Sequence record: ON529852.1
Strand: one strand, 5' to 3'
DNA length: 64,000 nucleotides
Shown: positions 1 to 64,000 of the stretch, in pieces
How the letters are laid out: the number at the start of each line of letters is the position of its first letter
How positions within the stretch are numbered: the stretch's first letter is position 1
Made by a program: the position numbers and the translations under genes
Notes under the pieces: model-generated
The model's input: the letters and a program-made list of their open reading frames with translations, nothing else
The model's database searches: none
Told to the model about the DNA's origin: nothing

Positions 1-154
1 GTTGTCGGCCATGTGCGGCGTAAATCCTGCGTATCGGGTAGATGCGAAAAAGGGCGCAGTCGAGCCGCGCGAGACTAGGCTTTCTGGCATGAATCCTGCT
101 CAAAGTCAAGATTTCCAGCACTGAGCGCCAGGAATCGCGGCAATCAGAGTCCCC

Positions 155-204
155 TTGACGAGCGATCTAATCTCGATCTAAATCCGATCGTCTTTAGATC
201 GAGA
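155..204 (+). promoter_or_regulatory. sigma70-type promoter with overlapping 12-bp inverted repeat
   Basis: TTGACG at 155-160, 17 nt, then CTAAAT. Perfect IR TCTCGATCTAAA (171-182) / TTTAGATCGAGA (193-204) covers the -10 and reaches the RBS. Confidence 0.6.
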
Positions 205-212
205 GGAAACCC

Positions 213-383
213 ATGGACAAACTGTATAGCTGGTCGAGCAAGCGCGCCGGCGGCCGCATCACCATCAAACATGCAACCGGAAAGATCGTGAACGTGGACG
301 TGATCGAACCCATCAACGGCAAGGTCGTCGCGATCGACAAGGACGGCCGCTCCTATGAACTGGTCGTCGCACCGCCCGTTTAA
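213..383 (+). CDS. hypothetical protein, 56 aa (MDKLYSWSSKRAGGRITIKHATGKIVNVDVIEPINGKVVAIDKDGRSYELVVAPPV)
   Basis: Below the ORF-track cutoff; GAGAGGA RBS before ATG, upstream promoter, GC3-biased codons. Confidence 0.8.
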   Translation: MDKLYSWSSKRAGGRITIKHATGKIVNVDVIEPINGKVVAIDKDGRSYELVVAPPV

Positions 384-419
384 TCCACATATCCACAACA
401 GCAGCGCTTCTGTGGATAA
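381..419. promoter_or_regulatory. three DnaA-box-like 9-mers
   Basis: TAATCCACA 381-389, ATATCCACA 389-397, and a perfect TTATCCACA on the minus strand at 411-419. Confidence 0.45.
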
Positions 420-433
420 GTCAGGATTCCTGA

Positions 434-462
434 TTGACGGTCCAGGGCAGCCCGGCTACATC
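434..462 (+). promoter_or_regulatory. Caulobacter-type sigma70 promoter for the ncRNA
   Basis: TTGACG (434-439) and GCTACATC (455-462) match the Caulobacter TTGACG...GCTANAWC consensus. Confidence 0.7.
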
Positions 463-468
463 CCTAAT

Positions 469-985
469 CGTCGCTTCGGAAACGGAGCGGCCGGCAACCG
501 GGCCTCGGCCCTACTAGCCGGGCTTCCAAGGGTATGCAGCCTACGGGCTGATCCCACGGGAGTTGAGACCGGACGCCGGGGTGACCCGGTCCATCCGCCG
601 AGACATGGTATCTCAAGGCTGCCGCAGCCCAAGAGACCACCCCTCGGACCGCCCGAGGCCGTAAGGCTGGAGGTCAGGAGTCTCAGGAGATCGGTCAGCA
701 ATGATCCGGTCGACCCTAAGGCGTCGCGGACTTCGCACCCTCGGGTGCGGGAGCCAAGATGTAGAGATGCGGGTCTAGGCGTCACAGCTTCGACCTTCAG
801 GTATGAGCCCCTCCACGGCGACGTGAAGGAAGCGTCAGCCTCACCTTCTTCGGGGAAACCTGATGCCCTGGTGAACTCTCCTGCCCAGACTGTAACGGTC
901 GAAAGCAGGCGCGAAGTCGGACCAGAACCAGATTGTCGGGAAGGCCCGCCTCGTATCTTCGGATGCAGGCGGGCCTTTTGCGTTT
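469..985 (+). ncRNA. candidate large structured non-coding RNA (~515 nt), family not recognised
   Basis: Own promoter and terminator. Stems closed by GAAA, UACG, GUGA, GUAA, GCAA, CUCG, GCGA and UUCG loops, all in + orientation. No credible CDS. Confidence 0.75.
941..985 (+). terminator. intrinsic terminator of the candidate ncRNA
   Basis: ~16-bp stem 941-977 with C(UUCG)G loop, followed by TTGCGTTT. Confidence 0.8.
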
Positions 986-991
986 CAGCCT

Positions 992-1021
992 AAAGAAAAG
1001 GGCCGCCCCGAGAGGCGGCCC
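992..1021 (-). terminator. intrinsic terminator
   Basis: GGGCCGCC/GGCGGCCC stem plus TTTTCTTT on the minus strand, just after the 1029 stop. Confidence 0.85.
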
Positions 1022-1028
1022 TTGTGGT

Positions 1029-1964
1029 TCAGGTCGACACCGTGAACGTCACCTCGACGGGCGGCGAGGTTCGCGTGATGGTGGTCGCGGTCAGGGTGAC
1101 CGTGAAGTCGCCGCCGACGTAGCCGTGGCGGTAGAACGACAGGCGCTGGATGTTCTGATAGACGAAGCCATCCGTCGTGCCGTCGACAATGTCGATGCCC
1201 TCGGCCGGATTCTCCAGGTGGACCTTACCGGCGGCGTCGGTGCGCAGCGTCAGCACCAGGTCGTTTTCCGGAGCCTTGGCGGTCACGGTCAGCGTGATCG
1301 CATAGAGTTCCGTCAACTTTTTGCCCGAGACCTTGTTGGTCAAGCCGAAGCTGAACGGGATGATCCAGTCGCGCCCGGCGGCGTTCGGCAGGGCGTATAC
1401 GCCCTCGACCGGCGTGACGACCGTCAGATCGTTCGGGTAGCGGGCGGCTCCGGCCAGTTCGATCTCGCCGTTCGAGGCGACCGTCATCCCGCCGATCGGA
1501 TTGCCGGAACCGTGGGTCAGGTAGCCTTCGGGCGACTGGAAGGCCGGCTCCGCGTCCGGCGTCACCTCAGGCTCGACAAGTTCAGCCGCCGCGACAACGG
1601 GGATCGCGTAGATTTCCGCGACCGTTTCCAAGCCGTTATGGGCGCGGACCGTGACGGACAGCGGGTCCAGGGCGGAGGTTTCGACCGCGCCCGCCACAAA
1701 GCGGGTCCCATCCAGGGCGATGCGCCCGCCGGCGTCGTCGATCAGGGTCAGGGTGGCTTCGGGGTCGGACAGGTAGACTTCGCCGACCGGCGCCCCCGCC
1801 TCGGATTCCGCCGCCAGCGTGCCGCCGCTGTAGAACAGGCGCAAGGGCAGCCGGCCCTGGCTTCCAGCGCCGCTCATGCGGCCCGAGATACGGCGCGGCG
1901 TGGGGTCGCCCGGAGAGGCTTTCGCCAGGGCCGAGAGATTGATACGGCGAGTACGCACAGCCAT
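1029..1964 (-). CDS. probable virion structural protein (beta-rich, N-terminal cadherin/Ig-like segment)
   Basis: 311 aa directly after the capsid genes; Thr/Val/Gly-rich beta-strand pattern. Function inferred from position. Confidence 0.55.
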   Translation of the reverse strand: MAVRTRRINLSALAKASPGDPTPRRISGRMSGAGSQGRLPLRLFYSGGTLAAESEAGAPVGEVYLSDPEATLTLIDDAGGRIALDGTRFVAGAVETSALDPLSVTVRAHNGLETVAEIYAIPVVAAAELVEPEVTPDAEPAFQSPEGYLTHGSGNPIGGMTVASNGEIELAGAARYPNDLTVVTPVEGVYALPNAAGRDWIIPFSFGLTNKVSGKKLTELYAITLTVTAKAPENDLVLTLRTDAAGKVHLENPAEGIDIVDGTTDGFVYQNIQRLSFYRHGYVGGDFTVTLTATTITRTSPPVEVTFTVST

Positions 1965-2120
1965 GATGAGTTTCCTTGTCGCGTTGAAAGTGGTGATCGG
2001 CCGATACCCGATCCGACGTCGTTCGACCTTATGTCCTGGCCGACGTCCGCGCTGCGCGGTCCCACAGACCTCGCGATCTGCTCCATATTTACCCAGCGCG
2101 GGGCGTAAGCGCGCTGCATG

Positions 2121-2148
2121 AAAAAGGCCGCCCCTTTCGAGGCGGCCT
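2121..2148 (-). terminator. intrinsic terminator of the capsid operon
   Basis: AGGCCGCC/GGCGGCCT stem plus T-run on the minus strand. Confidence 0.85.
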
Positions 2149-2177
2149 CAATCGTTACCCGAAGGTGAAGGCCTGGA

Positions 2178-2606
2178 TTAGGCCTTCGAGTTCGGGGCGG
2201 CGAACGCGTAGTACGACACCGTGCCCGTGGTCGGCTCGACGTCGGCGAAGACGCGGATGCCGGCGGCGTCGGCGTCAGCCGCAGCCAGGGTGGCGGGATC
2301 GAACTTCAGCACGAAGGTCTTGCCGGCGACGGCAGTGACCGTGCCACCGGGGGCGTCGACCGGGTTGGCGCCAGCGGCGTCAACGGTCTGGACCTTGAGG
2401 GTGGCGTCCGTGGCGGCGTCGACGACGATGACGACGTCGAACGGCGTTTGGCCGTACAGGTTCTTCAGGTCGCCGCGACCAGCGGTCAGGCGGTGAAGGT
2501 CGACGACCAGGCCGCCGGGGCCATCAGCCGTGACGGCGGTGGCGCGATCATCGATCGAACGGAGCGCCAGAAGGGCGTCATAACCGTGCTTGATCTTGGA
2601 GTTCAT
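2178..2606 (-). CDS. minor capsid protein (phiCbK gp69-like), 142 aa
   Basis: MNSKIKHGYDALLAL...YAFAAP resembles the phiCbK minor capsid protein; directly downstream of the MCP; start set at ATG 2606. Confidence 0.85.
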   Translation of the reverse strand: MNSKIKHGYDALLALRSIDDRATAVTADGPGGLVVDLHRLTAGRGDLKNLYGQTPFDVVIVVDAATDATLKVQTVDAAGANPVDAPGGTVTAVAGKTFVLKFDPATLAAADADAAGIRVFADVEPTTGTVSYYAFAAPNSKA

Positions 2607-2646
2607 CTTGAGATGTCCGTTTCGAAGGTTTTGTAGAGAGAAAGCC

Positions 2647-2666
2647 GGGGTGGCCGAAGCCACCCC
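2647..2666 (-). terminator. intergenic UUCG hairpin between MCP and minor capsid (partial terminator or processing site)
   Basis: GGGGTGGC-TTCG-GCCACCCC then GGCTTTCT on the minus strand. Confidence 0.55.
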
Positions 2667-2682
2667 TTAGCCATCATCGCCC

Positions 2683-3618
2683 TTAGGCGACGACGGCAGC
2701 CTTCTTGATGCCCCAGACGCGAGCGGCGGCGCGGCCCGACAGCACCGCGAGGCTGATCAGCCACTCGATGCGGGTACGGTAGACCGGCTTGTCGTTGACT
2801 TGGCCGAGGTCGTCGACTTCCATCACGCCGTTTTGCAGGCCCATGACGCCCGAGTCGCCGATGTTCACGACGTAGATCGAGGTGCCGACAGCGGCGCCGC
2901 CACCGGGGTTCGCTTCATTGAAGTCGATGACCTGGGTGTTGGTGTCGTCGTAGTCGGTGGTCAGGATGGGCAGGTCGTTGTAGAACGCGATGCGCTCGCC
3001 GAACTCGTTCTTGTCCCAGGTGATGAAGCCGGCAACCGACGTCTGGCGCGAAGCGGCCGACAGCAGGTTACGCATGCGCTTCGACATGATCAGGTGCGTG
3101 GCACCGTCAACGGCGTCGATGGCTTCGTCCAGGACTTGCAGCGACAGAGCGTCGCCGCCGGCCGAGGCGCCAGCCGGGATCAGTTGGTCGCCGACGATGC
3201 GCTTGCGCAGGCCGTCGAATTCACGCGGATCAGCTTCCGAGTCGCCGGTGATGATCTTGCCAGCCAGGAACAGCGAGAGGGCCTTGACCTTCATCTTTTC
3301 CTGCATGGTGCGGATGTTCGCGCCATGGGTCTTGATCAGCGCCTTGTCGACGTCCAGGTCGCCGCCGACGATCTTCAGAACTTCGACCTGCGAGTTGATG
3401 ACGCCGACGCCGTTGCCGTAAGCTTCGTTGAAGCCACGGAACGCAACGCCCGGCAGTTGGCCTTCCTGGGTGTAGGTGTACGAGCCACCCGGAACATCCA
3501 TGAACGGCAGGACCTTCAGGAGGTCCGGATAGGCGAAGAGTTCGATGATCGCCGAACGCTTGACCTCGTCGTTGCCCATCGCCAGATCGGCGGCTTCGAG
3601 CAGAGTGAGAGCAGCCAT
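2683..3618 (-). CDS. major capsid protein (phiCbK gp68-like)
   Basis: 311 aa; LTLLEAA...LPFMDV.G..Y...EGQLPGVAFRGFNE..GGDLDVD pattern typical of this capsid family. Confidence 0.93.
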   Translation of the reverse strand: MAALTLLEAADLAMGNDEVKRSAIIELFAYPDLLKVLPFMDVPGGSYTYTQEGQLPGVAFRGFNEAYGNGVGVINSQVEVLKIVGGDLDVDKALIKTHGANIRTMQEKMKVKALSLFLAGKIITGDSEADPREFDGLRKRIVGDQLIPAGASAGGDALSLQVLDEAIDAVDGATHLIMSKRMRNLLSAASRQTSVAGFITWDKNEFGERIAFYNDLPILTTDYDDTNTQVIDFNEANPGGGAAVGTSIYVVNIGDSGVMGLQNGVMEVDDLGQVNDKPVYRTRIEWLISLAVLSGRAAARVWGIKKAAVVA

Positions 3619-3936
3619 GCTACTGTATCCTCAGAGTTTTTAATGGTGGTCGCGATTGAGGAGGCGGCCCCCGCCTCGGGCTCCCCCTCGGACCGACCAC
3701 CGGCACCCGAGGGAATGAGTGAGGAGTCATGTTTCCCAAGGAAACGTGACTCCGTTCTTGTTTCGCGGATCGCCATGCGGGCGCTCGACGCGGAAAGTGG
3801 GTTGCCCATTCGGGCGAAATCTGTGCCGGCAGTTTACGAGGGCCGGCGGCTCGGCGGGCTGTTTAAGGAGAGCCCGCAGTCTCCGATCGACGGTGCCGCC
3901 GATCACCTCTTGGCGGAGAGGAACCCGTGGGCGGCC
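3619..3936 (-). promoter_or_regulatory. 318-nt multi-hairpin leader of the MCP gene
   Basis: Non-coding gap with at least five stems, including GGAGTCA-N17-TGACTCC at 3723-3753. Confidence 0.5.
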
Positions 3937-4731
3937 TTAGTTCAGGCGCGCACCCTTGTCGCCGTTCGCCAGGGCCAGCTTGTCGTTGGCCGACATGCCG
4001 CGCATCTCGGCGGTCGTCTTGCCGAGCGGGCCGCGCTGGTCGCTACCGCCACCACCGCCAGCGCCGCCGCCGTGCGTGCCCTTGAACATGTGCGGGGCTT
4101 CGTCCTTCAGCTTCATGATCCACTCCTTGGGCGTCAGCGGCGAGCCGCCGTCAGCACCGTACAGTTGCAGATCGCCTTGGAACGCCAGCACACGGCCGTC
4201 GTCTTGGGCGCGCCACACATCGGCTGCGCGGGACAGGATGTCGCGAACCGCCGAGGGCTGGACACCGAGTTCCGGGTCGATGATGGCGTCCTTGATCGCG
4301 GTCGACACCAGCGTGCGCTTGTGAACACCTTCGATCTCGCCGGCCTTGGTCTTCCAGAGCGCGCCTTCCTTCTGGGCGGCGCGAATCTGGTCCTCCAGGA
4401 CCTTCTTCATGTCTTCAGTACGACGGATGACTTCTTCTTCGATCCGGCGGCTGTCGGTCAGTTGACCGTCTTTGACGCGCTGCGAGGTGGCCCGCAGTTC
4501 AGTCAGTTCGTTGGTGAAAGCGGTGGGGTCGTCGCCGACGATCGGCGCCAGGACCTCAACGGCCTTCTTGAGTTCGTCGCGCTCTTTGACGAGCCCGATG
4601 TTGGTTTCGCGGAACTCGTCCATCTTGTCCTGGGGGACCAGATTGATTTGGACCTTATCGCCGTCGGCCTTGGCGTAGCTGCGCAGGGCGTCCGGGATAG
4701 CGTCGAGCGAGTCGAACGTGAAAATCGGCAT
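3937..4731 (-). CDS. probable capsid scaffold protein
   Basis: 264 aa, coiled-coil, Gly-rich linker and short C-terminal helix, immediately upstream of the MCP. Confidence 0.65.
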   Translation of the reverse strand: MPIFTFDSLDAIPDALRSYAKADGDKVQINLVPQDKMDEFRETNIGLVKERDELKKAVEVLAPIVGDDPTAFTNELTELRATSQRVKDGQLTDSRRIEEEVIRRTEDMKKVLEDQIRAAQKEGALWKTKAGEIEGVHKRTLVSTAIKDAIIDPELGVQPSAVRDILSRAADVWRAQDDGRVLAFQGDLQLYGADGGSPLTPKEWIMKLKDEAPHMFKGTHGGGAGGGGGSDQRGPLGKTTAEMRGMSANDKLALANGDKGARLN

Positions 4732-4845
4732 AAGTGGATGTGTCTCTTGGACCCTGGACCCCAGGGCATGGCGCTACGACCCGTGCGTCGCGAGATGATG
4801 TGTGCGGACGTCGCCTCGGGAGCGCAGTCCTATTCGGGATGAGCG

Positions 4846-4919
4846 GGACCCTAACAAAAAAGATCGCCATTGTCAAGATTCTCAGCAAATAACGCTTGCA
4901 ATCCTGACAATGGCGATCT
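4846..4919 (-). promoter_or_regulatory. 20-bp inverted repeat acting as terminator and containing the capsid-operon promoter
   Basis: IR 4861-4880 / 4900-4919 (1 mismatch) followed by a T-run on the minus strand; TTGACA-17-TAGGGT starts within the arm. Confidence 0.6.
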
Positions 4920-4950
4920 ACAGATGGGGGTTTGCCGGAAGTTCGGCGGA

Positions 4951-5520
4951 TTATTCGGCGAGACGCTGCTTCAGAGTCTTGACAGGTTTGCGGTTCTTCC
5001 GATCAATAACGAAGCCGTAGCGGGCCATGTCGTTTTTAGATTTCTCCTTGTGGCATGGGTCCTTACACAGTATCTGGACGTTCTCCGGCTCCCAGAACGA
5101 CCAATCCCCAAACGCCATGAAGAGGGGGATTACGTGATCAGCCTCCCATGCGTCGGACATATACTTCCAGACAGTACCGCACTCGGCGCATTCACCTTGG
5201 TCGCGGAAGAAGACATGCTGGCGCATGACCGCAGGATCAGATCGGAGCAAGTAGTTGCCGACGCAACGCTTCGAACACCACGACCGCCGCAGGTTGAGCG
5301 TGCCATCCTTCTTCAGAATCCGGACGCCGCACCAGCGGCAATGTCCGGGCGGCTGGCGGTTGATCTTGCTGGGGTGGGTGCGGTGGTTATAGGACACAGG
5401 CAGTTTCGAGCCGCGCGGCTTCTTGGCGCGGCGAGGCCGGCGCGAGGATGAGCGGCGGCGGCTAACAGTACGGGACGGCGTCTTCGGAGGAGAGGCGCGC
5501 CGCGCGGGGCGGCGGGCCAT
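4951..5520 (-). CDS. HNH endonuclease
   Basis: CRWCG and WCSKRC Zn motifs; ECAECG...EADHVIPL...N..ILCKDPCH HNH core; TGATG coupling to the upstream gene. Confidence 0.88.
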   Translation of the reverse strand: MARRPARRASPPKTPSRTVSRRRSSSRRPRRAKKPRGSKLPVSYNHRTHPSKINRQPPGHCRWCGVRILKKDGTLNLRRSWCSKRCVGNYLLRSDPAVMRQHVFFRDQGECAECGTVWKYMSDAWEADHVIPLFMAFGDWSFWEPENVQILCKDPCHKEKSKNDMARYGFVIDRKNRKPVKTLKQRLAE

Positions 5521-5651
5521 CAGACGGTCTTCGGCTTTCGCCGGCTCCAGAAGAGGGCCGCCGTCTCGCGATGCGGCGAGCGGTCAAGCACCTTCTGCAT
5601 CTCAGTCGCCAGGCGCGCGGCGCCCGGAAGGGTAGGGTCGTAGTCAGTCAT
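5520..5651 (-). CDS. hypothetical protein, 43 aa
   Basis: Fills the gap and overlaps both neighbours; not in the ORF track. Confidence 0.6.
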   Translation of the reverse strand: MTDYDPTLPGAARLATEMQKVLDRSPHRETAALFWSRRKPKTV

Positions 5652-6096
5652 CAGTGAAGAGGTGACGCAGCGCCATCGCGTCCCAGTAGGCGTTGTGCTG
5701 GACGGCGCCCTCCAACGTGGTCGGATAGGCCTGGGCGCGGATCATCTCGAAGGTGAGGTGGCGCTTGGAGATCATCTCGCCCGGACCGGTCATCAGGGCG
5801 CGGCAGAAGTAGGCGATGTCGTCGGGCCAGTCCGAGATGATGTGGGGGCGCTCATCGCCCAGCAGGAAGGCGGCGATGGTGCGGGCGGCGTTGGCCGGCG
5901 TCAGGTGATCCCAGATGGTCTGGGTCTCGGGGACGGCGCCCATCAGCGGCTTGACGTTCTCTTCCACCCAGGGCGTGCAGGGCTGATAGGCCCGCTCCAG
6001 GATGATGTAGAGGGCGCGGCCGTCCTGGCGCACCAGGGCCAGGCTCAAGAGGTCGCCGCCGAAGCCGTCGAACTCGCAGTCGAGGAAGTAGTTCAC
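5644..6096 (-). CDS. DEDD-family 3'-5' exoribonuclease (Rv2179c-like)
   Basis: YFLDCEFDG, DWPDDIAYF and HNAYWDA motifs. Confidence 0.85.
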   Translation of the reverse strand: MNYFLDCEFDGFGGDLLSLALVRQDGRALYIILERAYQPCTPWVEENVKPLMGAVPETQTIWDHLTPANAARTIAAFLLGDERPHIISDWPDDIAYFCRALMTGPGEMISKRHLTFEMIRAQAYPTTLEGAVQHNAYWDAMALRHLFTDD

Positions 6097-6341
6097 AGGA
6101 AGTAAATCCGTTGCTCTCGACCAGGAGAGAGCAGGGTGGGAAGCATCTCCACCAGCCAGCGCGAATAGCCGTCGCGGGCGTCCTGGGTTTTCAGGCGGTG
6201 CTCCGGCGGCGATACCACCAGGATGGTGTCAAACCGGGCAGCGGTGCAGGCCCCGACGACGAACACCTTGATGTCGTCGCCCAGGGCCGGCGCCAGCCGA
6301 TCAGCCAGTTTCGCGTCCCAGTGAAAAAGCGCGGTCTTCAC
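6093..6341 (-). CDS. hypothetical protein, 82 aa
   Basis: GTG start with GTGA overlap; similar to the C-terminus of 10882..11358. Confidence 0.7.
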   Translation of the reverse strand: MKTALFHWDAKLADRLAPALGDDIKVFVVGACTAARFDTILVVSPPEHRLKTQDARDGYSRWLVEMLPTLLSPGREQRIYFL

Positions 6342-6610
6342 GTCAGCTTCCCCTTCAGCGCCGCCAGGTGGGCCAGGTTGTCGTGGTGGATGCGCATCGC
6401 GTCGAGCAGCGCTTCGTAGGCCGTGACGGCATGCAGCCGGAGGTTCTCCAGGTCCGTGCCGCTGCGCCGGCCCTTGGCGGGCGCTTCGGTCATGGCGCTG
6501 TTGTAGGCGTTGTGGGCCAGGGCCTGTTCGCGGTGCACGATCGTGATCTGGGCCAGGGAGACCTTGGCCTGGTGGATCGCCTCGCGCAGCTTGTCCTTGC
6601 GGGTGCTCAC
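6338..6610 (-). CDS. hypothetical helical protein, 90 aa
   Basis: GTG start overlapping the upstream stop. Confidence 0.7.
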   Translation of the reverse strand: MSTRKDKLREAIHQAKVSLAQITIVHREQALAHNAYNSAMTEAPAKGRRSGTDLENLRLHAVTAYEALLDAMRIHHDNLAHLAALKGKLT

Positions 6611-7044
6611 AGGCGGGTGTCCTCGTCGCCGTCGTCGCCCGTATAGAGGGGAAAGCCGCGCCAATCCGCAGGCGGGGTCGGCAGGACCTCGATCTGGGCG
6701 CCCGGCGGACCGACCCACTCGGCGAACCGAACCTCATGCGGGAACCGGGCGCGGCAGTCGGCGGCGGTCTTGTCGTCGCCCTGCACGAACAGGGTCTTCA
6801 GGTCGTCCAGCGTCCACGGTCCCGTGGGGTTTTCCAGCAGGATGTCGGACATCTCAGGCGTCACTTCATAGCCCAGCCGTTCCAGCGTGGTGCGCAACGT
6901 GAGGGGCGACGCCATGTCTGCCGTCAGGTGAATTGTGCCTGGCTCGGTGCGCACCAGGGCGTCGTAGAGTTCCGGGTCCGACAGATAGAGGGCGCGTTCG
7001 TCCCGCTCGGCGGCGATCTCGCCCAGGGTCTTGTCAGCCGACAT
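6607..7044 (-). CDS. hypothetical protein, 145 aa
   Basis: ATG 7044 with RBS; coupled in the operon. Confidence 0.75.
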   Translation of the reverse strand: MSADKTLGEIAAERDERALYLSDPELYDALVRTEPGTIHLTADMASPLTLRTTLERLGYEVTPEMSDILLENPTGPWTLDDLKTLFVQGDDKTAADCRARFPHEVRFAEWVGPPGAQIEVLPTPPADWRGFPLYTGDDGDEDTRL

Positions 7045-7459
7045 GGCGGTGCTCTTCTTCAACTTCAGCTTCTTGCTCAGCCTTTGGGCCGAGGGTGGCG
7101 CGGACCTGTTCGATCCAGGCGCGGTTATCTTCCGCCGTCGCGGCGCGCGGCGGCAGGTGAGGACGAAAGCCGACGACTTCATGGGAGCCAGGGGCGTAGA
7201 CGATCTCGACCGCCTCCGCGTGAGCGATGTCGCTCTCCAGTTCCTCGGCCGGGCCGGCGATCTCAAGAATCGCCAGCGCCAGCCTGCGCGCCAGGCGACG
7301 GTCGAACAGCATCGTGTTCTGCCCGGTCACGATCTCCACACAGCGACCGTCGGGGTTGCCGATCGTGCGGAAGACGTAGTGGAACCGGGGGTCCATCGCT
7401 TCGGTGCAGCGCCAGACCATGAGACCGGCCTGGATGGTCACGCTGAAGTCGTCGACCAA
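7034..7459 (-). CDS. hypothetical protein
   Basis: 141-aa ORF with TTG start and typical codon bias. Confidence 0.65.
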   Translation of the reverse strand: MVDDFSVTIQAGLMVWRCTEAMDPRFHYVFRTIGNPDGRCVEIVTGQNTMLFDRRLARRLALAILEIAGPAEELESDIAHAEAVEIVYAPGSHEVVGFRPHLPPRAATAEDNRAWIEQVRATLGPKAEQEAEVEEEHRHVG

Positions 7460-7464
7460 CGTCG

Positions 7465-7605
7465 TCAGCGCCGCGAGATCGGCTGCAAGGCGGTGGTGTT
7501 CATCAAGGCGCTGCGCAGCGTCTTGTAGACCGGGACTTCGTAGACCTTCGGCGGAGCGCCGGTGCTGAAGTCATCGACGTAGGTGTATTGGATGGGGTCG
7601 GTCAT
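7465..7605 (-). CDS. hypothetical protein, 46 aa
   Basis: GAGA RBS plus ATG; fills the gap. Confidence 0.55.
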   Translation of the reverse strand: MTDPIQYTYVDDFSTGAPPKVYEVPVYKTLRSALMNTTALQPISRR

Positions 7606-7615
7606 GGGGGTCTCG

Positions 7616-7837
7616 TTAACGGGGTTGGATGTTGTGGCGGCGTTGGGCGCGCCGGCGACTTTCCTGGTCGCCCAGGTCGAGCCAGCGCAGGAAGGCGAGC
7701 AGGGAAAGGCACAGGCTGAGCGCCGCGCCCAGTTCGACGCCCATCGACGAAGGCGGGGTCATGGACCCGAAGATCACGAACAGGCTGGACGCCAGCGCGA
7801 TCAACGAGGTCACCAGCCACAGGGCACGATTGCTCAT
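7616..7837 (-). CDS. small membrane protein
   Basis: Two hydrophobic segments; ATGA coupling. Confidence 0.7.
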   Translation of the reverse strand: MSNRALWLVTSLIALASSLFVIFGSMTPPSSMGVELGAALSLCLSLLAFLRWLDLGDQESRRRAQRRHNIQPR

Positions 7838-8082
7838 CGGAACCACCGGCCGAACACGAACTCAGCCAGCAGATAGAGCCCGGCCGCGACAGGCGGGATC
7901 GCCGCGAAGATCGAGACGGGCAGGATCATCACGGCGAAGTCGTGCTTCCACAGGGCGAACGGCAGCGAGAAGATCGCGCCGACCAAGGCGCCCAAGAAGG
8001 CCAGGGCCACAGCGGCGCCGAGGAAGGCCAGGCCGACGAGGAAGGTGAGCGCGCCTTTATCGATGACGGGGGCAGCGGCCAT
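7834..8082 (-). CDS. small membrane protein, 82 aa
   Basis: Strongly hydrophobic ORF with RBS. Confidence 0.75.
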   Translation of the reverse strand: MAAAPVIDKGALTFLVGLAFLGAAVALAFLGALVGAIFSLPFALWKHDFAVMILPVSIFAAIPPVAAGLYLLAEFVFGRWFR

Positions 8083-8083
8083 G

Positions 8084-8827
8084 TCATTCGCCTCCGTCGA
8101 GCAGATGTTGGACGCGGACCCAGCCCGCCGTGTCGATCTTGGAGATCGCCGCCAGCAGCAGGCCGACCAGGGTGTCCTTGTGGACCTGGGGTCCCGCCAT
8201 GCCGTGCACGGGCGGCTGGCCGCGTGGCGCGATGATGCCGGCCCAGGTCTCTTCCTGGTTGAACTTCTTCATCACCGTCAGGGTGACGCCGTGGCCCCGG
8301 CTCTCGTGGTAGCGGCGCTTCGGGAAGCTGTAGGTCGCGCCGGCGCGCAGCACTTCGATGCCGTCGATGTGGAGGTCGACGCCTTTCTGGCGGATGGTCG
8401 GTTCGGCCGCGCCGAGATGGGCCGGCATGACCTCCCATTCATCGAACCGGCCGAAGCCTTCCAGAACTTCTTCGCCCGATCCGGCGGTGGTGCGCCAGCC
8501 CGGCGTGATCGACAGGAAGATGTTGGTCACGGCGCCCAGCAGCACCGTCGAGGTGAAGTCGAAGCGGTGGTCATGGCGGCAGCCGAAGGACTCCGGTTCG
8601 GTCGGCAGGTCCGGATGCCACAGGTGCAGGCGGACGTCCTCGTTCAGATAGACCTGGGCGAAGCCGACCCCGGCGTGATAGCGCGGCTTCAACGCGCCGC
8701 TGAGCAGTCCCGCGCGGACAGTCTGGTAGAGAGGATGCGGGTCGGGCACGGAGAGGATTTCCTTGATACGGGCGTTGGCGGTCGCGCTGGCGCGTTTGAG
8801 GGTTTCGGGGGAGACGCGCCGCGTCAC
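8084..8827 (-). CDS. cupin-like (double-stranded beta-helix) protein
   Basis: RLHLWHP...HDHRFDFTSTVLLG...YHES metal-binding His pattern; GTG start at 8827. Confidence 0.6.
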   Translation of the reverse strand: MTRRVSPETLKRASATANARIKEILSVPDPHPLYQTVRAGLLSGALKPRYHAGVGFAQVYLNEDVRLHLWHPDLPTEPESFGCRHDHRFDFTSTVLLGAVTNIFLSITPGWRTTAGSGEEVLEGFGRFDEWEVMPAHLGAAEPTIRQKGVDLHIDGIEVLRAGATYSFPKRRYHESRGHGVTLTVMKKFNQEETWAGIIAPRGQPPVHGMAGPQVHKDTLVGLLLAAISKIDTAGWVRVQHLLDGGE

Positions 8828-9735
8828 CCCTCGCCCTCCCATCCGGCGGGGACGCGGAAACCAGCGGCGTTCTTGTGGCCGCCGCCGCCGAACTCGCTGG
8901 CGACCTGGGAGACGTCCACCGCCTTGGGGTCGTCCTTGTCGGAGCGCAGCGAGAACGACCGCTGGCCGTCCGAGGTGTCGAAGTAGCTGGCCGAGAAGGG
9001 CTCGCCGCGACACATGATGTTGCCGCCCTCGGACGCGAAGATGTAGGGCAGGTTCGCGACCGGCACGTCGTAACCGCCGATCACCATGCGGCGCTTGGCG
9101 GCGCGGATGGCGCCCGAGATTTCGGCGTCCTGCTTCTTGACCAGGGCCTCGCCGATCTTCACGGCGTGGCGCATGCCCTCGTCGTCGTCGAGCGTCTGGG
9201 CCATGTCCATCCAGCTATCGAAGTCCAGCGGAGCCAGGCCCATCCAGGCGCAGACCGCCTTGGCGTTGGGCAGCGCCCAGGTCCACAGATCGCGATCCTG
9301 GACGTAGCGGATGAGCGCCGGCGCGCCTTCGTCGTCTTTCAGGTCCCACACGGCCGCGACACCGTCTTCACCGCCGAAGCAGAACTCCCACGACAGCATG
9401 GCGCCCGACTTGGTCATGTCGAAGACACCCATGATCGTGCCGTCGGCGATCAGCGGCTCCAGAAGGCGCTGGGCCGAGACGTGGTGATCCAGGATGGTCA
9501 CCGAGGCGGCCTCGGACACGATCTGCAACGTCGCGTCGGGCTTGTAGGAGAAGTCGACGATCAGGACGTGCTTGCCGGCGACGTCCGGCAGGCTGTCGGC
9601 CTGGTAGACGCCGGGGACCATCTTGCAGTTCGGCCAGCGAAGCTGCACGGCCCAGGCGGCGGTGAAACCGTCCGCGCAAGGGTGGTGATAGATGCAGACG
9701 TCGGGCTCGTAGCCATAGGGGGCGTGGTAGGCCAT
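8824..9735 (-). CDS. DHH/DHHA1 family phosphoesterase
   Basis: YHHPCADG, VDFS, ILDHH, DRDLW and GGGGHKNAAGF motifs. Confidence 0.9.
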   Translation of the reverse strand: MAYHAPYGYEPDVCIYHHPCADGFTAAWAVQLRWPNCKMVPGVYQADSLPDVAGKHVLIVDFSYKPDATLQIVSEAASVTILDHHVSAQRLLEPLIADGTIMGVFDMTKSGAMLSWEFCFGGEDGVAAVWDLKDDEGAPALIRYVQDRDLWTWALPNAKAVCAWMGLAPLDFDSWMDMAQTLDDDEGMRHAVKIGEALVKKQDAEISGAIRAAKRRMVIGGYDVPVANLPYIFASEGGNIMCRGEPFSASYFDTSDGQRSFSLRSDKDDPKAVDVSQVASEFGGGGHKNAAGFRVPAGWEGEG

Positions 9736-10001
9736 CAGGCTTCGTCCCCGAAACCGTCAGCGTCTTCGTCTTCATCCACGGCGAGATTTTCGATCTCTTC
9801 CACGGCGCGCTCGATCAGGTCGTGCGTGACGGGCGTGGTGGCCGAGGAGGCGACGTAGATTTCGTCGTCGTCGGTCAGGCCGATGACGACGACCTGCTCC
9901 AGGTCAGCGTCCAGGGCGCCTTCCAGCACCTGGTGGACCGGGACGCGGAACTGCGGGCCTTCGCGCACAATGCGCTGGCGGGTGAACTTCTTGGAACTCA
10001 T
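9735..10001 (-). CDS. hypothetical acidic protein, 88 aa
   Basis: Coupled ORF. Confidence 0.75.
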   Translation of the reverse strand: MSSKKFTRQRIVREGPQFRVPVHQVLEGALDADLEQVVVIGLTDDDEIYVASSATTPVTHDLIERAVEEIENLAVDEDEDADGFGDEA

Positions 10002-10219
10002 GGGAGGGTCTCAGGGAACAGGTCGTATTGGCGGGGGACGAACCCGGCGCCCTTGCAGGTTTTGCAAGGAACGGTGCGGGCGCGCAGGGTGTAGGAATCG
10101 ATGTCGTCGGGGTCTGGCGCGATCCATCCGGCCTGACAGCCGGCGAGGCAGACGGCGTGTTTGTCGTGGTAGGCCTCGGTCATGGCCTTGAGGTCGGCCC
10201 TAGTGATCCGGTGACGCAT
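9998..10219 (-). CDS. small Cys-containing (Zn-finger-like) protein
   Basis: CLAGC and CKTCKGAG motifs. Confidence 0.65.
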   Translation of the reverse strand: MRHRITRADLKAMTEAYHDKHAVCLAGCQAGWIAPDPDDIDSYTLRARTVPCKTCKGAGFVPRQYDLFPETLP

Positions 10220-10571
10220 CGAGCGGCAGGCCGGTCTTGAGGTCGAAGGTCAGACCGGCGGCCTTGGCCTCTTCCATCTTGCGCTTGACGTGGGTGAACT
10301 CGCAGCACGCGAACTGGAAGCCGTGGACCACGTCGGCGTAGACGAAGATCGGCAGTTCGCCCGCCAGCTTGGCGGCCGCGAAACGTGACTCCCACGCCGC
10401 CTTCAGGCGCACGATGTCCAGCGGCGACTCCTTGACCGCCAGATAGTCGGTCTTTTCGGTCGCGAAGGTCGTGTGGACCAGGGTGCGGGCGGTGGAGCCG
10501 GGGCGCGCCGAGACGATCTGCTCCGGCGCGACGTAGGCATGCTCGCCGGTGGTGAGGGTGAGGCGGATCAT
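10200..10571 (-). CDS. hypothetical protein with FlbD/SwrD-like N-terminus, 123 aa
   Basis: MIRLTLTTGE..YVAPEQI...LAVKESP..IV pattern; paralogue of the next gene. Confidence 0.6.
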   Translation of the reverse strand: MIRLTLTTGEHAYVAPEQIVSARPGSTARTLVHTTFATEKTDYLAVKESPLDIVRLKAAWESRFAAAKLAGELPIFVYADVVHGFQFACCEFTHVKRKMEEAKAAGLTFDLKTGLPLDASPDH

Positions 10572-10885
10572 GCGTGTGCGAGTTCGAAGACGATTTCTTC
10601 TTCGCCTTCCCCACTGAAGTGCGCATACAGCGGGGCGTCGGACACAGCCACGTAAATCTCGCGACGCTCCCACGCAGCCTTGAGTCGCACGACCACGTCG
10701 GGCGTTTCGATTACGTCGATCGGGTCGTGTCCGCCCGACATCAGGACGAAGGTGCGCTCGACGGCGCCCTCTGTCCCTACCGGCACGGAGAAACCGCGCT
10801 CGTCGCAGGTATAGGTCCCGACTTCCTGAATGAAGGCGGGGTTCAACAGGCGCTTGAGGCCGTCAAGCAGGGTCACTTGAATCAC
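10568..10885 (-). CDS. hypothetical protein with FlbD/SwrD-like N-terminus, 105 aa
   Basis: VIQVTLLDG..LLNPAFI...VIETPDVVVRLKAAWE; GTGA overlap. Confidence 0.6.
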   Translation of the reverse strand: MIQVTLLDGLKRLLNPAFIQEVGTYTCDERGFSVPVGTEGAVERTFVLMSGGHDPIDVIETPDVVVRLKAAWERREIYVAVSDAPLYAHFSGEGEEEIVFELAHA

Positions 10886-11358
10886 AGGATCACCGTCGGC
10901 GCCCCAGGCGCCACGTAGCAGTGGATGGAGTCGCGGAGCCATTCGTCGAAGGCTTCGCGGGTGATGAGGTCGCCTTCACGGGGCGGGATCACGACCAGGG
11001 CGCGGAAGTTCTCCTGCCGGCGGCCGACATAGGTCAGGCCCTTCGCGCCGTAGGGAATGACGCGAACGCCGTCGTGCGCCTCGGTCGGGAAGGACGTCAC
11101 CAGAGGGATCAGGGCCTCGGCCTGGGCGTGGCTCGCCACTGCAAAGGCCAGGGCGCCGACCCGCTCCGGGTGGGTGGAGATGGGCCGCGTGAAGCCACCC
11201 AGCTTGTAGGCGTCCATCTGGGCCTGGGTCGGCTCATGCAGGAAGCGCAGGTGCGTCGGGTAGACGTGCCCGTTGCCGCATCGATCGTTCCCGCCAGGTC
11301 GGCGCTCCCGCGAATGTCCGCCGTCGCCGCAGACGGGGCAGTAGCCGAGCAGGCTCAT
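10882..11358 (-). CDS. hypothetical protein with N-terminal Zn ribbon, 158 aa
   Basis: CPVCG...C.NGH motif. Confidence 0.75.
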   Translation of the reverse strand: MSLLGYCPVCGDGGHSRERRPGGNDRCGNGHVYPTHLRFLHEPTQAQMDAYKLGGFTRPISTHPERVGALAFAVASHAQAEALIPLVTSFPTEAHDGVRVIPYGAKGLTYVGRRQENFRALVVIPPREGDLITREAFDEWLRDSIHCYVAPGAPTVIL

Positions 11359-11711
11359 TTCTGAGCCCACGAGACATCGAAGGAGGCGGAGCCGTGATGG
11401 CCGCCCTGATTGAAGCTGACCGCGTATCCGGCTTTCACCAGGGCGCGGTGCGTCGCCACGCGACATTCGTTGATGTAGGACGACGTCAACTGGCCGTCGT
11501 GTCGGGGCAGGACGCTGATGATGTCGACCTGGTCCTTACCAACGCGGGCGGCCGCCACGATCAGGGCTTCGATACGCTCCAGGGCTTCGTCGAGGTCGAA
11601 GACGGGCATGAGGCCGCGCACGGCGTCCGCCGAAGCGATGCCGTTGATGCGCTTGAGGCTCGGTCGTTCCATAGTCGGCTCCGGTTCAGGGCGCGGCGTC
11701 GAAGCCCACAT
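11355..11711 (-). CDS. hypothetical protein, 118 aa
   Basis: Coupled; paralogue of 11711..12034. Confidence 0.75.
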   Translation of the reverse strand: MWASTPRPEPEPTMERPSLKRINGIASADAVRGLMPVFDLDEALERIEALIVAAARVGKDQVDIISVLPRHDGQLTSSYINECRVATHRALVKAGYAVSFNQGGHHGSASFDVSWAQK

Positions 11712-12034
11712 CAGGCGTCGGCCGTTTCCGCCCACGAGAGGTTGATGAAGCCGCGCTTGGCGGGCGAGCCCTCGAAGGTCTCGACCTGATAGCCGGCGTC
11801 GGCGAGGGTTTCGATCAGCCCCAGGACCGTGGCGTTGCCGGCGATCTTGCCGGTCATCCAAGCGCCCGAGTTGGGCTGGGGGACGATCGTCGAGATGTCG
11901 ACATGGTCGCGGCCGAGCGAGACGGCGTTGCGCACGGCGTGGTCGATCTTGGCGTAGACGCCGGTCGGGTCCAGCGCCGGCACATAGGCGCGGGCTTCGG
12001 CGGCGGACAGGAGGGGGAGGGTCTTCTTGGTCAT
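11711..12034 (-). CDS. hypothetical protein, 107 aa
   Basis: Coupled; paralogue of 11355..11711. Confidence 0.8.
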   Translation of the reverse strand: MTKKTLPLLSAAEARAYVPALDPTGVYAKIDHAVRNAVSLGRDHVDISTIVPQPNSGAWMTGKIAGNATVLGLIETLADAGYQVETFEGSPAKRGFINLSWAETADA

Positions 12035-12035
12035 G

Positions 12036-12743
12036 TTACTCGGTGGTGGTTTGGGTCGCCAGGTAGGCCTGGATCGACTCGTGGTCGCCGCGCTGGGCGG
12101 CTTCGATCTGTTCGCGGGGAAGGCCCGTCATCCGCATGAGACTGCGGATGTTCCGCTCCGCCAGTTCAGCCGGCGTCACCTCGGGGATGACGAAGGTCTG
12201 GGGGTCCTTCATCTGACCGAACATCCAGGTCTTGATCTGGGCGCGGTGCGCGACTTCCCAGGCGCGGACCGCATCCTGGAGCAGACGCTGAAGGTCTTCT
12301 TCGGCCGTGACGTCGTCCGGGCTGCGGATGAAAATCCAATCGCCGGCCGCCTTCGTGAGGGCCGAGATCAGGGCGATCGTGGCGGCTTCAGCGTCGCCGG
12401 TCAGGCCGTCCCAGCCGTCCTCGCCCCAGCAGTCCTCATTGGCCTCCATGAAGAGGTCCAGGACTGCTTCACTGTCGAAACGAAGCGCACCGGTGGCCTG
12501 GTATTCAGCCAGCAGCGCCTGGGTGTCGAACGCCGGCGGCACGGTGGTGCGCTTGTCGGCTTCACAGACGTAAATCGTGACTCCAGGCTCAGGACCGAAG
12601 GTCGTTTCGACCGCCTGCTTGAGCGCGTGCGCCTTGGCCTCCTCGAAGCTGTCGAACGGCCCGTGGGCGTATTCGAACTCTTCGTGGTCAGCCCAGTAGA
12701 AGCGGAAGACGCCGTCGGAGGGTGAATCGTCCCAGAGCGCCAT
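12036..12743 (-). CDS. hypothetical protein, 235 aa
   Basis: Long ORF with typical codon bias. Confidence 0.8.
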   Translation of the reverse strand: MALWDDSPSDGVFRFYWADHEEFEYAHGPFDSFEEAKAHALKQAVETTFGPEPGVTIYVCEADKRTTVPPAFDTQALLAEYQATGALRFDSEAVLDLFMEANEDCWGEDGWDGLTGDAEAATIALISALTKAAGDWIFIRSPDDVTAEEDLQRLLQDAVRAWEVAHRAQIKTWMFGQMKDPQTFVIPEVTPAELAERNIRSLMRMTGLPREQIEAAQRGDHESIQAYLATQTTTE

Positions 12744-12922
12744 CAGCGCGCGCCTTCCAGGGCCGCGACCAGGACGCCGATCTCGGCCCGGTGCAGGACG
12801 AAGCGGCGATCGCCCATGTAGGTCTCGCCCGAGGTCTGCTCAACCAGGATGAAGGGCGAGTTGGGATCGCACTCGACGACGTCGCCCTGCGGATTGCAGG
12901 GATAGATGGTGAAGGCGGTCAT
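12743..12922 (-). CDS. hypothetical protein, 59 aa
   Basis: ATGA and TGATG overlaps at its two ends. Confidence 0.65.
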   Translation of the reverse strand: MTAFTIYPCNPQGDVVECDPNSPFILVEQTSGETYMGDRRFVLHRAEIGVLVAALEGAR

Positions 12923-13266
12923 GCCGCGAAATCCTTGCGCAGGGCGTAGACGACCGGGTTGGCGACGACGTCTTCGGCCTTCGCGATGGTCTCGGTGATC
13001 TGGGCGTGCGCCTTGGTGATCGCCTCGACGTCGATGTCCAGGCGCTCGGCCGGGCTGCCTTGCAGCAGGTTGTAGAGGCGCGCCTGCTCGTGGCGCAGCG
13101 AGGCGATGCCGACGCCCTTGAAGGCCAGCAGGCCCAGGCTGATGTCGCCGGCCTGGTAGCGCGCCAGCACGTCGTTGAAGCGGCCGTCCGCGTTGTTGGC
13201 GGCGATGTAGTCCAAGGCGTCCTGCTCGGACTCCGTCGGGGATTGGAGATGCGGTTGCACGGTCAT
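12919..13266 (-). CDS. hypothetical protein, 115 aa
   Basis: Paralogue of 13271..13510. Confidence 0.8.
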   Translation of the reverse strand: MTVQPHLQSPTESEQDALDYIAANNADGRFNDVLARYQAGDISLGLLAFKGVGIASLRHEQARLYNLLQGSPAERLDIDVEAITKAHAQITETIAKAEDVVANPVVYALRKDFAA

Positions 13267-13270
13267 GGGC

Positions 13271-13510
13271 TTAGAGGGCTCGCGGCGTGAAGTAGATCAC
13301 CGGCTGGGCGATCGAGATTTCAGCCTGTTTGATGATGTCGTCGTACTTGCCCAGGACGTTCGCCTGCTTGAGGATGTGCAGGCTCGGACCGAGGTAGCGG
13401 ATGATGCCGACGTTGATCTTGCCGGCGGCGTAATCTTCCAGAGTCTGGTCGTAGACTCCGGTCTGGTTGTTCGCCCGCATGTACGCGAGGGCGTCTTCCT
13501 GGTTGGTCAT
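13271..13510 (-). CDS. hypothetical protein, 79 aa
   Basis: Paralogue of 12919..13266. Confidence 0.8.
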   Translation of the reverse strand: MTNQEDALAYMRANNQTGVYDQTLEDYAAGKINVGIIRYLGPSLHILKQANVLGKYDDIIKQAEISIAQPVIYFTPRAL

Positions 13511-13518
13511 GGTACTCG

Positions 13519-13908
13519 TTACTTGGCAGGATAACTCGGCGCAGTCCGCTGGCTTTGATCCGTCGCGTCGTAGCGGCAGACCGCGCCTTCGAACGGCGGC
13601 GTGGTGTGGCGATAGGTGGTCGGCGCGCTGACCTCAGCCTGGACCAGGATCGCCTCGATCAGGTCCTTGACCGCGACGCCCGCGTCGACGGCCGCCGCAA
13701 TCACCATACGGGCCAGTTCCGGCGCCTTGGGCTTGATGGGCGGGGCGGCGGTGATGGTGGTATCCGGCGTGCACAGGTTGTTGATGAGGTTGGCCTGGGC
13801 GGCGCTGCCGATCACGAGGGCCTGGTCAGGCCGCAGGCCGGAGACGCCGCCTCGGGCGTAACGATCGCGCGCGACCTCGCGCTCAACCTGGGCGAAGATG
13901 TCGGTCAT
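13519..13908 (-). CDS. hypothetical protein, 129 aa
   Basis: TGATG coupling. Confidence 0.75.
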   Translation of the reverse strand: MTDIFAQVEREVARDRYARGGVSGLRPDQALVIGSAAQANLINNLCTPDTTITAAPPIKPKAPELARMVIAAAVDAGVAVKDLIEAILVQAEVSAPTTYRHTTPPFEGAVCRYDATDQSQRTAPSYPAK

Positions 13909-14891
13909 CAGTGCCGCCCCACGACGGAATGGATCGCCGTGCCGTGCCAGGGGTAGGACGGCGGAGAAGCGGGGTTGGCCCGGCGGAAACCTTCCACGTA
14001 TGCGGCAGGTGCGTCATTATGTGGCGTGGCGTAGGCTTCGCCGGGCTTGGGGAACACGCCCTGGGTCAGGTACGCGTAACGGTGCAGGAACCGCAGGCGC
14101 GCTTCGAGCGGCGACCAGGGTTCGATGGTGAAGGGGAGCGGCTCGACGTCGCGCAGCATCGTCCAGACGGCGTCATCGTCGGCGCGGCGCGGCATCAGAT
14201 CGCGCTTCTCGGTCGCCAGCATCACCAGGTCGATCGCCTTGACCTCGGGGCTCAAGGTGGTCGGCACGCCGAAGGTGGTGAAGATGCAGTTCTCGACGCG
14301 GGCCTCGACCGTCTTGTAGCAAGGCAGAAGCTGCTTCAGCGGGCTCGACATATCGCCGATGACGCTCTCGGCGCCGTCGTGCAGCAAGGCCGCCAACTCA
14401 TGACCGGGTTCGCAGTTCTCGCTCGCCAGGACCGAATGCTGGGCGATCGTGTAGATCGCGTCGTATGGGACGTGGTCGCCAAGCTGGCCCGTGAAACGAC
14501 ACAGCCGTGACAGGCCGGCGGCGATGTCCTCGATCGACAGAGGGGTGTCGCACGGGTTGAGGAAGTCGAAGTAGACGCCCGAAGCCAACTGGATCGACGG
14601 ATACATCTTCAGCGGGGCGGTGGTCTTGGCGCGGGCGTTGATCGCCGCGACGTGAAGAGCGTTCTGGTCGTCCCGGTTCGCCTTCACCAGATCGAGATAG
14701 GCCTGGGCGACCAGGGCGGCGTCAGTGCCGGGATCGGAGGCGCCCGAGCGGTAATCCGCGCCGCCGATCCGCGTCTTCATGGTCAAGCGGAACGCGGCGC
14801 GCTCAAGTTGGACCTCGGTCATCGACAGGCGGTTGTTGTCCACTTGGACGTCGCGCTCTCGATTGTTGCGGGCGGTGTCGGAAAGGGGCAC
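13908..14891 (-). CDS. HD-domain 5'-deoxynucleotidase (YfbR/YfdR-like) with N-terminal extension
   Basis: IEDIAAGLSRLCRFTGQ...YTIAQHSVL...ALLHDGAESVIGDMSSPLK. Confidence 0.87.
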   Translation of the reverse strand: MPLSDTARNNRERDVQVDNNRLSMTEVQLERAAFRLTMKTRIGGADYRSGASDPGTDAALVAQAYLDLVKANRDDQNALHVAAINARAKTTAPLKMYPSIQLASGVYFDFLNPCDTPLSIEDIAAGLSRLCRFTGQLGDHVPYDAIYTIAQHSVLASENCEPGHELAALLHDGAESVIGDMSSPLKQLLPCYKTVEARVENCIFTTFGVPTTLSPEVKAIDLVMLATEKRDLMPRRADDDAVWTMLRDVEPLPFTIEPWSPLEARLRFLHRYAYLTQGVFPKPGEAYATPHNDAPAAYVEGFRRANPASPPSYPWHGTAIHSVVGRH

Positions 14892-14907
14892 TGGTGCAGG
14901 GTCCAGA

Positions 14908-14953
14908 TATGGTTAACGCCAGTCGTTGTGTCACGACTGGCGTCCCATGTCAA
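14908..14953 (-). promoter_or_regulatory. promoter region with 11-bp perfect inverted repeat and TTAACCAT motif
   Basis: TTGACA (minus, 14948-14953); IR ACGCCAGTCGT/ACGACTGGCGT at 14916-14943; ungapped CtrA-type motif TTAACCAT at 14908-14915. Confidence 0.5.
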
Positions 14954-14983
14954 CAATACTGGCAATCAATGTTGCCGAAGGAG

Positions 14984-15349
14984 TCAGTCACAACCCCCGC
15001 CGCCGTCACCGCCGCTGCTGCCTCCACCGGACGAGCACGAACCGCCCGAATGATAGCTGCCGCTGCTGGACGAGGCGCCGTACTCGACATAGCCGAAGTC
15101 CACGATCTCCGACCGGTAGGGCGTTCGGGATGCGGCGGACGGCTTGCGGTAGACATCGGCTTTGGCGGTCTGGAACGACGGCGAGGGCTCGCGCGTGTGA
15201 CGGGCGCGGGCCGCCGAAGCGGACGCCGCCACGTTGGCGCGCACTTGCGCCTCGTGTCGACGATTGGCGGCGGCGATCGCGCCGCGCGCCCACAGGATCA
15301 AGGCGATGGTGAGGGCGATGACGACCCCGATGGTGATGGCGAGCCCCAT
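14984..15349 (-). CDS. membrane-anchored protein with Gly/Ser-rich tail
   Basis: N-terminal TM helix; C-terminal SSGGGSSGGDGGGGCD. Confidence 0.75.
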   Translation of the reverse strand: MGLAITIGVVIALTIALILWARGAIAAANRRHEAQVRANVAASASAARARHTREPSPSFQTAKADVYRKPSAASRTPYRSEIVDFGYVEYGASSSSGSYHSGGSCSSGGGSSGGDGGGGCD

Positions 15350-15370
15350 GCTCGTCTCCTTATGTTACGG

Positions 15371-15517
15371 TCAAAAAGGACGCCGACGGCGCACGGCCGT
15401 TCCGCCCGAGGGTGCGGCCTTGTCGGAGCCGCCGCGAGGTTGGTAGCCTCGGCCCCGTCCGCACCCCAGGGCGACGCTCAGGATCAGCAAGGCGAGGATG
15501 CAGGTCAGCAACCACAT
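15371..15517 (-). CDS. small membrane peptide or lipoprotein-like, 48 aa
   Basis: MWLLTCILALLILSVALGC...; GGAG RBS. Confidence 0.55.
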   Translation of the reverse strand: MWLLTCILALLILSVALGCGRGRGYQPRGGSDKAAPSGGTAVRRRRPF

Positions 15518-15521
15518 CGGT

Positions 15522-15614
15522 TCAACTCCATTCCGGCATGGTCAGCGTCAGGTAGGTCAGGCCGCCCGCCACGAACAGGGCGATGGCGCCCAGGATCACA
15601 TTGATCGCCCACAT
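15522..15614 (-). CDS. small membrane peptide, 30 aa
   Basis: MWAINVILGAIALFVAGGLTYLTLTMPEWS; TGATG coupling. Confidence 0.55.
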   Translation of the reverse strand: MWAINVILGAIALFVAGGLTYLTLTMPEWS

Positions 15615-15709
15615 CAGCGACGTCCTTCCGAAGGCAGCCACAGCACCGAGGCGACTTCCACGGCGGTGGCGGCGAGCAGCACGAACAGGATCAGGTGCGG
15701 CAGCGTCAT
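15614..15709 (-). CDS. small membrane peptide, 31 aa
   Basis: MTLPHLILFVLLAATAVEVASVLWLPSEGRR; TGATG coupling. Confidence 0.55.
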   Translation of the reverse strand: MTLPHLILFVLLAATAVEVASVLWLPSEGRR

Positions 15710-16002
15710 CAGAGTCGCCCCGACATGAAGGCGCGGTGCAGCCCCATGACCTGGGCGTCGGTCGCCTTCTTGGTCTGGGCCGGCAGGAGGCGGCGGCACA
15801 TGGCGATGATCTGGGCGTCGCGCGCTTCGCCGTCCGGCTCGGGAGCAGTGTCGTACTGGGTGAAGCGGGCGATGTAGGCGCGGCTGGTCATGGCCCCGGA
15901 GGCCTTGGCGCGATCCTCTTCCACCTTCGGATTGATGCGGGTCGGCCGCACCGGCGATTGCGCGGCGTCCGGGCGCGGCTTGCGTTCAGTCTGTCGGCTC
16001 AA
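15709..16002 (-). CDS. hypothetical protein (TTG start; alternative ATG at 15891)
   Basis: TTGA overlap with the upstream stop. Confidence 0.55.
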   Translation of the reverse strand: MSRQTERKPRPDAAQSPVRPTRINPKVEEDRAKASGAMTSRAYIARFTQYDTAPEPDGEARDAQIIAMCRRLLPAQTKKATDAQVMGLHRAFMSGRL

Positions 16003-16418
16003 AGGATCAGGCTCCGAATGGGACCGCCGGAATGGATGTCCAGCTTGATGGCGGCCTCGACCGCCTCGACCGCTGAGGCGCCGGCCAGCATTGCGCCCAT
16101 CGCCAGGTCGCCGCCGGAACCGAACGCCACCACGCCGGTGGTGTTGATCCAGGGACCTTGCGAGCCCCAGACGACCATGGTGCCGTCCGGCGCGATGACG
16201 AAGCCGTTGGCGTTGTTGCTGCCCTCGACCGGGCACTTGCCCCGCATGCCGCCGCGCACCCATTCAGAGAAACGGTGGCAGATGGCGGTGCAGCCGGCCC
16301 CGCCGATCAGCACACGACCATGCCGCCAAATCTTCTGCGAGAACCCGTCCCGCTGCCCGCCGGACGTCACGAGGGAATCGGCGGCGAGCACGCCGTCCTT
16401 GAATGCTATCGTTGTTAT
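15999..16418 (-). CDS. Ntn-hydrolase / proteasome-beta (HslV-like) peptidase, apparent ATA start
   Basis: (M)TTIAFKDGVLAADS...AFGSGGDLAMGAM...A.EAVEAAIKLD..SGG; GGAGG RBS precedes ATA; no in-frame ATG. Confidence 0.75.
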   Translation of the reverse strand: MTTIAFKDGVLAADSLVTSGGQRDGFSQKIWRHGRVLIGGAGCTAICHRFSEWVRGGMRGKCPVEGSNNANGFVIAPDGTMVVWGSQGPWINTTGVVAFGSGGDLAMGAMLAGASAVEAVEAAIKLDIHSGGPIRSLIL

Positions 16419-16864
16419 GATCCTCCCTCCATGTAACGCAGGAGTAGCCGGACCTCTTCAACCGTAGCATCCTTTTTCAATTGATTGGCACGGTTACTAA
16501 TGACGCGGACGTTATCCGGCGTGTATCCTTTCGCATTATCGAAACGATCCACACTGGGACTGTCATGCAAACCCGTAGCATTTCCGGAGCGCCCCAAGAC
16601 GAGAGGAATGCCCAGAACGGGACAAATCTCAGGGACGATCAGATCGGCACCAACCAGGGTGCATTCGAAGCCGCGCTTTTTGGCGCGGTGACGTAGGCGG
16701 GGGAGAATCTGCACGCCCCACTGCTGCGGGTCGGCGCGGCGGCGTTGAGTTGCCGCTTTCTCGGCCTCCCGCCATGTGCGTCGAAGCATCTTCTTCCGCT
16801 CGGCGTACTCAGGGCGCCGCGCTATATCGTAGGCGCGGCGGGCTTCTTTTGCCTCGGAAGACAT
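16415..16864 (-). CDS. free-standing HNH-like (homing) endonuclease
   Basis: CPVLGIPL...SPSVDRFDNAKGYTPDNVRVISNRANQLK; visibly more AT-rich than its neighbours. Confidence 0.8.
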   Translation of the reverse strand: MSSEAKEARRAYDIARRPEYAERKKMLRRTWREAEKAATQRRRADPQQWGVQILPRLRHRAKKRGFECTLVGADLIVPEICPVLGIPLVLGRSGNATGLHDSPSVDRFDNAKGYTPDNVRVISNRANQLKKDATVEEVRLLLRYMEGGS

Positions 16865-16870
16865 ACTTTA

Positions 16871-17158
16871 CTAGGTTCGCGGTTTGATGTTGCGGAAGTC
16901 CGCAGGCAGAGGCCAGCAGGTGATCAGGATGTCGTCGACGAACACATAGAGATGTCCGGCGTGGACCCGCATGTTGTTGGCGGTCCGCTCGCGCAGATAG
17001 ACCCCGTCCAGGTAACGCCGAAACTTGCCGGAGAACTGACTGTGGGTCGCGCCCTTCTCCAGGGCGGCGGCGGCCTGCCGTTCAACGGCGCGGCGGGGTA
17101 GACCCAGGCGTTTCCGCACTCTCAGGTCCGCGTGGTCGGTCACTTGAACATCGGTCAT
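16871..17158 (-). CDS. hypothetical protein, possible RelE/DUF4258-like RNase fold
   Basis: TDHADLRVRKRLG...HLYVFVDDILITCW; own TTGACA-N18-GACAAT promoter with near-leaderless start. Confidence 0.55.
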   Translation of the reverse strand: MTDVQVTDHADLRVRKRLGLPRRAVERQAAAALEKGATHSQFSGKFRRYLDGVYLRERTANNMRVHAGHLYVFVDDILITCWPLPADFRNIKPRT

Positions 17159-17197
17159 GCTGCATTGTCAGCTATCCCGGCATTCAGTGTCAAGGAT

Positions 17198-17392
17198 TCA
17201 GTGATCCGGGGAGAGCGTTTTCGCCGGCGTCGTTTCGGCCAGCGCCTTGTAGTCCTCCTCGGACATCAGGACGTAACGGTGGTAGCCGTCCACGATCACC
17301 AGGGGCTCGACATAGGCCTTGCGGGCGAAGTTCGACCAGTGGTCGCGAATCTGGCCGGCGGAGATGCGCAGCAGGCCGTTGAAGCTGATCAT
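17198..17392 (-). CDS. Phd/YefM-like antitoxin
   Basis: ISAGQIRDHWSNFARKAYVEPLVIV....YVLMSEEDYKAL matches the Phd beta-alpha-beta-beta-alpha pattern. Confidence 0.65.
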   Translation of the reverse strand: MISFNGLLRISAGQIRDHWSNFARKAYVEPLVIVDGYHRYVLMSEEDYKALAETTPAKTLSPDH

Positions 17393-17628
17393 TGCGGACG
17401 ATCCTTGAAACCGAACTGGGCGGGGGCGCCGTAGTTGGGGGCGTAGGCCGAGTAATCCTGATCATTCAGGATCACCCCATGGAAGTTGCGCATGTAGCGC
17501 CGATAGAAGATGTGGGCGCTCTTGGCGTCGTCTTCATCGAAAGCCAACTGCCGGCCGTTGACCTGGGCGCCGAACGCCTCCAGCTTGGCCGTGCCGGACG
17601 GGTTGAGCGTGAAGATGAACCGGGTCAC
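17389..17628 (-). CDS. hypothetical protein, 79 aa
   Basis: Coupled ORF. Confidence 0.7.
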   Translation of the reverse strand: MTRFIFTLNPSGTAKLEAFGAQVNGRQLAFDEDDAKSAHIFYRRYMRNFHGVILNDQDYSAYAPNYGAPAQFGFKDRPQ

Positions 17629-17795
17629 ATCGTCTCCGCGATGAACTGTTCATCCCACTCGCCGATTCCCATCGTCGCCGGCCAGTGGTCAGGGTCCAGC
17701 GCGTTGTGGGCGCGCCACTTGTCGGCGAAGGCGGTGATCTCGGCCTGAAGGCGCGCGACGTACTGATCCAGTGTGAGTTCGGTCGGCTCAGGCAT
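17625..17795 (-). CDS. hypothetical protein, 56 aa
   Basis: ATG overlapping the end of the upstream gene. Confidence 0.65.
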   Translation of the reverse strand: MPEPTELTLDQYVARLQAEITAFADKWRAHNALDPDHWPATMGIGEWDEQFIAETM

Positions 17796-17988
17796 CAGGC
17801 GTCTCCAGTTCGGCCTGCTTCTGACGGCGGGCGTGGTGTCCGGCGATGCGGGCCTGTCGGTCCCGCTCTTCACGCCAGTATTTGAGGCGGATCACCAGCC
17901 GCGCCATCTGCTCCTCCATGGAGGCGACCTGGTTCTCCAGGACGATGCAGCGCTGCGCGGCGGCGGCCGAGAGGATGGTGTCGCTCAT
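17788..17988 (-). CDS. hypothetical coiled-coil protein, 66 aa
   Basis: ATGA coupling. Confidence 0.7.
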   Translation of the reverse strand: MSDTILSAAAAQRCIVLENQVASMEEQMARLVIRLKYWREERDRQARIAGHHARRQKQAELETPDA

Positions 17989-18785
17989 TCCGGGTCCCGA
18001 TACGAAACGGCGCCGTCGGCCGCGATGACGCAGACCTTGCCCAGCGCGGCCTGGGCGGTCATTTTGGCTGCATCGACCTTGGTGACGCCAGGGTGATACT
18101 GAAGGGTCGCATCGTGCTCCGGATGCCAGCGCTCCATCGCCACGGCGCAGCCGACCGCTTCACGCAAGGTTTCGAACGGAGTGTTGGGTGAGCCGTTCTT
18201 GGTCCGGAATCCGGCGACCGAGAACAGCGGCTTGCCGGCGATCGAGGCCGAATGGCAAATGATCGAGGCGATCTTCACATCATCTTCAGGCATGTGGATG
18301 TCGAACGTCGGCAGGGACTTCGAATGGGTCGCGTTCATCACCCGGTATCCTGGGGAGGACGCAACGAGGGCTTCCACTTCCGCCAGCAGAGGTGTGTCCA
18401 GCGCGGGCTGGACGGACTTGTGCCGGGTTCGCTCCAACTCATTCTTGTACGCGGCAGCCTGCTGCCGCTTGAGGTCAACGGCGTCGCGAAGGGCCTGAAT
18501 TTGATCTTCGATCTCATCCACCTCAACCGTACCCGCGAGTTGTTGGCGGTGAAGGGCCTTGGAATGCTGTAGAAGCGCTGCGCGATATTCGGGCGCGGCC
18601 TCATTTGACGCCTGTTCGCTCAGCGCATCAAGGCCGGCGACTGCGCGTCGGAGTTGCTGCACTCGCTCTTGAGTCTTGAAGAGGCGCAGTTCCAACCTGG
18701 CGCTCTCTGCGCGGTGGTCTCGGATGGCGTACAGAAGGCCGGCGATGTAATCGCTCAGCATGCACGAGGTTTCGTAGGGGCTCAC
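17985..18785 (-). CDS. hypothetical coiled-coil protein, 266 aa
   Basis: Long coupled ORF. Confidence 0.75.
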   Translation of the reverse strand: MSPYETSCMLSDYIAGLLYAIRDHRAESARLELRLFKTQERVQQLRRAVAGLDALSEQASNEAAPEYRAALLQHSKALHRQQLAGTVEVDEIEDQIQALRDAVDLKRQQAAAYKNELERTRHKSVQPALDTPLLAEVEALVASSPGYRVMNATHSKSLPTFDIHMPEDDVKIASIICHSASIAGKPLFSVAGFRTKNGSPNTPFETLREAVGCAVAMERWHPEHDATLQYHPGVTKVDAAKMTAQAALGKVCVIAADGAVSYRDPE

Positions 18786-19072
18786 TTCGGTTCCCCCTCC
18801 AGCGCGACCTTGGTCAGGCGCGCGAGGTCTTCAGCGCGGAGGCCTGCCGCATTGACGGTGATGGTCGACTTGACCTCGACGGTCTTGTTGTCCTTGGTCG
18901 CGACCAGGATCACGCCGGCCAGGCCCGATCCAACGCCGCAGATCAGTTCGACGTGCTCGGGCTGCACGACGACGCCGAACGCCGCCAGCAGGGCGATGAC
19001 GCCGAGCCAGGTCGAGCGCTCAGTGGCTCGGGCGAGGGCCGTGGCCCAGAGGATGTTCCAGTCGATGGTCAT
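18782..19072 (-). CDS. putative holin / two-TM membrane protein
   Basis: ERSTWLGVIALLAAFGV...ELICGVGSGLAGVILVATKD: two TM segments and a charged tail. Confidence 0.55.
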   Translation of the reverse strand: MTIDWNILWATALARATERSTWLGVIALLAAFGVVVQPEHVELICGVGSGLAGVILVATKDNKTVEVKSTITVNAAGLRAEDLARLTKVALEGEPK

Positions 19073-19938
19073 GCGGTGGTTCCGGGTTTGGCGGCGCCCG
19101 TCAGCAAGGCGGCGGCGTTGACCGCCTGGGGCTTGGCCTGGGGCACGCCGAAGCGGATGTGGGAGAGGTCCAGCTTCGGTGCAGCGGGCTCATCCAGGAT
19201 CGCCAGGACCCTGTCAGGCGTCATCGGCTCGGGGATCGGGGCCTGGTCCATCTCCGGGTGATAAGCCTGCGTCAGCCGCAGCGCCTGGGTCTCGCGATCC
19301 AACGGCCCCTTCGGCTCATTGATCCCGTAGGGCAGGCCGGCGAGCAGGGGCGCATAGGCGTTGTCGACGTAGAAGCGGGCCAGGCCGGTCGGCAGTTCGA
19401 CGTCGATCTGGGTGAAATACTCGCCCGACCCGCAAGCCGCGACCTTGAGGCCGGCGTCCGACGCCAGGCGCGCGTAGGCGATGATCAGATGATCGTAGTC
19501 CTCGCGCAACTTCAGCGCGGCGTCGTTGGCGCCCTTCAGGTCATCCTTCAGGGTGAGGTTTTCCTGGGTGGCGGCCGCCAGGGCGGCTTCGGCGCGCTTG
19601 GCCCGTTGCAGGTTCTCATCCGCTTCCGCCCGAATCTCCTGAGCCGCCTTGGCCTGCGCCTCGTAGGCGCGATCCCGCTGCGCGATCGCGGCGCGGTATT
19701 GCTCCGGGGTCAGTTCCGGCGGCGCGGGGGGCTTGGCGGCTTTTTCGTCCAGCTTGGCGCGGGCCTCTTCCAGGAACTTCAGCTTCTCGGCGTCGAAGCA
19801 CTCGGGCTGCTTGGCGAGGCGATCAAACTCGTTCGCCTTCTTGACCAGGTCGTCGAAGATCGGCAGGGCGCCAGGCAACGTCCAGGTGTCCTGGGGCAGC
19901 TTGGAGCCGTAGTCGTGAACCATGGAGACGATGCACAT
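19069..19938 (-). CDS. hypothetical coiled-coil protein, 289 aa
   Basis: Long coupled ORF. Confidence 0.8.
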   Translation of the reverse strand: MCIVSMVHDYGSKLPQDTWTLPGALPIFDDLVKKANEFDRLAKQPECFDAEKLKFLEEARAKLDEKAAKPPAPPELTPEQYRAAIAQRDRAYEAQAKAAQEIRAEADENLQRAKRAEAALAAATQENLTLKDDLKGANDAALKLREDYDHLIIAYARLASDAGLKVAACGSGEYFTQIDVELPTGLARFYVDNAYAPLLAGLPYGINEPKGPLDRETQALRLTQAYHPEMDQAPIPEPMTPDRVLAILDEPAAPKLDLSHIRFGVPQAKPQAVNAAALLTGAAKPGTTA

Positions 19939-20891
19939 TAGTCGCGACCTTCCATCAGCTTGGCGATCACGGGATGGGCGAGGGTGTCTTCGTCCAGTCC
20001 GCGCGCGATCTCCGAGGCGAGCGTGGCGTCGCGGGCGTAACCTTGATCGCGATCAGCCTCAGAGCCCCACCCCGAAGCAGCGACCTCAGCCATGGCGTCG
20101 GCGATGGCGTGTGCCTCTGCGCCAACAGCGGCGGCTACGGTCTGCTCGGCTCCCGTGGAGGGGCGCTTCCCGTTCGCCAGGGCCAGCTTGTCCACCGCGC
20201 TCAGTTGACGGGCGGCGGCGCGGCGTTCCAGGGCGACGTCCGTCGGGGTCTTGACGCGGGGGCGATCGCCGGTCAGGGCGCAGGTCAGGAGCGCGTGCGC
20301 TTCACGCAGACGGGCCTCGGCCTCGTCCCGCATCTTGGAGGATTCCGACTTCAGGACCTCGGTGCGGCGCACCACCTCCTGCCGATCGCGCTCGATGATG
20401 ACGCTCTCGCGGGCATAGGTCAGCGCCTCGGTGATCATCGCCTCGGCCCTGGCGGGCGAGGGGATGCGGTCGCGCAGGTCGGACAGTTCTTTGGAGCGCT
20501 CGATCAGGGCTTGGCGGAACTCGCCCAGTTTGGCTTCAGTCTGCGCGGCGCGGGCGGACGCTTCGGCCGCTTCCTGGCGCGCGGCGGCGAGCGCCTCGGC
20601 CAAGCCCTCGGTGCGCTCAACGTAGCCTTCCAGTTCATCGGCGATGTCCTTGGTGTCCACCACCACGGTCAGGGTTTCGACGCCGGGCTTCGCCTCGCGG
20701 AAGGTGACGTGATAGGGGCGCGACAGGTCCGAGATCGCCCGCGTGGTGCTCGGCGTGCCTTCGGGCACTTCGACGGAGTGGCCGGCGCCGCTCAGGGCCT
20801 GGGCCAGCACCGCCATCAGGGTGGACTTGCCGGAGCCTGCGGCGCCGGACACCGTCACGGTCACTTCGCAGGTTTGGTTCTTATCGGTCAT
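19938..20891 (-). CDS. protein with N-terminal P-loop and coiled coil
   Basis: GAAGSGKST Walker A; contains SAVDKLALANG, shared with the scaffold C-terminus. Confidence 0.7.
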   Translation of the reverse strand: MTDKNQTCEVTVTVSGAAGSGKSTLMAVLAQALSGAGHSVEVPEGTPSTTRAISDLSRPYHVTFREAKPGVETLTVVVDTKDIADELEGYVERTEGLAEALAAARQEAAEASARAAQTEAKLGEFRQALIERSKELSDLRDRIPSPARAEAMITEALTYARESVIIERDRQEVVRRTEVLKSESSKMRDEAEARLREAHALLTCALTGDRPRVKTPTDVALERRAAARQLSAVDKLALANGKRPSTGAEQTVAAAVGAEAHAIADAMAEVAASGWGSEADRDQGYARDATLASEIARGLDEDTLAHPVIAKLMEGRD

Positions 20892-20900
20892 GGTGTTCTT

Positions 20901-21185
20901 TCAGAGCCACACGGGGCGGCGAGAGGGGCGCAGGCGAGGCGCGACGATGGTGTTGACCCAGTCGACGAGGCGTTTGCGCAGGTCAGGATCGACGAGGCGC
21001 GCTTCAGCGTCCGGACAGGAGTAGAGACTGGACCAGCAGATGATCGCGGTTTCGAACCGGAACCCGTAGATCGCGTCGCTGTCGAACGCTTCGACCGCGT
21101 GGACCATGGAACCCTCCAGGCCGACGTCGATCTTGTCCTCGACGACGTTGAACGCCACCAGGAGGATGGGCTTGGGGAACTGCAT
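20901..21185 (-). CDS. hypothetical protein, 94 aa
   Basis: TGATG coupling. Confidence 0.7.
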   Translation of the reverse strand: MQFPKPILLVAFNVVEDKIDVGLEGSMVHAVEAFDSDAIYGFRFETAIICWSSLYSCPDAEARLVDPDLRKRLVDWVNTIVAPRLRPSRRPVWL

Positions 21186-21346
21186 CAGAAGCACTTCCCG
21201 AGGATGTAGCCGATGACCACGCCGGTCATGACCGGCGTGCCGCCGACAACCACCAGGGTGGCCCGCCAGTGGGAGATGCACCAGGCGAAGAGCCGGTTGC
21301 CGCCCTCATCGAGCCATCCGAAGTAGTCGTCGGAGGTGGAGTTCAT
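21185..21346 (-). CDS. small membrane protein, 53 aa
   Basis: TGATG coupling; C-terminal TM segment. Confidence 0.65.
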   Translation of the reverse strand: MNSTSDDYFGWLDEGGNRLFAWCISHWRATLVVVGGTPVMTGVVIGYILGKCF

Positions 21347-21507
21347 CAGTTTGAGCCCAAGCCCTCGAAGATCGCCCCGAGGAGTTCGCCGCAACCTTCC
21401 AGAAGGTCGCCGAGGAAAGCGAAGACGAAGAAACCGTCCCAGAAGCTGTCGTTGTGACGACGCTGCGGCCGGGCCGGCTCCTTCTTCTTCAGATCGATGC
21501 GGGTCAC
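21346..21507 (-). CDS. small protein, 53 aa
   Basis: GTGA overlap; VTRIDLKKKEP...FWDGFFVFAFLGDLL. Confidence 0.6.
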   Translation of the reverse strand: MTRIDLKKKEPARPQRRHNDSFWDGFFVFAFLGDLLEGCGELLGAIFEGLGSN

Positions 21508-21650
21508 GCGTAGAGGACGCAGCCGGACATCACGCCGAGGATGAAGATCATCGCAGCGGCGATCTTGGTCTCCTTGACGATGGTGACAGCCTGCTTGGCA
21601 CCGGCTTCAAGGGCGGCCTTGACGGCCAGGAAGATGGAGTTGAAGTCCAT
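21504..21650 (-). CDS. small membrane protein, 48 aa
   Basis: C-terminal hydrophobic segment. Confidence 0.6.
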   Translation of the reverse strand: MDFNSIFLAVKAALEAGAKQAVTIVKETKIAAAMIFILGVMSGCVLYA

Positions 21651-21654
21651 AGGA

Positions 21655-21807
21655 TCAGGTCTCGGTTCGTTTGGGGGCGGTGAGGAAGGCGTAGTAGAGG
21701 CGGGCGGCCTCGACCACGTCATGCTTGTCGGCGAGTTCGTGACGGGTGGCGATGGCGGCGCGCAGGGCCTCCAGCGCCAGGTCGGGGTTGTATTCGGTAG
21801 ACATCAT
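21655..21807 (-). CDS. hypothetical protein, 50 aa
   Basis: TGATG coupling. Confidence 0.65.
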   Translation of the reverse strand: MMSTEYNPDLALEALRAAIATRHELADKHDVVEAARLYYAFLTAPKRTET

Positions 21808-22016
21808 CAGGGATTCTTCCGAGGTCTCCCGCGTTTCGGCTTGGCCGGCGCGGGCTTCTTGGCGGGGAGGGGACGCGGACCGTCGGGCGAGAAGCCGCCC
21901 AGGATCGCAAGGTCTTCATCGTCGAACTCGGCGATCCCGAAGGGGTTGTCCGAGTGGGCCTCTTCTTCATCCAGGTCGTGGATGAGATCGTTGAGGTCGG
22001 AGTAGCGGCGAGACAT
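21807..22016 (-). CDS. hypothetical protein, 69 aa (acidic N-terminus, basic C-terminus)
   Basis: ORF track; KPKRGRPRK AT-hook-like tail. Confidence 0.7.
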   Translation of the reverse strand: MSRRYSDLNDLIHDLDEEEAHSDNPFGIAEFDDEDLAILGGFSPDGPRPLPAKKPAPAKPKRGRPRKNP

Positions 22017-22036
22017 GATCTGGGCGGCTGACGCGG

Positions 22037-22447
22037 TTACGGGTTCGGGTTGATCCGGTAGATCGGCAGCGGCGCCGCTTCCTGACCGTTACGGGCGGCG
22101 TGGAAGAGGGCCGAGGCTTCCTCGACCGCGCCCTTGGCGACCAGTTCCGGGATGCGGAACCCGCGCACGCGGTGCGCCGCCAGGTCACGATCCGCGAACG
22201 AACGCCACTGGGTTTCCGTCACCCAGCCGGCGCCCGAGGCTTCCATCACGCGCGCCAGGCCGACGCAGGCCTTGATCTCGGTGTTGGTCATGCCGACGGT
22301 GGTCAGGTGGGCGGGCAGGGCCGTCGCGGTGAGCGTGTCTTCGGCCTCGGGCAGCTTGCCGAAGGAGACCGAGCCGGCGGGGCGGAGTTGCTGGGGCGCG
22401 CCGGCGGCGCCGGGGCCAGTGCGGAACTTATCGGTTTGGGAGGGCAT
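22037..22447 (-). CDS. hypothetical protein, 136 aa
   Basis: ORF track; possible winged-helix-like C-terminus. Confidence 0.7.
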   Translation of the reverse strand: MPSQTDKFRTGPGAAGAPQQLRPAGSVSFGKLPEAEDTLTATALPAHLTTVGMTNTEIKACVGLARVMEASGAGWVTETQWRSFADRDLAAHRVRGFRIPELVAKGAVEEASALFHAARNGQEAAPLPIYRINPNP

Positions 22448-22453
22448 GTACGG

Positions 22454-22570
22454 TTACGACTTCTTGCGCTTGTGAGGCACGGGGTTCTTCTTGGTGTTCG
22501 GTTTGGCCTTGCCGGGCTTTCCGGCGGGCTTGGCGAACGGGTTGGCGGTGAGGATGTCGAGCGGCGGCAT
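22454..22570 (-). CDS. small Lys/Pro-rich basic protein, 38 aa
   Basis: TGATG-coupled to the portal stop. Confidence 0.55.
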   Translation of the reverse strand: MPPLDILTANPFAKPAGKPGKAKPNTKKNPVPHKRKKS

Positions 22571-24552
22571 CAGGTGGCGCTACCGGGTCGACGCGGGGTG
22601 GTGGCGGCGGGAGCCGGCTTGTTCGCGGCGGCCTTGGCGGCGGCGTCAGCCTGCTTCTCCTGGATGTCCAGTTGGCGCTGGGCCTTCTGCGACGGCGGGG
22701 CCTGCTCGATGTCGCCCAGTTCGCGCGAAGCCGAGACGGACGTCGCGCCATACTGCTGCGCGAAGGCCAGCTTCTCTTCCTCCAGGGCGCGGGCGCGTTC
22801 CTGAAGGTCGATTTCCTGCTGCTGGAAGTCGGCTTCGCGCGCGATGCGGGCCTGCTCCAGTTCCTGGGCGCGGGAGACGTAGCCGCGACGCATGGCTTCA
22901 GCGTCCGGTTGGCCGACGAAGGAGTTGACGTCCTTCATCTTGGTGGTGAACTCGTCCAGGGTCTCGCTGGACGGGATCAGGCCGTACTTGATCCACACCT
23001 CATAGACATGCTCGGTGGTCAGGAGCCCGGCTTCGACCAGTTGCTGCACCGCGCGGATGGCGCGGGCGTCCAGGGCGGTCGACAGGAAGGTGGTGTCGAT
23101 CTCGTAGCGGACCTTGGCGGTGTCGCTGAGCAGGACGTCGCGGAACATCAGCCAGAAGCGCACGACCTGGGTCATGCCTTCTTCCAGGGCGGTGATGACG
23201 TTCAGCAGCAACGACTGTTCGTTGGCCTCGCGCATCGCCGACTGCTGGTTGGATTCAGAGGTCGACTTCGAGGCGCCCGGCATCATGCGGCCGCCGATCG
23301 CGGCGATCTGCTGTTCCTTCTCGTTCAAGGCGCGTTCCAGGGTCTTCAGACCCTCGCCCTTGAACTCCAGGATGCCCGGCTGTTCGCCCGACGGCACTTC
23401 CCAGACGGTGCCGGGACCGATGTGGTATTCCGCCGCGTCGTTGTCGGCGTTGCCCGGCGCATAGTAGGTCGGCAGGGCGGTATAGAAGCGACCGTACTCC
23501 AGTTCGGCGTAGGTGCGGTAGTGCTTCAGGTTCAGGTCGACGATGTCGAGGATCGGCGGCTTTTCGCAGTCCGCCGCATTGGAGAAGGCGCCGAAGAAGA
23601 CGAAGGGAATGAACCGCAGCGGGTTGCCCCGGATCAGCGGCGTCAACACTTCCTCGGGGATGCCCGTCGGGTCCTCGCGATAGACGCGCTGGACGTAGAT
23701 GCGGCTGCCGTCCTCCTGGAACTCCAGAACCAGTTCGCGATAGAGGGTGGCGTAGTGGTAGCCGCCGGCGGTGGACGGCTCGGGCATGGGTTGGCGCGCC
23801 TTGCCGGCCGCCGGGGTCAGGGTTCCGTCAGCGGTGCGGACCATGGCGGTCTGGGGGCGTTGACGGCGGCCACGGCGGTTCGGCTCATTGATCCACCGGT
23901 TATCGTGACTCCCCGGTTCCTGCTCGCGCACGAACTCGCGCAGGAGGACGCGGGTGGGGACATAGAAGCCGTCGACCTCGTCGATCTGCCAGTCGATGAT
24001 GTTCTCGGCCGAATAGCCGACGGCGAACGCCTGGGGCTTGGCGCCGGGCGCCGACTTGGCGGCGTCGACCAGAACGCCGAAACGGCCCAGGGCCAGTTGC
24101 TCGGTCGCGATGGTCTTGGCGAAGGTGGAATGGCTGGAGCCGTCTTTGGCGAAGCGATAGAGCGACGGCGCGATGTCCTGGCCGGCGTTGACCACGATCT
24201 CTTCACCGTTGACGCCGCGCGCGATCACAGCGCCGGGACGCGGCAGGCCGCGCACCTGGGGCGGACGGCGGAAGACCTGGCCCACCATGCCCGCCAGGGT
24301 CTGGTTGGTCATGTTGTAGAAGACCGCACGGTGCAGGTATTCTTCGTACTGGTCGCCGTCAGAACCCGTCATCGGGCGCAGGTATTCCGCACCCTTCTTC
24401 TTGATCTCACGCTCGCCGGCGATGGCGTCACGGATTTTCGACCACTCGGGGCGCCAGTATTCGTATTCGGGGTGGACGACGAGGTGGCTGAACGCCTGAA
24501 TCGCGCGCTTGGTGCGGCTGATGTTCGTCGAGTTGGGCGCAGTGCCGGCCAT
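22570..24552 (-). CDS. portal protein (DUF4055-type, phiCbK-like)
   Basis: 660 aa; HPEY..W..W..IRD...YL.RA.FYN.T..TL.GMVG.VFR and PP+LD+.DLN+.HY motifs. Confidence 0.9.
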   Translation of the reverse strand: MAGTAPNSTNISRTKRAIQAFSHLVVHPEYEYWRPEWSKIRDAIAGEREIKKKGAEYLRPMTGSDGDQYEEYLHRAVFYNMTNQTLAGMVGQVFRRPPQVRGLPRPGAVIARGVNGEEIVVNAGQDIAPSLYRFAKDGSSHSTFAKTIATEQLALGRFGVLVDAAKSAPGAKPQAFAVGYSAENIIDWQIDEVDGFYVPTRVLLREFVREQEPGSHDNRWINEPNRRGRRQRPQTAMVRTADGTLTPAAGKARQPMPEPSTAGGYHYATLYRELVLEFQEDGSRIYVQRVYREDPTGIPEEVLTPLIRGNPLRFIPFVFFGAFSNAADCEKPPILDIVDLNLKHYRTYAELEYGRFYTALPTYYAPGNADNDAAEYHIGPGTVWEVPSGEQPGILEFKGEGLKTLERALNEKEQQIAAIGGRMMPGASKSTSESNQQSAMREANEQSLLLNVITALEEGMTQVVRFWLMFRDVLLSDTAKVRYEIDTTFLSTALDARAIRAVQQLVEAGLLTTEHVYEVWIKYGLIPSSETLDEFTTKMKDVNSFVGQPDAEAMRRGYVSRAQELEQARIAREADFQQQEIDLQERARALEEEKLAFAQQYGATSVSASRELGDIEQAPPSQKAQRQLDIQEKQADAAAKAAANKPAPAATTPRRPGSAT

Positions 24553-24778
24553 GTAGGGATGTGTCGGTCAAAAAGACCGGGAGGGGCGTTGTCCGAACGA
24601 CGAACCGCGACCCTCCCGTAGGGTCAGACGAAAATGTCGGGGCCGAGCGGCTCCGAACGCCGTCATACCTGCCATGAAACGGCATCTGTGTCAAGATTTA
24701 CGGCAATCAGCGCCTCCGATCGAGTCATCAATCGCCGTGTTAACCCTCTTTTGCCATTGACGCTGACAGAATCATGGC

Positions 24779-24985
24779 TAAGGTCAAGGTTTCCAACGAG
24801 GCCTGCGGGCTTCCTGATAACCCGAACGGAGGAGGTCGCCATGAAGTGAGAGACACACCGCCCTGGGGGAGCCAGGGGTCGGCCGGCGCGAAACCTTACC
24901 CAGAGGCGCGACCGGTCTTCAGCAGCGCACTCTTGACCATATTGCGTGAAGGCCCCGCCGAATGATCGACGGGGCCTTTCTTCTG
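24779..24985 (+). ncRNA. candidate ~200-nt structured RNA with an internal ATG-AAG-TGA minigene
   Basis: CtrA-like promoter at 24740-24772; end-pairing GGTCAAG (24782-88) / CTTGACC (24932-38); internal stems; terminator at 24949-24985. Confidence 0.5.
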
Positions 24986-24993
24986 TTGCGCCT

Positions 24994-25701
24994 CTACGGC
25001 TGGGGAGCCTTCCATTGCAGGGCCGCGCACAACGGCGTCTCAATGAGGTTGCGCGCGCCGGCCGATCTCGGCCCGCCCGTGTTGAAGATGGCGACCACCT
25101 CACCCGCGCCGTTGACGATCGGGCCGCCCGACATGCCGGGATGGGCCTCGCCGCCGAGGAGAGCCTGGTGATGGGCGATCTCTCCCGTCTTCAGGCGCTG
25201 ATCGGCATAGTCGCCGGCGAAGGTCAGGCGCTGAACAGCGAAGTCGACGCCGTGGGCGTATCCGAACCCCAGATATTCGACGCCGGCGCGCAGGCCGTCG
25301 CAGTTCACCGGCGTGACCGGCGTGTCGCCCAGATCAGCGGTCAGGACCGCCGTGTCCAGGCGGCGATCGATGTAGGAGACGGCGACCAGGCGATCCTTGA
25401 AAAGGCAGGCGGCGTTCTTGTCGACGACGTGGGCGGCGGTGAGGATGCGATTGCGGGCGATGATCGTGCCGGTGCCCGTGTAGATGCGCGACGCAGCCTT
25501 CTGTTCCTGCGTCATGGCGTCCATGTCGGCGAGCCCCAGCCCGTCCGGCAGGCGCAGGCAGGTGATGAGGCCGACCGTGTTCAGGTTGAGAAAGTATCGG
25601 TCCTGGGAGGACCCTGTCAGGCCCAGGGGAGACGCCGACGGCGTCAGAGACGACGCAAAGAGGACGACGGCCGTGAACAGCACGGCGAGCGATCGGCGCA
25701 T
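24994..25701 (-). CDS. trypsin-like (S1) serine protease with signal peptide
   Basis: LTAAHV, LDTAVL and GMSGGP catalytic motifs; N-terminal MRRSLAVLFTAVVLFASS. Confidence 0.88.
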   Translation of the reverse strand: MRRSLAVLFTAVVLFASSLTPSASPLGLTGSSQDRYFLNLNTVGLITCLRLPDGLGLADMDAMTQEQKAASRIYTGTGTIIARNRILTAAHVVDKNAACLFKDRLVAVSYIDRRLDTAVLTADLGDTPVTPVNCDGLRAGVEYLGFGYAHGVDFAVQRLTFAGDYADQRLKTGEIAHHQALLGGEAHPGMSGGPIVNGAGEVVAIFNTGGPRSAGARNLIETPLCAALQWKAPQP

Positions 25702-26199
25702 GGCGATGACCAATGAGGGAGTGTCAGAAATACTGACACACCTGCCTGCGAAATGCAACGCTTACGCAACGCCGGCGCGAAAATAGCGAGAACCTTGCGG
25801 GGGCGAAGCGATCCTGCGCCAAATGGTCCCCGGAGGGCCGCGCGGCGGACGAAATGTGTCGCCTCTTGGGCAGGTTTCGCGGGGATCGCACCTGGAGTCT
25901 CCCCGAAGCGGATTCGCTAAATTTTGATTCAACAAAATTTCAGAAATTCGATGTTCGGATTCGATTCCGATTTCCGGAAAACACGCCGGCCGTTTTGATC
26001 AAGACCCCCTACCCGCCCCCCTCCCTGGCGGCTGCGCCAGGTTCGGAAGGGAATGCTCAAATCTCAATCCATCCGCCTGGCGCCCCGGCGAAAATCGGTC
26101 GAGGGAGGGGGGCCTTGGGTCCCTGACCGTCCCGTTTTGAAACAGGGGGGCCATGGGGGGTCCGGCCCCCATGGGAGGGGGCCGGGGGCGGCGGGGCGG

Positions 26200-26427
26200 T
26201 TAGGCCGCCGCCGCCATTTCCTCCGCGACCGCCGCCGAGATGCGGGCGAAGTCGGCGGCGGTGGTGTTGGCTTCGAGGTCCGCCATGGAGCGGATTTGAC
26301 GGCCCGCCATGTTGGCCTTGCGGAAAGCGGCGTTCAGGACGTAGTGGAAACGGGTGGCGAGTTCACCGGCTTGTTGCGAGGCCAGCATGGTGGCGAGAAC
26401 TTCGTAGTGCGATTGAACCGTTTTCAT
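26200..26427 (-). CDS. hypothetical protein, 75 aa
   Basis: Last cassette of the CtrA-promoter array. Confidence 0.75.
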   Translation of the reverse strand: MKTVQSHYEVLATMLASQQAGELATRFHYVLNAAFRKANMAGRQIRSMADLEANTTAADFARISAAVAEEMAAAA

Positions 26428-26629
26428 TTTCGTCAGTCCCTGTGCGGGGGGCCAATCCCTCCGTCCATGTGAAGACTATGCCCTGAAAGTCTTAACAAGA
26501 AGTTAACGGGCAAAAGAAAATGCGCGCCGCGCGAAGAAAAACGCACGTCGCCGGGAAGGCCGTTTTTAGCGCCATACAGGGCAGGGGAGGGCTCGCCGCT
26601 GTCAGGCGACGGGCGAGCCCCTGAAGCCC

Positions 26630-26875
26630 CTAGCTGGCCGCTCCCTCGGCCTCGCAACGCAGGTCGTCGGAGGCTTGCGCCGCGTTCAGGCAATCTTGCG
26701 CGCTCATGCCGTAGTCGTCCACATAGGCGTGAACCTCGCCGCCCTCGATCACATATTGAACGAGGGAGTAGGATTCGGCGGGCGGCTTGGGCAGGGCGAA
26801 GCCGTGACCGTCGAAGGCGACAACGGCGAGGGTGGCGACGGCGAACAGGGCGGCGGGCAGGATCAGGCGGGGCAT
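26630..26875 (-). CDS. secreted/membrane hypothetical protein, 81 aa
   Basis: N-terminal hydrophobic helix; two Cys. Confidence 0.75.
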   Translation of the reverse strand: MPRLILPAALFAVATLAVVAFDGHGFALPKPPAESYSLVQYVIEGGEVHAYVDDYGMSAQDCLNAAQASDDLRCEAEGAAS

Positions 26876-26899
26876 GGGCGGGATTCCTTTGGGCAGGGG

Positions 26900-27058
26900 T
26901 CAGGCGTGAAGGTCGAGGGCGGCGGCGTCCGCCTTCGCCAGCGCGTCCGCCTTGGCGTAGGCGACGGCGGCGAGGGTCAGCGTGTCCAGCCGGGCGGCGA
27001 TCTGGCGGCGGGCGGCGCGGCGCTGGCGGCGTTGCAGGGGGGTCAGGTCGCGGAGCAT
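26900..27058 (-). CDS. hypothetical protein, 52 aa
   Basis: RBS plus ATG 27058. Confidence 0.6.
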   Translation of the reverse strand: MLRDLTPLQRRQRRAARRQIAARLDTLTLAAVAYAKADALAKADAAALDLHA

Positions 27059-27108
27059 GGGGAACCTTGGCAGGAGGGCGGGAGGCGGGCTTGCGCCCGC
27101 CCCTTGGG

Positions 27109-27273
27109 TTAGGCCAGAAGGGCGGCGATGCGGGCGGCGGCGCCTTGCGGGCGGGCTTGCTCGCCGGTCCACTCGGCGCGGACGTGCGCGGGGGCGGGGG
27201 CGGCGGCTTCCATGGCGGGCTTGCGCTGGCCGAAGGTGGCGGTGCGGGTCAGGGGCGAGGCGTTCTTGAACAT
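27109..27273 (-). CDS. hypothetical protein, 54 aa
   Basis: CtrA promoter plus GGAGA RBS; not in the ORF track. Confidence 0.7.
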   Translation of the reverse strand: MFKNASPLTRTATFGQRKPAMEAAAPAPAHVRAEWTGEQARPQGAAARIAALLA

Positions 27274-27399
27274 GGGTCGTTCTCCGTTGTTGAACCCACT
27301 ATAGGGGCGCAGAACTTAACAGCAAGTTAAAATCGTCAGGCCCTTGAATCTTTTTTGAGGGCAGGGCGGGGGAGGCGCTGGGCCTCCCCTTGGGGCGGG

Positions 27400-27564
27400 T
27401 CAGCCGCGCGCGCCGCGCAGCCAGCCATCCGTCCAGTTCGCGGCGTCCGCCGTGTCGAGGGGATGCGGGCAGGCGTCGAAGGGCAGGCCCGAATTGTAAG
27501 CGTCACGGCCAGCCTTGTAAGCGGAGGTCAGGGGCATGAGAGGCGTTCCCGTCGGCGCTGTCAT
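27400..27564 (-). CDS. Rmf/CrpP-like small protein, 54 aa
   Basis: AYKAGRDAYNSG.PFDACPH.......NWTDGW matches the ribosome modulation factor pattern; own CtrA promoter. Confidence 0.65.
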   Translation of the reverse strand: MTAPTGTPLMPLTSAYKAGRDAYNSGLPFDACPHPLDTADAANWTDGWLRGARG

Positions 27565-27787
27565 GGGGCCAATCCCCTAGCGGCGACATAGGCAGATTAG
27601 CCGTCCAACCGTTAACAAGAAGTTAACGCCGCGAAAGTTTTTCAGGGCAGGATGGTTAACGGATTCGCCCCCCGGCGTTAACCATAGGGCCAGGCGCGGC
27701 GCGCGGGCGCGTTAACCTTAACGCCGCATTAGGGTTAACGGCGGCGTGTGCGCCTAGCCCCGCCCGGCGCGCCGGGCGGGGCGGGCG

Positions 27788-27988
27788 TCAATGCACCTCG
27801 CGGCCTAGCAGCTTGCCGCGCGGGCCGATTGTGACCTTCTGGGCCGCGCCATACATGGTGACGTTAACAACCGTTTTGTGGCCCGACTGGCGCACGGTCA
27901 GGGCCTCGATGGCGCCGCCGCCGACGATGCGGCGCAGGGCGTCGCGTTGCGCGGGGTTCAGCTTGGCGATCTCTTGGGCGGTGGTCAT
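27788..27988 (-). CDS. hypothetical protein, 66 aa
   Basis: CtrA promoter plus RBS. Confidence 0.75.
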   Translation of the reverse strand: MTTAQEIAKLNPAQRDALRRIVGGGAIEALTVRQSGHKTVVNVTMYGAAQKVTIGPRGKLLGREVH

Positions 27989-28104
27989 GGCGGCTCTCTC
28001 CGTTGATGCTCCTGTATCGCATCGGTTCCTTAACAACAAGTTAACGGCGGAAAGTTTTTCGCTGGCGCGGGCCGCCCGGCGCGCCGGGCGGCGGGTTCAG
28101 CGTA

Positions 28105-28347
28105 TCAGAACAAATCCAACCCCTTGTGTGAGGGGTCAGCGCCGATCTCGGCGCAATAGCCGCGCCACGCCGGGCTATGGCCGCGATCCCCGTTCAAGGC
28201 GTCTTTCAGGTCGTCGTAACGGTCGCAAAGGGTTTGACTACGCAGCGAGTTCAGGCCTTGGGCGCCGCGCGCGACATGGGCGGAAATGCTTTGGCGGGTG
28301 CGGTGCAGGGCCTTGATGATCTTGGTTTCGGTCTGGGCGGCGGTCAT
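28105..28347 (-). CDS. hypothetical protein, 80 aa
   Basis: CtrA promoter plus RBS. Confidence 0.75.
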   Translation of the reverse strand: MTAAQTETKIIKALHRTRQSISAHVARGAQGLNSLRSQTLCDRYDDLKDALNGDRGHSPAWRGYCAEIGADPSHKGLDLF

Positions 28348-28509
28348 GGCGTTTCCCTTGGGGTTGCCGTTGCTGTCCCTCCCTAATAGCCGCGATTCGT
28401 TAACAAGAGGTTAACGGCGCGAAGAATCTCCGGGCGGGCTTGGCGTTAACCTTAACAGGCGCGCCGGGGCCTGAAAAACCCCGCCCGGCGCGCCGGGCGG
28501 GGTCTGGCG

Positions 28510-28788
28510 TCAGGCGACCTGACGAATCAGCCGCCGTTGCCGGAACAGCCGATAAGTGAAGAACGCCCGGCCCATGTCCGATTCGGTGTCAGCCGCGAAG
28601 TGGTCGGCGAACGCCAGCGGCATCGACGTATAGTCGGCGCCGTCGTCGCCCGTCCGGGCGATCAGCGAGCCTTCCGCGTCGCAAAGGTAAAGGTCGAAGT
28701 CGCGACCGTCGTTCGGCGCGACCGCCGCGACCAGACGGCAGGCGGCGCAGTCATGAGCGAAGCGGGCGGTTTTGAAGAAAGAGGCCAT
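28510..28788 (-). CDS. hypothetical protein, 92 aa
   Basis: CtrA promoter plus RBS. Confidence 0.75.
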   Translation of the reverse strand: MASFFKTARFAHDCAACRLVAAVAPNDGRDFDLYLCDAEGSLIARTGDDGADYTSMPLAFADHFAADTESDMGRAFFTYRLFRQRRLIRQVA

Positions 28789-28905
28789 GGCGTGTCCCTT
28801 GGGGTTGCCGTTGATGTCATCCCCTTATCCCACCCAACCCTTAACAAAACGTTAACGGCGGAAAGAAAAATCGCCCGCCCGGTTCGCCGGGCGGGCGGGG
28901 TCGTC

Positions 28906-29817
28906 TTAGGCGGCGAGGGCGACGTCTAGGGCCTCGCCAGCGGGCTCCGCCTCGCCCGCGTCGGCGCTGGCGTTCAGGATGAATTCGGCGGCGGCTTGGG
29001 CCTTGGTGCAAGCCTGAATGAAGGCCTTGGGGTTGGAGCGGATGCGCTTGGCCCATGCGCCGATATAGGCGGCGTGGTCGTCGCGCTCGACGCTGGCGAA
29101 GCCTTGCGAGGCGCAGACAAACGCCGCCGTCAGTTCCGCGACCAGTTCCTCAAAGGCGTAAGCGTCGTCGCCGAACTCGCGACCAAAGACGCGGTTGAGG
29201 CGATGCGCCGCGCCGGTCCAGTGGCCGATTTCGTGGAAGGCCGTCGAATAAAAGCCATCGACCGAAACGAAGTCGGCGAAGGCCGGAAGCTGGATGCGAT
29301 CGACGCTCGGCGCGTAAAAGGCTTTCGTGCCGCCGTAGCGGATTTCGGCCCCGGTGGCGAGCATGAGGGCGTCAGCGGCGGCGATGCGCTCCAGTTCCGG
29401 GCGCGCCGCGACGGGCTCGCCTTGGGGCAGTTCGATTCCGTCGCACTGGGCGATGTTGAACACGGTGTAAGCCTTGGCGAAGAACGACGCCGTTTCCTCG
29501 CCCGTGGCCTTGTCTTTGCGGGTCGTCCGCGACCAGAAAAAGACCTGCGTTCCCTTCTCGCCCGCCCGGACGGAACCGCCCTTGGCCTTGGCTTGCTTGA
29601 ACGTCAGCCAAACGGGTTCAGCATAGCCGCGCGCTTCCTGTTCCATCCACAGCCAGAACACGTTGGCCCCGCGATAGGCGCGGCCTTCGATGTTGTGCGG
29701 CATGGCGATAGCGCCGGGGCGCGAGGTCCAAGGCTTGGCCCAAGGGCGCACGCCCGATTCCAGCTTGCCCGCGATGGTCGCGGCGATCTTGTCGAAAACG
29801 TCGTTTGCTTGAGCCAT
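28906..29817 (-). CDS. ardC: ArdC-family antirestriction / ssDNA-binding protein with zincin-like domain
   Basis: PWAKPW, YRGAN, WLTFKQA...GEKGT, VFNIAQ, HEIGHWTG, YAFEELVAE. Confidence 0.9.
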   Translation of the reverse strand: MAQANDVFDKIAATIAGKLESGVRPWAKPWTSRPGAIAMPHNIEGRAYRGANVFWLWMEQEARGYAEPVWLTFKQAKAKGGSVRAGEKGTQVFFWSRTTRKDKATGEETASFFAKAYTVFNIAQCDGIELPQGEPVAARPELERIAAADALMLATGAEIRYGGTKAFYAPSVDRIQLPAFADFVSVDGFYSTAFHEIGHWTGAAHRLNRVFGREFGDDAYAFEELVAELTAAFVCASQGFASVERDDHAAYIGAWAKRIRSNPKAFIQACTKAQAAAEFILNASADAGEAEPAGEALDVALAA

Positions 29818-29909
29818 GTCAGGCGCTCCCGTTGAGGTGATAGGGCCAAACTACCGTCCAACCCTTAACAAGAAGTTAACGGCAGAAATCTTTTCCGGCA
29901 AGCCCTATT

Positions 29910-30004
29910 TTAACTTTTTGTTAAGACTTGCGCCCTATGGTGTATCTTGGGGAGGGATCGGCTGGGCCGTTAACCATGTTCGTTAGGGCGGCGTTAACCT
30001 TAAC
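29910..30004 (+). repeat. copy 1 of a ~95-bp repeat: + strand CtrA promoter without a gene
   Basis: 55 bp (29950-30004) identical to 30908-30962. Confidence 0.85.
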
Positions 30005-30104
30005 GGAATCGAAAGCCGCGTTAAGGTTAACGAATCAGGCGGCGGCGTTAACCATGGGCCAGGGCCTCCGAAGGGCGGGCGGGGCCGAAGCCCCGCCGCG
30101 CCGG

Positions 30105-30467
30105 TCAGAACGGCTTGACGATTCGATAGGCGTCGTTCGCCCGCGCTTGGGCTCCGCCGTAGTCGCAAGCGAGGAAGTTTTCAGCCGCGCGGGCTTGCAG
30201 CATGAGCGACTCTTGCAGGGGCGTCGCCGGGGCGTTGTCCGGGCGCGCTTCGATCAGCTTGGCGATCACAACCCGAACCATGCCGGTCGCGTCGTTGCGG
30301 GTCAGTTGGCGCGTGTCGCGCATCCACTGAATCGCCTTTTCGTGAACGTCGTGAACCATGGTCAGGCACTCGCGGTCAAAGGCCGATGCGCCGCGCGCGG
30401 CGGCGGTGATGTCGCCCAGCGTTTGCAGCATGAAGCCGATGGTCCGGGTTTTGCGTTCGTTCCGCAT
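30105..30467 (-). CDS. hypothetical protein, 120 aa
   Basis: RBS; preceded by a palindrome and T13 tract rather than a CtrA box. Confidence 0.75.
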   Translation of the reverse strand: MRNERKTRTIGFMLQTLGDITAAARGASAFDRECLTMVHDVHEKAIQWMRDTRQLTRNDATGMVRVVIAKLIEARPDNAPATPLQESLMLQARAAENFLACDYGGAQARANDAYRIVKPF

Positions 30468-30569
30468 CGCGGTGATTCCTTGGCAGGGGCGGCAAGAGCG
30501 CCGCCCGACTGTTAGAGCACGCGGAACATTCCTTTACAAGAGCGTTCCGCGCTTTTTTTTTTTTTGAAG

Positions 30570-30755
30570 TCAGCGGCGGGCCGGGCGCGACCAGCGGGGT
30601 TCCGTCCCGCGCGGCGGCATCGGCGCCGAATCGTCGTCGTCGTGGTCGCGCCACTTGCGCGAGCGGGAGGCTTCGCGGCTGGCGAAACGGTCCTGCTTGT
30701 CAAGCGTGTTGCGGGTGTCGTCGAGGGCGGCGTTACGGCGGAAGGTGCGGGCCAT
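30570..30755 (-). CDS. hypothetical charged protein, 61 aa
   Basis: CtrA promoter at 30822 plus RBS. Confidence 0.65.
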   Translation of the reverse strand: MARTFRRNAALDDTRNTLDKQDRFASREASRSRKWRDHDDDDSAPMPPRGTEPRWSRPARR

Positions 30756-30867
30756 GTCTGGACTCCAAGGGTTCGGGCGGCGGCCAATCCGTCGCCCTGT
30801 TGACACCCTAGAGTCGAAGGTCTTAACAAAACGTTAAGAACGGGTCCAGTCGAAAATCTTTTCGCTG

Positions 30868-30962
30868 TTAACCCTTTGTTAAGACTTCCACCCTATGCTG
30901 TCTCTTAGGGAGGGATCGGCTGGGCCGTTAACCATGTTCGTTAGGGCGGCGTTAACCTTAAC
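30868..30962 (+). repeat. copy 2 of the ~95-bp + strand CtrA-promoter repeat
   Basis: Matches 29910-30004. Confidence 0.85.
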
Positions 30963-31070
30963 AAAACCTTAAGCCCGTTAACCTGAATCGTTAAGGTTAA
31001 CGGATTCGCCCGTCGCGTTAACCATGATTCGCAACGCACAAAGAAAGGGGGCTGTCAAGCCCCCTCCCTC

Positions 31071-31313
31071 TTAATCGTGGCGGAAGATCGTGCGGGGCTT
31101 GGCGGCCAGCCGCATGGCGTGGCGGCGCTCGATTCGCTTGCCCTGATAGAAGTAGGTGCAGCGACCGAAACGGCCCTTGGGGCCGCGATGGATGCGCGTG
31201 ACCAGTTCGCCGCCGTTCACTTGCGCGACCAGAACGGTCAGGCGGGCGGTGCGGGCCTCGACCAGCGAGGCGGTCAGGGCGTTGCGGGCGTTCAGTTCGC
31301 GAGCGGTTTGCAT
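31071..31313 (-). CDS. hypothetical basic protein, 80 aa
   Basis: CtrA promoter plus GGAGA RBS. Confidence 0.75.
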   Translation of the reverse strand: MQTARELNARNALTASLVEARTARLTVLVAQVNGGELVTRIHRGPKGRFGRCTYFYQGKRIERRHAMRLAAKPRTIFRHD

Positions 31314-31590
31314 CGGGCGTCTCCGTGAGGGCCAATCCCTCTTGACCTGACCAATATGGGGCCAAGAAGTTAACAAGAGGTTAACAGCGCGAGAAAAGTT
31401 CGCTGAAAACGACTCGCAAGTTTTCGGCCCTCGGCGCCGGGCGCGGAGGGGGCGCGGGCCTCGACCGGGCCGGGGCGGCGACCGGGCGGGCGCGGGCCTC
31501 GACCGGGCCGGGGCGACGGGCGCGGCCAGCCCGCCCCCCGGCGTGGGTCGGACGATCTGGGCGGGCCTCCCGTGGGCGGAAACGGCCCGA

Positions 31591-31738
31591 CGTCAAGTTC
31601 GCCCGCGTGGGTGAAAACGGCCCGACGTCAAGTTCGCCCGTGGGCGGAAATGAAGCCGCGTCAAGTCAAGTCCGCGAGCGAAAGCGAAGCGGCGTCAGGT
31701 CAAGCCCGAAGGCGAAAGCGACGCCGCGTCAGGTCAGG
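31591..31738 (+). repeat. CGTCA(A/G)GT array, locus 1 (5 units, 33-35 bp period)
   Basis: Cores at 31591, 31626, 31659, 31693, 31727. Confidence 0.8.
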
Positions 31739-32240
31739 ACAGGGCGACGCCGCGCACCATCAAGGTCGCCGGCTCGCCTGTGACGCCCTCGACGAAGGCC
31801 CCGTCGAAGTCCTGGACCTTGACCACATGGTCAGGCGGGAAGCCGAACGATTGCGTTTCGCCGTCCAGTCGGATGCAGTCCGGCGTCTCCTGTTCGAGGC
31901 GGACCACGGTGAACCACGAATGTTCCAGCACCATATCCGCGCCGTCCGGGTCGGCGATGTCGTCGTCTTGCAGGTCCAGTTGGTCGCCGGGGTGCAGGTC
32001 GCGCACGGCGATTTCGCTCGGGATGCTCGGCCCGTAATAGACCACGGCGCCGCCCTCGATCTTGCCGCCGGTCCAGCCGCGCGCGCGGGCGAAAGCGTAA
32101 AGGTCCACCGAGTCGGCGAAGACCGGGGACAGCAGGTCGGCCTCTTTCGGCCCCTTGCCGTCCGTGGGGTCGAACAGGAAGGTTCCCAGCGCGCCGGTGA
32201 CGGCGGTGCATTGGATGGCGAGGTGAGCGATCTTGGTCAT
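31734..32240 (-). CDS. hypothetical protein, 168 aa
   Basis: CtrA promoter plus RBS. Confidence 0.8.
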   Translation of the reverse strand: MTKIAHLAIQCTAVTGALGTFLFDPTDGKGPKEADLLSPVFADSVDLYAFARARGWTGGKIEGGAVVYYGPSIPSEIAVRDLHPGDQLDLQDDDIADPDGADMVLEHSWFTVVRLEQETPDCIRLDGETQSFGFPPDHVVKVQDFDGAFVEGVTGEPATLMVRGVALS

Positions 32241-32374
32241 CGGGCGTCTCCGGTTTCGATCCTGCTACCCTAGCGGACAGAAGTTAACAAGAGGTTAACG
32301 CCGGGGCGATTTTTCGAGCGCGCTCGGGGCGAGCGGGCGTTAACCTTAACGGCCGTTAACGAAGCCAGGCCCGC

Positions 32375-32704
32375 CTAGTGCGCGTGGAAGTCCACGCGAC
32401 CGGCGGGCGAGACGTCGAAGTCCCAGACGTTGAAGCGGGCGGCTTCGGCGGCCTCCGCCTCTTCAGCCGCGCGGGCGGCGGCGTAGGCCTCGCCCTCGGC
32501 CTTGTGGGCCGCTTCGGCCTCGGCCAGTTCCGCGCACTCGCGGGCGTAGGCCTCGGGGCAGCCGTAGCCCGTGGGGCGGTCGGGGCGCGCGTCGAGCCAA
32601 GCCCGCGCGGCGGCGACCGTGACGCCCGCCATGACCGGGCGGACGCCGTAGTCGTTGCGGTGCAGGGCGTAGTAGAGGTCGAGGGTTTCCTGATCGGCGG
32701 TCAT
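32375..32704 (-). CDS. hypothetical protein, 109 aa
   Basis: CtrA promoter plus RBS. Confidence 0.75.
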   Translation of the reverse strand: MTADQETLDLYYALHRNDYGVRPVMAGVTVAAARAWLDARPDRPTGYGCPEAYARECAELAEAEAAHKAEGEAYAAARAAEEAEAAEAARFNVWDFDVSPAGRVDFHAH

Positions 32705-32792
32705 CACGTCTCTCCGGCGGGCCAGTCCCGCCACGTCTTCACCCTAGCGGACAGGTATTAACAAGAGGTTAACGCCCGCGCGAAAATCGGGC

Positions 32793-32899
32793 AGGGTCCC
32801 CGGCGATGAATTGGGCAGGGTCCCCGGTCGAAAAATCAGGCAGGGTCCCCGGCGATGAATTGGGCAGGGTCCCCGGTCGAAAAATCAGACAGGGTCCCC
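32793..32899 (+). repeat. AGGGTCCCC array, locus 1 (5 units, 24/25 bp period)
   Basis: Cores at 32793, 32817, 32842, 32866, 32891. Confidence 0.9.
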
Positions 32900-32925
32900 G
32901 TTAACCTTAACGGGCGGGGGCCGCG

Positions 32926-33045
32926 CTAGGCTCCGCGTCCCTTGCGGGAGTAGGAGCCTTTGCCCTTGCGGGCCTTGACCACGCGGACCCGGTAAGCCGG
33001 GGTGGCGAGGGCGGCGGCGGCGGGGTTGCGTTTCGGGGCGGCCAT
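32926..33045 (-). CDS. arfA: ArfA-like alternative ribosome-rescue factor, 39 aa
   Basis: MAAPKRNPAAAALATPAYRVRVVKARKGKGSYSRKGRGA carries the L..P.(F/Y)R.RV.K.+KGKGSY.RK signature; own CtrA promoter and RBS. Confidence 0.8.
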   Translation of the reverse strand: MAAPKRNPAAAALATPAYRVRVVKARKGKGSYSRKGRGA

Positions 33046-33098
33046 GGGTGTCTCCGTGGTTGATGGAAACACCCTAGCCGACAGAAGTTAACAAGAGG

Positions 33099-33545
33099 TT
33101 AAGCGTCGGGATATTGCGCCTGAAGCTTCGCCAGCGTGGCCCGGTCCTCGGCTTCGGCGGCGCGGCGGGCCTCGTCGCGGCGCTTCGCGGCGGCGGTGCG
33201 CTTGGCGTCGCGGGCGGCGGTTTCAGGGGCCAGCCACGCCGGTTCAGCGCCCTCGGCGGCCGGGGCCAGGTATGCCAAGGGGAAAGACACCTCGGCCCAG
33301 TCCTGATAGCCGTAGCTTCCCGAAACGTAGAATTTGACGTCCACGGTTTCAGGCTTGTCGCCGCGCGCCTCGTCCAGTTCCCAGCTTTCGAGATAGCCAT
33401 AGACGACAGTGTCCAGACGTTGGTCCTTGGGCTTCACAGGCTCATCCAGCCGGAAGATGTAAATCGCGCGGGCCAAGTGCTCCAGCGCCTCGTTAAGGGC
33501 GTCGCGCTCGGTCACAAAAGCCTTGAGACGGTCAGGGGTCAGCAT
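33099..33545 (-). CDS. hypothetical protein, 148 aa
   Basis: RBS; stop lies in the next CtrA box. Confidence 0.8.
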   Translation of the reverse strand: MLTPDRLKAFVTERDALNEALEHLARAIYIFRLDEPVKPKDQRLDTVVYGYLESWELDEARGDKPETVDVKFYVSGSYGYQDWAEVSFPLAYLAPAAEGAEPAWLAPETAARDAKRTAAAKRRDEARRAAEAEDRATLAKLQAQYPDA

Positions 33546-33560
33546 GGGCGGTTCTCCGGT

Positions 33561-34034
33561 TCAGGTCGCGGCGGTTTCGGTCAGGGCGGCGCGCAGGGCT
33601 TGGGTGACGGGGTGGATCGTCAGGGGATAGACTTTCGAGACGTCCCAGTGGCGTTGCATCAGGGCTTCGGCCTCGTCCAGAGTCTCGGCGGTCCCCTCCT
33701 TCAGCTTGACCCAGCCGGGCGCGATAGACGACACGTCTTCCAGCACGACGAACGGCGCGGGCAGGCGGACGACCTCGAAGCGCAAGGCCGGGTTTTCGTC
33801 CACGCCGAACGACTTGGAGACTTTGAAGTGAGACTCGTCCATGACCCGCAGGGCGAAGCGGGCCTGATAGGTGTCCGCGTCTTTCTTTTCGATGAAGCGA
33901 CCCAGCCCGTTGTTGCGCTCCCACTCGGCCAGCTTCTTGGTGAAGCGGGCGGGCGGCTTCGGCGCGCCGTCAGTGAAGCGGATCGTGGCGCCGAACGGGG
34001 CCAGCGCGTGCAGTTCGGTGGCGGTCAGAAACAT
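33561..34034 (-). CDS. hypothetical protein, 157 aa
   Basis: CtrA promoter plus RBS. Confidence 0.8.
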   Translation of the reverse strand: MFLTATELHALAPFGATIRFTDGAPKPPARFTKKLAEWERNNGLGRFIEKKDADTYQARFALRVMDESHFKVSKSFGVDENPALRFEVVRLPAPFVVLEDVSSIAPGWVKLKEGTAETLDEAEALMQRHWDVSKVYPLTIHPVTQALRAALTETAAT

Positions 34035-34173
34035 GGGGCTCTCCCGGAAATGATGCTTCGGTTCTAGCACTGATTCGTTAACAGGAGGTTAACACACCGG
34101 GCGGGACTGGCGGGCGTTAACCTTAACGGGGCGCGGGCAGGATCAGGCCCGCCGTGGGAGGCGGGCCGTCGCC

Positions 34174-34686
34174 CTAGACCGTGATGGCGTCGCGGGCCTT
34201 GGTCAGTTCCTCGATCAGGGCATCAAGGCGGCGCACGGCCTCTTCGCCGCTATCGCAGCCTTCCTTGGCGTCCAGTTCCACCAAAACGGCGGTGAAGATG
34301 GTGTCGGACTCAAACATGGTTCCGGCCAGGGTTTCGTTCCCGGCGTAGTCCCCTTGGCCGTAGGTGTCGGCGAACTCGCGTTGCCACGGCGACAACGGCG
34401 TGTCGGGCAGGGTGACGCCCAGCGTGTGCGGCATCAGGTCGGTGGCGACTTTCAGGATTTGGAAAGAGCCCGCCATGCCGTCGTCATAGGCGCATTGCAG
34501 TTCCTTGGCGATCTGGCGGGCGAGGGCGTCGCCGGTCACCGCGCCTTGATCGTCGCCCAGCACGGCCTCGTCGTCGCCGAGGTCTCGGGTCAGCAACACG
34601 ATGGCCTGATATTGATGATCAGGGTGGGCGCGGCAATGTTCCACCACGTCGGCGCGGGGCAGGATGAAAGGGGTCAGGTCGGTCAT
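34174..34686 (-). CDS. hypothetical protein, 170 aa
   Basis: CtrA promoter plus RBS. Confidence 0.8.
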   Translation of the reverse strand: MTDLTPFILPRADVVEHCRAHPDHQYQAIVLLTRDLGDDEAVLGDDQGAVTGDALARQIAKELQCAYDDGMAGSFQILKVATDLMPHTLGVTLPDTPLSPWQREFADTYGQGDYAGNETLAGTMFESDTIFTAVLVELDAKEGCDSGEEAVRRLDALIEELTKARDAITV

Positions 34687-34799
34687 GGGCTCTCCCGTCG
34701 ATGTTGCATCGGTTCTAGCACCGATTCGTTAACAAGAGGTTAACACGCGCCCGGCTGACGGCGGGCGTTAACCTTAACGGAAGGTGAAGGGTCGGCGCG

Positions 34800-35129
34800 T
34801 CAGGGGAGGCGCGCCGGGTTCAGGGACAAGCTGACGCGGCGGGCCTTGGACGGCTTGCCGGTCAGGATTCGCTTGTCGGTCTTGGCCCCGCAGCAGGTGC
34901 AGACGGCGCGGCCTAGATCGAATCGGACCGAGGCCAGGGGGTCGGCGGTGCCGTTCACGGTCAGCTTGAGCGCCACGTCTGACAGCTTGGGGTGATGGCC
35001 CAGCCTGCCCCGGCGGCGCTCGGCGTGGGCGCTCATGCCCGCCGCGTTGCGGTTGCCCCGGCGGACCACAGTCCCGGCGACCTTGTAAAGGCCGCCGGAA
35101 AAGGTGTTGTCGATGACGTAGCGCCGCAT
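34800..35129 (-). CDS. hypothetical basic protein, 109 aa
   Basis: TGATG coupling; CTCCG motif. Confidence 0.7.
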   Translation of the reverse strand: MRRYVIDNTFSGGLYKVAGTVVRRGNRNAAGMSAHAERRRGRLGHHPKLSDVALKLTVNGTADPLASVRFDLGRAVCTCCGAKTDKRILTGKPSKARRVSLSLNPARLP

Positions 35130-35302
35130 CAGGCGCCCACGTCGAAACTGCCGACCTTGTTTCCGTTGACGTCGCGGACAGAACCCGCCTCGTCCCCGTT
35201 CTCGACCCTATCGGCGAGGGCGCGCAGGATGCGGGCGATTTCGTAGGCCTTGTCGCCGTCGTCAAAGGCGGCGTTGCCGGTTTCGATTTCCAGTTTGAAC
35301 AT
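35129..35302 (-). CDS. hypothetical phage protein, 57 aa (MFKLEIETGNAAFDD...RDVNGNKVG)
   Basis: CtrA promoter plus RBS; not in the ORF track. Confidence 0.8.
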   Translation of the reverse strand: MFKLEIETGNAAFDDGDKAYEIARILRALADRVENGDEAGSVRDVNGNKVGSFDVGA

Positions 35303-35457
35303 GGTCTGTCTCCGTTGCGATCCTTAGACCATAGACGACATAAGTTAACAAGAGGTTAAGGGCTTCACGGCCTGTTGCGAGGGGTTGGCGTTAACCTTAA
35401 CAGGCAGGACGAAAAGAGGGACGGCGCCGGTATGGCCGCCGTCCCGTTGCAGGCGGT

Positions 35458-35751
35458 TCAGGCCGCGAAGGGCCGATTACGGGCGCGACGCTCGCCGTAG
35501 TCGGTGACGGCCTCGCGCAGGTCCGAGAAGTAGTGACCCGACGAATAGCCAGGGCGCGGCTGGTTGCGATAGTCGACTCGCATATGGGTCACATAGCGAT
35601 TCGCGTCGTGATGGTCGGGGCCGAAGTCGCGCAGGACGATGGCGCCGGGTTCGGTGGCGGCGTCGCCGCGCAGTTTGAACTCCGCGAGGGTGGCGGGGAA
35701 CTTCGTCGCCGCTTCAGAGCGGGCCTTGATCTGGTTGAACAGGTCGGACAT
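35458..35751 (-). CDS. hypothetical protein, 97 aa
   Basis: CtrA promoter plus RBS; GHYFSD motif. Confidence 0.8.
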   Translation of the reverse strand: MSDLFNQIKARSEAATKFPATLAEFKLRGDAATEPGAIVLRDFGPDHHDANRYVTHMRVDYRNQPRPGYSSGHYFSDLREAVTDYGERRARNRPFAA

Positions 35752-35934
35752 CGGTTTCTCTCCTTCGATGCCCTAACATCGCACAAAAGTCTTAACGAAC
35801 CGTTAACACGGCAGGGGCCGGGCGGCGGGCGCGTGTTAAGGTTAACGGGACGACCCAAAAGAGGGGACGGCGGCCATCCCGGCGCCGTCCAGTTTGCCGC
35901 GATCAGCGTTCGCGGCGACGCGTTCGGTTGCCGC

Positions 35935-36228
35935 CTAGAGGGCCGTCAGGGCGTGCCACAGGGCGTTAGGGACCACGCCGCCCGCCGCGACCGGATCGAA
36001 GGCGGTTTCGCCGCCCTCGGGGCCGTAGTGGGGCATGACGTAGCCCGGCAGGGCGTCGATCATGCGGATGCGGTAGAGCGGCACGTCCGCGAAAGGCGGG
36101 TTCTCGACCAGACCCAGGACCTCGGCGCGGCCTTCGCCGCCGTTGAGGTAGCCCGGCGCATAGGTCACGATCTGACCCGGTGCAAAGGTGGTGTTTTCCG
36201 GGGTGCGGGCGGGGGCGATGCGGGTCAT
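35935..36228 (-). CDS. hypothetical protein (SH3-like), 97 aa
   Basis: RBS; FAPGQIVTY pattern. Confidence 0.75.
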   Translation of the reverse strand: MTRIAPARTPENTTFAPGQIVTYAPGYLNGGEGRAEVLGLVENPPFADVPLYRIRMIDALPGYVMPHYGPEGGETAFDPVAAGGVVPNALWHALTAL

Positions 36229-36229
36229 G

Positions 36230-36409
36230 TCAGGCTCCAGCGGACAGAAGGACGGCGGTCGAGAGGTGTTGCGTCGCCTGCTTGCGCAGGGCGGCGGTGA
36301 GGAGGCGGGCGGCTTCCTTGGCGTTCCCGGCCAGCGCCGCCGCTTCGGCGCGCTTGGCGAAAAAGGCCTTGGACTTGCGGGCGCGCCGGGCGCGTTGGTG
36401 GTCGGTCAT
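36230..36409 (-). CDS. hypothetical basic protein, 59 aa
   Basis: CtrA promoter plus RBS; not in the ORF track. Confidence 0.65.
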   Translation of the reverse strand: MTDHQRARRARKSKAFFAKRAEAAALAGNAKEAARLLTAALRKQATQHLSTAVLLSAGA

Positions 36410-36539
36410 CGGGCTTGCTCCCTTGTGATGCCCCTAGTCCTACAGGACAGAAGTTAACAAGGGGTTAACGCCACGAACTTTTCGGCCGCCGGGCGGCGCG
36501 GGCGGCGTTAACCTTAACGCCGGGCGGCGGCGGGGCGGC

Positions 36540-36755
36540 CTAGCGGCGGCCAGCCCCTTGGGTCTTTTGGGCCAGGCGCCGCTCGCGCCCGGCAGCCCAG
36601 CCCCGGCGGTAGGCGTCGCCGATCTGGCGACGATCCACGCCCGCCGCCCACGACATCCGGTTGTCGCGTCGCCCGTATTCCAACCCGGACTCGGCGTCGA
36701 TGACGCCGCCGTGATATTGCGCCATCAGGGCGCGTTCCGTGACCGGGAGCCCCAT
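36540..36755 (-). CDS. small protein, weakly Rmf-like, 71 aa
   Basis: AYRRGWAAG motif; TGATG coupling. Confidence 0.65.
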   Translation of the reverse strand: MGLPVTERALMAQYHGGVIDAESGLEYGRRDNRMSWAAGVDRRQIGDAYRRGWAAGRERRLAQKTQGAGRR

Positions 36756-36979
36756 CAGTGAACCCCGCCCAGCCGGGCGGCGCGCTGGCCGTCGTTTTCC
36801 ATGTAGAAGTGACCGTCGATGCGGTAGATGCGTTTCCCGGCGTCATAGGGGCGCAGGCCCCCGAACGCGACTTGGAAGGTGGCGGGGGCGTCGCCCACGT
36901 AGAGGGTCGCGCCGTCCGGCTTGACGCAGACGGCGACCCCCTCGCGGACCTGAACGGTTCCGATCAGACGGCGGGCCAT
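36755..36979 (-). CDS. hypothetical protein, 74 aa
   Basis: Coupled. Confidence 0.75.
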   Translation of the reverse strand: MARRLIGTVQVREGVAVCVKPDGATLYVGDAPATFQVAFGGLRPYDAGKRIYRIDGHFYMENDGQRAARLGGVH

Positions 36980-37278
36980 CAGGCGGCGGCCTTCTTGGCG
37001 GCGGGCTTATAGTCCTCGACGCGGCCTTCCAGCAGGGCGGCCCCGTCCAGCGGTCCCTCGAACGAGTCCACGTCGCCCATGGCCGCCATCGTCACGGCGC
37101 GGAAGGCCTTTTTGCGGACGACGGAATTCACCGCCCCGTCGTTGGCGCGGCTGACGGCGCGGTAGCAGGCTTCGGGGTGAGATTGAGCGCGGACGGTCTG
37201 CTTATAGACGCCCATGTCGTCGCCCATCCAGAACAGGACGACGAACTCTTGGCGTTCGGGGCGGATCGGGTGTTGCAT
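36979..37278 (-). CDS. hypothetical protein, 99 aa
   Basis: CtrA promoter plus RBS. Confidence 0.75.
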   Translation of the reverse strand: MQHPIRPERQEFVVLFWMGDDMGVYKQTVRAQSHPEACYRAVSRANDGAVNSVVRKKAFRAVTMAAMGDVDSFEGPLDGAALLEGRVEDYKPAAKKAAA

Positions 37279-37429
37279 CGCGGGTGGTCCCTTGCGGTGG
37301 TTTGTTCCCTTATACATAGGGGACAGAAGTTAACAAGAGGTTAAGACGCGAAAGTTTTTCAGGCGGGGCGGGCGGGCGTTAACCTTAACGGCGAGTTAAC
37401 GGGTCAGCGGCCCCGAAGGGCCGCCCCTG

Positions 37430-37849
37430 TCAGGCCGCGACCGGCTGGCGCAACAGGGTCCACAGGCGGTCCATCGCCTTGTTGACGACGTGGGGCGACC
37501 CGACGCCGAACGGCGTGACGTTGACCACGTCAGCGGACTTCCAGACATAGGCCCGGATCGTCGCGACGCGGGGTCCGTGCGGCGGCTGTTCGGTGGTGAC
37601 GAACAGGGTCACGCCCAAGCCGTGGAAGTCGTAGAAGCCGCCGGGGAACTTCGTGCCGAAGCCCTTCATGGCGCCTTTGTCGAACCAATGACCGCGACGA
37701 CGGCGGGCGTAGTCGCGTTCGATGTTGGCGAGGCAATTGCCCGATCCCTCGAAGGCCGGGCCTTCGTGCGGCGCGGGGGCGGCGGCGGCGAGGAGGCCCG
37801 GCAGGGCGGCGGCGGCGGCGAGGGCGATGCGTTCGGCTTGGGTGGTCAT
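37430..37849 (-). CDS. hypothetical protein, 139 aa
   Basis: CtrA promoter plus RBS. Confidence 0.8.
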   Translation of the reverse strand: MTTQAERIALAAAAALPGLLAAAAPAPHEGPAFEGSGNCLANIERDYARRRRGHWFDKGAMKGFGTKFPGGFYDFHGLGVTLFVTTEQPPHGPRVATIRAYVWKSADVVNVTPFGVGSPHVVNKAMDRLWTLLRQPVAA

Positions 37850-37996
37850 GGTCGTCTCCGGTTTGATAGGTCCAACCTACAGGGGAGAAGTTAACAAAGC
37901 GTTAACGGCCGTCAAGGCCTTTCGGGCCGCGCGTTAAGGTTAACGGCGGGCGGGCGACAGGGATGCGCCCCGGCGCCAAGCCGGGGCGACCCTGGG

Positions 37997-38317
37997 TCAG
38001 CCGATCAGGCGCGTCTTGAGCGTCGCCCGGCCTTCCGGCGTCAGCTTGGCGCGTTGGGCGCGGAGGAAGTCAAGCCCCTTTTGATAGGAGTCGATCCTGC
38101 CGCCGTATTGGCGCTCCAACCACTTCAACGGCTCCGGGTAATGCGAGGCGTAGAAGGCCACGCGACCCGGCCTGATGCGGGGGAACAGCTTGGCGCGGGC
38201 CTCTTTGATCGAGGTCGCGCCGGGGACGGGCAGTTCCGCGACCACGCGCCCCTTGCGGAGGATATGGGCCGTGTTCAGTTCCGGCGCGTAGGCGTGGCGT
38301 TCGAGGATCAGTTTCAT
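37997..38317 (-). CDS. hypothetical protein, 106 aa
   Basis: CtrA promoter plus RBS. Confidence 0.8.
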   Translation of the reverse strand: MKLILERHAYAPELNTAHILRKGRVVAELPVPGATSIKEARAKLFPRIRPGRVAFYASHYPEPLKWLERQYGGRIDSYQKGLDFLRAQRAKLTPEGRATLKTRLIG

Positions 38318-38370
38318 CGGTCGTCTCCGTTTCGATCCTTAGACCATAGGCGACAGAAGTTAACAAGAGG

Positions 38371-39012
38371 TTAAGACGTGAAGTTTTCCAGATAGCGGCG
38401 GCGCATCCCCGCGACCGTCGTCGGCGTGACCCGGACAATGTCGGCGTTTTTGCGCATCATGTCCGCCCGCATGAACGACGTCGTCGCCAATTGCAGGGTG
38501 TGGTTCACGCAGGAATGATAGCCGTCTTTCAGGCGCTCAATCGGCCACGTCGCCGGTTGCAGCTTGGCGCGTTCCAAGGTCTCCAGCGGGATCGGCACGG
38601 CGAGGTCGTCGCGGTGCTGATCGGACTCCGTCCGTTCATAGGTCGCGCCGCGCGGATAGACGCCCAAGATCAAATCCCCGTTGTTCAGCCGGAACCACGT
38701 CAGGCCGGAACGCCCGTCGTCGTCAACCGCTTGCGCCAGCACGTAGCGGGCCACGGCGGCGTCCGCCGGGACGGCCCACGCCACAACCGAATCGAGCATA
38801 TTGCCGTCTTCGTCATGGGCGAAGATCGCGGACGGGGGGCCAGGTTCCTCCACGACGCCGGACGGGTCTAGGCCATAGCGCCCTTCGAGCCAGACGGCGC
38901 GGGCCATGGTCAGGCCGTCGCGATAGGCGTCGCGTTCGGCCTCCGTCTCAAAGGGGCCGTGCAGGACGTTCGCCGGGCAACGCATGTAAAAGCCAACCGC
39001 TGAATCGGTCAT
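38371..39012 (-). CDS. hypothetical protein, 213 aa
   Basis: CtrA promoter plus RBS; stop in the next CtrA box. Confidence 0.8.
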   Translation of the reverse strand: MTDSAVGFYMRCPANVLHGPFETEAERDAYRDGLTMARAVWLEGRYGLDPSGVVEEPGPPSAIFAHDEDGNMLDSVVAWAVPADAAVARYVLAQAVDDDGRSGLTWFRLNNGDLILGVYPRGATYERTESDQHRDDLAVPIPLETLERAKLQPATWPIERLKDGYHSCVNHTLQLATTSFMRADMMRKNADIVRVTPTTVAGMRRRYLENFTS

Positions 39013-39119
39013 CGGGGTCTCCCTTGATTGAGCCCCCTGTCTAGCACTGATTCGTTAACAAGAGGTTAACGTCGCGTGGCGGGCGGGCGTTAACCTTAAC
39101 GGGCGGTAAGGGTAGAACG

Positions 39120-39350
39120 TCACCGGACAGGCCGGTAACGCTCCACGGGATAAGAGCCCGCTTTGGTGTAGATGGCGTAGGCGCCGTCGGCGTCGGGACC
39201 CAGGCAGGCAAAAGCGCCGCGCGAGGCATTGCGATTGCGCCGGTAGAACAGGGCGAGGAATCCTGCGGGCGTTTTGGCTGCGGTCTCTTCAAGGTCCGGC
39301 AAGTCGCGGGAGCGACCATCCTCATAGTCGGTGACACTGTAGCGTTTCAA
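39120..39350 (-). CDS. hypothetical protein, 76 aa (TTG start)
   Basis: CtrA promoter plus GGAGG RBS. Confidence 0.7.
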   Translation of the reverse strand: MKRYSVTDYEDGRSRDLPDLEETAAKTPAGFLALFYRRNRNASRGAFACLGPDADGAYAIYTKAGSYPVERYRPVR

Positions 39351-39458
39351 GGGGCTTCCTCCATTGCTGCCCCATTCTTGTAGCGCTGATTCGTTAACAA
39401 GAGGTTAACGCGTTTCGGCGGTGGGCGTTAACCTTAATGGGCGTTAGGAAAGCCAGGA

Positions 39459-39869
39459 TCACAGACCCCGGCAGGTGGGGCCGAACCCGGACTCGATCGA
39501 CACGGGGTCGGTCAGGGGCAGGGCGCAGCGCCCGCAACGCCCCTCATGATAGACCTTGAGCGCGGGCGGGATGCGCCCGGCGGCGAGGTGGGGCCACGCC
39601 CACGCGAAGGCCTTCGCCGAGGGGGCGTCGGCGCCGACGTGGGCGCGGCGGCCATGCCGGAACGAATCGTCGGCGAAGATCGTGCCGAGGAAGGTGTAGT
39701 CGGATTCGTTGTCCGAGCCCGTCAGGACCGACACGAACCAGACGCTGTCCTTGGCGCCCACGCGATAGGTGTAGCGGGCGCCGGTCGCCGCGCTGACCAG
39801 CGTGACGCGGGCGCGCCCGGCGAGCATGAAACGGCGGACGTTTTCGGCGGACATCTCGGCGGCGGACAT
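39459..39869 (-). CDS. DUF6011-like Zn-binding protein
   Basis: HEGRCGRCALPLTDPVSIESGFGPTC C-terminal motif. Confidence 0.75.
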   Translation of the reverse strand: MSAAEMSAENVRRFMLAGRARVTLVSAATGARYTYRVGAKDSVWFVSVLTGSDNESDYTFLGTIFADDSFRHGRRAHVGADAPSAKAFAWAWPHLAAGRIPPALKVYHEGRCGRCALPLTDPVSIESGFGPTCRGL

Positions 39870-40007
39870 GGGGCGGCTCCGGTGATTGACCAGACCACCC
39901 TAGAGCCGATTCATTAACAAAACGTTAAAGACTTGGTGGCGCGCGCCGCCGTTAACCTTAACGGCGGGCGGGCGCGGGAAGCCGCCCGGCGAACCGGGCG
40001 GCGAGGG

Positions 40008-40517
40008 TCACGGCGCCAGAGGATCGGGAGCCGGGACGATCTCGACATTGCGCCTGCCCTGCTTGACGCGACCGACCTTGATTCGCTTCTCGATGGCGGC
40101 GCGCGCCCATTCGGTGCGCGTGGTCTCGGCGGCGTGGCGGCCCGTCTCATCAACGGCGCTATAGATGGAATAGAGCAGGCCGAACAACGCGACCTCCGGC
40201 ATGGCCTTGATCGCCTCCAGCATTTCGCCGTTGTCATAGGCCCCGGACACTTCCACCACGCGGGTGCCGGCGCCGTGCTGCATCAGGATATAGAAGGTCG
40301 ATTTGCGGTCGCGGCGGCGCTCGCTTTCGCCGGTGCGGCGGACGGCCAGCTTGACGTCATAGGCGCGGTAACAGACGCCGGTCCCCGGCTTGCCGTTGTC
40401 GCTTCCCAGGATGCGCATTTCGCGTTCCGGCAGCGGATGGCGCAGAACCTCGAAGGGCTCGAAAGAGGTGTCGTCGGCGTAGCCCGATCCACGGGCGATG
40501 ATGGCGCTTTTCAGCAT
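40008..40517 (-). CDS. hypothetical protein, 169 aa
   Basis: CtrA promoter plus RBS. Confidence 0.8.
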   Translation of the reverse strand: MLKSAIIARGSGYADDTSFEPFEVLRHPLPEREMRILGSDNGKPGTGVCYRAYDVKLAVRRTGESERRRDRKSTFYILMQHGAGTRVVEVSGAYDNGEMLEAIKAMPEVALFGLLYSIYSAVDETGRHAAETTRTEWARAAIEKRIKVGRVKQGRRNVEIVPAPDPLAP

Positions 40518-40571
40518 GAGGGGTCTCCGGTTGCGGGCCTGCATCTCTACAGGCCCGACGTTAACAGGGCG

Positions 40572-41015
40572 TTAAAAACTGTCCACGGCGATGGCGCGGG
40601 CGCGCAACGCTTCAATGGCCGTGCGGTAGGGCTGCGATTCGCCTTTGCCCTCGAAGGCGTCGAACCAATGGAACATCTCGACAGGCGCGTCGTCCGGGGT
40701 CGCGCCCGGATAGGTCCGGCGGTAGATTTGCAGGTCGTCCAAATCATCATCGGCGGGATTCAGCACCAGTTCCGGCGCGGGGCGCAGGGCCGGGACTTCA
40801 CCGGTCGAGTAGGCCTCGACGCAGACACCGACGAAGGTGGCGATTTCGGTGGCCTGCACCATGAATTGTCGGGCGCGGTGGCCCGGCAGGGCTTGAGCCA
40901 CGGCGAAGGCGAAGGCGTCGCCGCGTAGGCTCCAGACCAGTTCGCTGAAGGCCTCGACGCCGTCGTCCATGTCGGCGTAACCGACGACGGTGTAAAAAGC
41001 GGGGGATTCGGCCAT
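40572..41015 (-). CDS. hypothetical protein, 147 aa
   Basis: CtrA promoter plus RBS; stop in the next CtrA box. Confidence 0.8.
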   Translation of the reverse strand: MAESPAFYTVVGYADMDDGVEAFSELVWSLRGDAFAFAVAQALPGHRARQFMVQATEIATFVGVCVEAYSTGEVPALRPAPELVLNPADDDLDDLQIYRRTYPGATPDDAPVEMFHWFDAFEGKGESQPYRTAIEALRARAIAVDSF

Positions 41016-41205
41016 GGGGCTCTCCTGTTTCGTTGGGGATACCCTAGACCGAAGAAGTTAACAATAGGTTAAGACGCGCGAGTTTTTCAGGCGGGCGCGG
41101 CGGGCGTTAACCTTAACACAGCGTTAACCTTAACGGCGGGCGGGCAGGGGCGGCCCCGGCCTAGAGCCGGGGCGCCGGGGCGGCGTCATTCCGCCCCGTT
41201 CCCTG

Positions 41206-41403
41206 TCAGTCTTCGTCCGGCTGATAATCCGGGTCGGGATCGAAGCGACCGCAGAACGTCCGGCCCTCCGATTCCATGCCGGGCTCGAAAGCCCGGATGA
41301 CATACATGGCCCGGCCCACGGTGTTGAGGTTGAGCACCGCCACCGGGGCGCCCTCCCGGTTTGCGGTGCGTTGCGCGTCGCGCTTGACCTGATCGAGGCC
41401 CAT
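41206..41403 (-). CDS. hypothetical protein, 65 aa
   Basis: Second gene of a cassette. Confidence 0.7.
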   Translation of the reverse strand: MGLDQVKRDAQRTANREGAPVAVLNLNTVGRAMYVIRAFEPGMESEGRTFCGRFDPDPDYQPDED

Positions 41404-41406
41404 GGG

Positions 41407-41775
41407 TCAGCCCTCGTAACGGTCGTGAACCGAAACCGGGCCGCCGAAGCGGGGGCCGCCGAGACGTTCCACGGCTTCGTTGAAGCGGCTGTCCGTCGTT
41501 CCGGCGAAGTTGCCGCCCGCCATCAGCCAGCGCGTGTCCATCTCGCCGGTTTCCGTCGCCGGGACGATCTTGACCGCGCCGGGGACGTTGCCCTTGACCA
41601 GATAGGCGGCGGGGCGCGACGGGTTGGGGTCGAACGGGCCATCGACGTTGACCAAGGTCAGTTGCGCGACCTTGGACGTCACGCCGCCGTTGGTGCAGTC
41701 CACCGAGTCCAGCTTGATGATGTCGCCGGGGTGGTCGGCGGCGGCGCGGCGGTAGATGGAAACGATCAGGCCCAT
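41407..41775 (-). CDS. hypothetical phage protein, 122 aa
   Basis: CtrA promoter plus RBS; DCTNGGV...MAGGNFAGTTDSRF...VHDRYE. Confidence 0.8.
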   Translation of the reverse strand: MGLIVSIYRRAAADHPGDIIKLDSVDCTNGGVTSKVAQLTLVNVDGPFDPNPSRPAAYLVKGNVPGAVKIVPATETGEMDTRWLMAGGNFAGTTDSRFNEAVERLGGPRFGGPVSVHDRYEG

Positions 41776-41849
41776 GGGGCTCTCCTTTGTTTTGACCTTC
41801 ACACCATAGCGCGAAGGTCTTAACAAGAGGTTAACGCCGGAAAGATTTT

Positions 41850-42020
41850 TCAGGCGATGGCGAAGGTGACGGCTCCGGTCGAGACGCCACCCAGCAGGGC
41901 GCGGCGGAACGGGTCGAGCGCGGGCGCCGGGGCGGCCTTGGCCTTGCGGGCGCGCGGCTTGGGCGCGGCCTTCGCGGCGGCGGGCTTGCGGGCGCGGGTC
42001 GTCTTCGGGGCGTCGGTCAT
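41850..42020 (-). CDS. Lys/Ala-rich histone-like peptide with hydrophobic tail, 56 aa
   Basis: Degenerate CtrA promoter; KPAAAKAAPKPRARKAK. Confidence 0.65.
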   Translation of the reverse strand: MTDAPKTTRARKPAAAKAAPKPRARKAKAAPAPALDPFRRALLGGVSTGAVTFAIA

Positions 42021-42179
42021 GGCAGGGCCTTTCAGCAGGGGTTGAAGTCCAGAGCCCCCAGCCTCGCACTGATTCCTTACCAAAGGATTAACGGACCAGG
42101 TCACGCCGGGCGGGCGTTAACCTTAACGGATCGGGCGGGACCGTTAACCACGGCGGAGGGGTCCGCCGTGGTCGTGGGG

Positions 42180-42518
42180 TCAGTTCACCCCGGCGATGAT
42201 CGAGCAATCGCCGTAAAACTTGCCTTGGAACGGCAGGCAGTCGCCTTGCGGGGTGATGTGGTGCTCAATCCAGAACCGGTCGTCGCCCTCGACCTTGGAG
42301 CCGTGCGCGTTGCTGTAGCCCTTGGCTTCCCACTCGGCGATGACTTCGGGGAAGGCGGCGCGGAAGGCCTCGCGCTCCATGGCGAACTTGAGTTCGCTCA
42401 TGTAGGTGATCTGGATATAGCGGAAGGGGCCGATGGTCGGGCCTTCGAATCCCCAGTCTTCCATGTTTTGATCGGCGTCATCGCGGCCATGGAACAGGCG
42501 CAGGTGAACGTCGGACAT
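42180..42518 (-). CDS. hypothetical protein, 112 aa
   Basis: CtrA promoter plus RBS. Confidence 0.8.
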   Translation of the reverse strand: MSDVHLRLFHGRDDADQNMEDWGFEGPTIGPFRYIQITYMSELKFAMEREAFRAAFPEVIAEWEAKGYSNAHGSKVEGDDRFWIEHHITPQGDCLPFQGKFYGDCSIIAGVN

Positions 42519-42695
42519 TGGTCGTCTCCTCTTTCGATACAGACCACTATAGAGGCGATTCGTTAACAAGGGGTTAACGCCGGGACGATTTTTCGGGGGC
42601 GCGGGCGGGCGTTAACCTTAACAGCGCGTTAACCTTAACGACCGGTTTACGCCCCCGTTAACCATGGCGGGGGCGCCGCCATGGTCGGGGTCCGA

Positions 42696-42947
42696 TCAGG
42701 CCGCCGGGGGCGGCGGGATCGGGTGACGCGCGGCGAGGCTCTTGGCGGTCCACGCGTCGGGGGTCGAGAGGTCGTAGGCCTCGGCGAACAGGCGGGCGCA
42801 GTCCTGCACCGTCTCGCCCGTCAGGTGGTCTTCATACCAGCTACGCAGTTGGTCTTCATCGGCCCCGGCGTCGCGGTAGTCGATGCCGTAGCCCGCCAGC
42901 AGGGCGGCGTTGGCGGCGGCGAGCCAGAGTTCAAACGTGGGATACAT
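42696..42947 (-). CDS. hypothetical protein, 83 aa
   Basis: CtrA promoter plus RBS. Confidence 0.8.
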   Translation of the reverse strand: MYPTFELWLAAANAALLAGYGIDYRDAGADEDQLRSWYEDHLTGETVQDCARLFAEAYDLSTPDAWTAKSLAARHPIPPPPAA

Positions 42948-43135
42948 CGGGCGTCTCTCCTTGTTCCGATGCTTAGACCATATCCGGCAGAAGTTAACAA
43001 GAGGTTAAGACCGGAAAGATTTTTCAGGGGTCGTCCGGGGCGGCGTTAACCTTAACAGGCCTTAAGGTTTTGTTAAGGTTAACGGGCGGGGCCTGGAAAT
43101 GGTTAACGGCCGTTAACCACTCCCCTTAACCGTCC

Positions 43136-43420
43136 CTAGTTGGGACGGTCGTCGACGAACTCGATTTTCTGTTCCGTCGTGGCGATCAGGGCCGTGACGT
43201 CGGCGATGGCGTCGTCCAGCTTGGCGGCGCCCTTGTAGGTCTTGCCGGTCCAGCCGCCGACCATCGCCAGCAGGTTCTTGGCGGTGTAGGCCCGGTTGAC
43301 CTTCATGCCGATCTTGAGGGCGCGCAGGCCTTGGCGAACAACGATCATCTGGTAGCGGGTGATGGCCGCGCCGGTGTGGGTGACGGCGCCGTGTTCGGAG
43401 ATGTGGACTAGATCGGTCAT
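43136..43420 (-). CDS. hypothetical protein, 94 aa
   Basis: CtrA promoter plus RBS. Confidence 0.8.
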   Translation of the reverse strand: MTDLVHISEHGAVTHTGAAITRYQMIVVRQGLRALKIGMKVNRAYTAKNLLAMVGGWTGKTYKGAAKLDDAIADVTALIATTEQKIEFVDDRPN

Positions 43421-43616
43421 GTCTGTGTTCCCTTGTTGGTGAGATCACTATAGCGACCCAGTTCTTAACAACAAGTTAAAATCGAAATAAATCGTGCTTA
43501 ACGGGAATGGTTAATTTTTCGGGGCTGGGCGTTAACCTTAACAAGAGGTTAACGGCTGTTAAGGTTAACGCCGGAGGGTCAGGCGAGACCGCCCCGGCGA
43601 ACCGGGGCGGCGGGGA

Positions 43617-44240
43617 TCAGCCCAGTTGAATCGTGCCGTCGTCGGCGGTGTAGAGATAGACTTCTTCGGGGTATTTTTGCGCGGCTTCCGTCAGGGCCTC
43701 GCCCTCCGCTTCGGGCCAGTCGCCGTCTTCCCAGAACCCGACGCCGTTACGGGTCCGGGTCATGTAGAAGTCATATCCGGCCTGCTCTTGCACCGAACAA
43801 TTGACCGCGCGGACCTCGCCCGACGCATAGGCCGCTTCCAAGGTGGCGGCGTTCTCGCGTTGGAAGCGTTCGCAGTCCGCGACCATTTCGCGCAAGCCGT
43901 CCGGGTGAATCTCTTCCGGGCAAATGGTGTTGTCACGGTCCGAATCGGCGGCGGGGTGTCCGGTCGGATACTCGGCGCCGTTCGAGGCGGCGGCGCCGAT
44001 GTAGCCCCGCGTGAACGGATCGCACGGCGTCAGGACGGCCCAGGCATCGGCTTCATAGGCGGCGCGCGCCTTGGCGTTGGCCTCTTCGAGGGCGTCCACA
44101 ACCGCGCGGGCTTCCGCGACCAGAGCGGCGGGTTCGGTGTGCGGAAATTGCATCACCGTCAGGGCGGCGATCTGTTGCGCCGTCAGGGGGCTGTAGTCGG
44201 GGACCGTGGTTTCGGCGGTCAGCTTGGCGAGGGTCGTCAT
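43617..44240 (-). CDS. hypothetical phage protein, 207 aa
   Basis: CtrA promoter plus RBS; QAGYDFYMTR..NGVGFWED motif. Confidence 0.8.
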   Translation of the reverse strand: MTTLAKLTAETTVPDYSPLTAQQIAALTVMQFPHTEPAALVAEARAVVDALEEANAKARAAYEADAWAVLTPCDPFTRGYIGAAASNGAEYPTGHPAADSDRDNTICPEEIHPDGLREMVADCERFQRENAATLEAAYASGEVRAVNCSVQEQAGYDFYMTRTRNGVGFWEDGDWPEAEGEALTEAAQKYPEEVYLYTADDGTIQLG

Positions 44241-44406
44241 GGGGTTGCTCCCGTTGATGTGCGGGCATATTGCACGCCAAGGTCTTAACAACAAGTTAAC
44301 GCCGCGTAGATTTTTCAGGGCGGGCGGTCGTTAAGGTTAATGCGAAAGACTCGCACAGGGCGGCGTTAACCTTAACGGAATCGTCCGAAAAATTAACCAT
44401 GCCCGT

Positions 44407-44438
44407 TGACGCTTTCTTAACGACTCGGCGCTAGGCTC
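44407..44438 (+). promoter_or_regulatory. + strand CtrA-type promoter reading into repeat locus 2
   Basis: TTGA-N7-TTAAC-N8-GCTAGGCT, the same geometry as the cassette promoters. Confidence 0.55.
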
Positions 44439-44608
44439 AAGGGTTCCATAGCCACGCCTCGCGCCGGGTCCGACCCCCCCGCGCGCGGTGTCACGCGCTC
44501 GCCTCATCCGGGGCGGGGCGCCCGGCCACGCGCCCCGACATCAGGAGGCGCGAGCCCGCCCGGCTGGGCGGTCGATCGGTCATGCCGGCGACCGCCAGGG
44601 CGGGGGTG

Positions 44609-44796
44609 CGTCGAATCGAAACGGCGTCAGGTCAAGTCGGCCGGCGTCGAAACGAAACGGCGTCAGGTCAAGTGCGTGCGCGTCGAATCGAAATGGCGTC
44701 AAGTCAAGTTCGCTTGCGTCAAATCGAAATGGCGTCAGGTCAAGTGCGCTTGCGTCAAATCGAAACGGCGTCAGGTCAAGTGCGCGGGCGTCAAGT
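44609..44796 (+). repeat. 36-bp tandem repeat x5 (CGTCA/GTCAAG array, locus 2)
   Basis: Units start at 44611, 44647, 44683, 44719, 44755. Confidence 0.9.
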
Positions 44797-44981
44797 TCGC
44801 CTGGGCGGGACGCGCCGACGCCCGGCGGGCGAATGCCGACCGGGCGTCTTTTGATCAGGCGGGAGCCCGATGAATTCGAGTCACGGAACCTAAAAACAGA
44901 GTCCGATGAGCACGAGGGCGAAAACCATCTTCGACGCGCTACAGAGTTTATCGAGCATATTCAGGGGCTTCCTTCTACTAC

Positions 44982-45084
44982 GGAGTCACGTCTGGTGGAA
45001 AACGTGACAGGGAACCGCCGGAGTCATCGTTCGTGGCTAAACTGACTCCGAATTGGAGTCACGTCTGGTGGAAAACGTGACTCC
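44982..45084. repeat. three GGAGTCA-N16-TGAC(TCC) dyads
   Basis: 44982, 45020, 45055; the first and third share 27 identical bp. Confidence 0.85.
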
Positions 45085-45096
45085 GGGGTTTCGGTT

Positions 45097-46104
45097 TCAG
45101 GCCTCGTCTTGGAGGACGACCGTGGCGGCGGTCGTGCGGCTGGCGAACTGCTCGCTCGCGATGCTCCCCTTCAGCCCTTCAAAGGCCATGATGCTCGCCC
45201 TCAGGTCCGGGGCAATGTAGTCGGTCCCCTCAGCCGACGCGTCCGCCTGAAACAGGTCCAGCAGGCGCGCCCGCACCCCGGCGGCGTCGTCCGCATAGAG
45301 GATCGGGGCGCCCTCCTGCTCGGGTTCGATCCGATACGGGCGGCGCTCGCACTGGATGTCGAACGGGCCTTGCCAGTTGCGGACCTCGGCCGGCGCCAGG
45401 GCGGCGTCGGACAGTTCGTCATAGACGCCTTTTTCGCGATCGAAGCAGGCTTCAACCTCGGCCTGCGAGACATAGAAGGCGTGCCGGGCCTCATCCGCCG
45501 CGATAGCGTGGTCCATGATCCAAGCCTGGCCTTGGAAGGTCGCGCGATAGGGCAGGGTCTCGGGCGCCGGCAGGGCGGACGCCGGGGGATCGCGGTCCAT
45601 CCAGTAGCGGTAGAGGGCCGCCCAGGCGCGCGCGCGCTGGCGGTCCCCCGTCGCGGGCAGGTAGGCGTCGTGCAAGGCCTCGGCGGCGGCGGTGCGATCC
45701 GGCGTGTCCGGGTCGGCCTGATCCGCATCAAAGGCGTCGAAGGTCAGCAGGACGGCCTGCGTGTGGCGGGCGGTCCATTCGCCGTCCGGCCCGGCCGCCA
45801 GAACCTCGCGCACTTCGGGAAGGGTCAGGTGGGAAAACTGGGCAGGGTCCCCGACGATGAATTCGGCAGGGTCCCCGACGATGAATTCGGCAGGGTCCCC
45901 GGCCGTCGATTCGCGAGGGTCCCCGATGATGAATTGCGCAGGGTCCCCGGCGATGGATTCGGCAGGGTCCCCCCGCTCGATGCTTTCCGCGATGCCGTAG
46001 AGCCGGCCGATCAGGCCTTGGGCGGCTTCCGGCGTGGGGTTGTGACGCAACGCCAGCACTTGGGCGGCGGCGGCGCGGATCAGGGCGGGATAGGTGATGC
46101 TCAT
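45097..46104 (-). CDS. hypothetical protein, 335 aa, with 6x GDP(A/R/T)xxxx repeat
   Basis: CtrA promoter plus RBS; the repeat is encoded by the AGGGTCCCC array. Confidence 0.8.
   Translation of the reverse strand: MSITYPALIRAAAAQVLALRHNPTPEAAQGLIGRLYGIAESIERGDPAESIAGDPAQFIIGDPRESTAGDPAEFIVGDPAEFIVGDPAQFSHLTLPEVREVLAAGPDGEWTARHTQAVLLTFDAFDADQADPDTPDRTAAAEALHDAYLPATGDRQRARAWAALYRYWMDRDPPASALPAPETLPYRATFQGQAWIMDHAIAADEARHAFYVSQAEVEACFDREKGVYDELSDAALAPAEVRNWQGPFDIQCERRPYRIEPEQEGAPILYADDAAGVRARLLDLFQADASAEGTDYIAPDLRASIMAFEGLKGSIASEQFASRTTAATVVLQDEA
45844..45972 (+). repeat. AGGGTCCCC array, locus 2 (6 units, 24 bp period, inside a CDS)
   Basis: Cores at 45844, 45868, 45892, 45916, 45940, 45964. 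Confidence 0.9.
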
Positions 46105-46298
46105 AAAGGGCTCCTCTTGGAGGGAGATGGTCAGAGGTCCTGTCTAGCGGCCAATCGTTAACATCCGGTTAACGGGCCGCGTTCAGGGGCCGGCGCCGGC
46201 GTTCACCCGGCGTTAAGGTTAACGGCGGACGGGCGACCCGAAAGCGCCCGCCTGCGGTGCATCGCAGGCGGGCGCGGACCTGACGGGGAGACGGGCCG

Positions 46299-46778
46299 TC
46301 AGGCGGTCGGGGACAGTTCGTCCTCGAAGGCGTGATGCTCGGCGCCGTCTGCGGTGCGGACCAGATACATAGGTCCGACCTCGGCGTCAGCCTCGGCCTC
46401 GGACAGGGCGCGCACGACCTCGGCGGGCGTGTCGGGCGGCGTCGTCGCGTCCGAACAGGTCGAGGTGAACAGGACGCGGGCGCCCGGCTCGAAGGCATAG
46501 ACCAAGGGCTCGGCGGCGTCGTCGTCGTTCGACGCCTGGAACTCCGCCGACGACCCGTCGATCGAGGTGCCGGGCCAGGACGCGCCGGGATCGGCCAGCA
46601 TCGTCAGACAGCCGCTGATGTCGGGCTGGGCGCGGGTGCCGATATAGTCGCGATAGGCGTCCGGTTCGCCGACCGGGGTTCCGGGGTTCTCGGCGTGGAA
46701 GCGTTGCAGGGCCGCGTCGAACAGTTGGCGGGGGTCGGTCACGTCGAGGGTGATGGTGATCTGGTAGGCGTCGCGCAT
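46299..46778 (-). CDS. hypothetical protein with SH3-like C-terminus, 159 aa
   Basis: CtrA promoter plus RBS. Confidence 0.8.
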   Translation of the reverse strand: MRDAYQITITLDVTDPRQLFDAALQRFHAENPGTPVGEPDAYRDYIGTRAQPDISGCLTMLADPGASWPGTSIDGSSAEFQASNDDDAAEPLVYAFEPGARVLFTSTCSDATTPPDTPAEVVRALSEAEADAEVGPMYLVRTADGAEHHAFEDELSPTA

Positions 46779-46847
46779 GGGGGCTCTCCCGGCTGGGTGT
46801 CGATGATCTGACCCTAGAGGACAGAAGTTAACAGGCGGTTAACGCGC

Positions 46848-47621
46848 TCAGGTATTGAGCGCGGGAACCGGGGCGAGGAGGCCATACAGTTCGTTATAGT
46901 CGTCGCCCTCGGGCGCCTTCTCGGCGGCGTTCATCTTGGCGTCATAGTCCTGCATCGCCGTGACGGTGCGGTCGTAAGCGTCCGCCTTGGCCTTCATGAC
47001 CGAAACGTCGGTGTTGCGGGTCGAGGCCAGCAGGGCGGTGCGGGCGGCCTCGGGCAGGGCGTCCCACGCCTGATCATCCAGATCAAAGGCCCGCATGGCG
47101 CGGCTGGCGTCCTCGCGCTCGGCCTCGTCCAGTTCGTCCACGCGGGCCTTCAACAGGTCGCGCTGTTCGGCGTCGGGCAGGTTGGCGAGGATGAAGCGCA
47201 GGTCCACGTCCGAAATCCCGTTGCCGCGCAGGAAGGCGACGACGCGATCCCAGGCGGCGACCTCGGCCACCGCGTCGCGCGGTTGCAGGTCGAACAGACG
47301 GGCGGCGTGGTTGTCGCTGGCCTCCGACAGCATGGCGATCAGGTCTTCCGCCGTCGTGTCGTTCAGCAGGGCGGTGGGGCGGGGCAGGGTCCGGCCGTCC
47401 GTCACTCGGGTGTCCCAGTTGATGGTCGGCGTTATCGTCAGTTCCGACATGACGGTCCAGCCGTCTTGCAGGTCGGAGTCGCCTCGGAGGGCGGCCACGG
47501 CCTGTTGAACCGCCTCCTGCGGGGTCTCCGCCGTGACGGCGACCGTCTTGTGGGCGAAGAGGGTGGCGTAGGCCGTGACCAGATAGTTGATCTGGGCCGA
47601 AGATCGGACGGGGCTGGACAT
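46848..47621 (-). CDS. hypothetical protein, 257 aa
   Basis: CtrA promoter plus RBS. Confidence 0.8.
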   Translation of the reverse strand: MSSPVRSSAQINYLVTAYATLFAHKTVAVTAETPQEAVQQAVAALRGDSDLQDGWTVMSELTITPTINWDTRVTDGRTLPRPTALLNDTTAEDLIAMLSEASDNHAARLFDLQPRDAVAEVAAWDRVVAFLRGNGISDVDLRFILANLPDAEQRDLLKARVDELDEAEREDASRAMRAFDLDDQAWDALPEAARTALLASTRNTDVSVMKAKADAYDRTVTAMQDYDAKMNAAEKAPEGDDYNELYGLLAPVPALNT

Positions 47622-47766
47622 GGTGTCTCCTGTCGTTGCGTTGAGGCTGTTCTAGCGCCGATGTCTTAACAAAAAGTTAACGCCGGTCAACTCTTTTCGT
47701 CGGCCCAGGTCCGTTAACCTTAACGCGACTGGGCCGCAGAACGCCCGGCCGAAGCCGGGCGCCGCG

Positions 47767-48513
47767 TCACTTGACCGGGGGCAGGTTGCGCAGATCGACG
47801 GTCGGCGGGGCGCCGTTTGTGGCGGCCTTGGCGGCTTGGAGGATCGACTCCATCAGGGTCTTGGTCGCCCTGCCGTCGCGCAGGCGGGCCGCCGCATCGG
47901 TCGATTCGACGTCATCCGGGATGATGGTCGGCGCCGCCTTCAACGCCTCCAGACAGGCCTTCATCGCGGCTTTCGCGCCGAGGGTGGCTTGCGCCGCCGC
48001 CGCGCGAAGGGCGTCGGCGTAATCGCCCTGCTCTTCGTCCGCCATCTGCAAGAGACGGTCCTGCTCCTTCAGCAACCGCGCCGCCTCATGGGCGGTGACG
48101 GCGATGGCGTTGGGCAGGGCCTGGGCCTCCTTGGCGTAGAGGGTCAGCAGTCGGGCCGCCTCCTCGGCGTCTTCGGCATAGACGGCGCCGGCGTCCGACC
48201 AGTTGTTGACCAGCACCGCCATGGCGGCCTCGGCCGCATAGTGGGGCAGGGAGGAGCCGCTGCCGATGTCTTCCAGCTTCTGGCACAGGCGCAGGGTCAG
48301 GGGGTCGGTGTTCTGGGCCAGGGCGAGGGTCAGGAACTCGGGCTGGACCTGAAACTCCGTGACGGAACCGGCGTCGTCGTCCGCCGACAGGCCTTCGGCG
48401 TCCCTGTAGTGCTGAATGGCGAACTCCAGCGAGCGGCGCACATGGGCGGGGTCCACCGCGCCGCCTTCGATCTGCAAGCTGACGATGTAGTTGATGTTGA
48501 CGGGTGCGGTCAT
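47767..48513 (-). CDS. hypothetical protein, 248 aa
   Basis: CtrA promoter plus RBS. Confidence 0.8.
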   Translation of the reverse strand: MTAPVNINYIVSLQIEGGAVDPAHVRRSLEFAIQHYRDAEGLSADDDAGSVTEFQVQPEFLTLALAQNTDPLTLRLCQKLEDIGSGSSLPHYAAEAAMAVLVNNWSDAGAVYAEDAEEAARLLTLYAKEAQALPNAIAVTAHEAARLLKEQDRLLQMADEEQGDYADALRAAAAQATLGAKAAMKACLEALKAAPTIIPDDVESTDAAARLRDGRATKTLMESILQAAKAATNGAPPTVDLRNLPPVK

Positions 48514-48651
48514 CGGTGTCTCCTGATGTGGCGTTGACCCTGTTCTAGCACCGATTCGTTAACAAGAAGTTAACACGATGCTGCGAAACGCTCGCGTTAA
48601 CCTTAACGGCGGGCGCCCCGAAAACGCCCCGACCGAAGCCGGGGCGCAGGA

Positions 48652-48975
48652 TCAGCAGACGGTGTTCGCGCCGACCGTTTCGGAGACGTGGGTGGGTTCC
48701 TCGTCTTCATCGTCTTCGGCGTCGTCCGCCCCGGACGGCTCCATGTCAGGATAGGTCGCGACCATTTCGCTGGCCCATTCGTCCACGGCGCCCACGGCGG
48801 CGGCCAGGTTGCCCTGCTCCCAGTTGTCCCGAACGGCGGTCGCCAGCATCACGCCCTCGGCGGCGTCCTGATACAGCGCCAGCAGCAGGGCCGTGGACAG
48901 GGTGACGGTCTTCTCGCCCGCGTTCATCGCGGCGTCGAGGATGGTGTCGATGGTCGGTTCGGCGGCGTCGGTCAT
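48652..48975 (-). CDS. hypothetical acidic protein, 107 aa
   Basis: CtrA promoter plus RBS. Confidence 0.8.
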   Translation of the reverse strand: MTDAAEPTIDTILDAAMNAGEKTVTLSTALLLALYQDAAEGVMLATAVRDNWEQGNLAAAVGAVDEWASEMVATYPDMEPSGADDAEDDEDEEPTHVSETVGANTVC

Positions 48976-49030
48976 GGGTGTCTCCCGGTGGTTGATGGGC
49001 TGACCCTACAGGCCAGAGGTTAACAAGCGG

Positions 49031-49450
49031 TTAATGGGTGCGGAGTTCGGCGGTGGGTATTTCGACGCCGTCGCGGTAGGCGAGCGAGCCGAGGACGCCG
49101 AGGATCGGGTTATAGTCGCCGCGTTCTTTCTCGGCGGCGTAGAAGCGTTCGAGGATGGCGGGCTGGGCGGCGAAACGGTTGTTCCGCCACATCGGCGTCA
49201 ACTTCGGCGGCAGGCCGTCGAAGATGAACCATCCACGCTCATGCGTCGCGCCGCCCATCCAACGCCGTTTGCGGCTGATGTAGATTTCACGCTCACCGTT
49301 GCCCGCCAGCAGCCAGACCGTCCGCCCTGGCAGGGCCAGAGACAGGTCGCGCAGGGCGTCGCGCATCATCTGCTCCGACAGGGCGACAAGGCGGATTTCC
49401 GCCGCCTCGACCGCTTCGAGGGCGACGACGAAGGGATCGCGGCGGCTCAT
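49031..49450 (-). CDS. hypothetical protein, 139 aa
   Basis: ATGA coupling; stop in a CtrA box. Confidence 0.75.
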   Translation of the reverse strand: MSRRDPFVVALEAVEAAEIRLVALSEQMMRDALRDLSLALPGRTVWLLAGNGEREIYISRKRRWMGGATHERGWFIFDGLPPKLTPMWRNNRFAAQPAILERFYAAEKERGDYNPILGVLGSLAYRDGVEIPTAELRTH

Positions 49451-49746
49451 GCGGCGACGGGGACGCAGCGCGTCCCTTCCGGCAGGAGGTCGAGCGCGGC
49501 TTGGGTGAAATGGAAGCGAATCGGCCCCTCATAGTCGCCGCGCTCGATGGCGTCGGCGGCGGCGGTTCCCCAGCCTTTGGAAACCGAACCCTTGGGCGTG
49601 ATGTCCACCCAATTGGGGGCGTCATAGAGAATCTTGATCCGCACGGTGTTTTCGGTGCGGCGGATCAGAAAATACTCGGTCCCGTCCGGGCCGACGATCT
49701 TGTGCGTCGGCTTGGACAGCTTGGCGCTCGGGGGCAGGAAGGCCAT
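49447..49746 (-). CDS. hypothetical protein, 99 aa
   Basis: CtrA promoter plus RBS. Confidence 0.8.
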   Translation of the reverse strand: MAFLPPSAKLSKPTHKIVGPDGTEYFLIRRTENTVRIKILYDAPNWVDITPKGSVSKGWGTAAADAIERGDYEGPIRFHFTQAALDLLPEGTRCVPVAA

Positions 49747-49887
49747 GAGGTGTCTCCTTTGTTCCTGATCGTTCTAGCAGGGAGAAGTTAACAAGAGGTT
49801 AACGGCAGGCGAAAAGGCGCGGCGGCCGGCGTTAACCTTAACGCGACGGGCTCGCAGAAAGGCCGGGGGAGCGCCCCGGCCTTGGCG

Positions 49888-50583
49888 TCACTCGCTGGCG
49901 TGGCCCGCGTCGATCTTGACCGCCAGTTGATCGAAGCGGTCGGCCTTGTGGCGCAGCCAGTCGGCGGCCCGCTCGATGACCTCGACCATCGGCAGGCGGT
50001 GAACCAGACCGGACGGGAACGATCCCGACAGGTTGTCCAGCAGCTTGATCGGCGGGACGTGGCCGCAGGCGATATAGGCCGCCGCAAGGTGGTCGGTCAG
50101 GTTCATGCCGCCGCCGGTCAGGGCGATTTCATAGTCCGGTTCGTCGTGGCGGCCGTTGGCGATCTCGATCAGGGTGCAGGCCAGACCCCAGGCGTCGAAG
50201 CGCGCGGCGATGGCGGCGACGCCCTCCGAGTCGACGTATTTCAGATCGACCGGCCAGCCGTAGTTCATCATGGGGTCGAAGCTGTCGCGCCACTCGTCGT
50301 AACCGTCCGACTGGCGGAAGGCGTCTTCGAGTTCTTCGTCGGCCAGCACGGCGGCGCCGTCCACTTCGAACAGGGCGCGGGCCTTGGGGAAGTCGTCCCA
50401 GAGTTCCGAAGCGCGCTCGTCGATCACGCCCAGCGTGATCGCGGGCAGGACCGTTTGAAAGCCGGGCTCGCCGGTGTCCGCGTTGTGGAACTCCGACCAG
50501 TCGCGCTCAATCGAGTCGTTGGTGATCGAGGCCAGCGAGAAGGTCGCGTCGGCGGCGATGGGGCGGGCGAAGGGCTGCGACAT
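49888..50583 (-). CDS. hypothetical protein, 231 aa
   Basis: CtrA promoter; AAGGA RBS. Confidence 0.8.
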   Translation of the reverse strand: MSQPFARPIAADATFSLASITNDSIERDWSEFHNADTGEPGFQTVLPAITLGVIDERASELWDDFPKARALFEVDGAAVLADEELEDAFRQSDGYDEWRDSFDPMMNYGWPVDLKYVDSEGVAAIAARFDAWGLACTLIEIANGRHDEPDYEIALTGGGMNLTDHLAAAYIACGHVPPIKLLDNLSGSFPSGLVHRLPMVEVIERAADWLRHKADRFDQLAVKIDAGHASE

Positions 50584-50759
50584 GGGGGCGGGTTCCTTTG
50601 GCATATGGTTCTTATGCTGAGACTATGCACCTCATGTCTTAACAAAAGGTTAAAATCAAGCAGTATATGGGTCATATGCTGAAAAAGATGGTTAACCCCG
50701 CGTTAAGGTTAACGCCCGCCGCCGGACAAAAGAAAACCCGGCCGAAGCCGGGTCTCTCG

Positions 50760-51467
50760 TCAGATTTCGTCGGGCGGGACGCCGTTCATGTGATCGACCG
50801 CCCCCGCCCAGGCCTCTTCCTCGCTGACGGCCCAGGCCACGTCGTCGCCCTCGGGGCCGATAGCGGTGTAAGGATAGGTCTCACCCTCCTTCTCGGAGAA
50901 GACGACCTGATAGCCCGCCGCCGAGGCGATGGTCTCGTTGTCGTCCTCGTCGTCTTCGCTCCTGAAGAGGCCGTCGCCCGCCAGCAGGTCGTCAATCGCC
51001 TGATTGCCGCGCTCGGACAGCAGGTCTTCGATGCGGCGGGCGTTGTCGCGCAGCCAGCCTTCCGGGTCGTCGCCGCCGTAGCGGTCGGTCAGGTCGTCGG
51101 TGGTGAAGACGACCGGCACGGCGCCGGCGACGCGGATGGCCTCGGTCAGCGTATAGACATCGACCTCGGCCCAGGCCGATTCGACGCTAGAGCGAAACCC
51201 GGCGACTTCCTCGGCCAGCAGGACGGTCTCACCGTCCGTCAAGTCGGAAAGGGATTCGATCTGGTCGAGCGGCTTGAGGGTTGCGATGCCGTGGTCGTTC
51301 AGGGCCTCGCGCAGGCTTTCGCCCGACCCCGTCGAAATCAGGGATGCGGCGGCGGCTTCAGTTTCGGCGCGCATGGCCTCGGCTTGAGAGGCGAAGGGTG
51401 TGCTCTCCGGGGCGTTGTCGGCCGACTGGAAGGTCAGTTGGAAAAGCTGGATGCGGGCGGTGGTCAT
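50760..51467 (-). CDS. hypothetical acidic protein, 235 aa
   Basis: CtrA promoter plus RBS. Confidence 0.8.
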   Translation of the reverse strand: MTTARIQLFQLTFQSADNAPESTPFASQAEAMRAETEAAAASLISTGSGESLREALNDHGIATLKPLDQIESLSDLTDGETVLLAEEVAGFRSSVESAWAEVDVYTLTEAIRVAGAVPVVFTTDDLTDRYGGDDPEGWLRDNARRIEDLLSERGNQAIDDLLAGDGLFRSEDDEDDNETIASAAGYQVVFSEKEGETYPYTAIGPEGDDVAWAVSEEEAWAGAVDHMNGVPPDEI

Positions 51468-51527
51468 GCGGGTGTCTCCCGGTGAATGTCGATGATGCGA
51501 CCCTAGCGGTCAGAGGTTAACAAGAGG

Positions 51528-51635
51528 TTAACCGATGGTGTAGCGGCGCCAGATTTGTTGCCCCAGCATGACGGCGAACACCGCCAGCATGACCAGCACG
51601 GTCACGACCAGGGTTCGGGGTCCGGGGCGGGCCAT
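51528..51635 (-). CDS. single-TM peptide, 35 aa
   Basis: TGATG coupling; stop in a CtrA box. Confidence 0.55.
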   Translation of the reverse strand: MARPGPRTLVVTVLVMLAVFAVMLGQQIWRRYTIG

Positions 51636-52096
51636 CAGTCGCCCTCGTCGTCAAGGGTCTCGATGTCGCGAATGTTGCCCTCCCACAGGACGCCGGTCGG
51701 CCAGTAGTCAAGCTGCATCTTCACGCGCGCATGACCGGCGTCCGCGTCAGTCAGTCCCTCGGTGATGATCTCGACGATCTCGCCCCGGTCGGCTTCCGCG
51801 CCGACATAGGCGCGCTGACCCACTTCCCAGTCGCCGACCTCGACCTCGTCTTCCTCGTCCTCTTCATCCGTGTAGGGTTCCAACCCGCGCATGGCGTCGG
51901 CCCAGGCCGTGACCGCCGCGACGTTGTCGCCGAGGATCGGGGTGGTGGAGCCCCACTGCTGATAGGAGCCCTCGTAATAGGAGGCCTTGATGAAATGCTC
52001 CAGACCGCCGGGCTCGCGGCGGTGGAACACGACCCAGGCGCCGTCCTCGGCTTCTTGCGCGTTCGGGCCGCGAATTTCGATCAGCTTGGAAGTCAT
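51635..52096 (-). CDS. hypothetical acidic protein, 153 aa
   Basis: CtrA promoter plus RBS. Confidence 0.8.
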   Translation of the reverse strand: MTSKLIEIRGPNAQEAEDGAWVVFHRREPGGLEHFIKASYYEGSYQQWGSTTPILGDNVAAVTAWADAMRGLEPYTDEEDEEDEVEVGDWEVGQRAYVGAEADRGEIVEIITEGLTDADAGHARVKMQLDYWPTGVLWEGNIRDIETLDDEGD

Positions 52097-52252
52097 GACG
52101 GGTGTCTCCTGTCGGATGGCGTTGAAGCCTGTCTAGCAGGAAGGCCTTAACAAGAAGTTAACGCGAAGGGAAGTCGTATTTTAACTTTCCGTTAAGGTTA
52201 ACGGACGGCGGTCGGGAAAGAAACGCCCGGCTTCAGACAGCCGGGCGTGGGG

Positions 52253-52447
52253 TTAGCGGCGTTCGCCGATGGACTCGATCAGGAGGCAGCGGCTGACCAA
52301 CAACGGCAGGTCAGAGCCCCGCCGGTTGCGGGGCTTCCCCGCCTTGGTGTAGGCGCGTAGGCTGAGGGAACCGCTCGCCAGTTCCGCGCGGCTGACATAG
52401 GTCGATCCGCCGAGGATGAACGAGACCTGTTCGACGGCGGGTCTCAT
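52253..52447 (-). CDS. hypothetical protein, 64 aa
   Basis: ATGA coupling. Confidence 0.65.
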   Translation of the reverse strand: MRPAVEQVSFILGGSTYVSRAELASGSLSLRAYTKAGKPRNRRGSDLPLLVSRCLLIESIGERR

Positions 52448-53064
52448 ACAGGCCCCGCGCCGACGTAGGCGGCGGTTTCTGCCAGCACGGCTTCAAGGGT
52501 CGCGTCGGCGATCATGTCGTCGGCGCTATACTGGCGCGCGGCGGCGCGGTAGGCGGCGGCGGTCGCCTTGGACGGATCGTCGCGGAAGGCGTCGCAGGCC
52601 TGATCCAGGGTCGTCACACCATGATCCTCCTTAATCGTCAGTAGCGGTTCGTCGCGGCCGATGGCGTAGAGGAAGACCGACACGTCGCGGTCAGGCTGGG
52701 CGAAGCCCTGCTGATTCCAGATCATCCCGGCGAAGTGCTCGGCGGCCTCGCGATCCAGCGTGTCGGCGATCCGGTTGTCCAGCACCGTGTCCGTGCGGTG
52801 GTCGTAGGCGACGACGCGGAAGCCGGGCAGGGCGGCGGGCTGCACCGCGAACTCATAGCGCACGTCTTCTTCGGCGATCCAGCGGCTGATGTCTTCGATG
52901 GTCGGTTGCAGATCGTCCGGGGCGTCGTTGTCGGCTTGCAGTTCGCGCACGACGTCGCTCAAGGCCTCGGCCTCGCTGACATGGATCGAGGCGCCCAGGC
53001 CGCCCGAATGGGACGTGACCAGGATGACCAGGGCGGGCAGGCCGGAAATGGCGGAAAGCTTCAT
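52444..53064 (-). CDS. hypothetical protein, 206 aa
   Basis: CtrA promoter plus RBS. Confidence 0.8.
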   Translation of the reverse strand: MKLSAISGLPALVILVTSHSGGLGASIHVSEAEALSDVVRELQADNDAPDDLQPTIEDISRWIAEEDVRYEFAVQPAALPGFRVVAYDHRTDTVLDNRIADTLDREAAEHFAGMIWNQQGFAQPDRDVSVFLYAIGRDEPLLTIKEDHGVTTLDQACDAFRDDPSKATAAAYRAAARQYSADDMIADATLEAVLAETAAYVGAGPV

Positions 53065-53206
53065 GGGGGTCTCCTTCGTTGAGGCTCCCTTGTCGCACGG
53101 ATTCGTTAACAAGAGGTTAACGCGGCGCGTTTATTTTCCGTTAAGGTTAACGGCCGGGCGGGGGGCCGAAAAAGCCCGCCGGGGGAGACGACCCGGCGGG
53201 CTCGGT

Positions 53207-53290
53207 TCAGATCAGCGCCAGCAGGCTGAGCGCGATCAGAATATTCATGGCGACGACCGGGCGGACATGCGCCGACAGGACGGCGGTCAA
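53207..53290 (-). CDS. possible hydrophobic peptide, 27 aa
   Basis: TTGA overlap; MNILIALSLLALI tail. Confidence 0.35.
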   Translation of the reverse strand: MTAVLSAHVRPVVAMNILIALSLLALI

Positions 53291-53598
53291 GCGGCGGCCT
53301 CGGGGAAGACGCGGCCGTCGCCGGTCTGGACTTCCAGCGCGGTCGCGGCGGGCTTCAGCCCGGACTGTTCCAGATCGACGCCCAGCGAGCGGACGGCGTC
53401 CTTTTCATCCTCGCGCCAGGCCCCGGCGACCGGGATCGCGCGTTCCAGCACCTTCTTGCGGTCGTCCTGATAGGCGCCGAGCGCCCGGAACTGAACCGGC
53501 GAGGCCTTGGTGCGCTGGCGGCTGAGCATGGTCACGACCAGCCGACGCTGCGGCGAGACGGTGATGCGGAAGGTGCGGGTGACGGTGGGTGCGGGCAT
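53287..53598 (-). CDS. hypothetical protein, 103 aa
   Basis: AAGGAGG RBS. Confidence 0.75.
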   Translation of the reverse strand: MPAPTVTRTFRITVSPQRRLVVTMLSRQRTKASPVQFRALGAYQDDRKKVLERAIPVAGAWREDEKDAVRSLGVDLEQSGLKPAATALEVQTGDGRVFPEAAA

Positions 53599-53763
53599 TC
53601 AGGCCTCCTTTCGGGGGAGTTGTTTCAGAGCCCAGCGCCGGGCCGCCCCTCGGGACGGCAACGGGGTGGACATGGCGATCAGGGTGTTGTCGCCGTTCCA
53701 GGCGGCGCCGTAGTAGGTCCCGTCAGGACAGGCGGCGGTGGTGACGTAGGCGGGGGCGCGCAA
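53599..53763 (-). CDS. hypothetical protein, 54 aa (TTG start)
   Basis: GAGGA RBS; fills the gap. Confidence 0.55.
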   Translation of the reverse strand: MRAPAYVTTAACPDGTYYGAAWNGDNTLIAMSTPLPSRGAARRWALKQLPRKEA

Positions 53764-53765
53764 GG

Positions 53766-54140
53766 TCAGTCCTCATCCTCAAAGACCAGAGCGAACTCGC
53801 TGTCGGGGTCGTTGAACTCCAAGGCCGTGGATTCGGCATAGGTGGTGGTGCGCGAGTGGCCGAAGACGCCGGTCGCCTCGTCCTGCGAGACGACCGTGTA
53901 GGTCATGCGGACATCGGTGATGTTGGCGAAGTCGCCGAAGTGCTGATCGCGGCGGATCAGGCCCGAAATCGCGGTGACCTTGGCCGAGGCCAGCAGTTCG
54001 CGGCGGATCGACTGGACCGCATCACGCGCTTCGGCGCCGCTGGCGAAGGGTCGCACGAGGTCCACAGTCTGGATCAGGGAAATCGTCTGATTCATCCAGC
54101 CGGTCCCGACCAGATAGAGTTTCAAGGCGGCGTGGTTCAT
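53766..54140 (-). CDS. hypothetical protein, 124 aa
   Basis: CtrA promoter plus RBS. Confidence 0.8.
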   Translation of the reverse strand: MNHAALKLYLVGTGWMNQTISLIQTVDLVRPFASGAEARDAVQSIRRELLASAKVTAISGLIRRDQHFGDFANITDVRMTYTVVSQDEATGVFGHSRTTTYAESTALEFNDPDSEFALVFEDED

Positions 54141-54200
54141 GCGGGGTCTCCTTCCCGGTGGTCGATGGTCTGACCCTACGGGCCAGCGGTTAACAGGCGG

Positions 54201-54824
54201 TTAACGCGCGATGTCTCTTTCGCCCGCCTGCCATGCGTCAGCGAGGGCGTGGACTTGCTCGGCGGACAGGCCGGGGTGCTCCATGCCGTTGGTCAGGATT
54301 TGACCGATGTCGTTGTCGTCGGGGGCGACCCGTCCGGCGGCGAGTTCGCGGGCCAGCAGGCGCAGGCCCGCCAGGGCGGCGTCGTATTCACGCGGGCTCA
54401 AGCCCAGGACGGCGGAGTCGCGGGGGTCGTTCAGTCCCTGGGCGATGACAGCCGCCTCGGCGCGGGACAGGACGCCCTGCCCCTCGACCAGGGCCAGGAC
54501 GAAGTCCGAGCGCGAGGTCTGGGTGTGCTTCAAGCTGTCGCGGTGCTCCTCCCAAAGCAGGGCGGCGTCGGACAGGCTGAGGCCGCCGCTTTGCAAGCGG
54601 TCAGTGTCGAACGCCAGGGCCAGATGCTCGGCGCGGCGCAGGGCGGCCGACAGGTGGTCGAAGTTGTCGTCGGCCTCGCCCTGGTCGATCACCTGATAGC
54701 GCGGCTTGCCGTCGTCCACGACGCCTTGCCAGTCGAGAACGCTGAAGGCGCCTACGGCGTTGTCGCGTTCGGCCTGCGTGCGCAGGTTGGCGCTGATCTC
54801 GTTGAGGTGGATGGGCGCAGGCAT
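54201..54824 (-). CDS. hypothetical protein, 207 aa
   Basis: CtrA promoter plus RBS; stop in a CtrA box. Confidence 0.8.
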   Translation of the reverse strand: MPAPIHLNEISANLRTQAERDNAVGAFSVLDWQGVVDDGKPRYQVIDQGEADDNFDHLSAALRRAEHLALAFDTDRLQSGGLSLSDAALLWEEHRDSLKHTQTSRSDFVLALVEGQGVLSRAEAAVIAQGLNDPRDSAVLGLSPREYDAALAGLRLLARELAAGRVAPDDNDIGQILTNGMEHPGLSAEQVHALADAWQAGERDIAR

Positions 54825-54880
54825 GGGGCGTCTCCCGTGTTTCGATGGTCTGACCCTACAGGACAGAAGTTAACAAGAGG

Positions 54881-55417
54881 TTAATCGGCGAAGATTTCCG
54901 ACAGGGGCGGGATGATTTTGTAGGGGATCGCCTCGACGCTGGCCTTGTTGAAGGCGGCCAGATAGGTCTTGTAGTAGCGGGCGCGTTTGCCGTCCGTCAT
55001 CAGCTTCCACTTGGTCTCGTGGCCCGGAATCCACTGCTGATTGTCAGCGGCCTCAATCGCGGCGATGAACTGGGCGACGGTCATCCCGTCGTGGTCCTGC
55101 CGGGTCGGGGAAATGCTGTTCAGTTCGTGCCAGGGGTGGTCGTCGGCGTAGTGGGCGCCGCCGCCATCGCTGGACCATGAGGCCGATTCCATCCCCAGCA
55201 GGACGGGCAGGAAGTCGTCGCCGTCGCCGGTCAACAGGGAACAGACCTTGACCGCCTGTTCCATCGTCATCAGGCCGTCCAGAATGAACTCCAGATGCTC
55301 CTTATAGTTGGAAGCGTCGCGATACATATAGGACAGGCGCGTGTTCTGCCCCGGATGGCCCGCCCAGACGGACGGGTTGATCTGATGGGGCAGGGCGGCG
55401 GGGGTCTGGGCGGTCAT
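54881..55417 (-). CDS. hypothetical phage protein, 178 aa
   Basis: CtrA promoter plus RBS; YMYRDASNYK...DDHPWHEL motif. Confidence 0.8.
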   Translation of the reverse strand: MTAQTPAALPHQINPSVWAGHPGQNTRLSYMYRDASNYKEHLEFILDGLMTMEQAVKVCSLLTGDGDDFLPVLLGMESASWSSDGGGAHYADDHPWHELNSISPTRQDHDGMTVAQFIAAIEAADNQQWIPGHETKWKLMTDGKRARYYKTYLAAFNKASVEAIPYKIIPPLSEIFAD

Positions 55418-55479
55418 GGCGTCTCCTCCATGGGTGATCTCGATTGAGACCACCCTACAGGCAAGAAGTTAACAAGAGG

Positions 55480-55962
55480 TTAATCGGCGGCGGGAACTTT
55501 GAGGTCCACGCCGAAGACGTGAACCAGTTCGCCGCTCGGCTTGCGCACGATCACGCCCAGCCACTTCTCCTCGACAAAATAGCCCGTCACCTCGGCGTCG
55601 CCGATTCGGTTGACGGCGACGCGCACGGTCGCGCCGACCTGGGGCGGTGAATCCTCGCCGGACCACAGGACAGCGCCTTCGATGCCCGGCGGAAGCAGGC
55701 GGCCGTCTTCCCAGCGCGCCAGTTCATAGGCGGGCAAGTGCGGACGCCACAGGGGCGCATAGACATCCATCAGCCACGACGGGCCGTAGGTGTTGCGGAT
55801 CGCGCGCAGGAGATTGCCCGCGTCCTCCTGCGTGTCGCCGCCGGTCGCCCACAGAATGGTCAGATGCTCTTTCCAACCGCCTTCGACCTTGGCGTATTTG
55901 TCGGCGAAGTTCAGCAGGGCGGCGGACGCCTCGGGCGTCAGGGCGGGGTAGGTGTCAGGCAT
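55480..55962 (-). CDS. hypothetical protein, 160 aa
   Basis: CtrA promoter plus RBS; stop in a CtrA box. Confidence 0.8.
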   Translation of the reverse strand: MPDTYPALTPEASAALLNFADKYAKVEGGWKEHLTILWATGGDTQEDAGNLLRAIRNTYGPSWLMDVYAPLWRPHLPAYELARWEDGRLLPPGIEGAVLWSGEDSPPQVGATVRVAVNRIGDAEVTGYFVEEKWLGVIVRKPSGELVHVFGVDLKVPAAD

Positions 55963-56136
55963 GGGGCGTCTCCCTTGTTCGATGATTCCTTGTAGCGGCG
56001 ATCTCTTAACAAGAGGTTAACGCCGTGACAAGAGCGCGCGGGCGTTAACCTTAACGCGACGTTAAGGTTAACGCCCGGCGAAAGGGAAAGACGCGCCGCC
56101 GGGGGAGACAACCCGGCGGCGCGGCAGGCGGCGGCC

Positions 56137-56697
56137 TCAGACGTCGAGGTCGCCGTATTGCGTCCCGCACTGGACGATTTCGCCGGTGGCGTCATCCCAG
56201 TGGATGCGGTTCAGGCGCAGCTTGTTGCCGGTGCGGGCGTGGGTCCATTCCACCTGACAGGTAATCATGTCGTCGAAGACCGCCGAGGGCGCGCCGTATT
56301 GCGTCCAGTCCACGCCGCCCCGGTCGTCAACCTGCTGCTTGGCGTCGGACAGGATGCGGGCCAGAACCTCGGGCATCAGGCGGCCGGGCGCCTTCTTGAG
56401 GCCGTAGGCCCCGCGTCCGTTGTTCGCCATATTGCTGAAGTTCGTGAAGTCCTGCGTGTAGTTCTCGACCTCGATCGACCCCGGCTGGGGCAGGTCAAAC
56501 ATCAGGTCCGACAGCATGTCGCCAACCGTATAGGTCTCGGTGGCGGCGTCCAGCTTGTCGGCCAGTTCGGCGCCCTCGTCGCCCGGCTGGACGTAGAGTT
56601 CGGCGCCGTCAGCGCGGCGCGCCAGGACGCCGCCCATCGAATCACGCCACGCCTTGAACGCGCCGTCGTCGCTCTCCCAGGTCGGAGCCTTGCTCAT
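56137..56697 (-). CDS. hypothetical protein, 186 aa
   Basis: ATGA coupling. Confidence 0.8.
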   Translation of the reverse strand: MSKAPTWESDDGAFKAWRDSMGGVLARRADGAELYVQPGDEGAELADKLDAATETYTVGDMLSDLMFDLPQPGSIEVENYTQDFTNFSNMANNGRGAYGLKKAPGRLMPEVLARILSDAKQQVDDRGGVDWTQYGAPSAVFDDMITCQVEWTHARTGNKLRLNRIHWDDATGEIVQCGTQYGDLDV

Positions 56698-57107
56698 GCC
56701 TCGGCCTCCTCTTCGACTTCGGCGTAGGCGCTGGGGATGCGCTGGCCGGTGTGGTCGCAGAACAGGTCCGCGTTCTCATAGTTGATTTGGGCGCCGTCGA
56801 TCCGCCAGCCGGTCGAACAATCGTTCAGGTGGTCATAGCAGACCTGGGCGAATTGTTGCTGCACCGCGTCGAACGACAGGGCGGCGCCGTCGCGGGTGAC
56901 GAAGTAGAGCGGATAGCCGCCGAGGTCCGTGAAAGGTCCGGCGCGCAGCGCGGCCTTGACCTGCTGAAGGGCCTTGATCGGGCGGGTGTCCGAGACGAGC
57001 AGCGGTTGGCGATAGCCGCAGCGCAGGGGCGGGCGCTTCGACCAGTCAGGGTCGCGCGTGTCGAAGAGGTCGCCGTGGCTGACGAAAAGGTGGGCGGGCA
57101 ATGTCAT
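56694..57107 (-). CDS. hypothetical phage protein, 137 aa
   Basis: CtrA promoter plus RBS; GGYPLYFVT.DG..L...INYEN.DL.CDH...IPSAY motif. Confidence 0.8.
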   Translation of the reverse strand: MTLPAHLFVSHGDLFDTRDPDWSKRPPLRCGYRQPLLVSDTRPIKALQQVKAALRAGPFTDLGGYPLYFVTRDGAALSFDAVQQQFAQVCYDHLNDCSTGWRIDGAQINYENADLFCDHTGQRIPSAYAEVEEEAEA

Positions 57108-57274
57108 GGGGTCTCCTCCCGTTGCTGACCCTCCCTGTATCGCACGAAGTTCTTAACAACAAGTTAACGCCGCGATTTATTTTCAGCGGGGGAGGCGGCG
57201 GCGTTAACCTTAACGCGCCGTTAAGGTTAACGCGAGCGGGTCGCAGGAAGAGAGAGGGCCGTAGCCCTCTCCCC

Positions 57275-57784
57275 TTATTGCTGCTCGACATGAGCGCGGT
57301 AATAGGCGACGCCTTCGGCCTCAGGCATCAGGTTCAGGATCACCGCCTGAGGCTGCTTCTCATGGATGACCTTGACGTGGGCGGCGAGCGGGTGCGGCGC
57401 CGTCAAGTCCATCTGGAAGATGCCGGGCGAGCCCGGTTTGGTGAAGAGGACTTTTTTCTTGATGGTGCGGCGATAGGCCTTGAGCCATTCGTGGGCGGTA
57501 ATCTCCTCGCCGATGAGCAAAGACAGGTCCATGTCGATCAGGCCCAGCCCTTCGGACAGGTCGAACTGGGGATAGGTCGCCTTGATGCGCGCCTCCAAGG
57601 CGGCGAGGTCGTCATAGGTGAATCGGCCGACCGGGTGGATGCGGTCTTCGCCGCCCTGGCCGGTGTTGGAGGCCTCGGCGAACTTCTCGCCATCGACATA
57701 GACGGTGGCGGTGTAGGCGGTCGTCTCCTCCGACAGGGACGGCATGGTCTTGAGGTTCTTGAGGGTGATGACGGGTTTCTGCAT
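57275..57784 (-). CDS. hypothetical phage protein, 169 aa
   Basis: CtrA promoter plus RBS; LKNLK....SEET.AYTA.VY.DG...A..SNTGQGG motif. Confidence 0.8.
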   Translation of the reverse strand: MQKPVITLKNLKTMPSLSEETTAYTATVYVDGEKFAEASNTGQGGEDRIHPVGRFTYDDLAALEARIKATYPQFDLSEGLGLIDMDLSLLIGEEITAHEWLKAYRRTIKKKVLFTKPGSPGIFQMDLTAPHPLAAHVKVIHEKQPQAVILNLMPEAEGVAYYRAHVEQQ

Positions 57785-57922
57785 GGCGGTCTCCTGATCC
57801 GGCGATGTCTCACCCTAGCCGCAAGGTCTTAACAAATCGTTAACGCCGGTCAGCCTCGGCGCTGCGTTAAGGTTAACGCGGTCGGGTCGCAAAAAGGCGC
57901 CCGGTCGAAGCCGGGCGCTGGT

Positions 57923-58063
57923 TCAGGCGGCGGTGCGGTAGCGGGTGTGGCCCCGGTCCCAGGCGTAGGCCTCGACCGATCCGCTCGGGTGGGGGTTGTT
58001 CCACCACTTGACGCCCCGGTGCGCGGCGGCGTAGCCCGCGCCTTCGATCTGGGCGGCGTCCAT
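57923..58063 (-). CDS. Rmf/CrpP-like small protein, 46 aa
   Basis: GAGYAAAHRG...NPHPSGS.EAYAWDRGH; TGATG coupling. Confidence 0.55.
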   Translation of the reverse strand: MDAAQIEGAGYAAAHRGVKWWNNPHPSGSVEAYAWDRGHTRYRTAA

Positions 58064-58317
58064 CAGGCGCCGATCCGGTGGGCCGGGCAGAAGCCCGACA
58101 CGACCTTGACGCGACCGCGCTTGAAGCCGGGGCGCAGGGCGCGCGCCGAGCGTTCGGCGTCGGCGGTCTTCATGTGGCCGCAGGCGCAGGATGCGCCGGG
58201 GTCGCGGGCCTTGGCCTCGCGCACCTTGTCGGCGCCGGCCTGGGTGCCGAGCCAGCCGCAAAAGGGCTCGCCGCCGACCGTGATGTGAGCGGGTTGGGTG
58301 TTAGTCATCGTCGCCAT
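58063..58317 (-). CDS. hypothetical Cys-containing protein, 84 aa
   Basis: ORF track; GAGGAGG RBS. Confidence 0.7.
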   Translation of the reverse strand: MATMTNTQPAHITVGGEPFCGWLGTQAGADKVREAKARDPGASCACGHMKTADAERSARALRPGFKRGRVKVVSGFCPAHRIGA

Positions 58318-58837
58318 CCTCCTCGTCCTGGGGCATGTCTTCGGCGTCGGTCAGGCCGGTGACGGTCCACCAGCCGAGGCCCTGGGCGTCGCCCGAGGTG
58401 TAGCCTTCACGGACCATCGTCGCCATCTGTTCCAGCGCGTCGGCCACGTCCTCGTCGGTCATGGCGTCGTGACCGTTGAAGGTGAAGGTCGGCTTGACCG
58501 TCACCGGGGCGGGGGTCGATTCGCTGTTGATCTCTTCATGATGCGTCACGCTCTCGGCGACGATCTTAGCGAGGTCGTCGCCGACCAGCATCCAGTCTTC
58601 GGCGTCGCCGTCCGGGTCATAGACGACGAAGGCGCCGGGGTATTGCGCGACGCGGGCGCGCCAGCCGATGCGCACCTCGGCGTGTTTCTCGGCGATCCAG
58701 TCTTCGCCCATTTGGGTCGCGCCCGCGTAGGCGCCGACATGGAAATTGGTCGTCATCAGTTCGCTGCGAGTGGCGACGCGCAGGCCCCACACGTCGAGGG
58801 CGGTCTGGGCTTGCGTCAGGGTCATGGCCTCGGGCAT
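58301..58837 (-). CDS. hypothetical protein, 178 aa
   Basis: GGAGA RBS. Confidence 0.8.
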   Translation of the reverse strand: MPEAMTLTQAQTALDVWGLRVATRSELMTTNFHVGAYAGATQMGEDWIAEKHAEVRIGWRARVAQYPGAFVVYDPDGDAEDWMLVGDDLAKIVAESVTHHEEINSESTPAPVTVKPTFTFNGHDAMTDEDVADALEQMATMVREGYTSGDAQGLGWWTVTGLTDAEDMPQDEEDGDDD

Positions 58838-58847
58838 CGGGGTCTCC

Positions 58848-59045
58848 TTAGAGATGGATCGCGGCGTCGAACGCCTGGGATTGCAGTTTCTTGGCGGCTT
58901 CGGCCTCGGCGGGGTAGAGCCGGGCCAGGCCGTCAAAGCGTTCTTTCTGATGCGAGCGCTCGCCCTCGGCGGCGGTCATGTGCATGACCTCGCCCCACAG
59001 GTGGGCCATTTCGAGGATCAGGACAGAGCGGCGGGAAGCGTTCAT
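58848..59045 (-). CDS. hypothetical protein, 65 aa
   Basis: CtrA promoter plus RBS. Confidence 0.75.
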   Translation of the reverse strand: MNASRRSVLILEMAHLWGEVMHMTAAEGERSHQKERFDGLARLYPAEAEAAKKLQSQAFDAAIHL

Positions 59046-59097
59046 GGCGGTCTCCTTGTTGACCTCGCCACCCTAGCAGCGAGGTCTTAACAAGAGG

Positions 59098-59583
59098 TTA
59101 ACAGCGGCGAAGCATTTCACGCATCAGGGCTTCCTCGTTGCGGGCGATGTCCAGCGCGGCGCGGTCGTGGCCCTGCTCATACGCCAGCTTGGCCTGCTGT
59201 CGGCAGATGTCCTGGCGCTTGCGGATGTCCGCCTCGGACAGGGTGCGGAACAGGGCGTCGGCCTCCTGATCGACCTTGGCGGTCCATTTCTGCTGCGATT
59301 CGTCCTCGCTTTGCAGATGGGCCGGGAAGTAGAGTTCAGCGACCTCTTGCGCAAAGAAGGTCCCGTCGTTGCCGAGCGCCTGACAGATGGCCTCGACTTC
59401 GCCGGGGGCGATCTCCTCGCAGAGCGTGGTCTTGTAGTCGCCCAGGCCGTCGCCCTCTTCGATGAAGCGCGCGATTTGAGTGAGGTCCATGGCGTCCACC
59501 TTGATCCGGTCCTGAGGATCGCGGGCGAGGTGCAGGACCGTCACGGTGACGGTGGTGCGGATGAAGGTCGGCGTGTCGGTCAT
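59098..59583 (-). CDS. hypothetical protein, 161 aa
   Basis: CtrA promoter plus RBS; stop in a CtrA box. Confidence 0.8.
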   Translation of the reverse strand: MTDTPTFIRTTVTVTVLHLARDPQDRIKVDAMDLTQIARFIEEGDGLGDYKTTLCEEIAPGEVEAICQALGNDGTFFAQEVAELYFPAHLQSEDESQQKWTAKVDQEADALFRTLSEADIRKRQDICRQQAKLAYEQGHDRAALDIARNEEALMREMLRRC

Positions 59584-59741
59584 GGGGGTCTCCCGCGTTT
59601 CGTTGCTCAGGTTCTAGCACCGATTCGTTAACAAGAGGTTAACAAGGTTCGCGGCGGCGCCGGGCGTTAACCTTAATGCGCTGTTAAGGTTAACGGCGGG
59701 CGGGCGAAAGGGACGCCCCGGCGCGAGGCCGGGGCGCGGGG

Positions 59742-59954
59742 TCAGTAGGGCCGGTCGAGGATGCGCCAGCCGGGCTTGTCGTCGGGGCCGGTCTCCGGCT
59801 CGACCTGATAGACGGTCCAGCGCTGGCCCATCGGCGATTGCAGGGCGGCGGTGGTGTCCGGGTAGGTCTTTTCGGTCACGTCGCGGTCGTCCTTGGCGAG
59901 CCAGTCGCCGACCCACGGTTCGCCGGTGCGGTGCAGCAGGTAAACGGCCCCCAT
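59742..59954 (-). CDS. hypothetical protein, 70 aa
   Basis: TGATG coupling. Confidence 0.7.
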   Translation of the reverse strand: MGAVYLLHRTGEPWVGDWLAKDDRDVTEKTYPDTTAALQSPMGQRWTVYQVEPETGPDDKPGWRILDRPY

Positions 59955-60166
59955 CAGACGACCGCCAGCAGGCGCGAGTGCGAGGTCTCGACCGAATAGG
60001 CCTCGATCTGGAGCCCCGGCAGGGCGGCGCGCAGTTCGTCGCGCACAGCGAGGGCTTCGGCGGGGTCTTCGGTGGTCAGGCGCAGTTCGCCGATCCGGCG
60101 GGCTGGGGCGCCCTCGGCGGCGCGGCGCGACAGTTCCAGCCGCAGGTCGTAGGGGGTGTCGGTCAT
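59954..60166 (-). CDS. hypothetical protein, 70 aa
   Basis: CtrA promoter plus RBS. Confidence 0.75.
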   Translation of the reverse strand: MTDTPYDLRLELSRRAAEGAPARRIGELRLTTEDPAEALAVRDELRAALPGLQIEAYSVETSHSRLLAVV

Positions 60167-60219
60167 CAGTGTCTCCCGTGATTGAGCGTCCGGTATAGCC
60201 GGAAGGTCTTAACAAATCG

Positions 60220-60591
60220 TTAACGGCTGGGTGCGCTTAGGCGGGCGATGATTTCGTCGTTCGTCATCGTGTCCATCAGGTCCTGGACCTGCCGGGCCTT
60301 GTCATCCTCGACCGCCTGGGCCGCCGCCTGGGCGCGGCGATGCTCGGCCAGCGCCGCCTTGCCGGCCTCGGTGGTCTCCGGGTCGATGGTCATGTAAAGG
60401 CTGACCTCGCGGCCCTGCCGATCCACGAAGGTCAGGCTTCCAGACGGCCGCACCTTGACGGTGAAGTGATGCTTGACCAGCCGCTCGGCGGTTTCCTGAC
60501 CGAAGTCGCCGCCGAAACTGCCGCCCGCCGCCTTGACGGTGTTGTCGCTCTTGAGCCGGGTGTGATAGCCGACGTTCTTGTAGGGGGGCAT
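60220..60591 (-). CDS. hypothetical protein, 123 aa
   Basis: AAGGAG RBS; stop in a CtrA box. Confidence 0.75.
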   Translation of the reverse strand: MPPYKNVGYHTRLKSDNTVKAAGGSFGGDFGQETAERLVKHHFTVKVRPSGSLTFVDRQGREVSLYMTIDPETTEAGKAALAEHRRAQAAAQAVEDDKARQVQDLMDTMTNDEIIARLSAPSR

Positions 60592-60601
60592 GGGGCGCTC
60601 C

Positions 60602-60940
60602 TTAGAAGGGAATGTCGTCGTCGAACGACGGGGGCGGGGCGTAGGTCTGGGCGGCGCGGGCGCGGCGGGCCGCGTCCATCTCGGCGCGCTCCTCGTCCGT
60701 CGCGCTCCAATACTCGTCGTCTTCCGGGTGCGCGCCGGGCTCGCCCTGATAATGCGGGTTGCGGACCCAAGCGTCGAACGGGTGCAACAGCCACTCACGC
60801 TCGGGGACCTCGTAGCCTTCCGAACGGGCGAAGCCCGACAGGGCCAGGCTCATGAACTCGCCTTGGCTCAGCGACTCCATCGCCAGAGCGTCTTCCTTTT
60901 CGCGGCGGGCCTCTTCGGCCATTTCGATAACGTCACGCAT
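60602..60940 (-). CDS. hypothetical phage protein, 112 aa
   Basis: CtrA promoter plus RBS; WLLHPFDAWVRNPHYQG.PG.HPEDD motif. Confidence 0.8.
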   Translation of the reverse strand: MRDVIEMAEEARREKEDALAMESLSQGEFMSLALSGFARSEGYEVPEREWLLHPFDAWVRNPHYQGEPGAHPEDDEYWSATDEERAEMDAARRARAAQTYAPPPSFDDDIPF

Positions 60941-61120
60941 CGGCGTGTCTCCTTGTGAGCCACCCTTATGCCATCCAGAAGTTAACAACAAGTTAACGCC
61001 GACGCTTTTCTGGATTTTTCTTCGGGCGGCGGCTCCGGGCGTTAACCTTAACAGCCTGTTAAGGTTAACGCGACCCGGTCGCAGGTGAAATCCGGTGTCC
61101 CAGGGTGGGACACCGGCCTT

Positions 61121-61189
61121 TCAAAAGGTGAGCAGGATGACCAGCAGGGCCAGAAAGAGGCGGGAGGCTCCGGCCAGCTTGTCGATCAA
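61121..61189 (-). CDS. possible hydrophobic peptide, 22 aa
   Basis: TTGA overlap; RLFLALLVILLTF. Confidence 0.35.
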   Translation of the reverse strand: MIDKLAGASRLFLALLVILLTF

Positions 61190-61785
61190 GAGCGGTCGGC
61201 CAGCGCGCGACGGTTCAGCGCCGCCAGCAGGTCGTCCACCAGAAGCTTGTGAAGGCGACGCTTTTCAGGATCGCCCTCGTCCCGCAGCGGTACGTCCACC
61301 AGAGGCGTGGCCTCGGCATCGTAGGCGAAGATGATTTCGGTCACGCCTTGCGCCTCTTGGGCGTAGTAGGCGGGCTGGATGAAGGCGACAGGACGACCGT
61401 CGCGAGTGACTTCGCCGCTCAGGGCGGCATCGAAGGCGCCGGCTATGTAGGTCTTGATGGCGTCGCGGTCCTTACCGCTCACCTTCAAATCGAAGCCTGA
61501 CGTCAGCGAGGGGGTTACGGTCACGACGTGTTCCGTCCAGCCGTCATAGCCGCCGCTGGCGTCCATGTGGTGATAGGATGTCAGGAAGACCAGCTTGGAC
61601 GGCGTCGAGCGGTCCAGATCAAGCGTGGTCCCCGCATCGAAGCCCGATCCGCTGGGCATGGCTTCCTTGACCATCGCCGTGAGCCTGTCGGTGTGGCGGT
61701 CCAGCCATTCCGTGTTGTCGGTGGCGATGCAGGTCAGGCGCGCTTGCACCAGCGTCGCCAGAGCGACATAGAGAGGACGGATCAT
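61186..61785 (-). CDS. hypothetical phage protein, 199 aa
   Basis: CtrA promoter plus RBS; PSGSGFDAG...YHHMD..G.YDGWTEH.V.V.PSL motif. Confidence 0.8.
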   Translation of the reverse strand: MIRPLYVALATLVQARLTCIATDNTEWLDRHTDRLTAMVKEAMPSGSGFDAGTTLDLDRSTPSKLVFLTSYHHMDASGGYDGWTEHVVTVTPSLTSGFDLKVSGKDRDAIKTYIAGAFDAALSGEVTRDGRPVAFIQPAYYAQEAQGVTEIIFAYDAEATPLVDVPLRDEGDPEKRRLHKLLVDDLLAALNRRALADRS

Positions 61786-61938
61786 CAGGGTCTCCTTTGT
61801 GTGTTCCGAGGCTGCAATCTACCCGACAAGGTCTTAACAAAAAGTTAACAGCAGCGCAATCGCTTTTCTTCGCGGCGTTAACCTCTTGTTAACTTCTTCG
61901 TGGGATAAGGGTCAGGTCAACAACACAGGAGATCGCCG

Positions 61939-62184
61939 ATGGGCGAAGTCATCCCGCACCGCGTCTGGCATCACAAGCCGTCAGGCCGCACCGCCAGCAT
62001 CTTCGGCGCCGTCCCTTGGGTCTCGGCGGCGCAAGAGTCCGAATGGGAACGGGTCACGGTCGGCTGGACCGTCCGCCACCCGGACGGCACGACCGGGGTC
62101 GGTCGCTTCGCCTTCGAGACGAAGGACGAGGCGCAGGCTTGGGTCGATAAGAATCCCAACTTCCCCGGCATGAGCCAAGGCTAG
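61939..62184 (+). CDS. hypothetical protein, 81 aa (only + strand cassette)
   Basis: + strand CtrA box at 61878-61892, CAGGAG RBS, GCAA-loop hairpin after the stop. Confidence 0.85.
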   Translation: MGEVIPHRVWHHKPSGRTASIFGAVPWVSAAQESEWERVTVGWTVRHPDGTTGVGRFAFETKDEAQAWVDKNPNFPGMSQG

Positions 62185-62443
62185 TCACAGGGGCGTCGGT
62201 CGCAAGGCCGGCGCCCTTCGTCGTTGCGACCCGCTCGCGTTAACCTTAACAGAGCGTTAACCTTAATGCCCCTGCCCGCTCCAGGGGTATGACCGGGTAG
62301 GACCAGGTATGACCGGGTCATACCGGCGCGGATTCCCACTGAAAATCACCCAAATTCGCCGAATTGCGCCCGAAATCGCCGGATTTTGACCCTAAAACGC
62401 TGTTTTTGCTCGATTTTTCGGTATTTCAGGCCCGGCGGCGGCC

Positions 62444-62597
62444 GTTAACCTTAACAAGGCGTTAACCTTAACGCGGTTTTGGTTAACGGGGCGTTAACCT
62501 TAACGCCTGGATGGTTAACGCGGTGTTAACCTTAACGCGGTGATGGTTAACGGGCCGTTTACCTTGACGGCGGGAGGGTTAACGGCCCCAGGGTTAA
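62444..62597. repeat. 32-bp-period tandem array of CtrA boxes
   Basis: TTAA-N7-TTAA at 62451, 62483, 62515; near-match at 62547; half-site at 62579. Confidence 0.85.
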
Positions 62598-62606
62598 TCG
62601 GGGCGG

Positions 62607-62873
62607 CGTCAAATCGCGCTCGCGTCAAATTCGGCCGGCGTCAAATCGAAACGCCGTCAAGTCAAGTCTGTCGCGTTGAAGCGCGCTCGCGTCAAATCGG
62701 CCGATCGTCAAATCGCGCTCCCGTCAAATCCAGATCGCGTCAAATTCGCGGGGCGTCAAATCGCGCTCCCGTCAAATCGACCGGGCGTCAAATCGGCGAG
62801 GCGTCAAATCGACCGGGCGTCAAATCGTCGAGGCGTCAAGTCGACCGGGCGGCCTGAAGCGGGCCGGCGTCAA
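62607..62873 (+). repeat. CGTCAA(A/G)T array, locus 3 (15 cores, 16-bp period)
   Basis: 62607, 62623, 62639, 62655, then 62690 to 62834 every 16 bp, and 62868. Confidence 0.92.
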
Positions 62874-63075
62874 GTCGGGCTGCCAGGGCGCGCCCGAGCG
62901 GGCTTGCGCGGCGCTCCGCCTCCCAGGGAGGACGCCTGGAAGAAACGGCCTGAAGCGCGCCCCAGCGCCTCTTTTTACCCCGAGCCGGGGCAGGGTCAAG
63001 CCGAACAGGGTCGAGAAGGCCGTTTTCCGGGCCGTGGAGCGCCCTGGCGCGGGCGGGGCGTCCGCAGGCTCGGCA

Positions 63076-63513
63076 GAGTCACGAAACCCATCCACGGGCC
63101 GGAAAACCAGGCAGGACGGGCGATTGTCAGTCATGATACCTGCGAACGATGACTCTGCCGGGATTTTTGTCAGTCACGAAACCCGGAGGCGGGCTTAGCC
63201 GGCGATCCCGGCGCCCAGGCGGGTCAGTGTCAGCGATTGTATCAATGCGGGACACAATAAGGCGAGATTAGGGCGAAATGCGATTTCAGGGCGGAGTCAC
63301 GTTTGCCGGAGGCGGAGTCACGTTTGCCGACGAAGAATCAATGACTTAGCGACGATCTGGGCGCGGTCGGCGACCAGGCGGCGGCCGTGAAACAATTCCA
63401 GATCGACGATTCCGGGCGGCGCTCAGAAAACGTGACTCAGTCGAGCCTTTGAAATCATTGAGGAAATCGGGACGATCGCGATGTGAGTCACATCATGCAC
63501 CAACGATGACTCC
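63076..63513. repeat. cluster of (G)AGTCA / TGACT(C) motifs including N16 dyads
   Basis: Dyads at 63128-63155 and 63485-63512; GGAGTCACGTTTGCCG twice (63293, 63314). Confidence 0.75.
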
Positions 63514-63592
63514 GTCAGTCGAGGCGCAAAAACAGGCAAAATCACAGTAAAATCAGTGATTTAGGGGCGTTTTTCGGGATTTTGGGGTGAAA

Positions 63593-63775
63593 TTAGCGGC
63601 GATTCCGGTGAAATCGGTCGATGGCGGTGTCGTGAGGGGCTTGCCGCCCGTCAAAACGCCCTGCACGCTCCCGATGACGCCGTTTGCGCTCCCAGGGACC
63701 GGGCCAGATGATCTGGACGGTCCAGACCAGCAGCAGGAGGAACACAAAGGCCCCCATGACGATCGCTACCCACAT
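63593..63775 (-). CDS. possible small membrane protein, 60 aa
   Basis: N-terminal hydrophobic helix; GGAGAG RBS. Confidence 0.5.
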   Translation of the reverse strand: MWVAIVMGAFVFLLLLVWTVQIIWPGPWERKRRHRERAGRFDGRQAPHDTAIDRFHRNRR

Positions 63776-63805
63776 CGCGCGCTCTCCGTGACCTGGTGAA
63801 TGACC

Positions 63806-64000
63806 AGGGTCCCCGACGGATGAATCTGGAGGGTCCCCCGACCGAAAATTCGCCAGGGTCCCTGGACGAAAAATTCCAAAGGGTCCCCGGCCGTTAATTC
63901 AGCAGGGTCCCCCGGTCGAAAAATCCCGAGGGGTCCCCGCGTTGAATTCGCCAGGGTCCCTGGGCGATGAATCCAGACGGGTCCCCGGTCCAGAAAATCC
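63806..64000 (+). repeat. AGGGTCCCC array, locus 3 (at least 8 units, 24-26 bp period, runs off the window)
   Basis: Cores near 63806, 63830, 63855, 63880, 63904, 63929, 63953, 63978. Confidence 0.9.

Follow-up and report, generated by a model that had tools for sequence, protein, structure and literature searches.

Layout and gene content of the array

The DNA analysed here (64,000 nucleotides, henceforth the window) is the final 64 kb of the 356-kb genome of Brevundimonas phage vB_BpoS-Kabachok (ON529852.1), a phiCbK-like phage with Brevundimonas pondensis as its host. It holds an array of small genes flanked on one side by peptidase/portal genes and on the other by the large terminase gene (record 372-3095, immediately past the window end), and an equivalent layout occurs in phages Papperlapapp, Marchewka, Gurke and Domovoi. 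The array and its named genes are:

26200..62184, minus strand: cassette array, 51 cassettes with 71 small genes, median 109 aa (from the record annotation and cassette statistics)
28906..29817, minus strand: ArdC-type anti-restriction gene, labelled 'DNA primase' in the record (Pfam ArdcN 1e-36, MPTase-PolyVal 2e-42; PHROG 7245 'anti-restriction protein' 5e-84)
32926..33045, minus strand: ArfA-like alternative ribosome-rescue factor gene (record annotation; one array member matches Pfam ArfA, 6e-10)
61878-61892, plus strand: promoter box (TTAACCTCTTGTTAA on the plus strand) of a lone cassette, divergent from the promoter at 61834
61939-62184, plus strand: gene of that cassette, 81 aa, with a GC3 of 0.84, typical of real genes in Kabachok

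Counting both strands, 52 near-identical promoters (51 minus, one plus) head 72 small, unrelated genes, and each minus-strand cassette carries one gene (35 cases), two (13), three (2) or four (1). As no paralogs were found among the 71 array proteins, the regulatory DNA is all that is repeated. In the parts of the remaining genome that were inspected, genes lie in long, tightly packed operons. A preliminary description of the window had called the gene set an accessory arsenal, a term that rests on three recognisable products (ArdC-type, ArfA and a weak RMF-like match); no Pfam family was found for 67 of the 73 proteins.

CtrA boxes and promoter geometry

The window contains 70 copies of the motif TTAA-N7-TTAA, where 100 dinucleotide shuffles predict 0.08. 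All 70 sites fall between 26492 and 62529 and all are intergenic, with none in an annotated CDS, even though intergenic DNA makes up 24% of the array (about 9 kb). The tetranucleotide TTAA follows suit, with 244 copies in the array (230 of them intergenic) and six in window positions 1-26199. Record positions 1-100000 contributed a single N7 box, at record 63, which adjoins the array across the record junction; the DNA scanned amounts to some 46% of the genome. On the minus strand, fifty-one boxes are of promoter type (P boxes):

26492..61848, minus strand: 51 P boxes of 15 nt, each leading to a −10 element, then a ~20-nt leader, GGAG and ATG, with low coordinates as follows
26492, 27316, 27612, 28030, 28400, 28841, 29865, 30823, 31370, 32284, 32758, 33088, 34078, 34729, 35345, 35792, 36454
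37330, 37891, 38360, 39055, 39394, 39914, 40561, 41058, 41820, 42563, 42994, 43465, 44285, 46158, 46828, 47666, 48559
49020, 49788, 50639, 51517, 52147, 53106, 54190, 54870, 55469, 56006, 57153, 57829, 59087, 59628, 60209, 60982, 61834

Each P box spans −38 to −24 (taking the −10 hexamer as −12 to −7) and is followed 11 nt later by a GCTAGGGT-like −10 element and, about 31 nt further, by the GGAG ribosome site and ATG. The consensus of the 52 promoters is GcG-TTAACcTCTTGTTAAc-N4-T-N4-GCTAgggt. Spacing from the box to the TA of the −10 element is 11 nt in 36 promoters, 12 nt in five and 13 nt in eight; 44 of 51 have GGAG at −16 to −5, and the annotated ATG lies 40-74 nt downstream of the 51 P boxes, most often at 42-44 nt. 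The order of box, −10 element, GGAGA/ATG and one or two small genes given in the preliminary description was therefore right, when read on the minus strand. TTGTTA within the box was considered as a −35 hexamer and rejected, because it lies only 12 nt from the −10 element. Conservation of the spacer inside the box (cTCTTG), and of a T located five nt past it, exceeds the needs of CtrA recognition, which could reflect recent spread by recombination, added RNA polymerase contacts or a second factor.

A ~130-bp unit is present twice (29910-30060 and 30868-31030), each time with a P-type promoter that faces the plus strand and heads no ORF; the first copy faces a plus-strand terminator at 30538-30566, and a check of these units (29910-31030) for RNA structure gave no signal.

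Upstream elements and hairpins

Further repeats and site clusters accompany the promoters:

27711..62536, both strands: 47 copies of the 12-mer GTTAAGGTTAAC or GTTAACCTTAAC, found in the array only, within the window
62239-62267 and 62440-62570, minus strand: grouped half and full CtrA sites heading the array (12-mers, TTAACCAT and four N7 boxes)
27761, 28073 and 28482 (27761..28499), minus strand: GC-rich hairpin CGCCCGGCGCGCCGGGCG, 18 nt, directly after three stop codons

Thirty-two of the 51 P boxes have one or two 12-mers upstream, at 31-164 nt, and 12-mer pairs 17 bp apart make the other 19 N7 boxes. The preliminary description had placed this element in the repeated unit; not every unit has it. 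Another cluster of CtrA sites lies at record 55-150, beside the large terminase gene's stop codon.

The recurrent hairpin was located at all three positions where it had been reported, and a GC-rich hairpin is present in 38 of the 41 intergenic regions of at least 70 nt. T-rich tails follow only about 12 of these, and a strict hairpin-plus-T5 scan found no enrichment of terminators (15 found, 21.6 expected). In 11 cassettes the stop codon of the upstream ORF is the TAA inside the following box, so that no terminator stands at that junction. Hairpins are common, then, but a terminator per cassette is not, and the description of the cassettes as self-contained is too strong on that account, while the number of cassettes (about 50 in 36 kb) and the order within the unit stand.

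Homology to CtrA-dependent promoters of phiCbK

The Kabachok module has the architecture of the promoters of phiCbK gp004, 005, 008, 009, 012, 018, 019 and 020, all of which lie in the phiCbK terminal repeat and several of which are near-identical to it in sequence. The module was found in Dolichocephalovirinae only, and its copies in Caulobacter phages are located within annotated terminal repeats. Mascolo et al. (2022, PMC9437464) showed for phiCbK that CtrA~P binds the promoters of gp005 and gp018 and that mutation of their sites abolishes binding; expression from these promoters collapses in ctrA401ts, and they are active in a ctrA-dependent manner in uninfected Caulobacter. A majority of the Caulobacter promoters activated by CtrA carry one site for it at −35 (PMC11264516), the region over which the Kabachok box also sits. 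CtrA and its motif are conserved in Alphaproteobacteria, and the CtrA of Brevundimonas subvibrioides is 87% identical to that of Caulobacter. Because the same module drives gp005 and gp018, CtrA control of the Kabachok promoters is well supported by homology.

Reading of TTAAC-N6-TTAAC by some other factor, whether phage-encoded, virion-delivered or of winged-helix type, with the likeness to CtrA sites incidental, seems very improbable. The excess conservation of spacer and flanks would suit such a factor, and the gene at 60220-60591 has an orthologue in Domovoi whose annotation reads winged helix-turn-helix protein; the Kabachok protein itself matched no Pfam family at E < 0.01, the annotation of the 164 kb inspected lists neither a sigma factor nor an RNA polymerase, and the homologous phiCbK promoters bind purified CtrA~P and need ctrA in uninfected cells.

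CtrA-box promoters in a phiCbK-like phage are, as a kind of feature, already published (Mascolo et al., 2022, on gp005 and gp018). The phiCbK cluster belongs to the same subfamily, shares the module (TTAACC-TTTTG-TTAA, ~11 nt, CTAGGGT) and has its sites in intergenic DNA before small genes of unknown function, with a strongly skewed position; it differs in having eight promoters in a 10.3-kb repeat, against 52 over 36 kb in Kabachok, a five-fold enlargement. That study noted gain and loss of sites following rearrangements; its sample did not include these phages of Brevundimonas, nor did it describe the box-to-−10 geometry, the 12-mers, the repeat breakpoints or the TTGACA switch in a sister lineage described below (PMC9437464). 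Caulobacter pilA likewise has a CtrA site over −35 and three more upstream, which reduce and delay expression (Rijal et al., 2024, PMC11264516); the Kabachok upstream elements differ in being 12-mers, whose half-sites are 6 bp apart, and in occurring at varying distances and at 32 of 51 promoters.

Cassette exchange among relatives

Compared with three close relatives, 41 of 46 breakpoints are intergenic or no more than 20 nt away from the end of an ORF (32.7% expected, p = 2.6e-15), and the other five ends fall inside genes. Ten distinct whole-cassette indels share 11-147 nt of repeat (a 12-mer or the promoter itself) between both junctions, a signature of recombination between repeats. Examples of these, and one gene replacement, all on the minus strand, are:

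27790-28479, 39105-39381 and 57250-57860: cassette indels of this kind
31734..32240: 168-aa gene, replaced by an unrelated 159-aa gene in Papperlapapp
35426..35835: whole cassette present in Kabachok, missing from Papperlapapp and Domovoi, with the 12-mers at 35390 and 35835 as its bounds and an overlap of 37 nt
54211-54833: cassette indel between the P boxes at 54190 and 54870, 59-nt overlap
56061: 12-mer at which relatives carry an insertion, a similar cassette event

At the replaced gene, homology returns within 2 nt of the stop and start codons and the flanks are 96% identical; replacements in general start and end within 2-5 nt of these codons. Gene order is collinear across the four genomes compared, and the events are gains, losses and replacements. 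The proposed gene-capture platform is supported to this extent, with breakpoints clustering at the repeats and ORF edges, but shuffling of gene order is not part of it.

Promoters are exchanged as well. In Gurke, orthologous genes are preceded by consensus TTGACA promoters, which have A-tracts and lack CtrA boxes in their −35 regions; TTGACA stands at the canonical 17 nt from the −10 element, and the distance from −10 to ATG equals that in Kabachok. Aligned base by base, 21 Kabachok/Gurke orthologous pairs are 68% identical over the first 30 coding nt and 19-25% identical, the random level, at −21 to −80; the one pair with a common CtrA-type promoter reverses this pattern. Whole promoters have thus been exchanged as modules between the two lineages.

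Could the repeats be regulatory signals only, with illegitimate recombination striking anywhere and selection removing whatever breaks a gene? Selection against gene-disrupting events by itself predicts intergenic enrichment of breakpoints, and the collinear gene order and the five intragenic ends suit this reading. We regard it as unlikely given the repeat overlaps at the ten indels, the precision of the replacements and the exchange of entire promoters with the gene retained.

Recombination between repeats also recalls the promoter-early stem-loop (PeSL) cassettes of T4-type phages, mobile regulatory cassettes in which a hyperplastic region has its small, non-essential ORFs set between many promoter-plus-stem-loop copies, and in which indels and replacements between close relatives end in the repeated units (Arbiol et al., 2010, PMC2839356; Comeau et al., 2014, PMC4122927). 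PeSL promoters are of strong sigma-70 consensus, whereas the Kabachok promoter has an activator site and no −35; the Kabachok stem-loops are mostly non-canonical as terminators, and the phage families are unrelated.

The sites might instead act mainly as a sponge, the ~230 intergenic TTAA half-sites titrating host CtrA~P upon phage DNA replication and so freeing the host origin or blocking division, with the promoter role secondary. Seventy full boxes and 230 half-sites in ~9 kb, clusters without an adjacent gene (62440-62570 and record 55-150) and the retention of upstream 12-mers in Gurke despite its CtrA-free −35 regions would agree with this. Titration would not need 52 boxes at one fixed distance from a −10 element and start codon, and the homologous phiCbK promoters are CtrA-activated, which makes the idea improbable.

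Proposed mechanism and timing

We favour, at a probability of about three in four, a CtrA~P-activated cassette array with repeat-mediated exchange of cassettes and promoters. The region would be transcribed by host RNA polymerase as a presumably early accessory region at the terminase-proximal genome end, an enlarged counterpart of the phiCbK terminal-repeat region that may itself lie in a terminal repeat. Each of the 52 transcription units would open with an activator-dependent promoter, with a sigma-73-type −10 (GCTAgggt) and no −35 hexamer, where the TTAAC-N6-TTAAC site for the host response regulator takes its place. Bound CtrA~P would recruit or activate RNA polymerase, so that the 72 genes, including those for the ArdC anti-restriction protein and ribosome-directed factors, would be expressed only in infected cells with active CtrA. 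The paired half-sites upstream probably adjust affinity and timing, like the extra pilA sites, and the GC-rich hairpins behind most ORFs may limit read-through. With the ~60-nt promoter module and the 12-mers repeated at intervals of about 660 bp, recombination between copies would delete, insert or replace single cassettes, and would also have replaced whole promoters, giving the CtrA type in the Kabachok group and the TTGACA type in the Gurke group.

Early expression is suggested by the host-type −10 elements and the position beside the terminase gene. In coliphage T5, pre-early genes sit in a long terminal repeat, with consensus sigma-70 promoters and two-step DNA transfer. Kabachok would share with it small host-takeover genes under host-type promoters, set at the end of a large siphovirus genome that has long direct terminal repeats; the consensus promoters and two-step transfer are T5's. 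Gill et al. (2012) compare the repeats to T5.

A delayed programme, in which the same promoters stay silent in the fresh swarmer and fire only when CtrA is resynthesised and active in the predivisional stage, is possible, if less probable. Lytic deferment of this kind, predivisional rather than swarmer, is what has been proposed in print for the phiCbK homologues (PMC9437464); of the host promoters that have their CtrA site at −35, most fire in early to mid predivisional cells, and extra upstream sites, such as 32 of the 51 Kabachok promoters carry, delay pilA (PMC11264516). Against it, an ArdC-type anti-restriction gene would presumably be of little use a cell-cycle stage after DNA entry, the TTGACA promoters of the Gurke orthologues are strong, look constitutive, carry A-tracts and are typical of immediate-early genes, and 41% of phiCbK genes (a whole-phage figure, from unsynchronised cultures) peak by 15 min.

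CtrA gating, which the preliminary description had extended to the whole array, is predicted for Kabachok by box position and promoter homology. As Gurke runs orthologous genes from TTGACA promoters, without CtrA boxes at −35 and in the same host strain, gating at −35 is a lineage-specific choice and not a requirement of the array, whose basic function can dispense with it. To the published picture of CtrA-controlled phage promoters, these phages add breakpoints at cassette edges among relatives and the module-wise exchange of promoters.

Position of the array in the genome

The sequence analysed is identical to the final 64 kb of ON529852.1 (window coordinate = record coordinate − 292,285), the 356,285-bp genome of Brevundimonas phage vB_BpoS-Kabachok (hereafter Kabachok). 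This phage, whose isolation host was Brevundimonas pondensis LVF1, belongs to the Dolichocephalovirinae, the phiCbK-like phages. In the flagged region, all genes except one lie on the minus strand, in the following order:

Record 4025-372, minus strand: small and large terminase genes, first in the direction of transcription
About 2.2 kb: repeat-rich non-coding DNA between the terminase genes and the array
Window 62,570 down to 26,200, minus strand: the array, followed by peptidase and portal genes

The array adjoins the large terminase gene, the same position as the 10.3-kb direct terminal repeat of phiCbK, whose left end lies inside that gene; in phage Colossus, the terminal repeat begins just downstream of it (Gill et al., 2012). 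The terminase motif LGEVLWDYYDL, found around the left end of phiCbK, is conserved in Kabachok, yet does not place the end here, and the metagenomic and RNA-virome contigs assigned to 58500-64000 were low-depth fragments only.

Short repeats were also observed next to the terminase genes. Some 16 direct copies of GATTTGACGC, with a period of ~20 bp, occupy non-coding DNA between terminase gene and array (window 62600-62870); the unit includes the Caulobacter sigma-73 −35 consensus TTGACGS, and the repeats could function as a protein-binding array, as an origin or packaging element, or as a sink for RNA polymerase. About ten copies of GGGGACCCT, spaced at ~22 bp, run from window 63810 to 64000 and on across the record junction (L002 1-20), just downstream of the terminase gene. 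As this motif recurs with the same spacing upstream of phiCbK gp001 (about 890-1000 in L006, the phiCbK sequence), it is an element near the terminus that the subfamily conserves. Repeats containing GTGACT form another set at 63100-63340.

Distribution of CtrA boxes

The preliminary description had reported about 50 self-contained, CtrA-driven gene cassettes, and the existence of the cassette array is confirmed. A scan of the window for TTAA-N7-TTAA (the N7 box) returned 70 matches against 0.08 expected, all between 26492 and 62529, with none inside an annotated coding sequence (0/70) and 52 at a fixed distance from a −10 element and an ATG. A 12-mer, read as GTTAAGGTTAAC or its complement, has 47 copies, all within the array, where the TTAA tetranucleotide is intergenic in 230 of 244 occurrences, though intergenic DNA makes up 24% of the array; the first 26 kb of the window contain six TTAA. 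With another 100 kb scanned, so that ~46% of the Kabachok genome was covered, the 36-kb array held 70 N7 boxes versus one in 126 kb of other sequence, and this lone box, at record 63, adjoins the array.

In gene orientation, fifty-one promoter-type boxes (P boxes) precede a start codon by 40-74 nt (mode 42-44); the only gene on the opposite strand has its own:

61878, plus strand: P box driving the sole plus-strand gene

The remaining N7 boxes either arise incidentally from upstream 12-mers, mostly from pairs spaced at 17 bp, or belong to two orphan plus-strand promoter units. By analogy with pilA, the 12-mers may have a role in tuning timing. The phiCbK-like regions described by Mascolo et al. 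(2022) carry CtrA sites that are far above chance, regionally concentrated, intergenic and promoter-positioned, and the Kabachok array has all of these properties.

In a wastewater metatranscriptome run, contig word depth over two 12-mer clusters (window 62180-62363 and 60892-61075) was hundreds of times above that of flanking genes, and the matching contigs ran on into unrelated sequence; CtrA-site repeats therefore appear common to many other environmental sequences.

Promoter module and cassette structure

The promoter module is present in 52 copies (median spacing 662 bp), in front of unrelated open reading frames whose products have a median size of 109 aa, and follows the consensus GcG-TTAACcTCTTGTTAAc-N4-T-N4-GCTAgggt. 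The box spans −38 to −24 and the −10 hexamer −12 to −7, with the −10 TA placed 11 nt past the box in 36 of the 52; both the box spacer and the T five nt downstream of the box are strongly conserved. GGAG is found at −16 to −5 in 44/51 and the distance from the −10 T to the ATG is mostly 30-33 nt, which leaves a leader of only ~20 nt. Most cassettes hold one gene (35 cases), the others two (13), three (2) or four (1).

No TTGACA-like hexamer lies at the proper −35 distance in the Kabachok promoters. TTGTTA within the box was considered as a −35 element and ruled out, because just 12 nt separate it from the −10, compared with 17 nt for TTGACA in the more distant phage Gurke. The module has the layout of an activator-dependent promoter, with the activator site in place of the −35 element; in Caulobacter, most promoters activated by CtrA likewise carry a single site for it at −35 (Rijal et al., 2024).

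The preliminary description had also placed a terminator hairpin in each repeat unit. The unit is real and its recurring 18-nt hairpin was found at the places reported; the terminator part proved weaker. On folding, 38 of the 41 longer intergenic regions gave a GC-rich hairpin (−12 kcal/mol or stronger) behind the stop codon, ~12 of them with a T-rich tail. A scan under a strict definition of terminators, a hairpin followed by 5 or more T, found 15 against 21.6 expected, which is no enrichment, so these hairpins should not be called canonical terminators. Moreover, the stop codons of eleven open reading frames lie on the CtrA box of the next cassette or a few nt from it, ten of them ending on the TAA in the first half-site of the box:

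Window 33099, 38371, 40572, 46848, 49031, 51528, 54201, 54881, 55480, 59098 and 60220: stops of box-abutting open reading frames

These 11 junctions have no hairpin and leave no space for a terminator, so that transcription probably continues into the following cassette.

GANTC is the target of the cell-cycle methyltransferase CcrM. It occurs, as CGAATC, directly past the CtrA box and before the −10 in 10 promoters, which hints at a methylation- or GcrA-linked promoter sub-class:

Window 28400, 34078, 34729, 39055, 39394, 42563, 48559, 53106 and 59628: examples of GANTC promoters

Homology to phiCbK promoters and probable control by CtrA

The same module stands at the phiCbK terminal-repeat promoters of gp004, 005, 008, 009, 012, 018, 019 and 020 (for example, gTAACCTTTTGTTAActtctggcctCTAGGGT). 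When one Kabachok promoter was used as a BLAST query, module matches were confined to the Dolichocephalovirinae, and those in Caulobacter phages fell within annotated terminal repeats. Mascolo et al. (2022; PMC9437464) worked with the regions upstream of gp005 and gp018, and reported conservation of both CtrA and its motif throughout the Alphaproteobacteria, the CtrA of Brevundimonas subvibrioides being 87% identical to that of Caulobacter. Given homology to the gp005 and gp018 promoters and this conservation of CtrA, we strongly infer from sequence that the Kabachok promoters are activated by CtrA.

Two promoter types in sister phages

Gurke, a more distant phage of the same host strain, also carries this array, again between portal and terminase genes. 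Its array contains only 14 N7 boxes and P-type promoters are essentially absent; instead, 47 or 48 of 53 upstream regions read ctgaaaaagaggTTGACAcc-N17-TAGAAG, a consensus sigma-70/sigma-73 promoter with an A-tract, with the 12-mer or TTAACCAT further upstream. Orthologues in promoter-proximal position form 23 pairs with a CtrA-type promoter in Kabachok and a TTGACA-type one in Gurke, and one pair that is CtrA-type in both. The −10-to-ATG distance is equal in the two promoter types.

Base-by-base comparison of 21 pairs with differing promoter types showed identity falling from 68% over the opening 30 coding nt to 47% in the −1 to −20 interval, where most of the match is the ribosome site common to both, and to the random level of 19-25% between −21 and −80. 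The pair that is CtrA-type in both phages has upstream regions 60-80% identical and coding sequences only ~45% identical. Each lineage now has one promoter type filling nearly its entire array, with a minority of the other: in Gurke, one CtrA-type promoter, TTTACCTCTTGTTAA (upstream of 10429 in L005, the Gurke sequence), stands in an otherwise TTGACA-type array, and in phiCbK a TTGACA-type promoter (upstream of L006 10598) serves gp021, the first gene past the repeat. The identity pattern between Kabachok and Gurke, together with the presence of both types in phiCbK, indicates that promoters have been exchanged as modules independently of genes.

These observations suggest that dependence of this entire, presumably early regulon on the host cell-cycle regulator could be a swappable trait, with a mobile ~60-nt promoter module spread by recombination or gene conversion over ~50 cassettes, a reading to which we assign a probability of roughly 40%. 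Under it, the lineage of Kabachok, Papperlapapp, Domovoi and Marchewka would have CtrA-gated promoters on every accessory gene, and the sister Gurke lineage, on the same host strain, would have constitutive TTGACA promoters on the orthologues, with CtrA half-sites kept only upstream.

Probable recombination at the repeats

To the cassettes, the preliminary description had added the idea of a gene-capture platform working by recombination, with breakpoints at the repeats as its test. We aligned the array with those of Papperlapapp and Domovoi (same species as Kabachok) and Marchewka, and collected the ends of gaps of at least 60 nt. Gene order is collinear among the four, and breakpoints are present at the repeats: of 46 distinct ends, 22 fall between genes, 19 no more than 20 nt from the end of an open reading frame and five inside genes, so that cassette edges account for 41/46, versus 32.7% expected by position (binomial p = 2.6e-15). 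In ten distinct whole-cassette indels, 11-147 nt align at both sides of the junction and consist of a 12-mer region or a promoter. Examples of these events, with one gene replacement, are:

35426-35835: whole-cassette indel between 12-mers at 35390 and 35835
54211-54833: whole-cassette indel between P boxes at 54190 and 54870
56061: 12-mer at which relatives have an extra cassette inserted
31734-32240: open reading frame replacement, a 168-aa gene unrelated to the 159-aa gene of Papperlapapp at that place

The flanks of the replaced gene are ~96% identical, and homology returns no more than 2 nt from the stop codon and the start codon. Tandem gene duplication is ruled out as a source of the repeats, as the 71 array proteins include no paralogs; the repetition is limited to regulatory DNA. 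Selection that removes events disrupting genes would likewise raise the share of breakpoints between genes. The junction overlaps and promoter swaps speak for a genuine contribution of recombination between repeats to the pattern.

This pattern closely parallels that of the promoter-early stem-loop (PeSL) cassettes in T4-type phages (Arbiol et al., 2010; PMC2839356). In both, many copies of one promoter module stand beside small open reading frames in a variable region, and indels or replacements between close relatives end in repeats. In PeSL cassettes a stem-loop that terminates effectively is coupled to the promoter, which the Kabachok hairpins may match in part, and the strong consensus sigma-70 promoter of PeSL cassettes is found in Gurke but not in Kabachok, which lacks a −35 hexamer. 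Integron-type cassettes do not fit: they need an integrase and attC/attI sites and are promoterless, whereas each Kabachok cassette has its own promoter, and no integrase family was found among 73 proteins.

Orphan plus-strand promoter units

One unit of the array occurs twice, with its promoter facing the plus strand:

29910-30060 and 30868-31030, plus strand: duplicated ~130-bp unit with a CtrA-type promoter, several TTAACCAT and 12-mer sites, and no open reading frame

The unit is kept in Papperlapapp and Marchewka. Folding did not support structured RNAs (z-scores −1.2 and +0.4), and a plus-strand open reading frame at 30054-30515 was ruled out by codon-position GC. The promoter at 29910 faces a plus-strand terminator at 30538-30566 (hairpin plus T13), the only strong one in the scanned half of the array (26200-46199), and this arrangement suggests a putative ~600-nt antisense RNA over gene 30105-30467, which is real by codon-position GC and lacks its own promoter.

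Gene content and timing

Pfam families were absent for 67/73 proteins, and searches found no PADLOC defence-system matches and no Rfam families in the window. A phage-encoded winged-helix regulator at 60220-60591 was considered and rejected, Pfam giving no support for it. Assignments were obtained for:

28906-29817, minus strand: ArdC-type anti-restriction protein (ArdC N-terminal domain plus zincin metallopeptidase domain)
32926-33045, minus strand: ArfA-like alternative ribosome-rescue factor
27400-27537, minus strand: weak ribosome-modulation-factor (RMF)-like protein (E 1.8e-5, below Pfam's cutoff)

The first is mislabelled 'DNA primase' in the record ('DNA primase TraC' in Papperlapapp). 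The weak RMF-like and ArfA-like proteins are two tiny ribosome-directed factors. An accessory host-takeover set fits this gene content, if thinly. Mascolo et al. (2022) proposed 'lytic deferment' as the timing behind CtrA control; for the Kabachok array, the main counterpoint is the anti-restriction gene, which would argue for expression soon after DNA entry.

Discussion

CtrA sites were already known before a handful of terminal-repeat genes in phiCbK-like phages (Mascolo et al., 2022), and CtrA-controlled terminal-region promoters had been published, with experiments, in 2022. The interpretation in the preliminary description was thus largely right, yet not new in kind. The phage set of that study did not include Brevundimonas pondensis phages, and Kabachok is a new and much larger member, in which the device extends to 52 promoters and ~10% of the genome. 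What is new here is the promoter geometry, the evidence for an exchange of cassettes and promoters at the repeats, and the contrast between CtrA-type and constitutive promoters in sister phages.

The breakpoint pattern carries the PeSL idea, of repeated regulatory modules as recombination handles, from T4-type myoviruses to an unrelated siphovirus lineage, and the array provides a compact catalogue of ~70 unknown small proteins, probably acting on the host. Sister phages of the same host, with orthologues behind CtrA-box or consensus promoters, form a ready-made comparison, and because they differ in promoter type, the question of why phages tie genes to the host cell cycle is now directly testable, with immediate expression in swarmer cells and lytic deferment as competing purposes. 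If dependence on CtrA is indeed swappable, these arrays would represent concerted evolution of promoters within a virus, and nature would have supplied, in Kabachok and Gurke, a matched pair with which to test the benefit of cell-cycle gating to a phage.

Follow-up and report, generated by a model that had tools for sequence, protein, structure and literature searches.

The giant Brevundimonas phage vB_BpoS-Kabachok (genome 356,285 bp) carries two kinds of short tandem array that are paired at three loci, which raises the question of what such a two-part signal does and what sets its internal spacing. The window analyzed here is the last 64 kb of this genome. An earlier note on this DNA had described, at each locus, a CGTCA(A/G) array followed by a second array, with start-to-start distances of 1202, 1235, and 1199 bp, a common orientation, and gaps of 13 kb and 18 kb between the loci. 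The arrays lie where it placed them, and the distances, orientation, and gaps are all correct. No description of this two-array module was found in the literature searched.

Architecture of the Three Loci

The exact 9-mer AGGGTCCCC, the core of the second array, occurs 15 times in the window, on the + strand only, at 32793-32899, 45844-45972, and 63806-63912. Shuffled windows contained 0.82 +/- 0.83 copies, and none of 100 shuffles reached at least 15. The whole genome holds 16 copies, on one strand and none outside the three arrays, and a scan of the same genome returned no CGTCA clusters beyond the same three loci. Both arrays are confined to these loci; the earlier note had named genome-wide scatter with variable spacing as evidence against its proposed signal. 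The CGTCA arrays sit 1.20-1.24 kb upstream of the AGGGTCCCC arrays, and the motif GCGTCARNTC, found 19 times against 2.0 expected, is likewise restricted to the three loci. Tandem Repeats Finder gave periods of 34-35, 36, and 16/32 bp for the first arrays and 24/49, 24, and 25 bp for the second. The features are listed in Table 1.

Table 1. Features of the three Kabachok loci and of the predicted terminal repeat (window positions).
Feature	Position	Strand	Description
Predicted right DTR boundary	26070..26123	-	GGGACCCAAGGCCCCCC..ATTTTCGCCGG|GGCGCC; predicted cut near 26,084
CtrA-box (TTAA-N7-TTAA) domain	26492..62515		Small, individually promoted - strand early genes; predicted terminal-repeat body
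Locus 1 flank	30868..31035	+	+ oriented CtrA-box promoter-like site (30868) with GTTAACC/TTAAC cluster
Locus 1 first array	31569..31736	+	CGTCA(A/G)GT(C/T) units, 34-35 bp period
Locus 1 spacer	31734..32704	-	Two protein-coding genes, 31734-32240 and 32375-32704
Locus 1 second array	32783..32900	+	5 x AGGGTCCCC, alternating 24/25 bp period, then directly GTTAACCTTAAC
Locus 2 flank	44330..44445	+	TTAAC cluster; promoter-like half CtrA box with TTGACG and GCTAGG
Locus 2 first array	44608..44794	+	5.2 copies of 36-bp unit GCGTCAAATCGAAACGGCGTCAGGTCAAGTGCGCGG
Locus 2 dyads	44870..45085		Form GGAGTCACG-N12-CGTGACTCC
KABACHOK_05560	45097..46104	-	335 aa; N-terminal GDPxxFxx repeats encoded by locus 2 second array
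Locus 2 second array	45841..45972	+	6 x AGGGTCCCC, period exactly 24 bp, inside coding sequence
Locus 3 flank	61878..62184	+	CtrA-box promoter with small gene KABACHOK_05870 (61939-62184)
Locus 3 palindrome and repeats	62285..62585		Palindrome 62285-62325, AT-richer stretch, GTTAACCTTAAC/GGTTAAC array 62444-62585
Locus 3 first array	62596..62880	+	About 15 GCGTCAAATCGNNNNN units, 16-bp period
Locus 3 dyads	63070..63520		GAGTCACG / CGTGACTC family and AT-richer DNA
KABACHOK_05880	63593..63775	-	Small ORF, 60 aa; positional equivalent of phiCbK gp001
Locus 3 second array	63806..64000	+	8-9 (A/G/C)GGGTCCC(C/T) units, 24-26 bp period

The first-array units of locus 1 contain TTGACG when read on the early-transcribed strand. 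Its two spacer genes have no match in Pfam or PHROG, the same spacer arrangement is found in Gurke and Kikimora, and the second array lies just downstream of an ArfA-like gene (32926-33045, - strand). At locus 2 a terminator-like hairpin (44810-44850) follows the first array. At locus 3 the CtrA box at 61878 drives the + strand gene at 61939-62184, the palindrome and repeat region has counterparts in phiCbK (1930-2165) and Colossus (1550-1790), and phiCbK, Colossus, and CcrPW have GTCAC..GTGAC dyads resembling those of this locus. Degenerate units of the second array extend to 63986, and the array overruns the window end by 12 bp and crosses the circular record's origin. About 360 bp further along, the large terminase gene (- strand) has its stop codon.

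The earlier note also held that the intervening DNA is unrelated among loci and that each locus is preceded by a + strand CtrA promoter. The former stands overall, except that GAGTCAC-type dyads are common to loci 2 and 3. As to the latter, 30868 and 61878 are full TTAA-N7-TTAA boxes, but the 44407 site amounts to no more than a half-box, accompanied by TTGACG and a -10-like GCTAGG element, and a further + oriented CtrA box lies at 29910. The association of the modules with + strand promoters is weak. Two components had gone unlisted: GTTAACCTTAAC clusters flank every module on both sides, and the second array of locus 2 sits within coding sequence.

Conservation Among Relatives

The three loci are conserved, strand-specific copies of one module, which is non-coding although one array overlaps coding sequence at locus 2. 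Along the direction of early transcription it comprises TTAAC boxes, four to nine GGGGACCC units about 24 bp apart, a spacer of about 0.6-1 kb with dyads and/or genes, a further, T-rich array, a TTAAC array, and the early genes. The units of the T-rich array differ by lineage; that of Kabachok is CGATTTGACGC. Caulobacter phiCbK-like phages have one copy per genome and other relatives one to three: Gurke and Kikimora carry three syntenic copies each, and Bajun and L02 two. The module is also present in DSS3P8 and in a metagenomic terL contig. Copy number follows no simple rule, as BL47 and CcrSC have just one module each despite repeats of 24-30 kb. Motif, order, orientation, and number are kept even between phages whose similarity is limited to about 75% identity across small portions of the region.

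Kabachok, Gurke, and Kikimora all keep the coding array of locus 2 in frame, and each of its units reads GGG-GAC-CCT although the encoded proteins are just 51-52% identical, a sign of nucleotide-level constraint on this GGGGACCC array.

Array Separation and Tail Length

The spacing had been described as a fixed 1.2-kb ruler. This holds in Kabachok-type phages only, and relatives have separations of 0.70-1.03 kb. Within a genome the separation is constant whatever DNA lies between the arrays (SD 24 bp, versus 146 bp between genomes; array centers were set by the analyst, with an uncertainty of about 20-30 bp). Across genera, the center-to-center separation matches the length of the tail as B-form DNA. 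The correlation with tail length from transmission electron microscopy (TEM) is r = 0.993 over seven genera, uncorrected for phylogeny; 2 of 5,040 permutations matched this fit, and regression through the origin gave 0.323 nm/bp. At 0.34 nm per bp, the separation comes to 1.02-1.14 times the tail length, not exactly 1. In these correlations separation follows tail and tape-measure length, not genome size: the partial correlation is 0.93 for tail length given genome size and 0.04 for genome size given tail length. Against tape-measure length in ten phages (four lengths taken from tblastn coordinates), the slope is 0.467 bp/aa with an intercept near zero, equivalent to 0.159 nm per residue. For L02 a separation of 740-790 bp was predicted before measurement, and 797-809 bp was measured. 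The published TEM tails of Gurke (241 nm), Kikimora (317 nm), and Marchewka (257 nm) are at odds with the ruler; tape-measure proteins of 2,340-2,432 aa and odd capsid widths in these phages suggest measurement error.

Placement in the Terminal Repeat

The orthologous module lies within the mapped or annotated direct terminal repeat (DTR) of phiCbK, Colossus, CcrSC, BL47, RXM (10,992 bp), and Lacusarx (10.5 kb, double coverage), and that of CcrPW is counted as DTR-located. In relatives with mapped or annotated ends it occupies the terL-proximal edge of a long DTR; the exception is DSS3P8, with about 6 kb between module and terL. The array that directly follows terL in all relatives examined, DSS3P8 again excepted, is the orthologue of the second array at locus 3. 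In three phages the annotated right DTR end comes 44-45 bp after the start of GGGACCCAAGGCC, a motif related to the second array (motif start/DTR end: phiCbK 10243/10287, CcrSC 23902/23946, BL47 30129/30174); the motif also occurs beside protease/portal genes in Colossus, Bajun, Gurke, and Kikimora. A link of the arrays to terminal repeats, one of the proposals of the earlier note, is thus strongly supported by homology, both by the module within DTRs and by the motif variant that marks the right cut.

CtrA sites of phiCbK-like phages concentrate in DTRs (PMC9437464). In Kabachok, 70 of the genome's 72 CtrA boxes fall within 26492..62515, a domain collinear with orthologues of phiCbK and Colossus DTR genes, and GGGACCCAAGGCC lies at 26,123, at the start of this domain. 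By homology, a terminal repeat of about 38-39 kb is predicted, running from about 26,084 through the window end and into or just past terL. As GGGACCCAAGGCC stands where the CtrA-box domain starts, all three modules would lie inside the predicted repeat.

A Putative Checkpoint and Its Alternatives

A ruler that differs by lineage and equals tail length makes staged injection the reading that fits best. We tentatively propose, at somewhat less than even probability, that the module is a checkpoint that acts at two points, matched to tail length, on DNA moving through the tail. Both arrays would be protein-binding sites, occupied simultaneously at the two ends of the tail conduit as the linear genome passes. 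At the portal/neck end this would be the invariant GGGGACCC array, and at the other, the tail tip or cell side, the lineage-specific one. Dual engagement would pause genome delivery, by a logic like that of the T5 injection stop signal, and terminal-repeat early genes driven by host CtrA could then be expressed before the remaining genome enters; Kabachok-type phages would pass three checkpoints in succession. The end that enters first is taken solely from the view of Gill et al. that packaging begins at the terL end. As a lone site the GGGACCC core has the right-end cut 44-45 bp downstream, which suggests that it is read by the portal/terminase machinery; this link to the cut site fits a packaging role equally well.

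Such a pac-like role is the main rival and, though on the unlikely side, may coexist with a checkpoint. Here the GGGGACCC arrays would load the small terminase subunit or packaging motor and single GGGACCC sites would direct the end cuts, with the module serving packaging initiation and terminal-repeat generation. The position of the array agrees with this: it directly follows terL in all phages examined save DSS3P8, and 0.35-1.9 kb separate it from the left end, where that end is mapped or annotated. The spacing of GGGACCCAAGGCC from the right end in phiCbK, CcrSC, and BL47 agrees as well. A lone GGGGACCC unit also lies 58 bp upstream of the mapped left end of Colossus, the CcrPW record begins at the matching unit, and the small terminase subunit is conserved from Kabachok through the out-group L02. 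However, two or three copies deep in the repeat of Kabachok, Gurke, Kikimora, Bajun, and L02 would be competing initiation sites, phiCbK and CcrSC have their left cut inside terL with no GGGNCCC within 200-400 bp, the distance from left end to array ranges from 355 to 1944 bp, and the DSS3P8 module is remote from terL. The second array, the constant spacing, and the scaling with tail length are all left unexplained. Tail-length tracking is equally foreign to transcriptional or RNA-level control of the early region, which appears improbable. In that case the arrays would punctuate the CtrA-driven early block, either as DNA sites that serve a regulator of phage or host origin as operators, roadblocks, or sponges, or as repeats in early transcripts that are structured or bind protein. 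The modules do lie within the CtrA-box domain with TTAAC clusters on either side, the first-array unit has TTGACGC on the early strand, resembling the Caulobacter sigma-73 -35 consensus (TTGACGS), and the GGGGACCC arrays fall in transcribed DNA, be it a small ORF's 5' leader, the stretch right after the ArfA gene, or coding sequence. Yet no Rfam family was found at the arrays, host genomes have no similar arrays, TTAA-N7-TTAA boxes are missing from the DSS3P8 region examined, and phages whose hosts are Caulobacterales, Sphingomonadales, and Rhodobacterales share an invariant GGGGACCC core while their promoters differ.

The earlier note had also raised CtrA-gated replication initiation. Direct-repeat arrays, dyads, and AT-richer stretches bear a superficial likeness to iteron origins or to sopC/parC, but three iteron-type origins or centromere-like partition sites are very improbable and a CtrA-gated origin finds no support: the modules contain no DnaA boxes or marked AT-rich unwinding region, the most AT-rich windows are not module-specific, no initiator, ParA, or ParB-like gene adjoins, and GC skew tracks gene orientation without inflecting at the modules. 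One array is coding, all copies fall within about 11% of the genome, and tail-length scaling would again be unexplained. It is hardly conceivable that the loci are functionless relics of old tandem duplications of the terminal-repeat start, alike in spacing by shared ancestry only. Dyad 13-mers are common to loci 2 and 3, but the three blocks show no gene paralogy, and the separation stays the same where unrelated genes fill the spacer, as in locus 1 and in the second module of Bajun and of L02. Conservation of the module between phages so divergent, and of rare codons in the coding sequence, also speaks against relics.

Comparison with Known Systems

Iteron origins and centromere arrays such as lambda ori, F sopC, and R1 parC consist of tandem direct repeats. 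The modules share with them regularly spaced tandem repeats, each with a small imperfect palindrome (GGG-N-CCC), but have no adjacent initiator or partition genes and no skew or unwinding-element signature, include a coding array, and are strictly strand-specific relative to the genome ends. Terminase recognition sites include lambda cosB/cosQ, SPP1/P22 pac, and the short repeats flanking the T7 terminal repeat. Like these, the arrays are short repeated putative protein-binding sites beside terminase genes near the packaging start, with a related single site at a fixed 44-45 bp from a cut end. They differ in having several full copies 13-31 kb from the packaging start, an array 0.35-1.9 kb rather than within about 200 bp from the left cut, and a second, distinct array one tail length off. 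In addition, pac/cos sites usually diverge quickly, whereas the core motif of the module is invariant across genera.

The CtrA-box-rich terminal repeats of phiCbK-like phages underlie the 'lytic deferment' model (PMC9437464). The modules occupy the same genomic compartment, embedded among TTAA-N7-TTAA and TTAAC sites, but that work treats CtrA sites only; the GGGGACCC and CGTCA-type arrays, which are not CtrA sites, and their pairing and spacing are absent from it.

The terminal repeat of T5 contains conserved untranslated repeat regions (R1-R3), including the injection stop signal (iss). These have no sequence similarity to the Kabachok module, and the T5 stop region features DnaA boxes that the modules lack. 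Kabachok-type phages have two homogeneous tandem arrays at tail-length spacing in one to three modules, whereas in T5 the distance between the related blocks R2 and R3 varies from 1.9 to 4.3 kb, with no ruler reported; arrest of DNA transfer is experimentally shown in T5 and putative here. In both, however, the elements lie in a long (about 10 kb or more), non-permuted DTR that bears the first-expressed genes, the repeat regions are much more conserved than the surrounding genes, and the main block, in T5 the nine direct repeats of the roughly 1.2-kb R3, is at the inner edge of the repeat.

Repeat Arrays in the Kabachok Genome

Brevundimonas phage vB_BpoS-Kabachok belongs to the Dolichocephalovirinae (phiCbK-like phages); it is a giant siphovirus of prolate shape whose isolation host was B. 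pondensis. The 356,285 bp genome was deposited as a circular record that starts by convention at terL; the window forms the final 64,000 bases of this record (ON529852.1), and record coordinates equal window coordinates plus 292,285 (exact comparison, zero mismatches). A two-array DNA signal, here called the module, occurs in this genome at three loci in the same orientation. Its first array consists of CGTCA(A/G)-type units and its second of units with a GGGTCCC/GGGACCC core. The second-array unit AGGGTCCCC is found 15 times in the window against 0.82 ± 0.83 expected, every copy on the + strand, and 16 times in the whole genome, where no copy lies on the opposite strand or outside the three arrays. 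The third of these arrays reaches the window end with degenerate units and runs on to record position 12. The first-array pattern GCGTCARNTC occurs 19 times in the window (2.0 expected), only in three clusters upstream of the AGGGTCCCC arrays, and the whole genome holds no CGTCA clusters beyond the same three loci. The arrays described in the earlier note are therefore real, with counts well above expectation and the periods that it gave, and they are confined to three loci rather than scattered genome-wide. Its statement that the three loci have unrelated DNA between their arrays holds in general but not for the GAGTCAC-type dyads, which loci 2 and 3 have in common, and its assignment of a CtrA promoter to each locus is correct only in part. 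Positions of the main features are collected in the first table.

Coordinates of the module and of associated features (window positions for Kabachok unless marked as record; positions in the respective record for other phages)
Feature	Phage	Position	Strand	Remark
terL	Kabachok	record 372-3095	-	
terS	Kabachok	record 3336-4025	-	
GGGACCCAAGGCC boundary motif	Kabachok	26,123	-	
Second array, locus 1	Kabachok	32793-32899	+	AGGGTCCCC units
Second array, locus 2	Kabachok	45844-45972	+	AGGGTCCCC units
Second array, locus 3	Kabachok	63806 onward	+	AGGGTCCCC units
Conserved protein gene, locus 2	Kabachok	45097-46104	-	335 aa
ArfA homologue gene	Kabachok	32926-33045	-	39 aa
Palindrome GGTATGACCGGGT..ACCCGGTCATACC	Kabachok	62285-62325		
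Palindrome GGTATGACCGGGT..ACCCGGTCATACC	phiCbK (L008)	2128-2165		
Palindrome GGTATGACCGGGT..ACCCGGTCATACC	Colossus (L009)	1738-1767		
GGGACCCAAGGCC	phiCbK	10243		right boundary 10287
GGGACCCAAGGCC	CcrSC	23902		right boundary 23946
GGGACCCAAGGCC	BL47	30129		right boundary 30174

The second array of locus 2 lies within a conserved gene in Kabachok, Gurke, and Kikimora, where the GGGGACCC units are read in frame as the N-terminal eight-residue GDPxxFxx repeats of a protein of unknown function. The number of these repeats differs between the phages (6, 6, and 4). The rare codons GGG-GAC-CCT are kept in every unit despite only 51-52% identity between the proteins, and the constraint therefore acts on the nucleotides. 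Genes inside the modules gave no Pfam or PHROG match. Directly upstream of the locus 1 second array lies the gene of a homologue of ArfA (alternative ribosome-rescue factor A; Pfam E = 6e-10), and Kikimora has one at the syntenic place. Outside the arrays, GGGTCCC and GGGACCC are scarce in the Kabachok genome, with 19 and 20 sites per strand where base composition would give an estimated 70 or so. Such scarcity would be consistent with selection against stray signals or with restriction avoidance of GGWCC-type palindromes. A recent tandem duplication of the repeat start was rejected, as an all-against-all BLASTP comparison of the ORFs at 25-64 kb of the window gave no paralogy between blocks.

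Conservation of the Module across Phages

The module is simple and strand-specific, and its parts keep the same order in at least 13 phages of at least eight genus-level lineages, whose hosts span three orders of Alphaproteobacteria and whose flanking genes are mostly unrelated. The GGGGACCC core of the second array is invariant across these lineages, while the unit of the first array varies by lineage (CGATTTGACGC, GCGTTTTGACGC, GACGCCATTCCATTTCGCC, GCCATTTTCGCTATCG, GCTATGGATCGAGGCCATTTTG). In phiCbK-type Caulobacter phages, the counterpart of the locus 3 second array stands 850-990 bp from the physical left end, within the terminal repeat as annotated, and in Colossus it lies at 354-482. 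In the direction of early transcription, phiCbK and Colossus have their parts in the same order as Kabachok: the terL stop and TTAAC boxes come first, then six GGGGACCC units at intervals of about 24 bp, a small ORF and GTCAC..GTGAC dyads, an array with TTGACGC or GACGCCATT units, and a TTAAC array and a palindrome, after which the early genes follow. This palindrome, GGTATGACCGGGT..ACCCGGTCATACC, stands just past the TTAAC array of the terL-proximal module, and its position is kept in Kabachok, phiCbK, Colossus, and CcrPW.

In IMG/VR, a pattern scan gave mostly chance single pairs and was informative only for CcrPW, Rogue, BL10, Karma, Colossus, a 279-kb metagenomic relative, and the metagenomic contig L020. 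When 185,579 bacterial and archaeal genomes were scanned for two units side by side, 94 scattered single pairs turned up against an estimated 70 or so by chance, none from Caulobacterales among the matches listed (80 of the 94 pairs). A host-derived site was rejected on this chance-level occurrence. The literature searched contained no description of the arrays, motif searches returned unrelated primer sequences only, and the arrays are unmentioned in Gill 2012, in the CtrA paper (PMC9437464), and in the Kabachok paper, which likewise says nothing of genome ends.

Tandem GGGTCCC arrays with periods of 12-30 bp also occur in unrelated phage contigs over a wide range of GC content (L029, L036, and L061 from IMG/VR, with 38-43% GC, and L035, L046, L047, and L022). 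An identical nine-unit array followed by AT-rich DNA is common to three low-GC contigs, and the gene context of the arrays in the low-GC contigs gave no clue to function. In Mesorhizobium phage Cp1R7A-A1, two to three GGGTCCCC units lie at 14678-14715 within the 3' part of the terL coding sequence, and a 17-bp array (TGGAAAATCCTCCCGTT) follows about 820 bp away, just beyond the terL stop; together these may represent a module variant overlapping terL.

Genome Ends and the Predicted Terminal Repeat

The ends of phiCbK were mapped experimentally by Gill et al., who placed the left end within terL codon 652 and the right end of the 10,287-bp direct terminal repeat (DTR) in the gap between genes 20 and 21; the Colossus repeat is about 16.7 kb, with its left end just downstream of terL. 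The module lies within the mapped or annotated DTR in phiCbK, Colossus, CcrSC, BL47, and RXM, and within the double-coverage region in Lacusarx. These orthologous modules support the link between the bipartite signal and terminal repeats that the earlier note had proposed. The sequence GGGACCCAAGGCC, an array-unit variant with unchanged orientation, starts 44-45 bp before the annotated right DTR boundary in phiCbK, CcrSC, and BL47, and GGCGCCT follows the boundary in all three. GGGACCCAAGGCC also adjoins protease/portal genes in Colossus (17194), Bajun, Gurke, and Kikimora. With this short motif, the right end of the terminal repeat can be predicted with a precision of a few bases, which helps in annotating 'circular' assemblies such as that of Kabachok.

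In a whole-genome scan, 70 of the 72 CtrA-type TTAA-N7-TTAA boxes of Kabachok fell in 26492-62515, and CtrA sites concentrate in the terminal repeats of phiCbK-like phages (PMC9437464). This 36-kb block consists of small - strand genes, most with their own promoter (consensus GTTAACCTCTTGTTAAC..GCTAG), and it begins abruptly at the predicted terminal-repeat boundary. Orthologues of the phiCbK and Colossus terminal-repeat genes are collinear across 30-54 kb of the window. The boundary motif, the CtrA-box domain, and the collinear orthologues independently delimit one block, and we therefore predict from sequence that the Kabachok DTR extends from about 26,084 through the window end to record position ~1,146, which is homologous to the phiCbK/CcrSC cut inside terL, or to the 360-bp gap after terL. 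The predicted repeat of about 38-39 kb, which would contain all three modules, is not out of scale because annotated repeats of relatives reach 30 kb.

In Colossus, a solitary GGGGACCC unit lies 58 bp upstream of the mapped left end, and the CcrPW record begins at that unit. A left cut that always falls near a GGGACCC unit was rejected, since phiCbK and CcrSC are cut with no such motif nearby; record starts of relatives were also discarded as a clue to the ends, as they differ and are arbitrary. In Erythrobacter phage vB_EliS-L02 (L02), solitary units of the two array types stand adjacent at 12930-12970, right after the terL stop (CTATCGAGCGAGGCCATTTTGG, then GGGGACCC), and by analogy with the Colossus unit this pair may mark the L02 left cut. 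Module copy number is not proportional to repeat length, as the 30-kb repeat of BL47 has one module. The distal DTR of BL47 (~25.3-30.0 kb) holds about five or six tandem copies of a ~885-bp three-gene unit (gp049-gp064), and a perfect 454-bp tandem duplication occupies 14972-15879, from which repeat growth seems to proceed by local tandem duplication.

Array Separation and Tail Length

Within any one genome, the modules have almost the same distance between their two arrays, whether the spacer is protein-coding or made of non-coding dyads, with a standard deviation of 24 bp within genomes (pooled) against 146 bp between genomes. Array centers are author-defined. Among seven phages, whose lineages are not independent, the separation follows the tail length measured by transmission electron microscopy (TEM) with r = 0.993, and just 2 of 5,040 permutations were as good. 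A fit through the origin gave 0.323 nm per bp, which is essentially the rise of B-DNA, and the separation multiplied by 0.34 nm is 1.02-1.14 times the tail length. In ten phages (four tape-measure lengths being tblastn coordinates) the separation is likewise proportional to the length of the tape-measure protein, with a slope of 0.467 bp per residue and an intercept of 23 bp. Expressed as length, the slope is 0.159 nm per residue, which is the accepted value for the tail length that each tape-measure residue accounts for.

Modules, array separations, and tail lengths
Phage	Modules	Center-to-center distances (bp)	Separation (bp)	TEM tail (nm)	Remark
Kabachok	3	1189, 1205, 1185	1193	398	
Gurke	3	1171, 1166, 1091			syntenic positions; 75-85% identity with Kabachok in small parts of region only
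Kikimora	3	1132, 1125, 1090			as Gurke
Bajun	2	969, 990			
phiCbK			913	300	
Colossus			1018	336	
CcrPW	1				
CcrSC	1				
BL47	1				
Lacusarx	1		825	254	Sphingobium; outside subfamily
RXM	1		695	221	Citromicrobium; outside subfamily
vB_EliS-L02	2	809, 797	803	240	Erythrobacter; outside subfamily
DSS3P8	1		939	~300	Ruegeria; outside subfamily
L020	1				metagenomic contig; array right after terL gene

Controlling for genome size, the partial correlation remained 0.93 for the tail and 0.85 for the tape-measure protein, and genome size added nothing when tail or tape-measure length was controlled for (partial r of 0.04 and -0.14). DSS3P8 is the most informative case, with a small genome (146 kb) and a long tail, and its separation follows the tail. 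In a prospective test, 740-790 bp was predicted for L02 and about 800 bp observed. Three tails, reported as single values, disagree with the relation (Gurke, 241 nm; Kikimora, 317 nm; Marchewka, 257 nm; PMC10070969 Table 1). The tape-measure proteins of these phages have 2,340-2,432 residues, almost the length of that of Kabachok, and the published tails are much shorter than these lengths would lead one to expect. The listed capsid widths are 42-92 nm versus 53-56 nm in relatives (PMC10070969), which suggests problems of scale or measurement in these tail values. If it holds, the rule would be new, a quantitative and directly testable law in which array separation equals tail length.

Proposed Function and Alternatives

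A function exercised while the genome spans the tail is favored, because nothing but the tail lumen physically connects a length of DNA with the tape-measure protein. The invariant GGGGACCC array would then lie at the portal or neck and the lineage-specific array at the tail tip or on the cell side, and the two together would act as a pause point while the genome is delivered. If packaging starts from the terL end, as Gill et al. inferred, the opposite end would enter first, and the universally conserved module, at the terL-proximal edge of the repeat, would lie at the inner edge of the entering repeat. The entering segment would comprise exactly the early genes driven by host CtrA, a natural explanation for the confinement of host-CtrA-dependent early promoters to the terminal repeat. 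Staged injection, one of the readings in the earlier note, is plausible in these phages. The full model is tentative and in our estimate rather unlikely to be right: the separation would be a DNA copy of tail length, and two-point contact would halt delivery at one (phiCbK) to three (Kabachok) DTR positions; GGGGACCC would be an arrest word read in both directions by the portal/terminase channel, and during packaging a single site would also determine where the right end is cut, 44-45 bp downstream.

The strongest alternative is a role in packaging, in which the terminase would recognize the arrays as a pac/cos-type site. The small terminase is conserved, and the GGGACCC core is linked with cutting at the right end and, in Colossus, at the left end as well. 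The module also abuts terL: the array lies 355-1944 bp from annotated left ends and starts 75-370 bp past the stop codon of terL in Kabachok, Gurke, Kikimora, phiCbK, Bajun, Lacusarx, RXM, and L020, with DSS3P8 as the exception. However, packaging alone explains neither the internal copies nor the second array nor the ruler, and the expectation of one site per unit genome conflicts with three modules in Kabachok, Gurke, and Kikimora and two in Bajun and L02. Packaging and a delivery pause could be joined if the portal/terminase channel reads the motif in both directions.

The CtrA-gated replication initiation suggested in the earlier note is not supported. The modules do contain direct repeats, as an origin might, but they are without a module-specific marked AT-rich or unwinding element, DnaA boxes, or an initiator-like neighboring gene; the DnaA box TTWTNCACA occurs twice in the Kabachok genome and is absent from 25-64 kb of the window. 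There is no GC-skew switch, the skew being positive across record 316-356 kb and following gene orientation genome-wide. A centromere resembling sopC/parC is likewise not supported, given neighboring genes without a parA/parB-type Pfam or PHROG match. Purely transcriptional control leaves both the invariance across hosts and the geometry unexplained. A structured RNA was rejected, as no Rfam covariance model matched at any array even at E ≤ 1.

Comparison with Known Systems

Phages with long terminal repeats (T5, SPO1, phiCbK-like phages, and jumbo siphoviruses) carry conserved non-coding repeat regions in these repeats, and we know of no established sequence rule or mechanism for how such regions act. 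Were a delivery checkpoint true, the physical dimensions of the virion would be written into the genome. Two-point arrest, if true, would give staged genome injection its first rule of sequence and geometry, and it would offer a concrete approach to a 60-year-old problem, the way in which T5 stops. With the T5 injection stop signal (iss) the module shares its location in a long non-permuted DTR, directly in the orthologues and, for Kabachok, as predicted from the boundary motif, the CtrA-box domain, and synteny. If the right end enters first, as follows from the inference of Gill et al., the conserved module would also resemble the T5 injection-stop region in its topology, at the inner edge of the repeat. 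The T5 terminal repeat likewise holds several conserved untranslated repeat blocks. Unlike the module, whose arrays are without a TGATCCACA-like site, the T5 regions have paired DnaA boxes within inverted repeats. In kind, the module belongs with the conserved repeat regions of the T5 terminal repeat, of which it represents a new form.

Follow-up and report, generated by a model that had tools for sequence, protein, structure and literature searches.

The question raised by this locus is whether a reading frame of 39 codons in a Brevundimonas phage encodes a ribosome-rescue factor of the ArfA family, and whether its product could be made free of the control that governs ArfA in Escherichia coli. 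In canonical arfA, a stem-loop before the stop codon causes termination or RNase III cleavage, and tmRNA tagging leads to destruction of the product of this non-stop message except when tmRNA is saturated; full-length ArfA, which is rare, carries a hydrophobic, unstable tail (PMC8012679). The stretch of DNA analyzed here (the window) is 64,000 nucleotides long and forms the final 64 kb of record ON529852.1, the 356-kb genome of Brevundimonas phage vB_BpoS-Kabachok (Dolichocephalovirinae). The host of isolation of Kabachok is Brevundimonas pondensis, an alphaproteobacterium of the Caulobacterales. All positions are those of the window unless stated otherwise, and the features are listed in Table 1.

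The open reading frame (ORF) extends from an ATG at 33045 to a TAG at 32926-32928 and comprises 39 codons, with the stop included in its coordinates. No overlapping ORF of any size was present on either strand at 32926-33045 in the program-made ORF list. A longer reading of 48 codons from a GTG at 33072 was rejected; this start lies within the promoter-like element and has no ribosome-binding site, and the ATG is therefore the likely start. The 48-codon reading served as the query for the word-indexed protein search described below. A preliminary description, made from the DNA letters alone, had claimed a 39-aa ORF with a KGKGSYxRK signature that ends just after the motif, and the ORF is present exactly as claimed: K27-G-K-G-S-Y-S-R-K35 is followed by just four residues and then TAG. 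The same description held the ORF to have been missed by the annotation, which is incorrect for the public record, as ON529852.1 annotates it under the name "alternative ribosome-rescue factor." The GenBank entries of the orthologues have similar names in phages Bambus, Papperlapapp, and Domovoi and "hypothetical" in Marchewka, and the paper describing these Brevundimonas phages makes no mention of the gene. The identity of the gene is thus already public and not new, and the value added here lies in its architecture and distribution rather than in gene discovery. What is new is the documented architecture, with a real stop, no hairpin, a short N terminus, and no KH motif, together with the observation that the short form is widespread among phages and also occurs in chromosomes of Alphaproteobacteria.

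Table 1. Positions of the ArfA-like gene and neighboring sequence features in the window
Feature	Position	Strand	Basis or remark
ArfA-like CDS, 39 aa, KABACHOK_05300	32926..33045	minus	ORF list, Pfam, PDB alignment, conservation, GenBank
Shine-Dalgarno-like GGAGA	33051..33055	minus	5-6 nt upstream of ATG; invariant in five-phage alignment
33-nt promoter-like element	33070..33102	minus	direct repeat D2; conserved in five sister phages
Promoter-like element of next gene, KABACHOK_05290 (32375-32704)	32740..32772	minus	second D2 copy; ends intergenic space after ArfA-like gene
14-nt near-palindrome just after stop	32899..32912	unstranded	general intergenic element
Tandem 24-25-nt repeats with five GGGGACCCTGCC-type cores	32783..32904	minus	between ArfA-like gene and next promoter-like element

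The proposed ArfA-like identity was upheld by profile, structure-database, and alignment evidence. An HMM search with PF03889, the check suggested in the preliminary description, returned a match to the Pfam ArfA family of 38.8 bits against a cut-off of 25.5 (E 6e-10). A sequence search of the PDB gave as its sole matches six E. coli ArfA chains from ribosome complexes (E 2e-5 to 1.5e-4), in an ungapped alignment of phage residues 5-37 with ArfA residues 12-44. Profile-profile comparison of the short forms with canonical gammaproteobacterial ArfA by hhalign gave a probability of 98.8% and E 6e-17 over 34 ungapped columns. No NCBIfam model matches the 39-aa protein, and the matches in PHROGs were weak and only to families of unknown function (best E 0.0013). 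By these profile matches, the 39-aa protein is a member of the ArfA homology family.

The DNA of the gene also has the properties of coding sequence. GC content at third positions is 0.85 in the coding frame and 0.67-0.69 in the other two frames, and it is 0.78-0.91 in the neighboring genes. A tblastn search of the phage collection gave no match for either the 39-aa protein or a 79-aa relative, and Kabachok itself was not recovered. Cultured phages were compared by DNA search, and only the five sister phages were found. Residues 1-37 are identical in these phages, and all six changes at the six codons that vary are synonymous; the surrounding DNA shows 89-94% identity among four of the five. 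This pattern of codon changes indicates that the ArfA-like gene is under purifying selection. It is hardly credible that the reading frame is a chance ORF or a decaying, functionless remnant. The frame is admittedly very short and rich in Ala, Lys, Arg, and Gly, and the BLAST low-complexity filter probably masks the whole query. However, the E values of 6e-10 and 6e-17, the gene-like third-position GC, and the exclusively synonymous variation in five phages argue against chance, as do the ribosome-binding site and upstream element that the gene has for itself and the dozens of similarly sized relatives found in metagenomes and viral contigs.

We examined the 3' end of the gene for the features that couple canonical ArfA to tmRNA. 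The stop codons differ among the sister phages, with TAG after 39 codons in three phages and TGA after 37 codons in two. The in-frame sequence past the stops is unrelated between the TAG and TGA groups and runs through intergenic repeats, and a search for a conserved read-through tail 3' of the stop in the five sister phages revealed none. For the hairpin, the folding energy of the 100 nt after the motif was compared with that of shuffled sequences, with canonical arfA as the positive control. Canonical gammaproteobacterial arfA genes (n = 48) gave a median z of -3.91, with 79% of them below -2, cellular short forms (n = 25) gave a median z of 0.22, with 12% below -2, and the five Brevundimonas phages ranged from -0.38 to +0.52, with none below -2. 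RNA folding of the gene with its 3' flank and of sub-stretches was likewise not significant. The near-palindrome just after the stop was considered as a gene-specific regulatory hairpin and rejected, being one of about 50 general intergenic copies with a folding z of 0.02. E. coli ArfA has a hydrophobic tail and a hairpin before the stop, whereas the phage gene has neither, which indicates that there is no non-stop message and no tmRNA control. The preliminary description had called the protein one that lacks the regulatory tail; this holds, given the genuine stop, the lack of a conserved read-through tail, and a z of about 0 versus -3.9, and it extends to the RNA hairpin.

Coupling to tmRNA could nevertheless persist if transcripts were cut or terminated within the last codons, leaving most messages without a stop. 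In Kabachok, the last ten codons can be folded into a local stem, and the authors of the study on ArfT of Francisella tularensis could not exclude truncation in the last codons of arfT either (PMC6299226). However, the stem in Kabachok folds no better than shuffled sequences do (z of -1.28), Papperlapapp and Domovoi lack its outer arm, and the 100 nt after the motif have a z of about 0 in all five phages compared to -3.9 in canonical genes. We consider persistent coupling very improbable. Papperlapapp and Domovoi carry about 190 bp of inserted DNA immediately 3' of the ArfA-like gene (about 1500-1712 of L170 and the matching site of L171); the insertion coincides with the earlier stop that gives a protein of 37 rather than 39 residues.

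The preliminary description had also given the gene its own promoter and ribosome-binding site, and both are borne out as predictions at the consensus level, by the 33-nt element and the GGAGA conserved in the sister phages. The element contains the inverted repeat TTAAC-N5-GTTAA, and its 15-nt core TTAACCTCTTGTTAA occurs in 49 copies between 26492 and 62465 (0.02 expected), 46 of them on the minus strand, including those at 33088-33102 and 32758-32772. Nearly all of the evaluated copies (41 of 43) are followed by an annotated start codon at a distance of 42-68 nt, and a promoter-like element precedes 41 of the 66 genes of the block. From its position, the 33-nt element probably serves a large class of small phage genes as promoter and perhaps also as operator. 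The region from 28000 to 64000 contains 66 annotated genes, all but one on the minus strand, and products are named for just two of them, the ArfA-like gene and a DNA primase gene. The ArfA-like gene is one of many small, separately signaled genes in an apparent early or takeover block, in which nearly all other products are hypothetical. Release factors and other translation genes were sought in the Kabachok annotation at record positions 1-50,000 and 320,285-356,285, where the named genes gave only tRNA-Arg, RNase H, and primase.

The intergenic regions of the block carry further repeats. The near-palindrome CGTTAAGGTTAACG occurs at about 50 sites between 27710 and 62569 compared to 0.11 expected (for example, at 32899-32912, 56043-56073, and 62443-62569), usually a few tens of nucleotides upstream of a promoter-like element. 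It is sometimes doubled 17 nt apart and is once found in a run of five or six copies. Its half-sites are those of the promoter-like element, which suggests a common DNA-binding protein. The GGGGACCCTGCC core occurs in a second array at 45841-45972; both arrays consist of 24-25-nt repeats in five to six copies each, and the copy number of the array next to the ArfA-like gene differs among the five sister phages. These arrays could be iteron-like binding sites.

Relatives of the phage protein were found in both viral and cellular sequences. The word-indexed search gave 16 close relatives with lengths of 36-47 residues plus one of 67 residues, each belonging to PF03889. The inspected contigs of these relatives were phage-like, with rows of small unannotated genes and, in places, Terminase_2 (the small terminase subunit), Tad3, or ArdC. 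An exhaustive HMMER search of 1.84 billion representatives returned 50 hits at E <= 0.001, most of them of 35-60 residues. A scan of IMG/VR found a relative in at least 186 viral contigs. From 80 loci among these at least 186 matches, 77 viral ORFs were read, with the start codons of relatives assigned mechanically; 39 of the 77 end 3-9 residues after the motif, and others have long, often hydrophobic tails. The long hydrophobic tails of L058 and its relatives resemble the regulated bacterial form. Eight of the 77 ORFs (L027, L028, L030, L032, L045, L047, L080, and L083) are fusions of the ArfA-like segment with about 70 further, conserved residues at the C terminus; this extension matched no Pfam family in the two cases scanned (L027 and L028).

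Among the best 80 of more than 345 cellular matches, the canonical form with the long N terminus dominates in Gammaproteobacteria, many Pelagibacteraceae (SAR11) genomes have a form of 38-40 residues with a real stop, and no genome of the Caulobacterales is present. Chromosomal short-form loci include L145 (2995-3111), L105 (2995-3114), L132 (2980-3111), and about 25 other Pelagibacteraceae loci. In two SAR11 genomes the short form occupies the same place among housekeeping genes that include DapB, an endonuclease III-like gene, a PfkB kinase, and YkuD, and in an uncultured alphaproteobacterium it lies next to PRPP synthetase. The SAR11 and alphaproteobacterial chromosomal forms have the same short N terminus as the phage protein, with 4-6 residues from the motif to the real stop and no excess RNA structure. 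They differ from the phage gene in being cellular and AT-rich, with 50-65% identity to the phage protein, and in their setting amid housekeeping genes. By these alignments, the short form is a broad subfamily present in both cells and phages. A survey with DNA profiles reported arfA in none of 2,376 alphaproteobacterial genomes (PMC11633108); the short form in SAR11 chromosomes suggests that such surveys undercount ArfA in Alphaproteobacteria. Its place among SAR11 housekeeping genes argues that the short form is a working protein.

We then compared the architecture of the phage protein with that of E. coli ArfA (YhdL; ribosome structures 5MGP, 5MDV, 5H5U, 5U4I, and 7OJ0), taking residue equivalences from the PDB alignment, the alignment of relatives, and hhalign. 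The KGKGSY-R-K motif and a basic C-terminal half are common to both, although the short protein is encoded by a phage that infects an alphaproteobacterium. At the sequence level, the basic C-terminal segment with the KGKGS motif, which in E. coli ArfA occupies the vacant mRNA channel, is present in the phage protein and is followed by G-R, and residues G28, Y32, R34, and V23 are invariant in 44 relatives. The aromatic residue at the RF2-docking position is retained in the alignment, with Y18 of the phage protein opposite F25 of ArfA, and the beta-prone residues V20-V23 align to the docking strand Q27-E30, which in E. coli pairs with the sheet of RF2. AlphaFold, with the peptide modeled alone, predicted short helical segments at residues 8-13 and 16-18, with a pLDDT of 77-86 in the first 20 residues and overall values of pLDDT 73 and pTM 0.28. 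The model thus places a short helix ahead of the strand, as E. coli ArfA does with its helix at 15-24. A Foldseek search with the model gave only two matches, both ArfA chains and not significant (E 0.77 and 1.5).

Three features of canonical ArfA that were tested were absent from the phage protein: the N-terminal segment, the KH motif, and synthesis from a non-stop message. E. coli ArfA has about seven more N-terminal residues, and equivalents of its residues 1-7 are missing from the phage protein. The motif begins at residue 27 in the phage protein versus residue 34 in the enterobacterial proteins, and hhalign leaves the canonical N terminus unmatched. Only seven residues precede the conserved Asn, as is the case across the whole short form. 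In E. coli ArfA, residues 1-14 are ordered only with RF2 in its open, active form, and this ordering is blocked in the inactive A18T variant (PMC8012679). As aligned, the phage protein has only half of this segment. The KH motif (K44-H45), which in E. coli ArfA fills a pocket of the mRNA channel (PMC8012679), is replaced by R37-G38 in the phage protein, and two sister phages end right at R37. The phage C terminus corresponds to residue 46 of E. coli ArfA, or to residue 44 in those two phages. A 40-residue truncation of E. coli ArfA is inactive, and 46-48 residues are visible in the ribosome structures (PMC8012679); the phage protein thus ends beyond the inactive limit and at the edge of what is visible. 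Judging from the alignments, the N-terminal shortening and the missing KH motif were overlooked in the preliminary description.

The shortened N terminus bears on whether the peptide rescues ribosomes or obstructs rescue. It could block or compete with trans-translation by occupying the mRNA channel and the A site and keeping tmRNA-SmpB out, with release-factor activation weak or absent given the shortened N-terminal segment; in that case, phage peptides made on truncated messages would go untagged, or the rescue system of the host would be upset. In favor of this view, conservation is complete in the channel-binding half, and the segment linked to RF2 activation is about seven residues shorter. 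The C terminus of E. coli ArfA overlaps the SmpB site in the channel, and A18T ArfA binds and recruits RF2 without activating it (PMC8012679). However, the strand and aromatic residue that dock the release factor are as strongly conserved as the channel motif, and a pure blocker needs neither. A blocker of rescue would also be hard to explain amid SAR11 housekeeping genes, and ArfT achieves productive rescue with 40 residues (PMC6299226). We therefore regard blocking as unlikely.

The nearest precedent for the design of the phage protein is ArfT, which ends at a stop codon of its own that no terminator or RNase III site precedes and which works with either RF1 or RF2; it is not subject to trans-translation control and is not a back-up for tmRNA (PMC6299226). 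The likeness lies in design and not in sequence, although ArfT also has a basic Gly/Ser-containing motif near its C terminus. ArfT is little similar to ArfA and known only from Francisella, whereas the phage protein is a clear PF03889 member, and use of RF1 or RF2 by ArfT is demonstrated, whereas the partner of the phage protein is assigned by homology only. ArfT was not among the matches of the Pfam, NCBIfam, PDB, or protein searches. Productive rescue with a partner other than that of E. coli ArfA, either RF1 or, as for ArfT, either factor, is conceivable on the ground that the N terminus and helix differ from the canonical form. The size, the own stop, and the freedom from tmRNA-coupled control match ArfT, the composition of the helix region differs from that of canonical ArfA, and the host class is one reported to be without canonical arfA (PMC11633108). 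The sequence, however, is clearly ArfA-like and, from these searches, apparently not ArfT-like, and it keeps the aromatic residue and strand to which E. coli ArfA owes its preference for RF2, making a different partner doubtful in our judgment. ArfA/RF2 pairs are species specific (PMC8012679), and with this specificity and the reported lack of arfA in Alphaproteobacteria, compatibility of the phage protein with a Caulobacterales RF2 is only presumed.

ArfA-like proteins have been reported previously from phages of Alphaproteobacteria. The gene gp30 of pelagiphage HTVC027P bears the ArfA annotation and is transcribed both early and late during infection (PMC12753301), and g10 of Citromicrobium phage vB_CbaS-RXM is ArfA by annotation only (PMC8953757). 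Both were named from a domain match and are likened to the Kabachok protein here by description; neither paper contains a functional test or a remark on the missing regulatory tail. Our literature search turned up neither functional nor structural work on any phage ArfA or short-form protein. Other rescue factors share elements of the mechanism. BrfA of Bacillus subtilis adds a strand to RF2 and fills the mRNA channel, and ArfB probes the empty channel with a basic tail (PMC8012679). However, BrfA is unrelated in sequence to the phage protein and is made from a non-stop message, and ArfB has a GGQ catalytic domain, whereas the 39-residue protein has neither a GGQ nor such a domain.

The reading we favor, and hold to be reasonably probable by analogy with E. 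coli ArfA, is that the phage protein is a short-form ArfA rescue factor that would bind the channel and recruit a class-I release factor, with its production timed by the phage. The peptide would be made during infection from one of about 41 near-identical promoter-like elements in the block of small genes. When a ribosome has reached the 3' end of a truncated message and stalled, the basic C-terminal half of the peptide (K24-R37, with KGKGSY) would enter its vacant mRNA channel, and a class-I release factor, by analogy RF2, would dock on the R19-V23 strand and Y18. Hydrolysis of the peptidyl-tRNA by this factor would then leave the ribosome recyclable. Given the real stop codon and the lack of a hairpin, phage transcription rather than spare tmRNA capacity would determine how much protein is made. 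The benefit may be a faster return of ribosomes to the pool as truncated mRNAs accumulate, with the released peptides left untagged for degradation. For ribosome binding, the release-factor partner, activity, and benefit, we infer from the canonical protein, and our confidence in a specific advantage, be it the recycling of ribosomes as mRNA turns over or an escape from tagging, is lower than in the molecular role. The interpretation in the preliminary description is supported in part, as to family, missing tail, and upstream signals; its further proposals, a constitutively active factor that acts against host shut-off or toxins and could affect cell-cycle timing in Caulobacter, are conjectural.

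ArfA is the textbook rescue factor that is made only when tmRNA fails, and a true stop without a hairpin breaks this coupling. For the phage gene, the data show homology to ArfA, conservation under purifying selection, a genuine stop with no hairpin, and an upstream element that it shares with other genes of the block. For the short form it is notable that purifying selection and a phage promoter-like element come together with relatives in at least 186 viral contigs. A more far-reaching proposal, which we put forward tentatively and consider a minority prospect, is that short-form ArfA constitutes a distinct, widespread class of tmRNA-independent rescue factors, serving as an early takeover tool in many phages, notably those of Alphaproteobacteria; it would speed recycling or block tmRNA tagging and perhaps have a release-factor preference other than that of E. 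coli ArfA. With a factor uncoupled from tmRNA, phages themselves would set the rescue capacity of the cell, which would bear on how infected cells handle truncated messages and on whether phage proteins escape tmRNA tagging.
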